Below are positions 1 to 64,000 of a stretch of 64,000 nt of DNA, in pieces. Positions within the stretch are counted from its first letter, which is position 1. Each line of letters starts with the position of its first letter. The notes below the pieces were generated by a model. That model saw only the letters and a list, made by a program, of their open reading frames with translations, was not told where the DNA came from and did no database searches. The translations under genes were made by a program, and so were the position numbers. The stretch spans positions 11,182,101-11,246,100 of the forward strand of contig NC_092677.1 of the NCBI RefSeq assembly GCF_964355755.1, given 5' to 3'. This DNA comes from Antedon mediterranea (lineage: Eukaryota; Animalia; Echinodermata).

Positions 1-1296
1 ACCGCCATCTATAGATCGCCAAAAACATTAATGATTTTTTCTCTCACGCGGAATTTTTTGTTGCGGCAACATAAACAAAAGACTGACTGTATGCTTCGTT
101 CGTATGTTACGTTTTTTTCAAAAGAACTAGCCTAAATATGATAGCAAGAGGCCTATTAACTCTAAACAACTAAAAGGACACACTATAAGTAAGACGATCG
201 CTTTTATATAAAAGTTTATTATGATTGTTACTATGAATTAGTAGTAGTATGCTAGGCCTAGGTTAGTCTAGGCCTTCTTCTTGAACAATTAATAATTATT
301 AAGTAGGCCTCACTCGACTCATCCTCGGGCCGAGAATTTACTAACCAGGTAGACTAGTACTAGGCCTAGGCCTATATAGCATTATAATATCCGTACTAGC
401 ACCAGTCGTCGCTAGGCTTAGTCTTATGCTAGCCGGCTCTGTAGCCTACTAAAGTAGTAACTAGGCCTAGCCTAGGTAATTATTAATATTAGTTAGGCGG
501 CCAGGGCCTATCAAGGGCCAGGCTTGGTTAAAAAGAATGTCGTACATAGACATTTTCAATCTATCTATAAAAGGTTTTCGCTTTGTCTACTCTTTTTTGT
601 CATCTTGTTGACATTAATCAAAGAAAGCTAAAAAAAAGCATTTATTTATACACACAAAGAAAGCCATTTAATAAATAAAAAATCTTGTTTACAGTTTTGT
701 ATGTTTATTAATCCATGGTTTATTTTAAACTGGACTGTGTGTACAGACTCTAAGGTCAAGGTGGATCAAACAAAAAACAATCATAAGCAAGTGACCCATA
801 ATGAACAAGTGTTAAAAATCATTAGGGCATTCAGATGTTTTTGTTTTAAATCCATCCAATCCTGGTCCAATACAAATACTATAAATATCTACAATTTAAT
901 GTAACGGTTTATAACTGAACTCATTATTCCACTGTCGATACCTTAAAATGGCTGAGTTTGCTTGTACATTTGAACTGTGAGTACCCATAAATAATTGTAA
1001 TAGCAGTAGTAATGTGTTTTATTGATTTAATATGGTTATAAACTTTTACTGTATAGGTTTTGTTAATCTTTTGTTAATTCTATTTATTTAATTTTTAATT
1101 GTTGCATGTCTCGTCATGTTGTATTTTTGTAAGGGTCCCTAATGACGGCTGGATGGACCACACTCGTAAAATATTGTTGAAATAAAATAAATTCAGAAAG
1201 TACCTATTGTCTAACTTTGTATATTTCAACATAAATTTCATCAATTTCTTCCTGTTCAGATATTTAAATGAAGTAAGAAGCAATTATCAGAAGACA

Positions 1297-4200
1297 ATGG
1301 AATCGGTTGTAGACACTGTGGTGGGTAGTTTCGATTCATCGCATTTAGTACCGCGCTCGATGTCGCCCGCTTCTCTCATGGATATAGATTTAGATAAGGA
1401 GTCTTACTCGGAGGAGTTTTACACGGAGCCGGTGCGAAGCAGCTCCTTGCTCAATGGTGAGGAAGATACCTTGTCAGATGATGATATCAAAATTGAAAGA
1501 GAGCGTGCAAATTCATGTGGTTCACAAACAGATGTGTCATCACTTTCAATCGAAGATCTTTATGTACCCATCGTGGGGTATGAAGTGATGGAGCAAAGAG
1601 CAAGATTCACGGTAAGCATTCAACCATGACGAATTCCTTTTCAGAATCAATAAAATAGAATTTCAAATAGATTTGAAATTTGTACAGTTTATGCTGTACA
1701 TACAGTAGTACGTTATAAAAGATAGAAACATGGTTGAATAAACACTTTTAACTTTGTTTAAAAGACGGAAAAATGTTTTAAAATGGTTGAGTAAACACAT
1801 ATAATGTTGTTTGAAAGTAACCCAGGTGTAATTTTATGAACTACTGAAGGTTAATAATCAACAAGTTGTAAACAAATACTGTACTTGGACTCAAACAAGT
1901 TTATTGTGTTTGTTCAAACTATACAGTTCAGTGTCCTCCTTACTGAATTGCTTTCAATACTATAGTTCTATTCTATAGAACTATCACATTTTGAAGTTAA
2001 TGGGATTAAACACATTTTTTTGTTATTTTGAACATTGGAATTATTAAAGTTTGATCGAAGTATTGTTTCTTAAAGTACAAGAACTTTTTAGTACTCCATT
2101 TCTCAAAGTCACAGACATCTCACAGGTCAATGAATATGATGCCATGCTTAATTGCCTTTTGTATTACCTACTCTACATGTGATTCATTGATTCACAAGTT
2201 TTTCAACTTATAAAGCTCTGTCTACACTATCAAACGTTATGTGATGTGCCCATATATGGACATGATGATGTCATATCATTACCATATTTGGGCATATCTC
2301 TACCATATTTGGGCACATCACTACACTAGTTTGATAGTGTAGACAGAGCTTTAGAGGGCAATCACTGTATTTACCCGTTAGAGTAGAGAAATTATTTAAA
2401 TTACTTCAGTAGTTACTATAGTAAAATGTTAAGCCACATAATTACAGTCTAAGCAGGGAGTTGTAAAATAAGCAACTCCCTGGTCTACGGTAAGCTAATG
2501 TTTAGAATTTAAACTTCCTTCTTTAGTTGTATGGCTTTCTCAAAGCTGTAATATTAGTAAATTTCCTCTTGAATTTGATATTATTAACTTCCTTAATTTA
2601 TAAATGTCATAAACAACATTGGCTATGTATAACTAAGATGCGGTAATGTAAGTTTTCATAGAATTTCAAAAACTTGCTTTAACTGTTTATGTACAGTAAC
2701 AATTCCATGGTTTCTATAAAGCTCTGTCTACACTATCAAAGCTTATGTGACAAAAATGTTATGTGCCCATACGTACTGTATGGACATGATGATGTCATAT
2801 CACTACCACATTTGGGTATATCACTACCATATTTGGGCGCATCATACTTTTTTTGTCAAACTAGACAGAACTTAATACTGAAATACAAGTAAGTAATAAT
2901 AATACAGTGTTTGTCATTCATACAGTACTACTTTACATAGTATTTCCTTGGGCAGAAATACAAAGAACATTTTATAAGAAACGTGGGTAATTGACTTAAT
3001 AGAATGTTTTATAGTAATACCAATAATGTGTAGATAAAATATAGTACCTGCACTTTGTATTTTTGAATAAACCATTCTTTTATATTCTGAGATTCTGTAA
3101 ACATTGTTGACCGGAACTCATTTTGTTGCAGGTACTTTGTTTGTGGTTACTTGTTCAAAAACTAATTAATTAAACGAGTGTCCCATTCAATTGACAATAA
3201 CAAATAGTATTTATTGATGACATACCATTTACTCAGTGGCTTTGAGACTTTGATTAGATTTGTCAACATGATACAAATCGCAACCAATTTAGAATTTCAT
3301 CATAAAGTACAACCCCACCTTCAGCCCTAAAAGTACCTCTTTTATAAACATAATAATTATATTTAATTTATAAAACATACTCAACCTTCCTTCAGCTCTA
3401 TAAAAGTATCCTTCTTTGAGGATAAAAAAACCATACTGTAGTGCTCATTATAGTAATACTGTAAATGGTAAGATTCATGAAAATATTGATAATAATAATA
3501 TTGTTAATTACTGTACACTGTATCTAGTAATTATAAATTTATGGGCTAAATTTATTGGGATAAAAAAACTGTATTACTGTTAGTATTATTACTGTACTGT
3601 ACATACTGTATTGATTTTGTACAGGCTTGAAATAAACAGCTTGACAACAGACTTTCATTATTTATTGAAGGGAATTAGTAAAGTTGGTACTTCATCAATA
3701 ATCTCTCTTTTGTGACGTTAAAGCAGGATTCCATGTCATCACAATAACCATTATCTATTAGTAACCTTGGCCCAATTGACAGTCTTGAGTAACTTACATT
3801 TTGTTTAGAAAATGTTATTTTGTGTTCAAGTTCAAGGCATATTTGAATAGGTAGGAGGTTGATAGTGAGGTTATGGTACAACAATACATCGTTTAGTAAA
3901 AATAGAAAAGAATGTGTAGTGATAGTTTAAAGTGAGTTGCGTAAATTACCAATTTCACAGCACAAATCATGGAATGCTAGTAAGTGCAAAATGTATGTGA
4001 CTCAAATTATATAGAATCTTACTATAGCTGAAATGGAATTTTATTTCACTTCAATGATATTTAACTAGGGTGAGTCCACCCAGCCGAAGCTGATCATTAG
4101 GGACACTCAGGGCAAATACAATACAAGAAAGTAATAATAGTTCATTCTTATACATACAGTATAAGCATATGAAAATACAGTGTAACCAGGGACAAAAATT

Positions 4201-7200
4201 AAAAATTAAATTAAAATAAATAGAATTGAGAAAAAATTAATTTAAAATTCGTACTAAACCAAATGAATTATATTGTAACTTTTTGATGGTTGGATCATGG
4301 ACCTATAGGTCCATGGTTGGATGACTTTGTCTGTCATTTTGTCTTTCTTGCTATTCTTTACCTTTAAGCTCTGTCTACACAATCACAACTTTATTTGACA
4401 AAAAAAATAAGAGGGTGTGCGTGGGCCAAATGACAGTACTGTACAATACAGTAGTAGTCATCATATAATATAATTCATCAACTGTACTATTATTTCTTAA
4501 TTTTACTACTATTACTAACTGTATATTTATGAATTTTCATATTTTCAGGTATTTAAAATCCATGTAAGAAAATCTCCAACTGAAAATTGGTTTGTCTTCC
4601 GAAGATACACAGATTTTGTGCGATTAAACACAAAGGTACAGTAAATTTTATTTTAAATTTATGATATTCAAATTGATTAAATTAAATAAAATTGTATGAT
4701 TTTTAGGTTAGAATTGTAAAATTAATTTTGTATCTAATCTAACACAATTGCTTTATACCATGGTATTTAACCTTACGGAATTGTATAGCCTGGTCTATGG
4801 TATATAAAATACTGTACTTGGTCAAAATACTGAATATTCTGATAGAACAACACAGTCTGAACACTGTATGGCACTAACACATGGTGACATTTTCTGATAT
4901 AAACTAAAAATAATTATCTCTATAGTAGAAATTTGCATATTGACATATTGATGCTGTATCTTAGATAAATCATTAATACTGTATTCATTAATAGCTTTCT
5001 GTCTGGTAAGATGGCTATTTGGTTTTCTCAAAGGGTAAAGTTCAGTTACAGTATTACATTGGTAGTGAGTGAGTTTATTGTAGCATATGATGAACTCATG
5101 ATGTTACAGTACTCAGGCCTTGTCTTTTAAGGTGAGCGAGTGCGATCACTCACCTAACACACTCCTAAACTGCCCTTGAGGAGTGCGATTTACAACATGC
5201 TTAAATTTGGTAAACTTCTACAAACAGCACACATACAGTACAGCATCCCTGAATGTAATGAGGAGTGCAATTTGTAGCACACCTATCATTTTCAAAAGAC
5301 AAGGCCTGAGTACTGTATGTTGGTGTTTTGTTTAAGTACAGTGTAGTCCTTACAGTATCTTCTTGACATCCACCCCTACAGTACTTCTCTATGTACACAG
5401 TTAGTCAAGTCAGTGTGCACTTTAAAGAACCCAGTTCATTATTCGAGACGAGTTACCTTGGTGAACTGGTTCTCAAAATAGGACAGTGATTTATTTAACC
5501 ATTGGTAATCCTTGGCCACATGTGCAACAATACATAAATAAATAAAAATAATATTTAAGAATTATGTTTTTTTATTTTCAGTTGAAGAGGTTTTTTCCAA
5601 CCTTCCGGTTGGCGTTACCTCCCAAGAGGTGGTTCGGTGACAATTACGATGCTAATTTTCTTGAGGACCGACAGCTAGGCCTACAAGCATTTATTAACAA
5701 TGTTACCAGTCATAAAGATATCCTTCAATGGTTTGTTTTTTGTATTATTTTATATCATAATGATCGATTGTTATATTTTTTAAAACAATGTGCATTTGTA
5801 CAGTATGTTTGTGCCATCCACACCTGTGCACAAAATCACAGGTTATCCACCTTCCCACTGACCGCCCCCCCCCCCAACAATACATTCACGTAAGGATTGT
5901 TGCATCATACAATCTGCTGATTTTATTTTGCGTTACTCCAATGCTTATTGTAAAAAGCTTTGTTAAATAAAATAATATTGTCATTATCCTGTCTAATTGT
6001 TTACTTTTTGGAAAAGTAAACTTAAGGCATCATGTGAGTGATAATGTGATTTGTTCTTGCATTGTCACAGACCCACATTTTCAGGGTAATATTCAAAGTC
6101 CAGCTGCAAACTCATTGTGTCTAACATACTGCAAACTTTATTATTATAATAATAATATTACATTACGATTTTTATTTAGTTTTACAATGGCAATAGAAAA
6201 AAAAAATATTAAATTGAATCAAAGTTTTGTTTAAAAAAATACAAGAAATTTGACACCATACTGTAAATGAATATTATAAAAACTTAAAAATATGGTCATT
6301 GTTTTTATATTGTGCTGATATAGAAATTTAAATTACTGACTGAAAATTATCAAAATTTGGTATCATAATTTGGTCATATTTCACACACAATTTCAGACTA
6401 CTTTATTGACAAATAAACTGGGCATATCCACCTACAACACAACTAGGTTCTAGACAACAATTCACTTGTAATATTATATTGGATAAACTATTAAATTTAA
6501 AGATATTTTGACACACTTGGAGTTTCATATGTATATTCATGCTTGAGCATAACTACCTAACTTATTTTATTCTTGGCTATGTTTACAATTGTTGAAGATG
6601 CAAAGAAAGAGCAACCATATGGTAATTCTACACACATAGACATGGACAATTGTACCTTATATGATCCCTAACAGAAGAATAAATGATTAAAGGACTTAAG
6701 GATATTAAACCGTTTTAAACTTCATCAATAATCTCTATAACAGCTTCACACTGTCTGAAGTTCAAAAGGATTAAAATCCACTTTTACAGGAAGGTAAAAT
6801 AGCAGGGGTTAAAGTTCAATGTCCTTCAGAATTAACCACAAAATGGGATAATAGCACAAATAGCAAAGAAGATCTTATAACACATTAATCTAATCTCATT
6901 AACCAAATTTTTTTTCCAGCAAATTTACAAGAGAATTTTTCTGCTTAGATGACCAACCTGGAGCACATGATAGTTTAGAAGAAAGCAGGGTAAGAAACAT
7001 CTTAGTGATTTGGTTATAAGCCCATCTCCTGAGGGATAAGCCCACCTTGAATTTAGAATAGATTCATGCAATGGATTATTCATTACAGTATGACCAAATA
7101 TACAGTACTAGAATGAACAGATTTTTGCAGAGTTCAGTGTACAACATCACTATACAACATCACTATTGATGTTTAGAGATTTATACAATTGATGTTTTTA

Positions 7201-9325
7201 ATTTTCTAGGCACTTTGTGACTCCCTTGAAGACACTATATATAACCTACGACAAGACCTAGTACAGAAGGAGAAAGAAGTTATAAAACTGAAACAAGAAC
7301 TGCGCAAAAGCAAGACTAGGGAGGAAGAACTCTCAACGCAGTTGTTGTATGTATTCTGACGGGTTTTCTGTTAACATTTCTTAACATTTAATTATTTAAA
7401 ATAGATTGGCACTTTGCATTGATGATACAGACATTATTAATATACTTGTACCTGTATTATTGACTAAGCCATTAGTGCTACTGCAGGTTTTTTTTTTTCA
7501 TTTGGGTTTATTGATTGGTTAGTTTAGAGCAAAAGATGACTAATACATTTGAGCCTAACAAAGACCATACAATTTGGATTTAATATAAAATTATTATTAT
7601 TTTTTTATTAAAAAACTAATTTTGATGGGTTTGCAGTAGTAATTGATACCATTTAAGTAAGGACTTGTCGTGCAGTGTGTTGGACGTTCGAATCCAACTC
7701 TTGCTGCAATGCTTGTATCCTTAGGCAAGATACTTTACTTACGTTTGCCTCTCTCCTCCCAGGTGCATAAATGGGAACCCGGTTAGATCAAGACACAAAT
7801 TTGCGCTGATTAATAGCTGCATTATGGGAGTATGTTTCCATAGGTGTTTGTTACAAAAAATGACTGGGGTAATAATGTTCAGCGCTTAGAGGTTTCACAA
7901 CATTAGGCGCTATATAAATCCAGGATAATTAATTAAATTTAAAATTTTATTCAACACAATTTTTAGATCATTGTTGTTATTGTACACTTCATTTCAATAC
8001 ATTTTATTTTTCTGTTGCCAATCATCTAACCAATAATATGCATGTATTATTAACGGCTAATTTCATTGGTGTAGGAATGGTGGTGTGCACGCATCCGCGT
8101 CTCGCTCTTCTTCACAGACGAGCGAAGAGAGCTTGGTAGAGGGCGACTATCACTCATGTGTCGAGGCGGATCAGAGTTCATTGGGTCAAAGTTCAGTTCA
8201 AGATCATTCATCATTAGTTGAAAATTCACAAGGTCATTGCTCACTAACTGAGAATGAACCTGATGAATGTGAGCATTACCCAAATGGTCAAAGTTCACAT
8301 GAGCCAACCTCTGACCCTGAAACGACACATGATGCTAATGAAAAAAATGAGAAAACTGTAGCATCTATTTCCACAGACCCAAGGTAAACGTCAAACCTAT
8401 TAGTATGAGGTGGTGCTTATGTTTGTAAATTGTTAGCTACTTTAATTGACTTGTATAAATTTAAAGTAAAACCTATATTAATAATTATTCTCATAATAGT
8501 GGTGTCCCCGGAATAGAGGTTGTCCGTAAAAATGTATTGCACCTCGTTCATATAACAAGAAAGTGTCCCTTTAATAGGAATGTCAAAGGTGGAGTTTTTC
8601 TCTATTGCTAATATTGGTCACAGAAACAATTTTAATGCATGAACGTTTTGGATAAAATGAAAATGGTTGCATGATGAGAAACAAAACCAGACTCCTTAAA
8701 AATAAAAAATTATTCCAATTTTTATGCTTCATCAAAGTCATAATTATCCTAAATTCTTAAATTCTAATATTTTATAAAATGCATGAATGAAAGACCTGAC
8801 TGTCTGCAAAACCAGACATAATGAGGTAAAAAGATTCATGAGATTGGTACAGTTGACTGAATGTGGTAAACATCGTGGTGATGCATGATTTTTTTCTTTG
8901 CCAATACTTGCCATTAGTAATTTTTTCTTTTTATTTATATCACTGCTTCCATCAACAATAACTGCTATTTAGAGTTGTTAAAAGTTTGCATGGATTTTTA
9001 TTTTTTTAATAATGGTCTGTTCTTTAAAAAGATATCTTTTGATTGACATAAATATGTAGAACTGTATATATATATATGTATATACTACTGTTTAAGTAAA
9101 TGTTTTCTTGTTTGTGTTTTTAAATATAATTTTAGTGGACCAAAAACACCAAGTATAGAAAGTGATGGGAGCTGGGACAAAGTAATAGAGTTCAACAACA
9201 AAGAATGCCAAACAAAACCAAACGAAATTCCTGTTTATAGCTCAAACAATTCCTCTATGCATAAACAATTTAAAAATGCATCAGAATCTATAGAGCATGA
9301 GAAGAAATGTGAAAAGCTGTGTTGA
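1297..9325 (+). CDS. SNX16: Sorting nexin-16 (PX domain + coiled coil), ~418 aa, 7 coding exons
   Basis: Exons 1297-1611, 4549-4635, 5582-5730, 6920-6989, 7210-7346, 8075-8383 and 9136-9325 have GT/AG boundaries with compatible phases (1257 nt). The spliced peptide contains [71 protein letters not shown] and [29 protein letters not shown], the SNX16 PX and coiled-coil signature. The last two low-complexity exons are less certain. A non-coding first exon may end at 188 (GTAAGA). Confidence 0.9.
2214..2350. mobile_element. MITE family 1 (TIR AGCTCTGTCTACACTATCAAAC), PIF/Harbinger-like; full copy
   Basis: Terminal inverted repeats AGCTCTGTCTACACTATCAAAC / GTTTGATAGTGTAGACAGAGCT with TAA/TTA flanks and internal ACTACCATATTTGGGCA repeats. 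Further copies at ~2720-2872, 4367-4405, 9338-9486, 9810-9948, 10795-11032, 13268-13408, 15080-15172, 52444-52575 and 56636-56795. The superfamily is inferred from the TIR and T/A target only. Confidence 0.85.
2454..2482. repeat. Short palindromic insertion CAGGG...CCCTG with near-perfect 7-bp flanking duplication
   Basis: 10-bp perfect arms CAGGGAGTTG/CAACTCCCTG; flanks GTCTAAG (2447-2453) and GTCTACG (2483-2489). Confidence 0.6.
4296..4315. repeat. 20-bp perfect palindrome with 7-bp target-site duplication
   Basis: CATGGACCTATAGGTCCATG flanked on both sides by GTTGGAT (4289-4295, 4316-4322). Confidence 0.75.
5107..5315. mobile_element. MITE with 22-bp perfect TIR
   Basis: CAGTACTCAGGCCTTGTCTTTT ... 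AAAAGACAAGGCCTGAGTACTG flanked by TA. Alternatively the ends are CAGG/CCTG with AGTACT duplicated. Confidence 0.7.
7655..7920 (+). mobile_element. tRNA-derived CORE-type SINE
   Basis: B-box-like GTTCGAATCC (~7687), then a CORE-like block TGTATCCTTAGGCAAGATACTTTAC...TGCCTCTCTCC...ATAAATGGG, and an L2-like tail GCGCTATATAAAT. Confidence 0.65.
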
Positions 9326-9809
9326 CGGTCTTATTACGGCTCTGTCTACTACTATCGAACTAGTTTGAAAAAAGTGTGGTGTGCCCAAATATGGTAGTGA
9401 TGTGTTTAAATATGGTAGTGATGTGACATCATCATGTCTATATATTGGCACATCACATTTTTTTGTCAAATAAAGTTTGATAGTGTTGATGTGATTTCTG
9501 CAGTACAGACATGACGCAATTACTGCATGAAGCAAACTAGTAGATATTACTGGGCACAAATGATGATAGCCGGTAGCAGTACTAAATATTGAGGCGTTGA
9601 GATGCAACAGTTATAAATGCAAAATGTTGGAATAGGAAGATGAATACATTCCAGTTCTTGTGGTGAACATTCTTAATTGTGTTGCGTAAGAGATTGTAGA
9701 ATGAACGCATTTAGTTCTACATAGCAATATAAAAGTCTATGACTGGTTAATAGATAAGCCCCCATTTATTAATGCAATATAGTACCATTACCCATGTGAG
9801 CATGCATAA

Positions 9810-9948
9810 AGCTCTGTCTACACTATCAAACTAGTTTGACCAAAATTTGATGTTCCCAAAAATGGTAGTGATATGACCAAATATGGTAGTGATATGTGTC
9901 ACATCATATTTTTATTGTCACATAAAGTTTGATAGTGTAGACAGAGCT
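9810..9948. mobile_element. MITE family 1 copy (downstream of the SNX16 stop, probable 3' UTR)
   Basis: Both TIRs present, identical to those at 2214-2350. Confidence 0.8.
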
Positions 9949-11937
9949 TATGTATTCCAGGGCCATTTGGTAAGGGTTCAACATGACCACTTTCTAACTG
10001 AATCATTTGACAACTCTGTGTCCTGGACTGGGGATTGTTCCCTCTTTTATCGACCACTCACTAATTCTCATGGCTACAACACTGCATTCATTCAAACGTT
10101 TTTATACATGCCATGATGCTTAATATTGCATCACTTTAGAAAAAGCCTTAAGCCACTCTCACTTATTGTAGCTATTGTTTCCTTGTTGTCGTAGAAAATT
10201 GTTATAATTGTTTATCAAATTTTTATTATAGAAATGAAATGTGCTACTTATAAACAAATGTCGGATTGCAATTGTGAACTTAATTTCAGATTTATCCAAT
10301 TTCTGCATATATTGAAATTTGCTATAAAAATTGTTTATTCATAGAATAATGTTCTTAGTATGTACAAAGAAAAATCTTTAGCTAGTTCACATTTAAAAAA
10401 CAATTTAAAAATACAGTCAAGTACTGTAAACATACTTATCTTAAAGTTTAAGATAACTTTCCTCTCTTGTTGACATTTATTAATTTAGTTCTAAATAAGC
10501 TGCATTAATAGTATTGCAACTGACTCAATTAATTTATTAAGTTTAGATTTATGTCTAGACATATTTTAATCATAATTGTAACTTTTTTTAATACTAGAAA
10601 TAAATTACAGTATTTTTTTAACAGAACAATTTTAAATACAATTTGTAAAGTAGTTGTAATAATAACTTGCCTTCATTCTGTGTTCCTTTTTATGGCTTCC
10701 ATATATTCTCTCTCTTTTTTTCGGGAAGAACATTTTACAACTCAAAAGTTTTTTTTTAAATGAAATTATTTTCTAGTACTGTATAAACTCAATCTCTCTG
10801 TACTATCAAACTAGTTTGGCAAAAAAAAATGTGTTAGGTGCCCAAATATGGTAGTGATTTGATGTCATTGTGTCCAGGGCCGAAGCCAGAATGAGATTTT
10901 GAATTTTTATCACCCACCCCATTTCCAAGCACAGACCGTCAAATTGTGTATACTTTGCCTTGTTTGTTTTTAACCTCTCGCACATCATATTAATTTTTTT
11001 GTCATATTAAGTTTGATAGTGTAGACAGATCTTTAGATACATCATAGTACAAAATAGGAAGTAAAATCAAGTTGGGTATGTTCCTATGTCTCGGTTGTTA
11101 TGCTACAACCATTTACGGCTAGGCAAGTATTAGGTTGAAATGAATAGAACAAATTGACCAACAAAGACAAATTAATTGAAGACCATTAAAAAACAATTAT
11201 CAGATTTTACAAAATAATTCACTCCTATCTCAGATGGATCTTGTTTTCCCCATTCTGTTATATAATCTAATTGTAATTACATTACTTGAAAACTTGTTCT
11301 TTGTAGTTTTAAATAATAAGAAATGCTTTAAAAATGAAATGTTGCCTTGACTAGACTTTCTTAATCATTGTAAATATGTAGTGATCGATAAATAAAGAGA
11401 GTTGTTATATTTTTGTGATAATTTTTAATGATGATAAAAACAAATATTGTTGATGTATGAATTTATTCAAAAGGATTAATTAATGAACAATTTTTGTGGG
11501 TATATAATAATTTAAGGACATTTTTCACTTTTATCTTTTTAATGAAATTGTAGATTAAATACAAACACGTCCATTGACTTTAGTAGAAAAGTATAATATG
11601 TACTCCAAACAATGAAATACACATCGTCATGCCAGAATTCAATACTTTGAAAGTACTTGTGATTCCTGAAAGATATGATGACTAATTAATGTCATAATAC
11701 TTAATGTTGTACTGGGCCCTCTGAGTGAAGCGACCACCCAGTATAAATTAAAATATTGACATGTATTTTATTGTTTAAAGTATGTATTACTTTTAGACTT
11801 TAAACAAGACAATCAAGCCTCTGCTGCTCCATAAATTTATGAAATATGTCTACCTGAAAATGCACTTTTTAATTGGTGTGCTTTATTTATTTTTTAGTTT
11901 TTCGTAGAGTGTTTAACACATACTTTAGTTGTGTTAA

Positions 11938-12068
11938 AGCATGGTACCCACTATGTAAGCGAGTTGACCAATCATAAGCGATAGTTCGAATAACACATTG
12001 CTTGTAATTGGTCAATTTATTTGCACTGTGATTACATACTTGCTTTGCATCTTAGTGTTAAACAAGCT
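11938..12068. mobile_element. Degenerate copy of the Harbinger-like MITE at 52967-53327
   Basis: AGCATGGTACCCACTA...TTGACCAATCATAAGCGA...GCTTGTAATTGGTCAA...CTTAGTGTTAAACAAGCT aligns by eye to that family. Confidence 0.55.
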
Positions 12069-12351
12069 TAATAGGCAATGTTATTGTAGCAATGCAAGTT
12101 GTTTTACTTTCAGACAAATTAATAGTTTTTGTAAGTTTTAAGTAACATTATATTGGGTGCTGTCGGGATGGGAAGGCTAAAAAGCACAATGTATGTAATA
12201 TGTCAGTTTTTTTTTATGTAGAATGTGTTTAACACATAGTTTAGTCATAACAGCAATGTAATGTAAGTTAGTTTGCTTTTAAAATAGTAGTTTAGATAAT
12301 ATTGTTTAAGAAACATATGTATAATATCATTTTTAATGTATATTAATACTA

Positions 12352-12845
12352 TTTGGGCCATACTACCATTGGAAGGGGTGCATGGGTTATAATGTATCTG
12401 TGTCGGATAGCAGGGGTGCATTATAATGCCATTGGCCCATACTACCATTGGAAGGGGTGCATGAGTTATAATGTATCTGTGTCTAATAGCAGGGGTGCAT
12501 TATAATGCCATTGGCCCATACTACCATTGGAAGGGGTGCATGGGTTATAATGTATCTGTGTCTGATAGCAGGGGTGCATTATAATGCCATTGGCCCATAC
12601 TACCATTGGAAGGGGTGCATGAGTTATAATGTATCTGTGTCTAATAGCAGGGGTGCATTATAATGCCATTGGCCCATACTACCATTGGAAGGGGTGCATG
12701 GGTTATAATGTATCTGTGTCTGATAGCAGGGGTGCATTATAATGCCATTGGCCCATACTACCATTGGAAGGGGTGCATGAGTTATAATGTATCTGTGTCT
12801 AATAGCAGGGGTGCATTATAATGCCATTTGGCCCATACTACCAGT
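12352..12845. repeat. 79-bp minisatellite, ~6.2 copies, alternating A/B variants (158-bp higher-order unit)
   Basis: Unit TTGGCCCATACTACCATTGGAAGGGGTGCATG[G/A]GTTATAATGTATCTGTGTCT[G/A]ATAGCAGGGGTGCATTATAATGCCA repeated head to tail. Confidence 0.95.
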
Positions 12846-13743
12846 GTGAGTGGTGCATAGGTAAATTTCACCATACTGTTTTTGATCCTGAATGTGATGA
12901 GCTTAATTTGTCTATATTTTAATAATTGATTAAACAATTAATAAAATGTTTAAGTTGTGATGCAATATCCATAAATATTAACACAATATACAGATTTGTT
13001 CAGTTTAATCAATCTATTAATAATTATAATTATTATTTTAATAGCAGAGCTGCAATTTTCATCACATAAGTACTCCATTATGTTAAGATAAGTTATGAAT
13101 TGCTGTATGTTTTAACACTTTCAACAATTAAAAAATGAATTTATATATTTTTGTTATATTATATGTAATGATGATGCACCATAATTGAAATGTACTCAAC
13201 CAGGTAATATTTATAAAGGCAAACACACAAGGAAATAATACATGCTAATTTCATGTATGTTTTTTATAAACATTAAGAATTAATTGTGATTTGCCCAAAT
13301 ATGGTAGTGATATGCCTAAATATAATATGTAGTGCTTTGACAGTATGTCCATATATGGGCACATCACATTCCTTTTTTTCACATAAAGTGTGATAATGTA
13401 GACAGAGCTTTACATTCCACTATTATTTTAGATGCTTTTTGGAACTGTTTGTTCTTGAAGTACTTTTGCAATACATTCTGTAATTGTAACTTAATGTCTG
13501 TATTTATTTTATATAATTCCTAATTGGGGAATACTCTAGTCTCTGCACAGTATATGATTAAGTTAATTTAGTTTTTCACACTCTTAATAAAACAAAATAA
13601 AACAAGGCTTTAGCAGTTTCTTGTGATTTTTTAAACAACTTGAAATGATCTATTTTAGCTTGCACACCATTAAAATCAACCATCTGAGAATGATGTGTAT
13701 GATACGATGCCGTTAGGATTATATAATATGATCTCAGTCTCTG

Positions 13744-13902
13744 TTATGGGGCGCCATAAGCAGAAAATGTATATGCGTGGCTATAAAATGTATGTGTATA
13801 TTTACAATATTTAATTTTAAATGTACACATTTCTCATTCATTTTACAGCCAAAAACTTGTGTTTGACACACATACACATTTGCTGCTTATGGCGCCCCAT
13901 AA
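13744..13902. mobile_element. MITE with 20-bp perfect (~36-bp imperfect) TIR just upstream of the ZNFX1-A promoter
   Basis: TTATGGGGCGCCATAAGCAG (13744-13763) and its exact reverse complement (13883-13902). Confidence 0.75.
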
Positions 13903-13906
13903 TATA

Positions 13907-14036
13907 TGACGTAATAACTGCGTCAGAGGTCTTGTTTTCACTGAACCGTATCAATTATTATGTTTACGCATGCGTGATTATTTGGGAATTTCCATTTCTA
14001 TGAAACGGAAACTGTTTTAAACGTAAAATATATCAG
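13907..14036 (+). promoter_or_regulatory. ZNFX1-A proximal promoter / first non-coding exon with CRE-like, NF-kB, GAS and ISRE motifs
   Basis: TGACGTAA 13907-13914; GGGAATTTCC 13984-13993; TTCTATGAA (TTCN3GAA) 13996-14004; GAAACGGAAACT (GAAANNGAAACT) 14002-14013. Donor CAG|GTACAG at 14036/14037 pairs with the acceptor at 14485. Confidence 0.7.
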
Positions 14037-14506
14037 GTACAGTACATTTAATATCGGGCACACTTTAATGTCTAGATAATTAATCTAAAAAAGGATCGGG
14101 TTATGTATTTCTTGTTAAAAGGCTAGAAACATGAGTACAGTGTCTGGTATTGTACTGATGTAGTGAGTAGCCTATAATTATATAGATAGTCAGATAGAGG
14201 CCTAAAAAACAACACAGTATAGTAGGTAAGCAGACCTATCTTTTTTGTGTATGTAGTCAGGGCCGAGAGCTATAACGTGAAATCCAGATGAAGGAAATAA
14301 ATAGAATTCATTTAATTAAGTCACCATTTTTATATATTTTATTGTAACTTTTTTTGTCAACTCAACACTCATCCTAGACAAAATGGCAAACTATTTTGTT
14401 CATGCACTCACTTACTGGATAGTAGGCCTATTTCACATAATGATTGTAATCAATTTTGATAATCCTCAATTATGTTTTTACACAGGCATGTGTTCGAATC
14501 TACCAA

Positions 14507-17500
14507 ATGTCTGAAAGTAAAAGACGCTACCACCATCGACACCGCAGTGTCCAACGTAACGATGACCGTGGTGGACATAGAACCACGTCACAGGAAAGAC
14601 CAAGGTGCAATGCATATAGACCAACAACAGAAAGGTAAATATATTAAATAAGAAAATCTACTGAGAAAAAAATGTAGTATATTTAGCTTCTAGAGATTCA
14701 GCCAGTGTAGCCAATAATTGACATGGGGTCGAGAAATGGAACACATGAAACACCTAAAGTTCTATGTTTATGATAAGCTACTACATTCAGAATTTTTTGA
14801 GAGGTTACATTAGTAAACCAATCTTTGATAGACCCACCAATGATCCACATTGCATATATCAGTTTTAATTTAAAAATAAGAACTATCTATTTGATGCACC
14901 ATGTTTTTATAGACACGTTGTTGTAGACCGACATGCAATTCCTCACAGCAACAATTGGCACCGCAGTGGCCGAAGTGAACACAGAAGTTCGTTACAGAGT
15001 GATAGACAATCTAGCTACAGATCAACAGAAAGGTAAACTTTCAGTCATTTACCTACTGAATAAAATTGCAATATGTCTTAAGCCCTGTCTACACTATCAA
15101 ACTTTATATGACAAAAAAAAATGTGTTATGTCAGTACCATATTTGGGTAGATCAAACTTTTTTTGTCAAAGCTAGTCTGCTTTAGCTTCACAGTGCTGTG
15201 ATAATAGGCTACAAATACAAAAAAAATGTTTGTAAATGTTAACATAAATAATGCTTAATTATTTAGTATGGTTATAATAATGAATTTCAGTAGTACTGTA
15301 TTTGCTCATTATTTTTTTTAGCAAACATTGTGATGCAGAGAGAAGAAATGACGACCGTAATAGAGATATTGGTAACCAGATAGACCCTAGACGAAGCTCC
15401 AGTTGCAGTGGTAGTCTGAAAAGACCACATAGTCAAGAGGGAAATAATCTCAAAGAGGGACAACCTCCGAAAAAGAGAGGTCATTGGCCTAAAAAAGAAC
15501 TTAGACCAACAGGTGCATTATACTGTATTCTTTATAAATTAAAATCAAGATGAGTTAGTTGCCAAGTTAATTTTTGTCGTCATTTGAGACGTCATTGATT
15601 ACTTGGTAGATTTCCTCATTTTTACAAATTGTTATTTGTTTTAGTTATTTTGGGAACTTATCCATTTGAAGTACAGTATCTAAATTTTTTTTTTATAATA
15701 TGGATGTCAGTAAAAAAATATTTAACCATGGAAGCACTGTTGACATGGGCATTAACTATATTTTTTAATAAAAAATGTCAGCACATATCAGCAAGTAACT
15801 CGCCAATTACAGAATGGATATACTATCATGATCATACTTATAAACTAATTGTCTATAAGGCTTAGAAAATGGAAAAAATAGTCAGGCAAGCATGTTAATC
15901 ATCAAGCTACAGAACTATTTCCAATATTTAATGTAATTTTTATATTTCATATTATTTGTTTTTTATTTATTGATAAACTAACCAATTCATTCTTGTTTCC
16001 ATTTAGGCTATAAACGTCTACAAGAACTTCTGAGTAAAGAAAAAGAAGAAATACTTATTCAGCTTTCATCAACTAATTTTGGTTTTCAGGAACTTCTAAA
16101 TCAAAAAGAAGAAATTCGTAGAGATCTTCGCGCCTTAATTTTACGCGCCATTGTTTGTGCGTGCGAGTGTACTACTGCCCAAGCTTCGTTGAATTCATTT
16201 TTAGGCAAACTTCAGAATTCCGAGTTTTTCTATCATGTGCAGCATCATATAATGTCATTAAAAGATGATGGAAATGACAAGATACAATATGAAGTCGAAA
16301 TACAAGATATCATTACTGTAATTCGGACAATGATCCACCGGCTCCCAGACACTATAGATGATGTTAAACCATCTATACTGCTTCTTACTGCGACTACTGA
16401 CGATTTACTTGCAGAAGGGTTAATTAATGAGTATGTCATGGAAAGTTTCAAAGAACTCAAAAAGCTGTCTAAGAATACTCAAGGTGCTGTACGGAAAAAG
16501 AAGTTCAATGTCGATGGAGAAACTCCACCACCAGACAACTTTCGGGAGATATCAATATTTCCTACAATAAACGATCTTACTGCAGACTACAAACCTTACT
16601 TACGGAAGAATAGACTTGGTGGTAGTTATGATGACGTAGACCATTATCTAGATGTCCACTTCCGTTTAATTCGTGAGGACTTGGTGAGACCACTTCGAGA
16701 AGGCATTAAGGAGTATCTGCATACCAAAGATGACTCAAATAAGCGCATAACTAGCATACGTATATATTACGATGTAACCATCGAGTATCCAGTATGTTCC
16801 CATGATTGTGTATTATACCGAGTACACTTTGATGTGTCGCGATTGAAGGGAGTTCGCTGGCAATCCACAAAACGCCTGATCTATGGGTCACTTGTCTGCC
16901 TGTCTCCGGACGATTTCAAATCAGTTTACTTTGCTACTGTTGCAAATAGAGATGTAAAGGATCTTGAGAATGGTTTTGTAGATTTAAAATTAGAAAACGA
17001 AGAAGAGTTTGAGAAATTAAACGAATGTCGCTATACCATGGTTGAAACATCGTCCTTCTTTGAGGCTTACCGGCACGTCCTGAAGAGTTTGCAGGAAATT
17101 ACAGAAACGAGCATGCCAATGAAAAGCTACATCATCAAAGGCCACCACAAAGTTGAAGCTCCATCATACCTTCGTCACAACATGACTATGACGTATGACC
17201 TTACACCATTGGTAAATGACACTACCAAATGTCTTGTAAGGTTAGCCGGTAATTCATGGCCAACTGCTAAATCTCTTCAACTCGATGAATCGCAATTTAC
17301 TGCCTTCAGAAATGCGTTGACGAAAGAGTTTGTAGTCATCCAAGGACCACCTGGAACTGGCAAAACCTACATAGGGTTGAAGATTGTACAAGCACTACTT
17401 TACAACAGTGAATGCTGGACAATTGACGCTGTTCATCATAGGGTAAAACATAGCCCTATATTTGTAGTCTGCTTCACAAATCATGCGCTTGATCAATTTC

Positions 17501-20500
17501 TTGAAGGCATACACTCATTTGTACAAACAGGTATTGTACGAGTTGGCGGCAGAAGTAAAAGTGAAATTTTAAACAGCTACAATCTCTCTCAGCTTCGAAA
17601 AAAGTTAAGGGAGGTAAAAGAAGTACCCAGATATATATTTGATAGAAAAAGGGACATTGAATATGAAATGCGTGAATTACGAGGTGTTATGGATCTAGCA
17701 GAGGAAAGAATCAAATTAACAACAAGAGGTGTTCTTTGTGAAATGTACATAGAAACATGGATGTCATGTGATCATTACAAATCATTGACACAGAATAGAA
17801 TAAACAATGAAAACATAGTGGTGACTTGGTTAGGATTGGGTGAGACTATAGTTACCGACACAGTTGTTGATTCTTGTCAAAATATTGCAAACAAACTTAA
17901 TGAAGAGCCTGTAAAAGAAGAAGACGACGACGACGACGACAGAGAAATGGATTTTGCTGAAGAAGAAGATTTACTAATAGAACAGAGATTAATTGATACT
18001 GATGTTGCTAATGATGAAACTCTCAATTTAAAAGAAATCGATACTTTAAGACAGACATTTGTGTATGGTTTCCAGTTGACTGAAAATAAGAAGGAAGCTC
18101 GATATCTTAAAAGGCAATTACAAAGTTATGACAAAATGACAGATATCGAAGCTGCCAAAGTGGATAACATATGGAATCTTGGACTGGATGATCGTTGGCG
18201 TCTATATCGATTATGGATATCAAAGTACTGTAACCAGGAACGTCAGACACTATTTGCGAATAATTATAAATACAATGAGTTAGGAAAACAACTTCAAGAA
18301 ATCACATTAGAGGAAAATCTTTTTCTGATGAAAGATGCTAAGGTGATTGGTATGACGACCACTGGAGCTGCAAAATGCCGAAATATGATTCAAAGAATCC
18401 AACCCAAGATTGTTATTGTAGAAGAAGCTGCTGAGGTACTAGAAGCTCACATAGTATCAAGTGTAACTCAAGGGTGTGAACATCTGATACTTATAGGAGA
18501 TCACCAACAACTCAGACCAAATCCAACAGTATATGATCTTGCCAAAAAGTTTAATTTGGAGATTTCTCTTTTTGAGAGGATGGTAAAAAACGGCATGAGT
18601 TGTCACAGGTTGGATATTCAACATAGAATGCGACCAGAGATATCTTCACTTATGAAGAACTATTTTTACAATGGACTTCAAGATGCCAAAAATGTAAAGT
18701 TGTATGAAAATGTTAAAGGAATATCAAACAACATGTTTTTCATTGAACATAATCATCAGGAAACAGCTCTCAGTGATACTTTTAGCCAATCAAACATCTA
18801 TGAAGCGGAGTTCTTGGTAAACCTTTCTAAGTACTTGATTCAGCAAGGCTACAAACCAACAGAGATTACAATCCTCACAACCTATACAGGTCAGCTATTT
18901 CAGTTTAAGAAACTAATGACGTCTAAGTTGTTCAACGGTATTCATGTTTGTACTGTTGATAATTATCAAGGTGAAGAAAATGAAATCGTTCTCCTTTCAC
19001 TTGTTCGAAGCAATGAAGAAGGTAAAATTGGATTTCTTAAAGAGAAAAATAGGATGTGTGTTGCTTTATCGAGAGCGAAGAAAGGTTTTTTCTGCATTGG
19101 TAATATGAAGCTTCTAGCAGCCAAAGACAAAAATTGGGGCAAGATTGTCAAAGGCCTTAAACAAAAGAAACTGATTGGAGATACCATTCGATTGTGTTGC
19201 CAAAACCACCCAGAAGCAAGCCTCGACATATGTGAACCTAAAGATTTTGATAATTGTCCAGAGGGAGGTTGTAAAAAGCCTTGTAGTTACAAAATGCAAT
19301 GCGGACACGTCTGTAAGAAGCTATGTCACTCATACGATCCCGAACATAAGAATATCAAGTGTTTAGAGCCTTGTTCCAGAATGACATGTACTTTCGGACA
19401 TCCATGTACACTTTATTGTTATCAGAAATGTAAAGACAACTGTGATGTTCAAATAGAGAGACATTTACCATGTGAACATAAACTAACACTACCATGCTTT
19501 AAAAATAAGGGTACAGTCGTATGTGTGTCTGATTGTCAAAAGATTTTGCGATGCCACCATGCATGTAAAGAAAAATGTAGCCAACCATGCACAGCTGTGT
19601 GTTGTAAGGTTGTAAATAAATCATTACCTTGTGGACATAATGGCGAATACAAATGTTACGTGACTGATCCATTAGACTGCTCTTCGCGATGTGCATTCTC
19701 CTTGAAATGCGGTCATCTCTGTGAAGGAACTTGTGGAGGTTGTAAAAATGGCCGTCTGCATAAACTGTGTGGTTCTAAATGTGGCAGGAAATTGGTATGT
19801 GGTCATGAATGTATAGAACCATGCACTCGTAATTGTCCACCTTGTAGGAAACCATGTCAGAATCGATGTGTTCATAGCAAGTGTCCCAAAAAATGTGGAG
19901 AAAAGTGTACACCTTGTCGAATGCGGTGTGAATGGCAATGCAAACATCATGAATGTACTAAGCAATGTGGAGAACTCTGCAACCGAAAAAGATGCAATAA
20001 ACCATGTAAGAAGTCCCTTAAACGATGTGGTCATGTTTGTGCTGGCCTTTGCGGCGAGCCTTGTCCCAACAAGTGTCTGATTTGTGATAAAGAAGAGTTA
20101 ACTACTATACTGTTTGGTAACGAAGATGAACCTGATGCCAGATTTATTGAGTTAGAAGACTGTGGACATGTTATAGAATCAAAAGGACTAGATAGATGGA
20201 TAGATCTAGAAGACAAAAGTGTGCAATCAAAAGCTTGCCCAGTGTGCAAAACTCCCATCAGAAGGAATCTGCGGTACGGAAACATCATTAAACAAATTCA
20301 AATAGACATAGAACGTGTTAAAGACAAAGTAAATGGACAAATTAGCTTTGACGATAAAAAAAAATTGAGAAGTGAAATTGAAGATTTATCTGACAGAGAG
20401 ATACGCAAGTCTCTACGCCATGAACACAAACTAATAAAGACGCCGAAGCATGTTGCTGATATGCATAACAAAATACAGTTTCTGGAGAAATTAGAAAAAA

Positions 20501-21123
20501 TTAGAGGAGCGTGTTCTGATATCGACAATATTCAATACAAGACAATTGAAAGAAAGATTAAGACAGACATAGAAACCTTAAAAAACTACATTCTCAAACC
20601 AAGAAGTCGATTTAGTGAGCAACTTTTAGAAGATATTTTGTCTGAGCTTCAACGTATTTCATTCTTAGTGGAATTGCATGTGCATAAAAGTAAACTGCAA
20701 GCATCGCAAATTAGCAAGAACAATTTAACAGATTCCTTTACTACAGTCGAAAAATGTTTCACTGATGTAGGCCCTTTAAAAGAAGATGATATAAACAAAA
20801 TACAGGCATGCTTGAAAAATATACGAGATAATTGCGGCAGAGTTCCTGGAATATCAGAAGAAGAACGGCTACAAATTGTAAAGGCTATAGGATTATCGAA
20901 AGGTCATTGGTTTAAATGCCCAAAAGGACACATATACGCGATTGGTGAATGTGGTGGTGCTACGGTAGAAAGTGTATGTCCAGAATGCAAATCTAAAATT
21001 GGAGGGAAAAAGCATCACCTTCGAGATGATAATAAACTTGCCAGTGAAATGGATGACGCTCAATATGCTTCCTGGTCAGAACAAGCGAATATGGAAAATT
21101 ATATATTAGACAATATCGTTTAA
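14507..21123 (+). CDS. ZNFX1: NFX1-type zinc finger-containing protein 1, canonical copy A (~1851 aa): Arg-rich N-terminus, ARM-like region, SF1B helicase, NFX1 zinc-finger array, RING-like domain, intact RZ finger
   Basis: Exons 14507-14634, 14913-15032, 15322-15512 and 16007-21123 splice in frame (5556 nt). Motifs: GYKRLQELL, HYLDVHFRLIRED, KRLIYGSLVCLS, QGPPGTGKT, CFTNHALDQFLE, VEEAAE, LIGDHQQLRP, QHRM, VDNYQGEE, RMCVALSRAK, many CGH..C..C repeats, EDCGHVIE...CPVCKTPI, and C-terminal WFKCPKGHIYAIGECGGA..VCPECKSKIGG..H. Confidence 0.93.
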
Positions 21124-21124
21124 C

Positions 21125-21872
21125 ATGGAGAAATAAAAAGAGCAATAAAACATTTTTTAAAGAATAAGAATTGAAGGTTTTTCTGATATTTAGACACAGA
21201 AATCACTGAACTTCAAAAGTTAAAGACACTAGAGCAGGTTGGTAATATGAAGAACAGAATACAATGTCTTATGAGATTAGAACTTATTTGCCAAGCAATA
21301 CTCAATACGAGACAATAACAAGAAAGATAAAAGAAGACCTCAAACCTCAAAATGTATCCTCAAACCTCAAAGTAGGTTTAGTGAGCAACATTTAGAAGAT
21401 ATATTGTCTGAACTAAACGGTTTTTTTATGGAACTAAACGTGCTTAAATGTAAATGGCAAACGTTTGAAATTAAGAAAGAGTCTGTAACGGAATCTATTA
21501 GTACGGTTGACACAATTTTCACCAAAGTAGGCGTTTTGAAAGAAGATGAAATTAAATAAATACCATACAATCTTTCTTGGAAAAAATACGAGATAAGTGT
21601 GGCAGTATTCCTGGAATATCCGAAGAAAATCGGGTGAACATTGTAAGGCAATGGATCTAAAAAGGGGATCTTGGTTTAAGTGCCCAAACGGACACGTGCA
21701 ATATATGCAATTGGTGAGTGCGGTGGTGCTATAGAGGAAGCAAAATGTCCTGAATGCGGATCCAATATTGGAGGCAAAAACCACTGCATTCAACACATTT
21801 GCTGGTGAAATGGATGGCGGTCGATATGCCGCCTGGTCGAATCCAACAAATCTAGCAAATTATATACTGTAA
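21125..21872 (+). pseudogene. Frameshifted tandem duplicate of the ZNFX1-A 3' end (helical region + RZ finger)
   Basis: Colinear with ~20332-21123 of copy A. Fragments read PGISEENRVNIV, WFKCPNGH, (frameshift) IYAIGECGGAIEEAKCPECGSNIGGKNH and FAGEMDGGRYAAWSNPTNLANYIL*, broken by several indels and stops. Confidence 0.88.
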
Positions 21873-22187
21873 TGTGTAAAAAAAATATATAATTTCTGAC
21901 ATTAAGTTTAAAACTTATTTCTTGGTAAAAGCATATGTATTTCGTCTCAGTTTATCATCATATATAGCCTATGTTCATTTAACTGTATTTTATATAGTTA
22001 TTTGTGGTTTTCGTAACCTAATTGTAGGCTAATACGACCATATAAGGCCTCTGTAAATTTACATTTTGTAATTTAGTACAAGTTGATACCTGCATGCTGC
22101 ATGTATCATTTTATTATATCCAAGTTAAGTGTGCTATTATAAAAGTGTACTGACACGTGATCTCATTTCTATCTCATTTCCTGTCTC

Positions 22188-22211
22188 CAGGGAAGAGTTA
22201 GCTCTTCCCTG
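22188..22211. repeat. 24-bp palindromic insertion with 7-bp target-site duplication
   Basis: CAGGGAAGAGTTAGCTCTTCCCTG flanked by CTGTCTC on both sides (22181-22187, 22212-22218). Confidence 0.75.
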
Positions 22212-22228
22212 CTGTCTCTAATATTCTT

Positions 22229-22462
22229 GCAGTTTCCGTTGAAACGTCAATTTTTAAAAACAACACAGTACTTAAATATTCATGATTATATGACATCCAA
22301 TCAAAAGACGTCTACAGAAATGTTATTTTCTTATTACTAAATCACGTGATTGTTGGAAATTCCCCACCTATAGTAGTAGAATTCACAAGAACACCATACA
22401 TCTATATTAGCCCATGACTAGTTCAGAATGTTAAATAAAGTCATTTTATTGTATTTCATATG
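22229..22462 (+). promoter_or_regulatory. ZNFX1-B promoter and first non-coding exon
   Basis: CAGTTTCCGTT ISRE-like 11-mer (22230-22240), CCAAT (~22297), E-box CACGTG 22343-22348, NF-kB GGAAATTCCC 22355-22364 and donor ATG|GTAAGT at 22462/22463. The block from CCAAT onward is homologous to 43528-43695 upstream of copy C. Confidence 0.65.
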
Positions 22463-22830
22463 GTAAGTATACTACTATTTTTCTGTATATTTTATAGGCA
22501 TCTTATTCACTATAAAGCCTCTATCCCAATTTAACAAACAAAATAGGAAACAGAATTAGGAATAGAATTGAATTGGCACGAAATACGGAGCAATAATGGT
22601 GTAAGCAGTTTCCCAATTCAATTTTAAATTACTTCATCAAATTTTAGCATATAGAACAAGACTTAAACTATGTAATGTTGAAATAGAACCTGCATGGAAA
22701 CAATTTAACTGAATGATTGTGTTTTTCTGCTAATAAACATATTTTAAGTTAGAGCAATATTGTAACAGGAAATAAAAATTATAGCAAACTAATAAATGAG
22801 CTAATTCTTTTTTCATATAAAATATTGTTA

Positions 22831-23427
22831 AACAAGGCCATATAGATGGCTGCAGTCGCGTGCTCATTAGTGTTTATCGACCGACCGACCAACCTACCAA
22901 CTGACCGAAACTACTGAACATGTTTAAAAATGTTGAAATGTTTAAAAACATTTATATTTTTGACGTGCTCGTATAACGTAATTTCGAGTTGAAAAGTAAG
23001 TCAAGAAAACAGAAATCGGGCAAAAAGAGTGCGCAATAACATTTAACGCGCAGTGCGCGCGCAACAATCTGCGCACTCATGGCAATTTTGGAAACGCTTA
23101 AAATTGCCTGAAACGTACTCTTATTTCATCGAAAATAAATATTGACAATTTTAAGCGCGCGTACGCATGCGTTACATGATTACAAACGTGATTTCGTTAA
23201 ATCGTGCGTAGACCGCGTAATTTTTTATTGTGCACCGTGAAAACATAACCACATCGATTCCTGGCCATAAGGAATATACTGTGAAAAATTGACTTAGCTA
23301 GATTAAACTGATATCAAGATAAGGTCAGAAAGCGATAAAACGCATAGTGATACCGGACCGACAGACAGACCGACCGACCGACCGACCGACATAGTGAACT
23401 ATAGAGTCGCGTCCACACGACTAAAAA
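22831..23427 (-). mobile_element. Non-autonomous Helentron/DINE-1-like element (family H1)
   Basis: On the - strand: T-run, hairpin AGTCGTGTGGACGCGACT, (GTCG)n microsatellite, then 3' sub-TIR CACGCGACT and stem-loop GCCATCTATATGGC-CTTGTT. A short inverted copy lies at 26508-26629. Confidence 0.7.
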
Positions 23428-24221
23428 AGAAAATGTACCCAAAACAATATAGAAACTTTACAAAATAGAACTTCCTAATTTCATAAAGAATGGTTATGCT
23501 TCACTAATAACAAAAAAACTGTTAGATTTTTTGTTTCCTCAATTTTTTATGAATATAAAAATGTTAAAATGTCGTATAACTTTTTTACTTTACATTATGT
23601 ATATTTGTGGCTTGTCCTCAAAAGAACACAGAAAAACTGCCAAAAAAGTATGTCTATGTATGTATGTCGATACTTATATTTCGTGTGTGTTTGTATACAC
23701 CTGTATTTTATTTGTACATTATGTAAACTCAATTACTCAGCTCTAATTACTCAACATCATGCAACATTTTTACTTTTTAATGATCATGCTAGATTGTGTG
23801 TGTGTAGACTAGTCCAGATTTGAGAATGAAATGCTGTAGGCATTTTGTGTTAAAAGCGAATAAACATGTGTTTAGGGTAATTTGGGGTGCTGAATTCAAA
23901 TCTGCTGTTTACCCGGCCCAATTTTTAGATCTTCACCCTTAAAATGTGAACAACAAATTGGCCGCCATTTCAAACTTATTTTGGCTTATAACTTGTTTAA
24001 AATGACATAACAAGTTAAAAATGGTATCTATACCTATGTTTGTGATACTGAAGATTCCAAATAAATTGTTATTAAAGTTGTAAATATTCTATTTCAGCCG
24101 CCATGTTGAAATCCAAGATGGCCGCCATTTTAAACGTATTTTGGCTTATAACTTGACTTTTATGTGATCTGACATAGCAAGTTAAAAATGGTGTCTATAC
24201 CTATGTTTGTGATACTCATAT

Positions 24222-24839
24222 AACTATAGAAAGCCACTCCGAGAGTGCATACCTCCGCCTACTGTAGAATTCTCCTACATAAGATTTCTCCGGTAAAAAA
24301 AATATATATATATGTGTGTGTGTCTTAATGCTGTTTGTGATTTATGCTAATTTCACTACAAGCATGTGTATGCGAGTTTGGTGTAATGGTTATGTAACAA
24401 GCCTTTCAATTAACAATAGCTTCAGTTGACTAACAATAGAACAGCAACGCGAAAATCAAACGAGTGAATTTGAAAAGAAATAGGTTTTGTAAACTACTCG
24501 CATCAAAAAACGTGCACATTAAATCAAATTATGTTTTAAAATTACAAATCACAAATTATAACTCTTGCCTCTTGTACAAAAATGAAGTTTTTTGGACAAG
24601 TAGTTCTCGAGAAAATTCAATTTGAGTTTACTTGTTACTTTAAGACTGCTCGCCGGCTTTTGAAAAATTCTGTTCTATCTTTTTAACACTAGCAGGTCTG
24701 AAAAGTATACTAAAAAGTGGTCAAGAATTGGGACCGTGGTCCGAAATGGTCCCAAAATTTAATGGAATGGTCCTTGACCAATATCTATCTGTAATTACTT
24801 TTTGAGTAATCCTGCTAACAAACCCTTGGCGGAGGTAAA
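24222..24839 (-). mobile_element. Non-autonomous Helentron-like element (family H2)
   Basis: Reverse-complement copy of 59702-61056 without its nested MITE. Ends TTACCTCCGCCAAGG and GGCGGAGGTATGCACTCTCGGAGTGGCTTTCTA. Confidence 0.8.
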
Positions 24840-25102
24840 TTAGACTTTGTTCTGTGCCTATATATAATATTTTGTATGTGGACATGTTTCTATGACAATG
24901 CAACTTACTTTTAAATACTGTATAAATTCCTGTTTATTATTTTTATTTTTATTTTTATTTTTTTTTTTTTTTTTATTTTTTTTTTATTTATTAGGTATAA
25001 CACTCAAAATGCAACAAAAGTTGAAAATCTTATGAGTTTACAAAAGGTACAAAAAAAAAACCGAGATAAAGATATAAAACAATAGGCCTATACTAAAATT
25101 TA

Positions 25103-25330
25103 CGGTGGCCCACAACTGTCACGCACACTATATAAATCATATTCACACAAATAAAGAAGGAATCACACAATTAAAGAAGAAATCACACAATTAAAGAAGA
25201 AATCGCATATAAACAAAAGAAAGCATGAAAATATAAAACGAAATGCACAAATAAAGAAGAAACGCGCAATTAAAGAAGAGCTAAGCACAATTAAGGACGT
25301 CCGCAACAAATTCGAAATAATGAATGAAAG
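25103..25330. repeat. ~21-bp imperfect tandem repeats (CACAATTAAAGAAGAAAT), probably the subterminal region of a DNA transposon
   Basis: At least 6 degenerate units after TACGGTGGCCCACAAC. Confidence 0.5.
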
Positions 25331-26344
25331 TGGAACCCACAAAAGAAAAAAATCATTTTTTAAGGAATATCTTTCAATAACTACAGGCCACTGATGAAGT
25401 AGGCCTAGGCCTTAAAAAGAATATGGCTTTGCTTTTTTCCAACAGTGCGTAAGATAATTGAATTGTCTACTTTTAGGCCTATTAACTATTATAGCATATT
25501 TGTTTTTATTGATTTTCCACACAAAATGAATATGATAATAATAATAATAATATCGCATAGTATAGTATGATTTTAATTGATAGGAAAAAAGTATAGCTCT
25601 ACGAAAAAATATGATGATGAAATAGACTACAAAATTCCGTGAATAGTGTTAATGGTCTATTCAGCCTACATGCGACCGGGTATCGAAGAGACAATACAAC
25701 TATTGATATAAGATATTTTAATGAGAATGTGGCATATACCTGTGGGTATATATACAATTCCGGTGTGTTTATCATATTTTACATTAGAACATAATTTATA
25801 TTATAATTATAATAAAAAAAATATTTCCTTAAAAAAACGCCACTAGACCTTTTGTTTGTTTTGACAAAGATAAATTTACAGCCAACACGAAAACATTGTT
25901 TATTGAAGAGGTCTTACGACTGTCTGCATACTGTACATCATAGACTCTCTTCTCCCATACGTGCTTTGGGGATTGCGCATGCCCAGTCCGAGTTTCTAAA
26001 TACTCTTTTTTTTTTCAGCCGTAGTACACTGTAAGCTTTCGCGTGATACGGTTTCCTAATGCTTCCGTCCTCTTGAATATAATTGCCTAAATGCGCGGCG
26101 CGAAAACATTATTTAATAATTTGAATTAACTTGTTTTTGTGGTGAAATTTTGTTTTCTTTTTGCTTTGTATGTTTTGTATGTAGAAGATGTACTATCCGT
26201 AATAAAGGAAAAGGAATAAATGAATAAATGAAGGCCTCTAGACTTAGGCCGGCTATAAGCACAACTCAGCAAGAAAGTAGCATGTGCAACAGAATGTTAT
26301 CTAAGGATTCCGATTCCAAGGCAATTGTTAAATCCCGCCTTCCA

Positions 26345-26388
26345 CAGGGAAGAGTTAAATTACAATTGCAATATAACTCTCTTCCCTG
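26345..26388. repeat. 44-bp palindromic insertion of the CAGGGAAGAG family
   Basis: CAGGGAAGAGTTA...TAACTCTCTTCCCTG flanked by CGCCTTCCA / CGCCTTCCT. Confidence 0.6.
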
Positions 26389-26507
26389 CGCCTTCCTTGT
26401 GAAACAAAAATCTTGTATAGACAAGAAACTTTTTTTTTCAAAACTATAGGACTACTCCATACGCGTTTACAGTCTCAAACATCGTCTCATCTTTGGCCTA
26501 CTGTTTC

Positions 26508-26629
26508 TTTTTAGTCGCGTGCAACGCGACTCTACAGCTCACTATGCTGGTCGGTTGTCGGTCGGTCGGTTGGTCGGTCGGTAAACACTAACTTGATCAC
26601 ACGACTGCAGCCATCTATATGGCCTTGTT
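26508..26629 (+). mobile_element. Short (~120 bp) deletion derivative of Helentron-like family H1
   Basis: TTTTTAGTCGCGTGCAACGCGACT...(GTCG)n...CACACGACTGCAGCCATCTATATGGCCTTGTT; inverted relative to 22831-23427. Confidence 0.75.
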
Positions 26630-26747
26630 ATTAATAATATTATTACGGTATATTTTTCAACATTATCACGGGTGCTTGAAGTGTTTCTCTATTTCTGTTT
26701 ATTCAAATTATACGTTAAGTTATTTAATTGCAGATTAATATATTATA

Positions 26748-29700
26748 ATGAGTGGTGCCCGTCCTAAAGATCCAGGAAGACATCCTCTTCACTACAACAG
26801 TGCCAGAACTCGACGAATAGGCCTACATACACATAGGCGCCAGGATCATTGCTTTGGAAGATATGACACATCTAAAGATGATACTCAACAATTACCGTAT
26901 TTGAATGTCGGTCAACAAATAGAAAGACCCAACCACCGGGATGAATATAGGAGAAGAAAAGGAAATTTGAAACATACTCGAAACATAAGAGGAAGAGGCA
27001 GAGGAAATTTGAAACATATGCATGGGTATGATCTGACTATATTCTATATTACATAGCTTAAATTAAATACGTGAACGTGATTGGTTGAAACTGGATCACA
27101 TGACTCGGCGCTCCGGGGATCGTAATCCGTATTATTGATGTGTTTATTTCGCGTGATTTTTGTGTCCCTGTCATTAAACATATAAAATCCAGCAAATACG
27201 GAGGAGTTTGATATTGACTGTGTAATTTTCGAGTGAGAACTCGCGTCTACCGTCAAATAAATAAAAGTCATCTACTCAAGATCTAACCCACATCATCACG
27301 TGACAACGTTTTACACGCCGCGCGCTACGTAATATCGGAGCCCATATCAGGCGCTGTAAACTATGCATAGATAGCGCCCTCATTGTGTTATTCACCCTCT
27401 ATAATATATGTGACAAAAGACCGCTTGTGATTGGTCAATGCTCAGCTCATAATACACTGTCATGTAGTTCGCTGGTACGCGCGGCGCGCTGAACATCCGG
27501 TTGGTGATTCGGCTCGAATAGTCAGCAGGCGGCTTAACAACAAAAGATGAGGAAATCGTTACACAGTGGACAAAAGCGCCAAATTTGGCATGGAGCTTCG
27601 TTGGGACCTACCAATTGATTTTTGCCTAGGAGCCACTCTGGTCGTAATTTATTTTTCAAGATGGCGGCCAAAATTCAAAATGGCCGCCAATAAATTGGAA
27701 AATCACATTTCATTTGTTGCAGAAGTCGCATATAGGCAAATGAACTATCAAAACATAAGTATTCATGGTCATTGAAACATATTTTAGACATTTTGCATGA
27801 CATGGGTCATTCGTTGTTAAGATAGTGGCCAAAATCCAACATGGCTGCCAGTAGCCTAAACTGGAATATCATTCAGGTTGCAGAAATCGCATATAGGTAT
27901 CAAACGAAGTTGGAAAACATGGAGTAGGCCTAATCATGGTCATTGAAACATATTTTAGACATGGTACATAATATAGGTCACTCGTTGCAAAGATGGTGGG
28001 AAAAATCCAAAATGGCTGCCAGTAAACTAGGAAATCACATACAGTATCTGTGGACGGCAGAAGTAAATGTAAATGAAGTAACTGTAGTTAATGGTAGAGG
28101 TGCTATGTAAATTACAAGTAACTGTAAAAAAAATCGATAAAAAAAAGTTATAACCAGTTCAGTTTCTGAAACCACATAAAATGTGGTATTTTTGGAAAAT
28201 AAAGATTGAGGGCGCTGTTCACATAAGTAAAAGTACACTTTTTTACCTGTAACTAACTAAGTTTTTGTCAGAATATTTTTTAAATGGTCTTATTTGATAC
28301 ATAATTACATTTTCTTTATATTAAAAAAAAAAAAATTTACATTAAATATCCATAGTTCAGATAAATTTACGTTAAGTGCCTAAAATCAGCAAATATAACA
28401 CATTTTAATACATAACAAATACTATTGGATATTAAGAAATTACAAATTTAGTTATCATAATTAGGATTCTTTTACATTTTTATAGAAACTGTTTTATTAT
28501 AAAACATATAAATATATATTTTTCTAACAATTTCTCATAAAAAAACTTTTACGACCACTAGTTTTCGAGATATTGAAATGTGTACTACCAGTACAGGTCA
28601 AAGGTCAATAACAAGAATCTGGGTCATTTTCTTGGAAAAGTTTGTATTAGACTGAATAGAAACATCCATCTTCTGATTAATTTGAGACCTATTTAAAGTT
28701 TGTCCAACTTTTAGTTACCAAGTTATATGACATGTAGGTCAAAGGTCAAAAATACCAAAAATCATACTTCCGGCCATTTGTTGACAAATGTTTCCATTAG
28801 GACGAATATTAATATGCATCTTCCAAAGAATTTGACACTAAAATTATTTAATTTAATGTAAGCTTTGCGGAGATATGGTTATTTTGTTTTCAATTGGATT
28901 AAAATATTCAAATTGAGGTCAAAGGTCAAGGAAAAACTTTAGAAATTTGATAACATGGGTTTTTATATTCTAGCATGGTTAAACAATTCATAAAATGCAA
29001 TGCTTGCACTTTCCTTCTGATTTGCAGACTAAATTACATTAGGAATGGACTATTTGTGACTTTGTATACGATTACATGTATTTCAATATCAATGGCTACC
29101 ATTTTTATTTTTGGGCGCCATTTTGGAACTCACTTTATATAATATTTCCTGAATCGGTTTTACTGACCTCAGAAATTCTTGATTCAGTACATTATTTGTC
29201 TATTTGTAACTTGTACAGCCAGAGATATATGATATGGCAAAAATCAATTAGTACGTCTAAAAGAAGCCTCATGCCAAATCTGCAGCTCCGGGTGTCACGA
29301 AACCTAAGACCACGAAAGCTCAGACCCCCTAAGACCTAAGATCACGAAAGCTAAGACCCAACACCTAAGATTACAAATACTAAGATGTACTACAGCTTAA
29401 AAACAATACTTGTTTATCCATACATAATTTTAAACACAGTAGGTTTCATTTATTACCATAAATATAATTTAATACTACCGCAAAACATAGATAAACTCAC
29501 ATTATTTTCGCCCGTTGAGTAAATGTATATTTTTTCTTTACAACAAACAAACTTGACGGGTTGTTTGTTGGTATATATTTACTCCATTGTGTTGGTTCAG
29601 AGGATGTTTTTCTTACGCACCTGCCTTTCTTGTATTTTGACTCCAAATTTGTTGACTAACTTTATCCTGAACACCACACTTTAAAATTAGGACTTATAAG

Positions 29701-32700
29701 TACTTTCAGAAGGAGAAACACATAATAACAAATAAATAAATCCTTTAAATTGATGATTTTACAGATGTGTTTCTTTGTATACTGTAATGTAACTCCTCGA
29801 GCTCCCCATGCTCAATGTTTTTGTTTCTATGGAGCGCCAAAAGAGCAACAATAATAGTACAAGTATAAAAACAGAAAGAAAACGAAACAAAAAAACTTAT
29901 CATGATTTTTAAATTAAAATTTATTTGCCAGTATTTATTTCTTCGTACTTGCATGATTATACTATTATCATTACAATTTTAATTTTACATTGTTCCATCC
30001 ACACTGTAGATGGACTCCACAGAGTTTTCAGCCCTCTATATAATTTTTGCTCCTTTGACGTTCCATAGAAACAAAAACATTGAACATGGCCCATTGGGGT
30101 AGGCCTACTGTACTGTAGGTAGTCATTTTGTGTGCGAGAAAAACGTCTGTAAAATCATCAATTTAAAAATGTATTTGTTACTTTTTATGTGATTCTTTTT
30201 CATGAAAGTGCCAATTCTAAGGTGTGGTATTCAGAATAAATGTTGGGAGTTAAAATACAAGGCAGGTGCGAAAGATAAATATTTGTAATCTTAGGTCTTG
30301 GGTCTTAGCTTTCGTGATCTTAGGTCTTAGGGGGTCTTCGCTTTCGTGGTCTTAGGTTTCGTGACACCCGCTTTTGTCCACCGTCGTGTAACGTTTTAGT
30401 CGCTAAGCCAGTACCTGACTAGAAGAAGAAGACGGAGTAGGCCTATTATTAATATATTTATTAATATAAAGTATCGAATTATTCTTCTGTTAATGTACAA
30501 GGCCTAGCCTAAGTGAATTTTATTGCAAAGGAATCATTATTTAGTAATGATTTGCCTGAATTCTTCGCCTAGGCAGTCTTATTTACATATCAATCCTACA
30601 CGCCATGGGTAGGCCAGTATGCTAGCTAGGTAGGCCTAGCCGACCCAGCTGGCAATAGAGAGTTTACGAAACACGACGGAGAGGGACGACGACAGATTAC
30701 CAGTGCGCGCTGATGCGTGAAATGCTGGTTGTCGTCCACTTTAAAAAGTTATAAATATCGGTGAAATATTTGCGATTCTGGTAAACTGTATTCCCTCGGG
30801 CAAAATATCATTCCCTCGGCAGGCCCGTATCCAGGGGGGGTGCGTTGGGTGCAGACGCACCCCCCCCCCCCAAGTCCCAAAAGGTCCACTATTTCCTCGG
30901 TTGGTATTTTTTCTTGTCTTGTTTAACTAAAGACAATATCATTATATATATACAAAATTTACATTATCAATGGTATACAAACAAAAATATGCTAATATAA
31001 AATGAAAAAATACCGGTAATTAAATTACGGAATCTGAACTGACTACAAACTCGATGTAAAACATGCACAGTCGATCATGTGACGACAAGCAATAGCTTAG
31101 CGCTTCATGTACGCGGTACGCGGTAAAGTGTTTGCTGGAGAAATACAACTTAACGTCAGGGAACACGTGTACTTTTTGTCGGGGAACATAATATAGGCCT
31201 ACAGTAAAAAGCGTTCGCGTTCACTTCGTAGCTAGCTTCAGCGCCTAGAAAACCGCGACGTTTCATTGACCGTGAGAGTACGTCAGAGTGATAATTATGC
31301 ACTTTATATGCATTCATTATTGCCAGCGATCTAACTTACTACTAAACAATAGCTAGGTACGCACTTGTCTGGCGGTATCCCTTTGTACGAATCGTTCAAC
31401 GTTGGGTCGAGACGCGTGATATCAAGTTTCATCCAGGGACCAAAATGTGTAATGTGTTATTTTCCAGGCGAAGTTTACCGACGGTTACGTCGTGTACTGC
31501 GTCGACGTACGCTACACTACAGCAAAAACGAATTATGTTAATTGTTCGTTTGTTCACCAATTTTTTAATTTACAAGTAACCTTCTGTACCGTGGGGCACC
31601 TAAAATAAATTTTTCATCCATTACTAAACAAAAAAACATGCCATTTTCGCTTAGCCAACATTATAGCTATAGTTATTACATTTTCAATATCCTGTATGTC
31701 ATGAATTTCTCACCACTCGGAAGTCCAGATGGTACGCATGCATACACCTGGGAGGAATAAACTTTTTTCACCGACTGAAAAAGGTCTACGCTTGCGTTTT
31801 TTAAGCCTCTAGGCCTGATGTTTCCAAAGTATAAAATGCAATTTTTTGAAGACCTGCAGCTCTAGTTTTAAACATTTGCTTAGCTCAGCCCCAACAATAA
31901 AGCTGGTCATATTTCGAAGAACAAGAAGTACATTTTCCGGGACCTAACATCTCTATTTTTCAAACATTTCTTAGCTCAGTCACAACCCATGATAGGGACT
32001 TATATATTTTTTTTCATGTTTTGAAGTATAATAAGTCCAATTTCCGGGACCTCCAACTCTATTTTTCAAAATTTTCTTTGAACTTTTATTTTTTAAATTG
32101 AAAAATATGGATTGAAACAGTCATCGCGCATCGTTTTTTTGCACGCAGTATTTTATTTGTGCATTATAAAAAATGGAAAAAATGGCTACCCTAAATCTGA
32201 TTAAAAAGGCCTCAAATGACGCTAGAACGCGTTGCTTCCGGGGGCTTCGCCGCCCACCGGGGGCCCTTGGCGGCCCCTGGCCCTCAGCCTAGTGATGCTC
32301 GCTTCGCTCGCATAGCCCCCTCGTCGGGGAATGTAGCCCCCGCGTCGGGAAGATCCTGGCGCCACCCCTGCTGAGTTGGCCTCATCATGAAAGCGTTAAG
32401 TTCTGGTGTCCATCGTTCAACTAGCCCAAGCCACAACAGAGAGTCTTACATCAGTCTTTAGAACGTCAAATAACGCAAATTTTTTCAGGGCCTTCGGCCT
32501 CTGGACCCTGGCCGGGGGCCCTTGGCGGCCCCCTGGCCCCCAGCCATTGTTGCTCGCTTCGCTCGCACCCCCCCATTATAAATGCTGCATACGGGCCTGC
32601 TCGGGGATGTCAAATCTTATAATTATATTCACCTCGTCGCGGGATATAGGCCTATGCATTATACTAACTAGGTCTACTTCGTTGGCGATAGGCATACTCT

Positions 32701-35700
32701 CACTTTCAGTGAAAATGCCATACCTTAATGTAGGTTAATTAGTTAAAATAATTTAGAGACCCGCACATTCGGTGTTTGTTCTGTGTGTTTGGGCCCATTT
32801 CCGTACTGTACCATACATTGATATTTGAGTTGCCGACATGAAATTATCTAGGCCTAATTTAATAATAAATATTACGTCTTTTATTCAGTTAAGAATTTTG
32901 ACAAAATAATTAAATTTTTTTCTGACACGTTGCTGAGAGCCGATTGTTGGGGAGGGGATATCACACTTTCCTTATTTTTCCACGGCAATTAAAGATGGTG
33001 GTGTGACGTCACTACAACATTCCAAACAAAATAGTGTTTAATTTAACACGTGCGTGTTACGTCTTATATTATAGGACTCATGTATGGTCAAATGGTTTTA
33101 ATAAAAAAGTCATCACCAAAAGAAGTCAAGCAGCAGCACGTAAGTAAACCTCTTTTAAAGCAAGCTGCGTTGCTCAAATCCAATAGAATGTTGGAATCTC
33201 TGACAACACACTTATAGTAATAGTCCCCACAATAATGCTGAAAAAGTACATGTAAAACCAGGGAAGAGTGAAATTACCTTCCCTGGTAAAACAGTGACTG
33301 GATGAGAAAATCTGCTCTGCTTGATATACAAGGCCCTACCATTCAAGGACTTCCATCATGGTCAAATCCAACTGAATAATTGTTCAAATCCGACTACGGG
33401 TATTATATTAGTTAATGTGAAATTAGATGATAGTATACATTGATTAAAATATTGTAATTCTTTTTATAGAGGAGTATCTGACAAGTATATTAGAAGTGAA
33501 ATCAAACAATGATATTGTGATGATTTTATCCGAGTCCCCCCATGCTGCTGAAGACATCACAGACTTGGTAAACGCAAAGAAACTGGGTGATGATGTTGTT
33601 GAGGTCTTGGTTCAAATTTACGTTAAAATATTCCAGTGTGGATTATCTGACAGCCGAAAGAAAATGATAGATATCATAAAATCTAGTAATTTCTCAAAGA
33701 AAGTTCTAATTTCATATGCCACAAATATAGGAGATATATTTGAGAAAAGTAATCCAAAGGAAAATGAAATGTGTATTAAACTTGTATGGAGTTTCCTACA
33801 AGGGATGATGCATTCTGGATATGAAGACATAAATGATTTAGCACTAATTACAACCATACTTGACATCCAAAGTAAAGAATTGTTTGAGAAACAGAAGTTG
33901 ACTCAAAATGCTCTCATTGATGTAGCGCGTTTTAAAAAAGAAGCAGACAAATACATATCGGATGTTAAGGAAGCAAAGAAGAAAAATAGGCAACGCGAAT
34001 CTGCTAAACGAGAAGGAATATCTGATTGCCCACCGCCTAATGACTATCGGGATATTCCGATATTGCCAACCACATATGATGTTCATTCTACAGAGCCTCC
34101 ATTCCTTCGTCCAAACATAAGCAAAGGAAGCTACGCAAGCCAGTACCATTATCTTGATGTACAATTCCGATTGTTACGTGAAGACTTCATTTGTCCATTG
34201 CGTGAAGGAATTCAAACACATCTCGATAATCTAGCAAATCCACTTCCACGCAACCAAAGGAAGAGAAACACGGATGTTCGCTTATACTATAATGTTAAGA
34301 TTATCAATCCAGTGTTTTCTCAGAGAGAGGAAGGAGTTCTTCATCGCGTACACTTTAGTCTTAATAATCTAAAAAACGTAAGTTGGGAAAACACAAAACG
34401 GTTGATTTTTGGTTCACTTGTCTGTTTATCTCATGACAATTTCCAAACGCTTTTATTTGGTACCGTTTGCACTAGAGAAGATTGTTACAAAGGTCGTGTT
34501 GACATTAAATTCTATGCACTGCCTAATATGGAGATAGCACGCATCTATACTATGGTAGAGTCTACAGCATTTTTTGAGAATTATAGAGCTGTCTTGCAAG
34601 TTCTCCAACAGTTTGATGACGTCAACTGTATACCAATGGATAGGTATATCATACAAGCATCGCATGACATAAGACGACCGAAGTATCTTCTTAATAAAAC
34701 AACAATGAAGTACGACATTAGTCCTTTGGTAAAGGCTGACGTTCAGAAAAACTCGATTGATATTCTAGATGAAAATGCTTGGCCAGGAATTGACAAACTT
34801 GTACTTGATGAATCACAGATTAGTGCTGTAAAATCTGCCTTAACGGACGAACTAGCAGTTATTCAAGGACCACCAGGAACTGGGAAAACCTATATTGGTT
34901 TGAAGGTTGTTGAAACTTTGCTTATTAACAAAAACAAATGGGCCATGAATGGGCTGGCCAAAGACAGTGGTAGTGGTACTAATTCTATAATGGTGATATG
35001 TTATACAAATCATGCATTAGACCAGTTTCTTGAAGGTATACTGCCATTTTGTGATAGTTTAGTGAGAATTGGCGGAAGGTCGAAAAGCAAAAAACTTGAA
35101 CAATTTAATTTGAAGGAATTAGTAAAGACCGGGATCAAAAAGACTAGAAGAAACTTCCGAAGAATAAACGAACTTGCAGATTTTGTTAGCAGACAGATGA
35201 TAAAAGATGAAGAAATGATTAAACTTTGCGACAAATACATTGTGAGTGAATTTACTTTAGAAGATACCATAGATGTTCGACATCTGGAATGTTTGAGAGA
35301 TTCTAGAGAGGAATATGGAGTGGATGGAAATCGCTCGGCTTTGCCTATGTGGTTAGGTTTGCTTTCTGTATCTGAAAATTACGTCAAAGATGATGTAATT
35401 ATTGATGACGACAAAAGGAATGATGATGAAAACCACAGGGGTAATGCTAATATCAAGATGTATGATGACGTCAAAACAAAAGAAGATTACAAATCTAAAA
35501 AAAATAAGATAATTGATGAACTTTCGTGTACAAAGCTTGCATATGATCCAAAAATGCAATGTAAAGACTCTCCTTTAGAAACGCATCGAGCGACAGTACG
35601 AAAACAATTGTCTATTGTTGATGACGAAATGTCAGAACATGAAGCAAGCAGAGTAAATATTCGCAAGTTATCCGTACATGACAGATGGCGTCTATACCGA

Positions 35701-38700
35701 TATTGGATAGGAAAATATAAATGCCAATTACGACAAAACTTGTTTGACCAACAGCACTCATATGATGAGATGTTGCGCAGTAGTGTTATGCAAAAAAATG
35801 AAAGTAAACTTAACATTCTGCAACGTATGAATGTAATAGGAATAACAACAACTGGTGCTGCTAGGAATAAAGAGTTACTAAATGAAATACGACCAAGAAT
35901 AGTTGTTGTTGAAGAGGCTGCGGAAATTTTAGAAGCACATGTTGTGACAAGCTTAACGAAACAATGCGAACAGCTTATTCTAATTGGAGACCATCAGCAA
36001 TTAAAGCCAAATCCTACAGTATACAAACTTGCCACCCAATTCAACCTTGACATATCGCTGTTTGAACGAATGCTTACTAATGGTGTTCCCTGTAAGAAAC
36101 TGTCGTCACAACACCGAATGCGACCAGAAATATCACAAATCATGAGGAAACACTTCTACAGTCATCTGCTCGACGACGAGTCAGTTAAACATTTTGATAA
36201 CATTCGAGGTGTGTCTCATAATATGTTCTTCATCAACCATGATATCCAAGAGGAGTCTATGGAAGATATATTAAGCAAGTCAAATATTCACGAAGCTGAG
36301 TATTGTGTGGCACTTGCTAAGTATTTATTTCATCAAGGTTACGATGCATCTAGTATCACCATTTTGACGACGTACACTGGTCAGGTACTCGACCTCAAAC
36401 GACTACTCATATGGGAATCGTATTGTCTTCGTGATATTTATGTAAGTTCCATAGATAATTATCAAGGTGAAGAAAACGAAATAATATTGCTGTCATTAGT
36501 ACGAAGCAATGAGGCTGGGAATATTGGGTTTTTAAAAGTTTCAAACAGAATGTGTGTGGCATTATCAAGAGCAAAAAAGGGTTTGTTCTGTATTGGAAAC
36601 TTTAAACTTCTAGCTGAAAAGAGTGATCTCTGGATGAAGATAGTTCAAGACATACAGTCATTAAATTGTATAGGAGAATATCTGGAGTTGTACTGCCATA
36701 ACCATCGTGATACAAAGGTTAAAGCATCTTCCGCTGAAGATTTTAAACAATGTCCAATGGGTGGATGCAAACGCAAGTGTGAAACTCGTTTAGAATGTGG
36801 TCATGTCTGCCAGTGGCTGTGTCATCCAGATTCAACTCATGAGAGATATGAATGTAAAGAGAATTGTGCAAGATTATGTGCAAATGGTCATGCTTGCCAT
36901 CGAAAGTGTTTTCAACAATGTCTTTTTTGTGAAGTCATGGTTAATCACATACTAGAATGTGAACATGAGGTTCAGACCAGGTGTTTCCTGTATGAATTTG
37001 CGGTAACATTTCCGATAGATTGTAATAAACCATGTAAACTGTTTCTAAAGTGTGGCCATAAATGTAAAAACATGTGCATTGAAAAATGTACATCAACATG
37101 TTTTGAAGTTGTCAGAAAAGAATTTTCTCCATGTGGTCACAAAACTAAAGTTCAGTGCTACATGGATTTCTGCCGTTTACCTTGTGAAAAAATGCTGGCC
37201 TGTGGGCATGAATGTAAAGAAAGATGTAGTGATGCCTGTACATTAAATTGCACTGAGTGTATAGAAAAAGAATTTGATTGTGGACATATAGTCAGAGTTC
37301 CCTGTTTTACACCGACCTGTCCATTGCCATGCGCACGAAGGACAGCATGTGGTCATACGTGTCCCAAAGTTTGCGGTGATTTATGCGAAAAAAGTATTTA
37401 CCAGATGGCGCTAAAATCAATAAGACGTAAGTACCTACAGAGAGACGTACCACCTGCATTTGGCCCCTGGTCGAAACAAACTAATTTAAAAGTAAAATGC
37501 AAAAAAACATCCAACCACCATCATGATGATGGAAAACATATTATTTGTAAAGAGAAATGTTCAAAATTGTTGCATTGTGGCCACAAGTGTAAACAAAAAT
37601 GTTACGAGATGTGTTCCAAAGATAATTGCACGCAAGTAGTAATAAAGAAACTTAGATGTGGACATGAGAAAGAGCTACTTTGTTATGAAGATCCTGAACA
37701 AATGTTTCGAAAGTGTGATGAGAATGTTACTAAAACTCTTCAATGTGGACATCAGAAAGAGCTACCATGTTATGTAGATCCTAAATACATTACGTATTTG
37801 GAGTTTGATCTAAGATGCAATGTGGAAGTTACTAAATTTTTTCAATGTGGACATGAACAAACAATACATTGTTGGAAATCTTCGGGGCTCTATAAAACTG
37901 ACTGTCCTGAAAATGTTGAGGAAACATTAGAATGTGGACACAAAATCAGACGAATTTGTTCAGAGAGCAAATTTTGCAACACAAAGTGCTCAAGATTTTT
38001 GCCATGCGGACATTATTGTAAAGAACTTTGTTCCCAGCCATGTACGGAACAGTGTAATGTGGGAGTAGAAAAGAAACTGAAGTGTGGACATATAAAGTCT
38101 GTTCCATGCTCTTTAGATGTGTCAGAGATAGTAACTAGTGGGGAGGCAGCATTTGCATTTAAACCGATATTTTTTGGTCGGGTAGTAGAACGTATACATA
38201 CAAAATATTGTACAAAGCGATGTTTAAGAACACTAACATGTGGCCATTCGTGCACAAACATTTGTGCAGCAAAATGTTGCAATGATAGTTGTCAACAACA
38301 ATGCAAAACAACTTTAATTTGTGGACACGTATGCCAAGGAAAATGTATAGATTGTAAAGACAACTTACATAAGGAATGTACAAAGTGTTGTAACAAGAAA
38401 CTTATCTGTGGTCATAATTGTCAACAATCATGTTCAATTATTCCTTGTCAACCCTGCAAAAAGCATTGTAAATCTGCTTGTTGGCACAAACGTTGTCAGC
38501 GTTACTGTTCCGATATTTGCGAACCATGTGAAGCTCCATGTAAATGGCAATGCATTCACTTAAAATGTACGAATTTGTGCAGTGAATTTTGTAATCGTAA
38601 GAGGTGCAACCAACCGTGCCGAGAGATTCTTGACTGTGGACATAGATGTTATGGCCTGTGTGGTGAACCGTGTCAAAGTGAATGTTTAGTATGTGATCCA

Positions 38701-40344
38701 GCTTCGTATCATGAGGCTACATATTTCCCAGCTGAAGAAACTGGAATTATTTATGTGTTTTTGTATGATTGTGATCATTCACTCGAAATGACTGAAATGG
38801 ATGAATATATGGATCAGGATGAAGGAATTCGATTAAAACAATGTCTTAAATGTCGTAAGACCATACGATTCAGCCCAAGATATGGGAATGTTCTTAAAAC
38901 CATAAACACAAGAATAGCTGAAATTAAGCAAAAGATGCATATTGAAAGATCAGTAGATCGAGTGCAGGATATGAGGCAGAAGATTCTTTCGCAATTACCA
39001 TATCTTGACAAAGAAGACCAAAGACGGATTCATCAAGAAATGGATTCACGCTATGGAGTTAAATATGAACGACTGCTTGTGTTAGACATTATGATTGTAA
39101 TGCTAAGAAGAGTGAACATGATTCGTGATTTAAACCAGAGTGATAATGCCACAACGTACAGTATTATTGTTAATCAAAACATTCAGGAACAAATTTGGAA
39201 ATCGAAAAACATTGCTTCTGAACAAGTTGTTGTTGATATATCCTCAGAACTACAGCGGTTAACCATATGTGATCAGTTAATATCAGTTATGGAAGAGAAA
39301 CTCAGTCTACTTGAAAAGAGTAATCGACTAAAAATGAATTCAGAAGAATCACTAGTAAAGATAGCAAAACGAACTGTTGACCAGTGCTTAAGCTTCTCCC
39401 ACGAACGCTGGTCGACGTGTCGTTATGGTCATGTACTTCAAGTTAACGAAATAATTGAGGAATGTAAAAAATGTGCGGCTCTGGAAAAGGAAGCCCATGG
39501 AAAATGTTACCAACGGCAGGGTTTCAGTAGGGAGAAACAACGGCAATCAGAAAAAAGAAAATGGACCCTAAATTTGACGCAACCAGACCCTCCTGCTAAA
39601 CGACAAAGAACGGTCGTTTATTCGTCTGTTGAAAACAAAAGAGGTAGAGATTATACCAATACCCATCCGAAAGTCAAATGTAAAGTGACTACTACTAAAA
39701 ACAATAAGGAACGTAGGTCTACGTTAAGAGGAGGTAATGAGTCAAGAGCTAGTCTAGATTGTGGACATATCTCTCTATGGCTGGATCAAAGAGATTTGAA
39801 AAGATATAAATGTAGGGAAGATTGTCTTAAAGTATGTAAACGCGGACATGCATGTCCCCTAAAGTGTTTTGAAGATTGTCCACCGTGTGAAGTCATGATT
39901 AGGAAGACACTAGAATGTCAACATAAGGCTAAGATACAGTGTGGTACACCTGGAAGCCAGGTGGATTGTAAAAAGCCGTGTCAGAGGTCATTGAAGTGTG
40001 GCCATAAATGCAAGAACCTATGCTTTGAAAAATGTACATCAAAATGTTTAGAAATTACCAAAAGAGAGTTTTTCCCGTGTGGTCACAGTCTCAATGTTCA
40101 ATGCTATATAAATTCCTGCCAGTCACCTTGTGAAAAAGCGTTATCATGTGGTCATGAATGTCCAAATGTTTGCGGTGATCTCTGCGAAAACTATAACTGC
40201 AAAAACGGTTTCAACCACCATCATGGAGATGGCAAACATGTGATTTGTATAGCACCATGTCAAAAAACATTAACTTGTAAACATCAGTGTCAACGAAAGT
40301 GTTGCGAAAAATTATTATATTATTATTATTATTATTATTACTAA
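26748..40344 (+). CDS. ZNFX1: ZNFX1-like paralog B (~2405 aa): intact helicase, expanded NFX1 array, degenerate RZ finger, second C-terminal NFX1 array, poly-Tyr end
   Basis: Exons 26748-27025, 33075-33139 and 33470-40344 splice in frame (7218 nt) and are homologous to the three coding exons of copy C. Motifs QGPPGTGKT, CYTNHALDQFLE, VVEEAAE, LIGDHQQLKP, QHRM, DNYQGEE and RMCVALSRAK are all intact. Confidence 0.88.
27531..30409. mobile_element. Non-autonomous TIR DNA transposon in ZNFX1-B intron 2
   Basis: Left end GGCTTAACAACAAAA..CGTTACACAGTGGACAAAAGCGCCAAATTTGGCATG mirrors right end CATGCCAAAT..[insertion]..CTTTTGTCCACCGTCGTGTAACGTTTTAGTCGCTAAGCC. Internal AAGATGGCGGCC and GGTCAAAGGTCA repeats; no transposase ORF. 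Confidence 0.65.
29289..30370. mobile_element. Foldback-type element nested in the right TIR of 27531-30409
   Basis: ~100-bp TIRs starting CGGGTGTCACGAAACCTAAGACCACGAAAGC; internal ~29615-29850 also mirrors ~30045-30270. Confidence 0.8.
30820..32599. mobile_element. TIR element (CAGGCCCGTAT[C/G]CAG) with apparent 5-bp TSD CTCGG, carrying a nested truncated hAT-like element
   Basis: 15-bp TIR with one mismatch; CTCGG at 30815-30819 and 32600-32604. Segment 31157-32370 is near-identical to ~41390-42550. Confidence 0.7.
33259..33285. repeat. 27-bp palindromic insertion with 7-bp TSD; empty site visible in paralog C
   Basis: GTAAAAC-CAGGGAAGAGTGAAATTACCTTCCCTG-GTAAAAC. The homologous intron of copy C has a single GTAAAAC (45117-45123). 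Confidence 0.85.
40311..40341 (+). repeat. (TAT)n microsatellite encoding the terminal poly-Tyr of ZNFX1-B
   Basis: ATTATTATATTATTATTATTATTATTATTAC directly before TAA 40342-40344. Confidence 0.9.
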
Positions 40345-40624
40345 AAAGGTTTAAAAGACACTAATTTGTGGCAGTGATAAAGATTTTCCATGTTATTATG
40401 TATATTGTGAAAGAGTAACACGTAATACAGACTGATTGAGGAAGGACTTGACTGTTAAGAAGGAAGCCAGAAATTAAATTTCTAACATGTTGAAGATTCA
40501 CTAACATGTGGGCACACATTACACGAATTTGTTCACAGATTGCAGTCTGTCACTGTAAACCTAAAAGATGTAAATCGTCTTCATCTCCCGATGGTATGAC
40601 AAACTGGAGGCTTTTGGAATTCTT

Positions 40625-40815
40625 TAAAAAAAACAAATTAACAATATTTCGGACATATCGCTAGACATCGAACAAGACATTTTAATAGGAGCAGCGCACG
40701 ATAAGACAAGATGGATGGACGGAGTTAAAGCAAACTGGTTGTACAACTGTGGAAAGTTGGCACAGGATATTCAGTAATGGAGGTATCTCAATCTTGGCAC
40801 AGCACCTGCTCGGAT
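40625..40815 (+). mobile_element. RTE-like LINE 3' relic downstream of ZNFX1-B
   Basis: Degenerate translation QYFGHIARH...RWMDGVK...LAQD...WR resembles the C-terminus of RTE-clade ORF2; homologous relic at 52305-52436. Confidence 0.5.
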
Positions 40816-40946
40816 TTTAATAATGTAAATAAAATAATGACTTATATTATGTACAATAGTACTTCAAAGAAAATTACTTAACTATAGTGCAAGTATATAC
40901 TGTAGTGCAAGTATCGGGGCAAGTATATACTGTAGTGCAAGAATAT

Positions 40947-42550
40947 CAGTGGTGGCGCCAGCGGGGGGAGGGGGCTACGGGGGCTCTAGCCCCCCTCGTC
41001 GGGGAGCCTAGCCGCCCCCCCCCCCCCGTCGGGGAACACGGGTACTTTTTGTCGGGGAATATAATATACAGTAAAAAACGTTCGCGTTCACTTCATATAG
41101 CTTCAGCGCCTTGAAAACCACGACGTTCCATTGACCGTGAGAGTACGTCAGAGGGCTATTATGCACTTTTATCGCTGGCAATAAATGAATGCATAAAAGT
41201 GTTATGCATTCATTTATTGCCAGCGATCTAACTTACTACTAAACATTAGCTTGGTACGCACTTGTCTGACGGTATCCCTTTGTACGAATCGTTCAACATT
41301 GGGTCGAGACGCGTGATATCAAGTTCCATCCAGGGACCAAAATGTGTAATGTAGTTATTTTCCAGGCGAAGTTTACCGACGGTTACCGAAGGGAACACGG
41401 GTAATTTTTGTCGGGGAATATAATATACAGTAAAAAGCGTTCGCGTTCACTTCGTAGCTAGCTTCAGCGCCTAGAAAACCGCGACGTTCCATTGACCGTG
41501 AGAGTACGTCAGAGTGATATTATGTACTTTATATGCATTCATTATTGCCAGCGATCTAACTTACTTCTAAACAATAGCTAGGTTCGCACTTGTCTGGCGG
41601 TATCCCTTTGTACGAATCGTTCAACGTTGGGTCGAGATGCGTGATATCATGTTCCATCCAGGGACCAAAATGTGTACTGTAGTTATTTTCCAGGCGAAGT
41701 TTACTGACGGTTACGTCGTGTACTGCGTCGACGTACGCTACACTACAGCAAAAACGAATTATGTTAATTGTTCGTATGTTCACCAATTTTTTAATTTACA
41801 AGTAACCTTCTGTACCGTGGGGTAATACATTTTTCAACCATTACTAAACAAAAAAACATGCCATTTTCGCTTAGCCAACATCTTATTATAGCTAAGTTAT
41901 TACATTTTCAATGTCCTGTATGTCATGAATTTCTCACCACTCGGAAGTCCAGATGGTACGCACGCATACACTTGGGAGGAATAAACTTATTTCCCCGACT
42001 GAAAAAGGTCTACGCTTGCGTTTTTTAAGCCTCTAGGCCTGATGTTTCCAAAGTATAAATGCAATTTTTTGAAGACCTGCAGGTCTAGTTTTAAACATTT
42101 TCTTAGCTCAGCCCCAACAATAAAGCTGGTCATATTTCGAAGTACAAGAAGTGCATTTTCCGGGACCTAACATCTCTATTTTTCAAACATTTCTTAGCTC
42201 AGTCACAACCATGATAGGGACTTATATATTTTGTTTCATGTTTTGAAGTATAATAAGTCCAATTTCCGGGACCTCCAACTCTATTTTTCCAAATTTTCTT
42301 TGAACTTTTATTTTTAAAATTTTTTTGCACGCAGTATTTTATTTATGCATTATAAAAAATGGAAAAAATGGCTACCCTAAATCTGATTAAAATGACCTCA
42401 AATGACGCTAGAACGCGTTGCTTCCGGGCCATTCACCGGGGGCCCTTGGCGGGCCCCTGGCCCCCAGCCTAGTGATGCTCGCTTCGCTCGCATAGCCCCC
42501 TCGTCGGGGAATGTAGCCCCCGCGTCGGAAAGATCCTGGCGCCACCCCTG
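40947..42550. mobile_element. hAT-like non-autonomous DNA transposon (1.6 kb) between ZNFX1-B and -C
   Basis: TIR CAG[T/G]GGTGGCGCCAG; 8-bp flanks AAGAATAT / AAGTATAT; internal ~360-bp tandem duplication (~41030-41720); second truncated copy at 31157-32370. Confidence 0.8.
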
Positions 42551-43430
42551 AAGTATATACTGTAGTGCAAAGATCTTATATACTAAAGATGTGACACTAC
42601 CCGCGTTTACACTTTAGAAGCGTCAAATTATAGTGCGCCCCCTCGTTTAAACAAGTAACGAACTTTTGCGTGACGATCGCAGTATTCTTTAGGGATTGAG
42701 TATTCGCGCCAAAGTTTGTATGGTTAACAAACAATGAATTAAAAGAGAAAAAGTGGAGGGAGGTATGGTAAAGTTGTAGGAGGTCTGTACGCGCCCCCCG
42801 GTCTGTGCATTATCGGCTAGAAATGATGATCATTACGACGGTCTGGTATGATGAATAATTGTAAATATGATGATTTTATTTCAATGTTTCTACATTTTTT
42901 ATATTTCCTCTCGGTGGCCCGTGCATCATTTCACAATAGTTATTGAGTTAATTTTAAACTGAGACTACTATAAAATAACTAATTGTTATCTCAGGTTTTA
43001 AATAAATTATAATAATAAATGAATGTCATGGCGAATGATGGGTACATAATACAGTAGGCCTAGTATGAATTATCTCAGAATTGACTATCATAATCTGTTT
43101 CATGTCATGACTGTAGGCTTAAGCCTATGATTGTTTATAAATATATTCCGAAAAATTACTGTAATAAAATAGTCGAAGTAGTGATTTTAAAAAGTGACTT
43201 CTTGTTCTTTTTTAATTGTTTATAACACACTGTTTTGACTAATATATTTTCCTAATCTGCACTGTTTTGCTGCTGGATGAAAAAGAAGAAAACATCAAGA
43301 ACAAAAACGGAATACGATACGCTTAGTGTTAATACCATAGCCGACTCGCATAAATAAGCAGCGGCTGCGTGGTTGGGCCAACCAAAAAATGCGTTCAACG
43401 CTACCGTCCACGCAGCGCCACCTACCGTCG

Positions 43431-43695
43431 TGACGTCAGCACCGCAGAACTCTATAGTCAATTATCGATCCTCCATTAAATTAAACATTATTTTCAATAT
43501 TTCATGATATTCCTTCCTGGAATCCATCCAATCAAAAGACGTGTACATGAGACGTAATGTTCATAATATGACAAAGTCACGTGATCCTCGGAAATTCCCA
43601 AAGTAGTAGAATTCACAAAAACGCCATTAGACGATAACTAGGCCCAGACAATACTGAATAAAAAAATAAAATGTAATTTTACAGTATTTCACATG
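43431..43695 (+). promoter_or_regulatory. ZNFX1-C promoter and first non-coding exon
   Basis: CRE TGACGTCA 43431-43438; GAS TTCCTGGAA 43514-43522; CCAAT ~43528; E-box CACGTG 43578-43583; NF-kB GGAAATTCCC 43590-43599; donor ATG|GTAAGT at 43695/43696. Confidence 0.68.
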
Positions 43696-44176
43696 GTAAG
43701 TATTGTCTTTCAAGGTACATTTACAGAGATATAAGCCTATACTACTAGGACACCTACAGTAATGAATGCCTACAAAGAATAATGCCATATGGCGATGTGT
43801 GTATGTGTGTGACGTGTGGGCGTAAGTAATGAATCGACGAGCTATTGTAGGCCTATATGTCGTACATATACTAGGCATATAGTATATAGTTATGATTGTA
43901 TTGTGATTAAATGATAAAACCAAATAATAATATTAGATTAATATAGGATATGTATAATGGACTTGATATTTTATTATACACATAGCCTTCAGTATTATAT
44001 AATATTATAGGCATACGAAGGCCTGCCATTCAAAATCACTGTGTTACTGTAGTTTATTCCGATCTTGAAGGGCGGGGTTTTTTTTCTTATTATTTTTTTT
44101 ATCACTAGGTTATTTTATGATTTGTCTATTTCCATTACATGTTATGCTAAGTTTGTATATTACAGATTGATATATA

Positions 44177-47100
44177 ATGAGTGGTGCTCGTCCTAAAGAT
44201 CCACGACGACATTCTGTCCCCTACAACATATCCCGAAGAATACATAGGACGCAAGATGATTCTCGACAACGTTGGCTCAAACACCGAAAAGACTTTAGAA
44301 GACCGTATAGGCCTACACGAAATAGAAGAGGGAGAGAAAATTTTAAACATACTCGAACCACAAGAGGAAGAGGCAGTTACCATGGGTAGGCCTATGGTCT
44401 GAAACTATATTTTATATAATAAGTCTCCTTTTGAGGATATACATCCATTGTCGTTGTACTCAACTCTTTGATATCATAACTTTGATGTATAGTTTCTTGG
44501 TCCTTCATGGTTTTTTTTTAAAGAATTCAGATGCCCAGAATAAGGTCAAACATTTGCTAAATATGTGTTGTTCATAAGTTAAAATGTGCGTGATACGCGT
44601 AAAACAGACAATCTAACAACAGGATTCTCAGCTCCGGAGGATTTATCTGTGGCTGCGACAATCCGTTCCACGATCAGAAACCGCGAGCCGCGGAGGATGT
44701 GCATAGCAGTACTGTTGGTATTTGTCGCAGCCAGACATAAGATCAAACGACTGTTACGAGTCCCTATCTTGGCAAGGCGAGCTCAGTGTCCTGTTTTTAG
44801 ATTGCCTTACTTATACTAACTATACTAATATGTGATGTGTAGGCTACACATAACATGCTGAGGTTTGACCCACTGAAAGACACTGTGATAAAACAGTAAT
44901 TTTCTCTATAATTAATATTCTCTAGAACCGATGTATGGTCATCATTAAATGGTCCTAACGAAAATTTCACCAAAAGACGTCAAGCAGCAACGCGTAAGTA
45001 AATCTCTTTTACATCATGCTGCGTTGTTCAAGTTAATACGCCTTTTTAAGAAGAAATTTACATGTTGGAATCTCTGAAAACACACCATGTAATCCAATAA
45101 TGTAGAAAAACTACATGTAAAACACTGACTGGAAGAGAAAATCTGCACTGCTTAATATACTGGCCAGAGGTAGTACCATTTGGCTAGGACTTCCATATGG
45201 TAAATAGTAAAACCAATTGAACATTATTTAAATCAGATTGCAAATGAGATACGATGGGATCTACTGTACGGGTATGCTTATGTTTAATTAGATGATAAGC
45301 CTAGTATACATTGATTTAAATATTTAACTTTTTTCATAGAGGAATATCTCACAAGTATATTAGAAGCGAAATCGAAAAATGATGTTGTGACAACTTTATC
45401 CAAGTACACTTATGCTGCTGAAGACATCACAGACTTGGTAAACGCAAAGAAACTTGGCGATGACGTTGTTGAGGTCCTGCTTCAAATTTACGTAAAAGTA
45501 TTCCAGTGTAAATTATCTGACAGCCGAAAGAAAATGATAGATATCATAAAATCTAGTAATTTCTCAAAAAAAGTTCTAATTTCATATGCCACAAATATAG
45601 GAGATTTAAGAAAAAGTGATCGAAAGGAAAATGAAATGTGTATTAAACTTGTATGGAGTTTCCTACAAGGGATGATGAGTTCTGGATATGAAGACATAAA
45701 TGATTTAGCACTAATTACAACCATACTTGACATCCAAAGTAAAGAATTGTTTGAGAAGTTGAAGTTGAATCAAAATGCTCTCATTGATGTAGCGCGTTTC
45801 AAAAAAGAATCAAACAAATACGTATCAGATGTTAAGAAAGCAGAGAAGAAAAATAGGCAACGCGAATCTGCTAAACGAGAAGGGATATGTGATGGCCCGC
45901 CGCCTAATGACTATCGGGACATTCCGATATTGCCAACCACATATGATGTCCATTCTACAGAGCCTCCATTCCTTCGTCCAAACATAAGCAAAGGAAGCTA
46001 CGCAAGCCAGTACCATTATCTTGATGTACAATTCCGATTGTTACGTGAAGACTTTATTTGTCCATTGCGTGAAGGAATTCAAACACATCTCGATAGTCTA
46101 GCAAATCCACTTCCACGCAATCAGAGGAAGAGAAACACAGATGTTCGCTTATACTATGATGTTAAGATTATCAATCCAGTGTTTTCTCAGAGAGAGGAAG
46201 GAGTTCTCCATCGGGTACACTTTAGTCTTAATAATCTAAAGTACGTCAAATGGAAAAACACAAAAAGGTTGATGTTTGGTTCACTTGTATGTTTATCTCA
46301 CGACAATTTCCAAACGCTTTTATTTGGTACAATTTGCACTAGAGAAGATTGTTACAAAGGTCGTGTTGACATTAAATTCCATGCATTACCCAATACGGAG
46401 ATAGCCCGCATCTATACTATGGTAGAGTCTACGGCATTCTTTGAGAATTATAGAGCTGTCTTGCAAGTTCTCCAACAGTTTGATGACGTCAACTGTATAC
46501 CAATGGATAGGTATATCATACAAGCATCGCATGACATAAGACGACCGAAGTATCTTCTTAATAAAACAACAATGAAGTACGACATTAGTCCATTGCTAAA
46601 GGCTGACGTTCAGAAAAACTCGATTGATATTCTAGATGAAAATGCTTGGCCAGGAATTGACAAACTTGTACTTGATGAATCACAGGTTAGTGCTGTCAAA
46701 TCAGCCTTAACAGACGAACTAGCAGTTATTCAAGGGCCACCGGGAACCGGGAAAACCTATATTGGATTGAAGGTTGTTAAGACTTTGCTTATCAACAAAC
46801 ACCAATGGGCCATGAATAACCTAGGCGAAGACAGTGGTAGTGATGCTATAATGGTGATATGTTATACAAATCATGCCTTAGACCAGTTTCTTGAAGGTAT
46901 ACTGCCATTTTGTGATAATTTAGTGAGAATTGGCGGACGGTCAAAAAGCACAAAGCTTGAACAATATAATTTGAAAGAATTAATAAGGCGCATGAACAGA
47001 AGGACAAGACATGACTTCCAAAGAATAGAAGAACTTGCAGATTTTGTTAGCAGACAGATGATAGCAGGTGAAGAAATGATGAAACTTTGTGATAAATATA

Positions 47101-50100
47101 TTGTGAGTGAATTTACGTTAGAAAATATCATAGATGCTCGACATCTGGAATGTTTGAGAGATTCTAGAGAGGAATATGGAGTGGATGGACACCGTTCGAC
47201 TTTGCCTATGTGGTTAGGTCTGCTTTCTGTATCTGATAATTACACACAAGTTGACGTGTTAACTGATGACGACAAACAAGATGATGACGAAAACAACAAG
47301 GGTAATACTAATATCACGACTGAATTTGACAGGATATTGGATCAACGAGATTATGATGACGTCAGGTCAAAACAGGATTACGAGTCCAAGAAAAATACGA
47401 TAATTACTGATCTTTCCTCTAAGCTTGCATATGATCCGAAAATGCAATGTAAAGACGCCCCTTTAAAAAGGCATAGAGCGACGGTACGAAAACAACTGTC
47501 TATTGTTAATGACGAAATGTCAGAACATGAAGCAAGTAGAGTAAATATTCGCAAGTTATCCGTACATGATAGATGGCGTCTATACCGATATTGGATAGGA
47601 AAGTATAAATGTCAATTACGCCAAAATTTGTTTGAACAACAGCATTCTTATGATGAGATGTTACTCAGTAGTGTTGAGCAAAAAAATGACAGGAAACTTA
47701 ACATTCTGCAAAAGGCGAATGTAATAGGAATAACAACAACTGGTGCTGCTAGGAATAAAGGCTTACTAAATGAAATACGACCAAGAATAGTTGTTGTTGA
47801 AGAGGCTGCGGAAATTCTGGAAGCACATATTGTGACAAGCCTAACAAAACAATGCGAACATCTAATTCTAATTGGAGACCACCAGCAATTGAAGCCTAAT
47901 CCTACTGTATACAAACTTGCCACTAAATTCAATCTTGACATATCCATGTTTGAACGCATGCTTACTAATGGTGTTCCCTGTAAGAAACTGTCGTCACAAC
48001 ACCGAATGCGACCAGAAATATCACAAATCATGAGGAAACACTTCTACAGCCATCTGCTCGACGACGAGTCAGTTAAATATTTTGATAACATTCGAGGTGT
48101 ATCTCATAATATGTTCTTCATCAACCATGATATCCAAGAGGAGTCCATGGAAGATATATTAAGCAAGTCAAATATTCACGAAGCTGAGTATTGTGTGGCA
48201 CTTGCTAAGTATTTATGTCATCAAGGTTACGATGCATCTAGTATCACCATCTTGACGACGTACACTGGCCAGGTACTAAACTTCAAACGAATACTCAGAA
48301 AGGAATCGTATGCTTCTCTTCGTGATATTTATGTAAGTTCTGTAGATAATTATCAAGGTGAAGAAAACGAAATAATATTGGTGTCATTTGTACGAAGCAA
48401 TGAGGCTGGGAATATTGGATTTTTAAAAGTTTCAAACAGAATGTGTGTGGCATTATCAAGAGCAAAAAAAGGTTTGTTCTGTATTGGAAACTTTAAACTT
48501 CTCGCTGAAAAGAGTGACCTCTGGATGAAAATAGTTCAAGACATAAAACCATTAAATTGTATAGGAGATTATCTGGAGTTGTACTGCCATAACCATCGTG
48601 ATACAAAGGTTAAAGTATCTTCCGCTGTAGATTTTAAACAATTTCCAATGGGAGGATGCAAACGTAAGTGTGAAACTCGCTTAGAATGTGGTCATGTCTG
48701 TCAGTGGCTGTGTCATCCAGATCCAAATCATATGATGTATGAATGTAAGGAGGACTGCGCAAAATCATGCAGACAGGGTCATGCATGCCGTCGAAAGTGT
48801 TTTGAAGATTGTACTTTGTGTGAAGTCAAGGTTAGCAAAACATTACAATGTCAACATGATATTGAAATACCGTGTTATCAATTTGAAACGCCAGTAGATT
48901 GTAAGGAACCATGCGAAATGATATTGAAGTGTGGTCATGACTGCAAGAAAGTATGCTTTGAAAAATGTACATCAGAATGTTTAGAAATTGTCACAAGAGA
49001 ATTTTCTCCATGCGGTCACAAAACAGATGTCCAATGCTACATAACGATAATGACATGCGGGTTACCTTGTGAAAAGACACTGGCATGTGGTCATGCGTGT
49101 AAAGAAAGATGTGGCGATACTTGTACAATCAAGTGCACTGAGGTTATAGAGAAGACATTTGATTGCGGACATATCGTAAGGGTTTGTTGCTTTACACAAA
49201 CATGTCCACAGTCATGTTCAAAATTGTTGCAGTGTGGCCACAAGTGTAAACTAAAATGTTACGAGACGTGTTCCAGAGATAATTGCACAGAAGTAGTAAT
49301 AAAGAAACTTAGATGTGGACATGAGAAAGAGCTACTTTGTTATGAAGATCCTGAAGAAATGTTTCGAAAGTGTCATGAGAATGTTACTAAAACTCTTGAA
49401 TGTGGACACCAGAAAGAGCTACCATGTTATGTAGATCCCAAATACATTACGTATTTGGACTTTGATCTAAGATGCAATGTGGAAGTTACTAAATTGCTTC
49501 AATGTGGACATGAACAAACAATAAATTGTTGGAAATCTTCGGGGCTTTATAAAACTGGCTGTCTTGAAAATGTCGAGGAAACATTAGAATGTGGACACAA
49601 AATCAGACGGATTTGTTCAGAGAGCAAATTGTGCAAAATGAAGTGCTCAAGATTATTGCTATGTGGACACAAATGTAAAAGACTTTGTTCCCAGCCATGT
49701 ATGAAACAATGTAATGTGGGAGTAGAAAAGAAACTGAAGTGTGGACATATGAAGTCTGTGCCATGCTCTTTAGATGTGTCAGAGATAGTAACTAGTGGGG
49801 AAGCAGCATTTGCATTTAACCTGGTAGACGAGCATGAATATTGTACAAAGCGATGTTCAAGAACACTAACATGTGGTCATCCCTGCACGAATATATGTGC
49901 AGACAGTTGCAATGTTAGTTGTCAACAACAATGCAAAGACACTTTAATATGTGGACACGTATGCCAAGGAAAATGTATAGATTGTAAAGACAACTTACAT
50001 AAGGAATGCACAGAATGTTGTAACAAGAAACTTATCTGTGGTCATAATTGTCAACAATCATGTTCAATTATTCCTTGTCAACCCTGCAAAAAGCATTGTA

Positions 50101-52196
50101 AATCTGCTTGTTGGCACAAACGTTGTCAGCGTTCCTGTTCCGATATTTGCGAACCATGTAAATCTCCATGTAAATGGCAATGCATTCACTTAAGATGTAC
50201 GAATTTATGCAATGAAATTTGTAATCGTAACAGGTGCAACGAACCGTGTCAAGCGAGTCTTAACTGCGGACATAGATGTTGTGGTTTGTGTGGTGAGCAA
50301 TGCCAAACTAAGTGTGTAGATTGTGATCCAGCTTCGTACTATGCGGCTAAATATCTCCCAGCTGAAGAAACTAGATTCATTTATGTGTTTTTGTATGATT
50401 GTGATCACGCAATTGAAATGGATGAAATGGATGAATATATGGATAAGGATGAAGGTATTCGATTAAAGCAATGTCTTAAATGTCGTAAGACCATACGATT
50501 CAGTCCAAGATACGGAAATGTTCTTAAAACCATAAATACAAGAATAGCTGAAATCAAGAAGAAGATGCAAAGTGAAAGATCATTAGATCGAGTGCAAGAT
50601 ATGAGGCGGAAGATTGTTTCACAATTACCATGTCTTGACACAAACGACCAAAGACGGATTCAACGAGAAATGGATTTACGCTATGGAGTTAAATATAAAC
50701 GACTGCTTGTGTTAGACATTATGATTGTAATGCTAAGAAGAGTGAACATGATTCGTGATTTAAACCAGAGCGATAATGCCACAACGTATAGTATAGATAT
50801 TGTTAAACAAGTAGAAAATATTCAGGAACGAATTAGGAATTCGAAAAACATTGCCTCTGAACAAGTTGTTGTTGATATATCCTCAGAACTACAACGGTTA
50901 AACATATGTATTCAGTTAATAAAGCTTCAGTCAGATTCGGAACATTCTGATGATATCAATGATTTGTTATCCACCCTTCTCCACCCCAAATTACCTTTGA
51001 TCGGTGAAGTTATGGAAGAGAAACTCAATCTACTTGAAAAAGATAATCAACTAAAAATGAATTCAGGAGAATCACTAGTAAGTGTAGCAAAAGGAACTGT
51101 TGACCGGTGCTTGAGCTTTTCCCACGAACGCTGGTCGACGTGTCGTTATGGTCATGTACTTCAAGTTAACGAACTAATTAAAGAATGTAAAGAATGCTCG
51201 GCTCCAGAAAAGAGTAACTATGTTTTCAAAGTGATTTTAAAATCTGAAGATGGAAAATGTTCCCAACGGCGTAGTGCCAGTGCAAATAAACAACGTCACT
51301 CACAAAAACGAAAATCTGCTGCAAATGTGACCCCAACAACCGACCCTTCTGCTAAACGACAAAGAACGGTTGTTTATTCGTCTGTTGAAAACAAAAGAGG
51401 TAGAGATCATACTCATACCAACCTGAAAGCGAAACATAAACAACGTGGGCATAGGTCTACGTTCGGATTGTGGACACTGGATTGCAGACATGTCTCTCCA
51501 TTTATGGATCAAAGAGATTTGAAGAGATATAAATGTATGAAAGATTGTCTTAGAGTATGTAAACGGGGACATGCATGTTCTCTAAAATGTTTTGAAGATT
51601 GTCCACCGTGTGAAGTCATGATTAGGAAGACACTAGAATGTCAACATAAGGCTAAGATACAGTGTGGTACAACTGGAAGCCGAGTGGATTGTAAAAAACC
51701 GTGTCAGAGGTCATTGGAGTGTAGTCATGAATGCAAGAATCTATGCTTTGAAAAATGTACATCAAAATGTTTAGAAATTACCCAAAGAGAGTTTTCTCCG
51801 TGTGGTCACAGTCTTAATGTGCAATGCTACAAAACTTTCTGTCAGGCACCATGTGAAAAGACGCTAGCATGTGGTCATGAATGTCCAAACGTTTGCGGTA
51901 ATTTCTGCGAAAACTGTAAATGCAAAAAAAGTTTCAACCACCATCATGATGATGGCAAACATATTATTTGTAAAGCACCATGTCAAAAAACATTAACGTG
52001 TGGACATCAGTGTCAACGAAAGTGTTGCGAAAAATGTATCAATTATAGTTGCACAAAAAAGGTTACAAAGACACTAATTTGTGGGCATGATAAAGAATTA
52101 CCATGTTATGTAGATTATGAACGAGTAACACGTAATACAGACGCTTTCAGAGGATGGTTAAGAAGTAAGCCAGAAATGAAATGTCTAGAATGTTAA
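44177..52196 (+). CDS. ZNFX1: ZNFX1-like paralog C (~2377 aa): intact helicase, expanded NFX1 array, degenerate RZ finger, second C-terminal NFX1 array
   Basis: Exons 44177-44385, 44926-44993 and 45340-52196 splice in frame (7134 nt). Starts MSGARPKDP like copy B; all SF1B helicase motifs intact; highly similar to B throughout. Confidence 0.9.
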
Positions 52197-52304
52197 AGAT
52201 ACACTAACATGTGAGCACACAATTACACGAATTTGTTCACAGATTGCAGTCTGCAATGAGTTTAAAGTATCGTCTTCATATTTCTTTGAATCTTTACATG
52301 TCTA

Positions 52305-52436
52305 AAAATTACAATACTACGGACATATCGCTAGACATCGGCAACAGATGGATTGACGAGGTGTAACCGCAAAGACCTTCCTGGAACAGGATCTTCAGAC
52401 ATGGAGGAATCCCATCGTTAGTACAGCTGCTCGGAC
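52305..52436 (+). mobile_element. RTE-like LINE 3' relic downstream of ZNFX1-C
   Basis: Translation KLQYYGHIARH..RWIDEV; shares CGGACATATCGCTAGACATCG with 40650-40670. Confidence 0.5.
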
Positions 52437-52966
52437 ACTCTTAAGCTCTGTCTACACTATCAAACTTTATTTAACCAAAAAATGTCATGTGCCCATATAT
52501 GGACATGATGATGTCATACAATTACCATGGTATTTGGGTATATCACGATCATATTTGAGAACATCACACTTTTTAAGTCATCTGTAAGAAGAAGAAGAAG
52601 ATGCCTGATTCAACAATTTGTTACTTAAAAAATATGATCCATTAGATTTAAAATTGTTAATAACTGTTATGTATTGAATAACAATTTTATGTTATACTTG
52701 ATGGTCTATATACTATACTATATTTGATATGGTTTTGTTTATTACAGTACAATACATACAGCACTTTATGTTATGTTATGTTATTTATTTATTATTCACA
52801 TTTTTTTTGTTTTGTTTTTGACGTTATCAAAGAACAGAAGATTTCCCTAAAAAAATATGATAATTTGATAATATAAATAAAATTATTCATTTAAATACAG
52901 TAGAAACCATCCTTCAGGACACACCCCTAATGGGAACAATTTTTAGATGCCAAAGGTGTCCCCGTA

Positions 52967-53327
52967 AGCGTGGTTCCCACTAGCGACGCAACAAAAGGAC
53001 GTAACGCAACGCAAGTTAATTGACCAATCACAAGCGATGGCTTATTCGCTTGTGATTGCTAAAGCGTGGTTCCCACTAGCGACGCAACGCAAGGACGTAA
53101 CGCAACGCAAGTGAATTGACCAATCACAAGCGATGGCTTATTCGCTTGTGATTGCTAACTGTCTATAACTTCGCTTGTCATTGGTCAACGCGCTTGCGTT
53201 GCGTTTACGTCCTTGCGTTACGCTCTAGTGGGAACCAAGCTTAACTGTCTATAACTTCGCTTGTCATTGGTTAAAACGCTTGCGTTGCGTTTACGTCCTT
53301 GCGTTACGTTCTAGTGGGAACCAAGCT
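52967..53327. mobile_element. Harbinger-like MITE containing a complete copy of itself (inner copy 53063-53241, TAA TSD)
   Basis: TIR AGC[G/T]TGGTTCCCACTAG. The inner copy is flanked by TAA (53060-53062, 53242-53244) and splits the outer copy at GATTGC-TAA-CTGTC. Confidence 0.88.
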
Positions 53328-54155
53328 TTAGTAGGTGTTCTACCAGGCTAACAAATAGCGTCATTCCTTTTAATTAGCACATTAAGTATTACAATACTTG
53401 TATCATAGATGATGAAAATAATAAATTAATTTTATTTATTCTTTAATTAGAGGGCCTCAGGTCAGCTGTAGGCCTACTGCTGTAGTATCTGTTAGAGATA
53501 CCACGGGAGATACCATTGTAAAACAAAGTTGAATAAATAAATGATAAACATAAATACATATTTGTTATTATCATATTATTATTATCATATATTTAATGAT
53601 TAATTAAAATTACTTTACTTTATTTATCATTTACCATTTTACGCTAATTTTTAGATCTATATAGATAGATTACATTCCAGTAAAATCCAATTAAATTTTG
53701 TTTCGGAACAAGTCCATATAAAGAGAAAAAAAACAAGAATACCGTAAATATTAATACGAATGAACATCTATCTATTGTTGTCCCTTTTAATATTATTGGA
53801 GTGTATCAGTGCATGCATAAAGTGGAATATCTTTATGAAACGAATGCTAGGCCGCACGTAATTAGGCCTACAGTATAGGCCTACATAGTTTTGTGTAAAT
53901 CTTTGTTGTAGGCTAAATATTTGTATAGATGGTGTTTTTGTATCTATTCTCGTGGATGTTGAAATAATATATAATTATATTAAAATAATCTATATAGTAG
54001 TAGGCCTACACCTTTTATTTATTATTGTGTTTACATACAGCTATATTACACCAATAAAATAATTAAACTTGGTAACGATGTACTGTTTGTCCCCCAAACA
54101 TAAAAAATACGTTGAATAAACCCATTTCAGAAAGTAAATTTTTGGTCGACCAAAT

Positions 54156-54184
54156 CATGGAGGTATCTTTTTTATACCTCCATG
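54156..54184. repeat. 29-bp palindrome CATGG...CCATG with degenerate 7-bp flanking duplication
   Basis: 11-bp arms CATGGAGGTAT/ATACCTCCATG; flanks ACCAAAT / GTCAAAT. Confidence 0.5.
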
Positions 54185-54469
54185 GTCAAATCGACATTAA
54201 AATTGAGACATTAAAGTGGCATATTCAATAAAAAACATAGGCATAAACATTTTTTTTCAGAGGGACAAAAAAGGGCCTATATCTTTAATGTAATTTAAAT
54301 TCAATCGAAAGACTAGTTTCTGATCATTTGGTGTCGTGTATTAGGCCTATCGACCCTTGTGTTAGTATTAGTATAATTTATCAGTGCATTTGGGCCTATT
54401 GGTACTGAACTGAATTTGAACTGGATTTCATGATAGGAATTTAATTTTGCAAGAAAAATGGTTGAAATG

Positions 54470-54545
54470 GTGAGGTGGGGAGGGGGAGGGGTTAATAATG
54501 TAGGCATATGACGTCATCATTCAAAGCATGCGCGTTAGTTTTGAC
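54470..54545 (+). promoter_or_regulatory. Putative IPO4 proximal promoter elements
   Basis: G-rich box 54473-54491, perfect CRE TGACGTCA 54509-54516 and NRF1-like GCATGCGC 54526-54533, ~140-200 bp before the ATG. Confidence 0.45.
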
Positions 54546-54669
54546 CAAGAGGTTTTCCAGACAAAAACATGTGGTAAATTTACCACACTCTCCTCTCTCT
54601 CCCCGAGTCCTAGGCTAGGTGGAGGCCTGTGTACTTATTAAAATAACAATAGCTTCGTTTTAAAACATC

Positions 54670-57600
54670 ATGTCGCAAATTACCTACGAAGAACTGCCAG
54701 GACGCTTGATGATTGTCATGCAAAATCTATTAACACCTGATAATTCAATAATTCAGCAGGTAAGAAAGAAATAAATACACATGACAGCTAGCCTAGATAG
54801 AGGCCTAGCCTACTACACTAGTAGTGCCTAGATAGACTGAGAAGGACTGGCCCTGCTCGGCTAGGCCAGAAACCCATCTCTCTGTTACATAATAAATCCG
54901 TAGACCCGGCCTAGCCTATGCTAGTTTGCATAGTTGATATTCTGTAGATGGTTAGACAAGCTGTAGGTAGGCCTAGGCGGACGTTTTATTAATAAATAAT
55001 ATTTAATATTAGTTTGGCTATTTTGAAAATTAAATTACAGAAATCAATATCAAATAACTCGTCATGAATAGAGTCTTCCGCAATGCTCAAAAGGCCGGGA
55101 TAAGTTTCACAAAATAAATTGGGAATCCCTATTCTGTATATTATCCACTCCAGGTGACACTTACTGTAACTCAACAACGTATACTGCAATAATTTGTTTT
55201 ATCAAGTAAATAAGAATACATTGCGCTTCAAATCAAGTATTTGTTTTGGATTCAAATTGTGCAAATCTTTCATTTCAAATTTCATACAACATAATCATCA
55301 TACACTCTTTTATTTTATACTACTGTAGGCAACTCAAGACCTTAGACTCTTGTTTAAACATAAGGCGTTAGTGATGGCTCTAGCTACAGTTATTTCTGCC
55401 TCCTCTGAAATTCAGGTAAGGTGATGCCACAATTCAAATTGTAATCTAAAATCTTTTATAATTAAAATGCAAAACAATCAAATTCTGAAGTCTTGGGAGA
55501 ATGAAATGTCATTTTATATGGTTTGATCTTTTAAACTAAATTATAAATTTGCCAAGTTGCATAAGCACCCCATTTCTTAGTCAAATATTTAACGTTTGTT
55601 TCCAACTCTGTATGGGTCCGCCCTAGTTGCAATTTAAATCCTTTCACATATTTGTTGTTGTTGTTTGTTATTTTTCTATCTATCATTTATCTCTCCAATA
55701 CTATTAACTGACGAATGTATTTTATGAACATTGTTGTTTAAAGATCCGTCAATTTGCAGCAGTTTTGATGCGACGCAAGATTACAAAACAGTGGAAAAAT
55801 TTACCCTCCGAGTTTCAGGCTTCGTAAGTACCGATTCTAATCATACCATACTAAAAGTATAAACTCTGTTGAACACACATGTGCGTACATTTTGGAAGGT
55901 AGATATCTGAAACGCTTTTATTTGTATATTTTACAGATTAAAAACAGCAATTTTTAGAATGATGGAAGAGGAACCAGAGTAAGTAACCTTTAGATTTTGG
56001 GGTTCACTTCATGTTTTTGATTTGACAGATTGGCATAAATGTGTATGTGTAGTTGGACTCTTGTAAACATTGGGGGCAGGTTTAAGTATTTTTCATTAAC
56101 ATTCGTTTGTTAGAAAGGCGGTCATATGCCCGTTTAGAGGTACAGTACCATGCTAATGGTTGAGTTTTGTTTGTGCTTGTTATTACTGTACATAGTATTG
56201 AAATAACACTAAATCAGGATATCAAATCATAGGTTATATATATGGGTACGTTGCCAGAAACTAACATTGTTATTGGTTGTATTGTACAGTATCACTATGG
56301 AGAAGTAGCCTGTGTTATATTATTACACAATTCACAAATGTTTTACTGGTTATCACAGAGAAATAAGAAGCCTGTTATATTATAAAGTACAATTGTTGCT
56401 CACTCGGGGTGATGTTATTTGTTTAGGCATATTGTACGTGTGGCATTGGCACAGGTTTGTGCAGCCATTGCAAAGAGAGAGCTACCTTACAACAGATGGG
56501 AACAATTTTACCAACATCTTAATGTATGTCTTAAAAGTGGTAATGTCAAAGTTCGAGAGGTAAGAAAGTTCATTGCTAAAACATGAGGTTTTTGGGTGTT
56601 CACTGGGACTTTCCTTCTTGGCAAATATACAGTAAAGCTCTGTCTACACTATCAAACTTTATGTGACAAATAAATGTTATGTGCCCCTAATGGACATGAT
56701 GATGACATATCACTACCATATTTGAGCATGTCACTACCATATTTGGGCACATCACACTTTTTTTGCCAATCTAGTTTGATAGTGTAGACAGAGCTTACCA
56801 TTCTTCAATTCAAACAACAGGGTTATGTAGACAATAGAATTATATTAAACTGTGCTATGCAACAAACCTGATTAAAAAGATCATCATGTTTTTTTTTCCT
56901 AGATTGGAACTATAGTGTTAAGTTCAGTATCAGTTTCTGCTGCAGAGTGTATGAAGCCACATTTCAAAGTTCTTTTTAATATATTCTCAGTGCTTCTGGA
57001 GGATACAGAGAGCAAGATAGTTCCCTACTACACAATCAAGTAAGTTATGAGGGACAATTCTAATTATAGAATTAAAACACAACATAAAACGGTGCTTCTG
57101 TCTGACCAAAGGTATTGTATTATGCCTAATGTTGTTTGATCGATGTTCCTTAAAATATCAAAATTTATAGTTGTAAATTCAGTTGTATGTTTGACCATAA
57201 AAGGTATTCCAATGGCCACATTTTGGTTGGTGAGCTGGACAGATAAAGGCCTTAAATAGGTGGGTGTCTTCCATGGTGTAGGAGACTTGAACATATCTAA
57301 ATATAATCATTTACATTTATAATTACCTTTCAGGGCTATGACAGTGTTAGTCACATTTATAGGATCAGATGAAGTGGTAAGTGACATTCTTTTTACTAGT
57401 CACATTTATAGGATCAGATGAAGTAGTAAGTGACATTCTTTTTACTAGTCACATTTATGTATTTAATTTATTTGGTAACATTTTTTAACCAATAGAACAT
57501 AATAAAAACAAATAGTGTTATGTACATTTGAAGATATATATAAATCCAAAGGCAAATTACTGACAAAAAATGACAATGCTGTGGGTATCAGTGGCTGGAT

Positions 57601-60600
57601 CTCAATGGAGATACAAAAAAATAAGCACTGACAAAATGACAATGCTGTGGGTATCAGTGGCTGGATCTCAATGGAGATACAAAAAAAAAGCGAAAAGCTA
57701 AATCAAAACAATAAAGTAAACAGCCAGAAAAGTTGAAGATATATATATATATATAGGATATAGCAATAAGTCGTAATCGCTGCATTTTTTTTCTTTTGTA
57801 TTGTTTATACATATATTTTGTCTCCGTCTTAGCCTTTGTTCCGAGCTTTAATACCAAAAGTTATTCTTGTTACAAAAAGCCTTTTGGTAGTGGATGAGGA
57901 CCAGGGTTGTGAAGCTATGGAGCTTTTTGATGAATTAGTCGAGTGTGAAGTCTCCGTCATTGTACCACACATCAAAGAAATTGTTTACTTCTCGTTAGAG
58001 GTAAATAAACTTGCACCGGAACATATGGTGTGCAAAAAGCAGTTAAATGTGTTTTATTGTACTGTACACAAATACAGTATACAGTCCCCTGGGGTCATTT
58101 TTGGGCCCCGACAAAGTGTCCACTGAATAGGGGTTGGCCTTAGTTGTAAAAATATTTAGCCCCACATTTGTTTCACATGAAAGTGTCCCCTTAATATGGC
58201 TTATAACCCTAACCCTGAATACAGGTTGAATACGGCTTTCCCCTGAATACAAATGTCCCAAAAAAAGGTTTTACTGTTTTCTAATCCTGGACCGACCCAC
58301 TTAGTGTAAACAAGGTTTCTAATATTATTATTATTGTATCATTTCAGGTTGCATCTAATCCAAACTTTGGTGGAAACGCTAGAGTAAAAGCTCTGTCTTT
58401 CATTACTAGTCTTGGACGCATGAAGAAGAAGGTATTTTAATTATTGTGATTGTACAGATATTTAAGCAACATTGCTATGTTACATTGTGATTGTGGATAA
58501 ATTAAGCCACAATGCTTAATGTTAGTTGATAATTTCATAAAATACAAACAATACTAAGGCATTATTACTAAAAAATGGATTGATTGATTACTAAAACATA
58601 GATAGATTGATTGATTACTAAACATTGTCTGATTGATTACTAAAACATACAGTATATTGATTGATTAAAGTTTAATAATTGTAGATGTGCTTGGTTTATT
58701 GAAGAATTTCCGTTTTGTTTTTTCAGACAATCTTAAAACAGAAGCTTGTTAGTCCAATTTTAAAATCAATATTTCCAATCATGTCTGCCACACCAGAAGA
58801 GGATGAGGAAGAAGAAATTGGTGAGGATGCTGAATCCAGCCATCCTGCATCTTATGGTGCACAGGCAAGTAGAACTGATGACCAGAATGATGATGTTAAT
58901 AGTATTATTGATGATAATTTATAGTATTGATTGACATTGACAATAGTAATGGTGATAATTGATAGTATTGATTGATATTGATAGTATTAATTATGATTGT
59001 TGATTAATTGTATTGATGTTAATAATGATTGTAATTTATAGTATTGATTGATATTTATGGTATTAATGATGGTAATTGATTGTATGGATTGATATTGATG
59101 GAATTAATAATAGTATTGATTGATGTTGATAATTTATAGCATTGATCAATGTTGATAATATTAATGATTGATTGATGTTTATGGTATCAATGATGATAAT
59201 TTATAGTATTGATTGATTGACATTGACAATAGTAATGATGGTAATTGATAGTATTGATTGATATTGATAGTATTAATGATGATTGTTGATTGATTGTATT
59301 GATGTTAATAATGATTGTAATTGATAGTATTGATTGATATTGATAGTATTAATGATGATTGTTGGTTGATTGATTGTATTGATGTTAATAATGATTGTAA
59401 TTGATAGTATTGATTGATATTGATAGTATTAATGATGATTGTTGATTGATTGTATTGATGTTAATAATGATTGTAATTGATAGTATTGATTGATATTGAT
59501 AGTATTAATGATGATTGTTGATTGATTGTATTGATGTTAATAATGATTGTAATTGATAGTATTGATTGATATTGATAGTATTAATGATGATTGTTGATTG
59601 ATTGATTGTATTGATGTTAATAATGATTGTAATTGATAGTATTGATTGATATTTATGGGATTAATGATGGTAATTGATTGTATGGATTGATATTGATGTA
59701 ATTTACCTCCGCCAAGGAGGTATATGTAATCGGTAGCGTGTGTTTGTTTGTTTGTTTGTTTGTTAGCAGGATTACTCAAAAAGTAATCACAAGATCTTTA
59801 CCAAAATGAATAGACAGATAGATATGTGGTCAAGGACCATTCCATTAAATTTTGGGACCATTTGGGACCACAGTTTAGTATACTTTTTCAGACCTGCTAG
59901 GGTTAAAAGATAGGACAGAATTTTTCAAAAGCCGACGAGCAGTCTTAAAGTACCAAGTAAACTGAAATTGCATTTTCTCGAGAACTACTTGTCCAAAAAA
60001 CTTCATTTTTGAACAAGAGGCAAGAGTTATAATTTGTGATTTGTAATTTTAAAACATAATTTGATTTAATGTGCACGTTTTTTTATGCGAGTAGTTTAAA
60101 AAACCTATTTCTTTTCAAATTCACTCGTTCGATTTTCGCGTTGCTGTTCTATTGTTAGTCAACTGAAGCTATTGTGAATTGAAAGGCTTGTTACATAACC
60201 ATGACACCAAACTCGCATACACATGCTTGTAATGAAATTAGCCTAAATCACAAACAGCATTAAGACTAAAAATATACCGTACTGACGCGGGTATAAGCCC
60301 ACCCCCCTTGAACATGAAATCACGCCAAGTTTGGGGGGTGGGCTTATACCCGAGGATCCAAAAATGCAGATCGTCAAAAACAGCACATGTACACTGTGTA
60401 TTATTCCACCATGCGAGCGAGCGCCCTCACGTGTACGACGTTGCCTCTAAATACACGAGGTGTAGAGTGTCGGAAAATTAAGCTTATACTTATAGCCTAT
60501 AGGCTAGTTCGTGTAATTTATCGTAGAATATCTTATTTTAAACATCAATTGAACAAGAATTTATCAAGCAGAAAAGCAAGTATACAATGTTCGTTAAATA

Positions 60601-63600
60601 GAAATGTACCAAAGAAATTTAATAAGCTTGTTTATGGCAGCCGATACCAAATAGTGGTTTTCCGTTTTGGCGACTTATAGCGTCGTGTGTGAAGCGATCT
60701 TCGACCGCGATGGAATGTAAACAAAACAGGACCGCTAGGCCTCATATGGCCTAGCGTATATTAGCCTGCCTAGCTTGGTTATGATCAAAGGTAGGTGTAT
60801 TTTTGGTGTATGGACGTCGCCAAATACAAAATAATGTATTACAACACACACTGTAGATCTTCGAATTAATGGGTGGGCTTATACCCGAGTGCCTCATTTT
60901 TCATGAAAATTAGTAAAAAGTCGGGGGTGGGCTTATACCCGAGTATGGGCTTATACCCGCGTCAGTACGGTATATTTTTTTTTTTACCGGAGAAATCTTA
61001 TGTGGGAGAATTTTACAGTAGGCGGAGGTATGCACTCTCGGAGTGGCTTTCTAGTTAATATAATAGTATTGATTGATGTTGATAATTTATAGCATTGATC
61101 AATGTTGATGGTATTAATGATGATTGATTGATATTGATGGTATTAATTATGATAACTGATAGTATTGATTGATATTAACGCTATTGACATGGAGATGGTT
61201 GAATATAAAATCATATTTTAAAATCTTCTGTACAGGTAATAGATATACTTGCCTTGCATTTACCACCTGAAAAGATTGTTCATCCTCTAATGCAAATAGT
61301 CCGACCCGCCCTGGAAAATCCGGATCCGTACCACAGAAAGGCCGGTCTGATTTGTATAGCTGTTTTAGCAGAAGGATGTGCAGATTATATAAGAAATAAG
61401 TATGTTATATAAAGTATATAAAATTGAAAACAAATTGTTCTAAAATGAACTGTACATAAACAATAACAGGAAATATAAATGTTTTTAACTAAAGAAAGAT
61501 CACTGAAGTATCACAAAATGTTGTTATCTTGACATTACTAAATCTGTGTCTTCTGTAAATATATAGTCACATAGTTGTTATAACTTAAATAAAACTGGTA
61601 TTTATTAGACATTGTCCACCACATACAGTGCAATGTCATTTTAGAAATTTGTAATAGGCAAACAGTACATAGTTTCTTTCATAATGACGAAGCTTATGCA
61701 AATGTGTTTTTCTGCTTTACAGACATCTAGAAGTAATGCTACAATATATATCAAAAGGCATGGAGGATGGCAGCCAGGTTGTGCACAATGCGGCACTCTT
61801 TGCTCTAGGCCAATTCTCAGAGCATCTTCAGCCTGACATAAGCAAGTATCATAGCCACATCCTGCCGCTGTTGTTCAGGTATCTGGGGCTTGCATCAGAG
61901 ACGGCAGATAAAGATCCTGCTGGCATCACACGGACATACTATGCACTGGAGATGTTCTGTGAAAATTTAGGTTGGTATCATCGCCATTATTGCTACATGA
62001 CCCTAGAAGGGTCACTAATGTTCTCTATATTTTATCACAACTGTAAGCTGAGAAATGCATCGAGATACTTAACATCATTGTTTTGATTTCCAAAATTCCA
62101 ATTACTTGGTGTTATTTATCAAAAACCAACCATAAAATGTGCTGATAAATATAAAAATAATTGTTGCTGCCTGTTTTGCAGGAGATGAACTTCTACCATA
62201 TCTACCAGCTTTAATGGAAAAACTACTTCACAATTTGCAGACATCAACTGCAGTACACACAAGAGAGTTAGCAATTAGTGCTATTGGTGAGTCTGAAGCG
62301 TTTAGTGTGGCTTGCACAAGAATGATACCATACCATTTAACAACTTTTAGACATCTACTGGTGTGAGAACGTTTACTTTGTGCTTAATGCGCATACAATA
62401 TTAGATTATGAGAAGTTGAATCTGTTCAGGCCTATGCTTACTCCTGGCAAGTTTGTGCTTAAAATTTTCCAAATACATATTATTAATGACATCATATATT
62501 TATTAAGGTTTCCAATGCTATAACCATCTGTTAATTTGCATTTCAGGTGCCACAGCAAATGCAGCGAAGCAGAACATGTGTCCATATTTTCTTCAAATTA
62601 TGGAGCCACTCAGAGGTTATCTACTGGAATCAGATATGGGCTCAGCATTAGTTTTAAAAATTCAGGCTGTAGGTATGTTAATAAATATGTGAATTGTATT
62701 TTCTAAAAGTTGTCAAGGGATTAGTGAATTTGATCAGTTGTACTATTTCTAAGGCTAACTTTGAATGATGTATTGGTTAGCTCCGCATGCATAATTACCT
62801 GCCTTGGCCCATCATCATCCAAATAATAGTTAAATCCAGACTGTATTCTGGCCTAGTGGTTCCCTTTTTTCTGATCTTTTTTTTATGTCTTGGTATTCCT
62901 CTTTTTCTTATTTTTCTGGTGTTCTCGTCTCTCTTCAGATACACTTGGCGTTTTAGCAAGAACAATAGGAGCGGAGAATTTCATACCATTAGTAAATGAG
63001 AGTATTCAATTAGGTTTACAGTTAATTAATGAGGTCAACGACCCTGATTTAAGGAGATGCACGTAAGTAGATAACTATATTCCAATTCAAGACAAATTTT
63101 GGACAATTTTACACACTTCAAAATTCTAATTAAAAAGTGACCAGTTTGTGACAAAAATCTTTTTTTTTAAAATTTGATAGGTATGGTCTGTTTGCTTCGA
63201 TATCTACTGTAATCAAAGAAGGCATGGCACCTCACTTAAATACAATTGTAAAGCTTATGATAGACTCCTTACAGTCAACAGAAGGAGTTGTGGTAAGTGG
63301 CTGGATGCCTCAGTCTAGCATTATTTTTTTATGGAAAGGTTTTCTCTGATGTAGGGTGGTTAAGAAAATATTTTTGTGTGTGTATGTATATTTGATAAAC
63401 AAGGCTCCCGTAGGTGAAAATCAGGTGGGAAGTACGATACTTATATTTGATCATGTTTACTGCTTCTTTTAGGCTCATTTCAAAGAAGATGAGAATGAAA
63501 TGCTGCAAGTATTTGGTGAGGATGATGGGGAATTAGACGAGGAAGAAGACATTAGTATAGAAGAGGAGGATGAAGAGGAAGATATTGAAGGGTACTACCA

Positions 63601-64000
63601 CAGATTTGTTCCTTTTATTGTATTATTTTTATACTCTTTTTATATCTTTTTATATTATAACTCCCTGTTTTATATCGGTCTGTTGTAAAAATATTACACG
63701 TTTCTGTACTCTGCAGATACAGTGTTGAGAATGCTTATCTTGAAGAAAAGGAAGACACATGCAATGCATTAGGAGAAATAGCTTTTAACAGTAGGTAAGA
63801 GAATAGTGATAAATCAACTATTTGTTACAATCATCAGATATTTACCCACCCTTGTTTGTTATATAAGTATAATAAACTCTGCATGGCTGTGTAATAAAGT
63901 CTTTATACTACTGTATAATCAAAATATTTTTGATCGGAATTGATAATGTTTAATCAATTTTCTTTCTTTTAGTTTGGCATTTTTACCACATATCGATGAA
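54670..64000 (+). CDS. IPO4: Importin-4 (karyopherin-beta HEAT-repeat receptor), 5' partial, continues past the window end
   Basis: Exons 54670-54759, 55329-55415, 55744-55823, 55937-55978, 56427-56559, 56903-57039, 57334-57376, 57833-58000, 58348-58431, 58727-58864, 61236-61399, 61723-61970, 62182-62286, 62547-62672, 62939-63062, 63181-63292, 63473-63591, 63717-63794, 63973-end. Peptides LLTPDNSIIQQAT, QIRQFAAVLMRR, CEAMELFDELVECEV, VIDILALHLPPEK, NAALFALGQFSEHLQP, YALEMFCENLG, DPDLRRCTYGLFA and GYSVENAYLEEKEDTC match importin-4. Confidence 0.93.
56636..56795. mobile_element. MITE family 1 copy in an IPO4 intron
   Basis: Both TIRs intact. Confidence 0.85.
57348..57457. repeat. 49-bp tandem duplication spanning an IPO4 exon/intron junction
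   Basis: TAGTCACATTTATAGGATCAGATGAAGT[G/A]GTAAGTGACATTCTTTTTAC x2.2. Confidence 0.85.
57559..57688. repeat. ~67-bp tandem duplication in an IPO4 intron
   Basis: ACTGACAAAA(AA)TGACAATGCTGTGGGTATCAGTGGCTGGATCTCAATGGAGATACAAAAAA twice. Confidence 0.85.
58885..59699. repeat. AT-rich, C-poor minisatellite (76-bp unit), interrupted by a Helentron-like element and resuming at ~61057-61190
   Basis: GATAGTATTGATTGATATTGATAGTATTAATGATGATTGTTGATTGATTGTATTGATGTTAATAATGATTGTAATT at 59403, 59479 and 59555, with degenerate neighbours. Confidence 0.9.
59702..61056 (+). mobile_element. Non-autonomous Helentron-like element (family H2) with nested MITE
   Basis: 5' TTACCTCCGCCAAGGAGGT hairpin, (GTTT)n microsatellite, 3' sub-TIR GGCGGAGGTA, stem-loop CACTCTCGGAGTG and CTAG end. 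Second copy at 24222-24839. Confidence 0.82.
60277..60970. mobile_element. Tc1/mariner (pogo-like) MITE with TA TSD
   Basis: 25-bp perfect TIR CCGTACTGACGCGGGTATAAGCCCA, TA on both sides and internal GGGCTTATACCCGAG repeats. Absent from the other H2 copy. Confidence 0.88.

What the first reader, a model, noticed from the sequence alone, without database searches (positions are those of the whole stretch)
13900..52300. Tandem ZNFX1 cluster with one E3-competent copy and two re-engineered, RZ-dead, zinc-finger-expanded paralogs: candidate sensor/effector (or decoy) RNA-defence module
Seen: three long intact ZNFX1 genes plus a pseudogenised fragment lie head to tail between SNX16 and IPO4. A has the canonical architecture. 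B and C keep every SF1B helicase motif but have a highly diverged ARM region, a much longer NFX1 array, a crippled RZ finger and a new C-terminal module. All three share an NF-kB promoter site. Established: ZNFX1 is an interferon-inducible RNA-binding helicase in vertebrates and acts in heritable RNAi in nematodes, and the RZ finger it shares with RNF213 carries ubiquitin-ligase activity. Inference: the cluster has divided labour, with A as the ubiquitinating effector and B/C as co-induced, ligase-dead RNA sensors, scaffolds, negative regulators or decoys for viral antagonists. I do not know of a description of this architecture, but I could not search for one.
Basis: partly seen in the sequence, partly recalled or inferred. 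Interest (0 to 1): 0.88.

Follow-up and report, generated by a model that had tools for sequence, protein, structure and literature searches.

The report
Feather-star ZNFX1 paralogs, half the ligase
Next to an ordinary copy of the antiviral RNA helicase ZNFX1, a feather star carries two conserved copies with a doubled zinc-finger arm that have lost one of the enzyme's two ubiquitin-transfer sites but kept most of the other, so they likely act as longer-lived RNA traps rather than dead decoys, and one has also lost its self-inhibiting helix.

Summary
The anatomy is real. The window is crinoid: gene A equals Antedon mediterranea RefSeq P0020. It holds canonical A, a broken 3' relic, and paralogs B and C. 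B and C have intact helicases, stalks about twice as long, an RZ finger lacking its catalytic Cys/His, and a tail copied from their own stalk. They are true paralogs under purifying selection (dN/dS 0.42), not haplotypes.

'Ligase-dead' is not supported. Human ZNFX1 has a second, RZ-independent ligase (Z-RING/Miz). B/C keep its zinc ligands, an aromatic at the E2 site and an Arg linchpin, though two E2-facing loop residues deviate. Best reading (0.5): B/C keep only the allosteric K63/RNA-trapping route and lose the RZ/K48 turnover route. B also lacks the autoinhibitory plug helix, in both sequenced samples.

The architecture is not locus-specific. Long-stalk, RZ-dead ZNFX1s occur in other crinoids, sea stars and corals, and C. 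elegans ZNFX-1 lacks RZ. No RNA data were available and an A-B/C module is untested. I did not find this paralog class in 10 literature searches, but the one metazoan ZNFX1 survey was not readable. The scan's notes held nothing on it. Verdict: new variant of a known kind.

The parts
13984..13993 (+). kB consensus site upstream of gene A
14000..14013 (+). ISRE/IRF-like site, only at gene A (consensus recalled)
   Evidence: 1 match, 0.09 expected, 9 of 100 shuffles reach 1
14507..21123 (+). Gene A, canonical ZNFX1, 1851 aa; coding exons 14507-14634, 14913-15032, 15322-15512, 16007-21123
   Evidence: identical to RefSeq P0020; Pfam
20083..20277 (+). A: Z-RING/Miz domain (F at the E2 site, K linchpin)
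20908..21015 (+). A: intact RZ finger with catalytic Cys and His
21200..21870 (+). Frameshifted 3' relic of an A-type ZNFX1 (helical bundle end and RZ only)
   Evidence: 71% DNA identity to A 20526-21105
22294..22470 (+). B promoter and inferred non-coding exon 1, kB site at 22355-22364 (minus strand)
   Evidence: homologous to 43525-43703; exon inferred
26748..40344 (+). Gene B, long-stalk RZ-dead ZNFX1, 2405 aa; predicted coding exons 26748-27025, 33075-33139, 33470-40344
   Evidence: splicing predicted, no RNA
35452..35457 (+). B: junction of the 30-nt in-frame deletion that removes the plug/blocking helix (present in C at 47316-47345)
   Evidence: bridged without gaps by contigs of both samples
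38692..38883 (+). B: Z-RING/Miz domain (Tyr at the E2 site, four Zn ligands, Arg linchpin, Pro-to-Leu in loop 2)
39409..39474 (+). B: RZ remnant, Zn ligands kept, catalytic Cys and His lost
39749..40344 (+). B: C-terminal zinc-finger module, a copy of the stalk start, cut short at an ATT microsatellite (40311-40340)
43525..43703 (+). C promoter and inferred non-coding exon 1, kB site at 43590-43599 (minus strand)
44177..52196 (+). Gene C, long-stalk RZ-dead ZNFX1, 2377 aa; predicted coding exons 44177-44385, 44926-44993, 45340-52196
   Evidence: splicing predicted, no RNA
50322..50513 (+). C: Z-RING/Miz domain (Tyr 50352, Zn ligands 50400/50406/50472/50481, Leu 50475, Arg 50484)
51132..51197 (+). 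C: RZ remnant
51477..52196 (+). C: C-terminal zinc-finger module duplicated from the stalk start

Best explanation
B and C are conserved crinoid ZNFX1 paralogs with an intact helicase, a doubled zinc-finger stalk and no RZ catalytic residues, which likely still ubiquitinate through their retained Z-RING domain and so would work as slow-turnover, K63-chain RNA traps beside the canonical two-route enzyme A. Shown by sequence: helicase motifs, Z-RING zinc ligands, aromatic E2-site residue, Arg linchpin, loss of the RZ nucleophile and base, purifying selection, and the plug-helix deletion in B. Taken from human biochemistry: the Z-RING route makes K63 chains that drive aggregation and RNA entrapment, the RZ route makes K48 chains that drive turnover, and the plug helix suppresses basal ATPase. 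Inferred and untested: (1) transcription and NF-kB induction; (2) RNA binding activates the Z-RING; (3) K63 chains plus the extra zinc fingers build persistent RNA condensates; (4) B, without the plug, is de-repressed or unstable; (5) A may ubiquitinate and clear B/C in trans if they co-assemble.
For: Human ZNFX1 with the RZ Cys mutated stays an active E3 in vitro, makes K63 chains, is more stable in cells and delays Sindbis virus 2.5 h against 5 h for wild type. An RZ-less fragment is more active than full-length C1860A. C. elegans ZNFX-1 lacks RZ. Numbering (F1575 lies 16 residues before C1591) maps to Tyr in B, C and P0002. C1591/H1593/C1619/C1622 are kept and Q1623 is Arg. Tyr at that site occurs in 8 of 55 filled rows of alignment A2 and in two RZ-competent homologs, P0130 and P0144. 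The C model has pLDDT 91-97 over residues 41-100, the Z-RING (alignment-driven). B vs C dN/dS is 0.42 (95% CI 0.37-0.51), 0.14-0.26 in the helicase core, with 17 codon-sized gaps and no stop in about 6.8 kb. The clade includes Anneissia, 100/100 support. The plug maps to the deleted segment by a numbering offset of 87 checked against Walker B.
Against: Two near-invariant Z-RING loop residues differ in B/C: Pro (73 of 77 rows) is Leu and Gly (46 of 56 filled rows) is Leu/Phe. That these loops face the E2 is recalled RING knowledge, and the changes could abolish E2 binding. dN/dS of the Z-RING alone is 0.35 but its CI (0.12-1.46) includes 1. In cells one study found that either single mutant loses most auto-ubiquitylation, and human patients with RZ-less truncations are ill. 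Other long-stalk lineages have mostly lost the E2 aromatic and linchpin too (only 2 of 25 clusters keep an aromatic), so full ligase death is a common end state. B and C were not found as proteins in three searches although A was. Deleting the plug made human ZNFX1 unstable, and B carries two further lesions.
Confidence: 0.5

Rival explanations
1. B and C are fully ligase-dead RNA-binding helicase scaffolds or decoys: the Z-RING is kept only as a fold, and any ubiquitination would come from A in trans.
For: Pro-to-Leu and Gly loop changes. Coral and sea-star long forms mostly lack the E2 aromatic, and 18 of 25 have Ser at the linchpin. Human ZNFX1 ubiquitylates an inactive copy in trans.
Against: Tyr and Arg at the two residues shown to matter in human, and consensus at most other Z-RING positions. 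The sister paralogs P0001/P0002 keep the Pro. ARM dimer surfaces of A and B/C are only 20% identical, and the two types are on different scaffolds in Anneissia.
Confidence: 0.27
2. Birth-and-death of an immune gene family: the cluster has no division of labour, B is a young pseudogene and C is redundant or silent.
For: Broken relic in the cluster, truncated or partial models among relatives (P0002, P0003, P0048, P0119), three lesions in B, and no B/C protein in the collection.
Against: dN/dS 0.42. B has no excess of derived residues (45 vs 40 for C, among 259 differing columns). The long type persists in two crinoid genera. The kB site is kept in both promoters.
Confidence: 0.14
3. B and C serve endogenous or germline RNA silencing, as RZ-less C. 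elegans ZNFX-1 does, not antiviral defence.
For: The one described RZ-less ZNFX1 traps RNA in granules for RNAi.
Against: Perfect kB sites at both promoters. Oyster ZNFX1 is virus-induced (passages).
Confidence: 0.08
4. B and C are uncollapsed haplotypes of one gene.
For: Tandem position and 86-90% DNA identity in coding blocks.
Against: dS 0.21. Intron sizes differ about tenfold. B-specific and C-specific contigs occur in both samples, and each gene shows its own variant sites between runs of one sample, for example 35572 and 46707.
Confidence: 0.01

Closest known systems
Human ZNFX1 (PDB 9q9z; 10.1101/2025.10.14.682297; 10.1101/2025.09.05.674436; PMC13710534)
   Same: ARM - SF1B helicase with 1B/1C insertions - NFX1 stalk - Z-RING/Miz - helical bundle - RZ. 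Gene A matches throughout; B/C match up to the RZ.
   Different: B/C have about twice the stalk, no RZ catalytic Cys/His, an extra duplicated finger module after the RZ remnant and a divergent ARM. B has no plug helix. They resemble the engineered C1860A and blocking-helix mutants.
C. elegans ZNFX-1 (as described in 10.1101/2025.10.14.682297; sequence not examined here)
   Same: Natural ZNFX1 without RZ activity that is proposed to rely on the Miz domain.
   Different: There the RZ is absent altogether. Here an RZ remnant is kept, the stalk is expanded, and the gene coexists with RZ-competent paralogs.
Long-stalk RZ-dead ZNFX1-like proteins of corals and anemone (P0075, P0044, P0077, P0028, P0006) and sea stars (P0041, P0116): database proteins, no description found
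   Same: Stalk of 800-1700 aa; Z-RING zinc ligands kept; RZ absent or reduced to a non-catalytic zinc knuckle.
   Different: Separate clades in the best helicase tree. They mostly lack the E2 aromatic and a basic linchpin, and have no C-terminal finger module.
RNF213 RZ finger
   Same: A's RZ matches RNF213 structures (E 1.5e-8).
   Different: C's C-terminal 731 aa give no RNF213 match at E 0.001.

Membership tests
ZNFX1 family | ZNFX1 domain plus UPF1-like SF1B helicase (AAA_11, AAA_12) | tested here: met
   for A, B, C; C vs human 9q9z E 7.5e-229
ZNFX1 family | ATP and RNA contact residues (K625, E1006/E1007, R1074, R1223, F1210, R1216, Y450, Y1043) | tested here: met
   read from alignments to 9q9z with offset 87: C up to about residue 1080, B across both RecA lobes; C's RecA2 residues by 93% identity to B; Y450 is Phe in B/C
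ZNFX1 family | N-terminal ARM domain | tested here: met
   A and C align to the 9q9z ARM; 23-27% identity to the bird ARM
ZNFX1 family | Acidic plug/blocking helix in insertion 1C | tested here: not met
   absent in B only; present in A, C, P0001-P0003
Bi-catalytic ZNFX1 E3 (Z-RING plus RZ) | RZ nucleophile C1860 and base H1881 | tested here: not met
   present in A, absent in B and C
Z-RING/Miz allosteric E3 | Zn site C1591/H1593/C1619/C1622 | tested here: met
Z-RING/Miz allosteric E3 | E2-docking aromatic F1575 and linchpin Q1623 | tested here: met
   Tyr and Arg in B/C; Phe and Lys in A; Tyr is a substitution whose effect is untested
Z-RING/Miz allosteric E3 | Conserved loop residues (Gly after the aromatic, Pro after the third Zn ligand) | tested here: not met
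   Leu/Phe and Leu in B/C
Z-RING/Miz allosteric E3 | Cross-brace RING/U-box fold | tested here: inconclusive
   confident model, but both fold searches were filled by the helical bundle
Z-RING/Miz allosteric E3 | E2 binding and chain synthesis | not testable with these tools
Paired sensor/effector or decoy module | Physical interaction and co-expression of A with B/C | not tested
   no complex prediction could be run; no RNA data

The most novel reading that the evidence does not exclude
Invertebrates have repeatedly split the two ubiquitin routes of ZNFX1 between paralogs: whenever the zinc-finger stalk doubles, RZ catalysis is lost (0 of 25 clusters with a stalk of 550 aa or more keep it, against 22 of 41 with 450 aa or less), because the Z-RING to RZ relay no longer serves. 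Crinoid B/C are the K63-only trap stage of this series, corals and sea stars the ligase-free end stage, and B is a natural constitutively open helicase, all co-assembling with and cleared by a canonical copy.
Probability: 0.2. Interest if true: 0.75.

Novelty: new variant of a known kind. Interest (0 to 1): 0.5.

Why it matters
The 2025-26 studies of human ZNFX1 disagree on whether its two ligase sites work in parallel (K63 trapping vs K48 turnover) or as a relay, and leave the role of the stalk and plug helix partly open. This locus offers natural separation-of-function variants kept by selection side by side: two-route (A), RZ-dead with plug (C), RZ-dead without plug (B). It also points to a recurring long-stalk, RZ-dead ZNFX1 class across crinoids, sea stars and corals. 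The family, its invertebrate expansions and RZ loss as such are already known, which caps the surprise.

Tried and rejected
No whole genome is held for the window, so neighbours and synteny beyond it could not be read.

Expression: no RNA holder listed. Run X1, guessed as RNA, covers introns and repeats like the DNA runs, and no spliced joint is among the listed rows. This is no evidence either way.

An X1 contig joining C's tail to B's 3' flank runs through a ~32-bp stretch shared by both genes and may be an assembly chimera, so it was not used. The ATT tract in B was skipped by the read tool, so that frameshift is not confirmed by reads; further stops behind it argue that it is real.

Complex prediction of ARM(A) with ARM(C): the queue was full and the job never ran. 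No verdict.

The single-sequence fold of C's C-terminal 647 aa was unusable (pLDDT 37). Fold searches with the good model matched only generic helical bundles. The Atlas search gave ZNFX1/RZ clusters at 0.91-0.93 and RING clusters under 0.9, with recognition below threshold, so a lead only.

Single origin of all RZ-dead forms: AU p 0.088 with Diadema and 0.042 without; pairwise unions were not rejected (p 0.15-0.30). The best tree needs 3 changes and has no outgroup, so one versus several origins is undecided.

Searches for fused (4014-5000 aa) or split B/C proteins found none; this is weak evidence. The broader kB pattern gave 6 hits against 1.8 expected (4 of 100 shuffles) and the broader IRF pattern was at chance. 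Scan notes had nothing on this architecture, place or sequence.
Full report
Observation. The window is AT-rich eukaryotic DNA. Three giant open exons lie on the + strand at 15982-21123, 33448-40344 and 45315-52196, between SNX16 and importin-4 exons. All three carry the ZNFX1, AAA_11 and AAA_12 domains; only A has the RZ finger. Spliced A is identical over 1851 aa to the Antedon mediterranea RefSeq protein P0020, so the organism is that feather star or a very close relative. GT/AG models for B and C share exon structure and start; they are predictions without RNA support. Between A and B sits a frameshifted relic of only the last ~670 bp of an A-type gene. The exact kB decamer occurs three times, once per gene (0.05 expected), but the B and C sites belong to one duplicated promoter. 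A alone has an adjacent ISRE-like site (consensus recalled; 9 of 100 shuffles give a match).

B and C are paralogs under selection. Over 2186 aligned codons dN/dS is 0.42 (CI 0.37-0.51). It is 0.14-0.26 in the helicase core, 0.35-0.48 in the stalk, 0.38 in the tail fingers and about 1.0 in the basic linker; the Z-RING, helical bundle and RZ remnant have intervals that include 1 (Nei-Gojobori, pairwise only). Introns differ about tenfold in size, contigs specific to each gene occur in both samples, and each gene has its own variant sites. Polarised on P0001/P0002, B has 45 and C 40 derived residues among 259 differing columns; the remaining columns could not be polarised.

What changed in B and C. 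The stalk doubled (322 aa in A, 693 in B, 606 in C). The RZ keeps its four zinc ligands but lost the loop with the nucleophile and the general-base His. Behind it, a basic linker leads to a module copied from the clade's own first fingers. That module is not in the RefSeq models P0001 or P0002, though P0002 ends early. B has three more lesions: a frameshifted, decayed last ~50 codons, a 28-aa deletion in the helical bundle, and a 10-aa deletion in insertion 1C. The last maps onto the autoinhibitory plug helix. Human residues 828-836 fall at chain positions 915-923 of 9q9z, the offset of 87 being fixed by Walker B, and these align with the segment of C that B lacks. Contigs from all four runs laid, representing both samples, cross the junction without a gap. 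In human ZNFX1 an alanine-substituted helix raises basal ATPase and blunts RNA stimulation, and deleting it made the protein unstable. So B is either de-repressed or failing.

The ligase question. Two preprints show a second site. Naydenova et al. (10.1101/2025.10.14.682297; parts 1-4 of 6 read) report a Miz-like domain that is active without RZ in vitro, trans-ubiquitylation between copies, the absence of RZ in C. elegans, and a need for both sites in cells. Squair et al. (10.1101/2025.09.05.674436; parts 1-4, 6, 7 of 11 and passages) assign K63 chains, aggregation and RNA entrapment to this Z-RING, and K48 chains and turnover to RZ; C1860A is more stable and half as restrictive. By their numbering B and C keep all four zinc ligands, have Tyr for F1575 and Arg, the optimal linchpin, for Q1623, and match the family consensus at most other positions. 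Against this, a Pro found in 73 of 77 aligned rows is Leu and a Gly found in 46 of 56 is replaced. The region models confidently (pLDDT 91-97), though that reflects the alignment, and fold searches did not isolate the RING. I put retained allosteric activity with a trap role at 0.5 and full ligase death at about 0.27.

How widespread. The 120 best hits of C (of 1824 at E 1e-20) include two more long-type Antedon proteins with consecutive accessions, three more A-type ones on the same 28.6-Mb sequence, and long-type proteins in Anneissia. Of 152 proteins of 1500 aa or more, grouped into 77 clusters, 72 could be scored by pattern. None of 25 clusters with a stalk of 550 aa or more has both RZ catalytic residues, against 4 of 6 at 452-477 aa and 22 of 41 at 450 aa or less. 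This sample is biased by a long RZ-dead query, some models are truncated, the aromatic was read by a fixed 16-residue count that fails where the loop has indels, and most of the 25 are one cnidarian clade, so the counts are not independent. Helicase trees (52 rows, quick; 24 chosen rows, careful) give separate well-supported crinoid, asteroid and cnidarian long clades, with the crinoid one next to crinoid A types at weak support (65/95). AU tests neither clearly reject nor support one origin (p 0.042 and 0.088).

Is there an A-B/C module? Nothing here shows it. ARM identity is 20%, promoters differ, and in Anneissia the A-type (P0012, P0119) and long-type models (P0003, P0121) are on scaffolds of different lengths, in a fragmented assembly. 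Trans-ubiquitylation in human ZNFX1 keeps it plausible.

Prior knowledge. Invertebrate expansions are in print: 11 copies in an earthworm (PMC7253469, passages) and 3 in Aplysia (PMC9334734, passages). Oyster ZNFX1 is virus-induced (10.64898/2026.05.15.723513, passages). PMC13710534 was read as abstract, passages and sections 7, 8, 11, 13, and PMC13270118 as passages. Grabarczyk et al. 2025 was seen only through those papers. Ten searches found no description of long-stalk RZ-dead paralogs or of a natural plug-less ZNFX1. Blasi et al. 2022, the metazoan ZNFX1 survey, is not held (only its title was seen) and may describe finger-number variation and RZ loss. The preprints' supplements with ortholog alignments are closed.

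Verdict. A real, selected, architecturally distinct paralog class of a known family. The 'dead decoy' label should be replaced by 'RZ-dead, probably Z-RING-active'. The plug-less B and the recurrence across phyla are the parts most worth testing. Expression and every biochemical step remain unshown. Novelty: new variant of a known kind. Interest 0.5.

Noticed in passing
P0007, P0250 (A. mediterranea); P0103, P0106 (S. purpuratus): A-type paralogs that keep the RZ Cys but have Tyr in place of the general-base His, in a crinoid and a sea urchin. Gene A may be the only fully RZ-competent copy among the four Antedon A-type models seen (P0048 ends within the RZ).
   Followed up: partly
P0029, P0077 (Acropora-type long proteins), alignment A4: The plug-helix segment also looks degenerate or shortened in these coral long-type proteins, a possible second loss.
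   Followed up: no
window 51090-51197 and 39367-39474: The helix before the RZ remnant keeps a hydrophobic residue (Val) at the position of human I1835, the ubiquitin-binding residue, so the dead RZ might still bind ubiquitin. Model confidence there is low (pLDDT 54-68) and P0001 has lost a zinc ligand.
   Followed up: partly
window 31154-32370 and 41027-42550: Two copies (92% identical) of a very high-copy repeat, one in B's intron 2 and one between B and C; read depth about a thousandfold above single copy. Such repeats could promote unequal crossover in the cluster.
   Followed up: no
window 2209-2864, 9339-9959, 13282-13419, 52439-52580, 56633-56803: A family of ~130-165-bp palindromic, MITE-like elements with 21-bp internal repeats.
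   Followed up: no
window 12353-12858, 52966-53328, 58891-59699: Tandem arrays: 79-bp x 6.4; 96-bp and 86-bp pairs in inverted arrangement; a 76/156-bp AT-rich array inside the IPO4 region.
   Followed up: no
P0001 (XP_071958632.1): The model repeats the same ~200-aa low-complexity block at both ends, which suggests a mis-joined annotation of tandem long-type genes.
   Followed up: no
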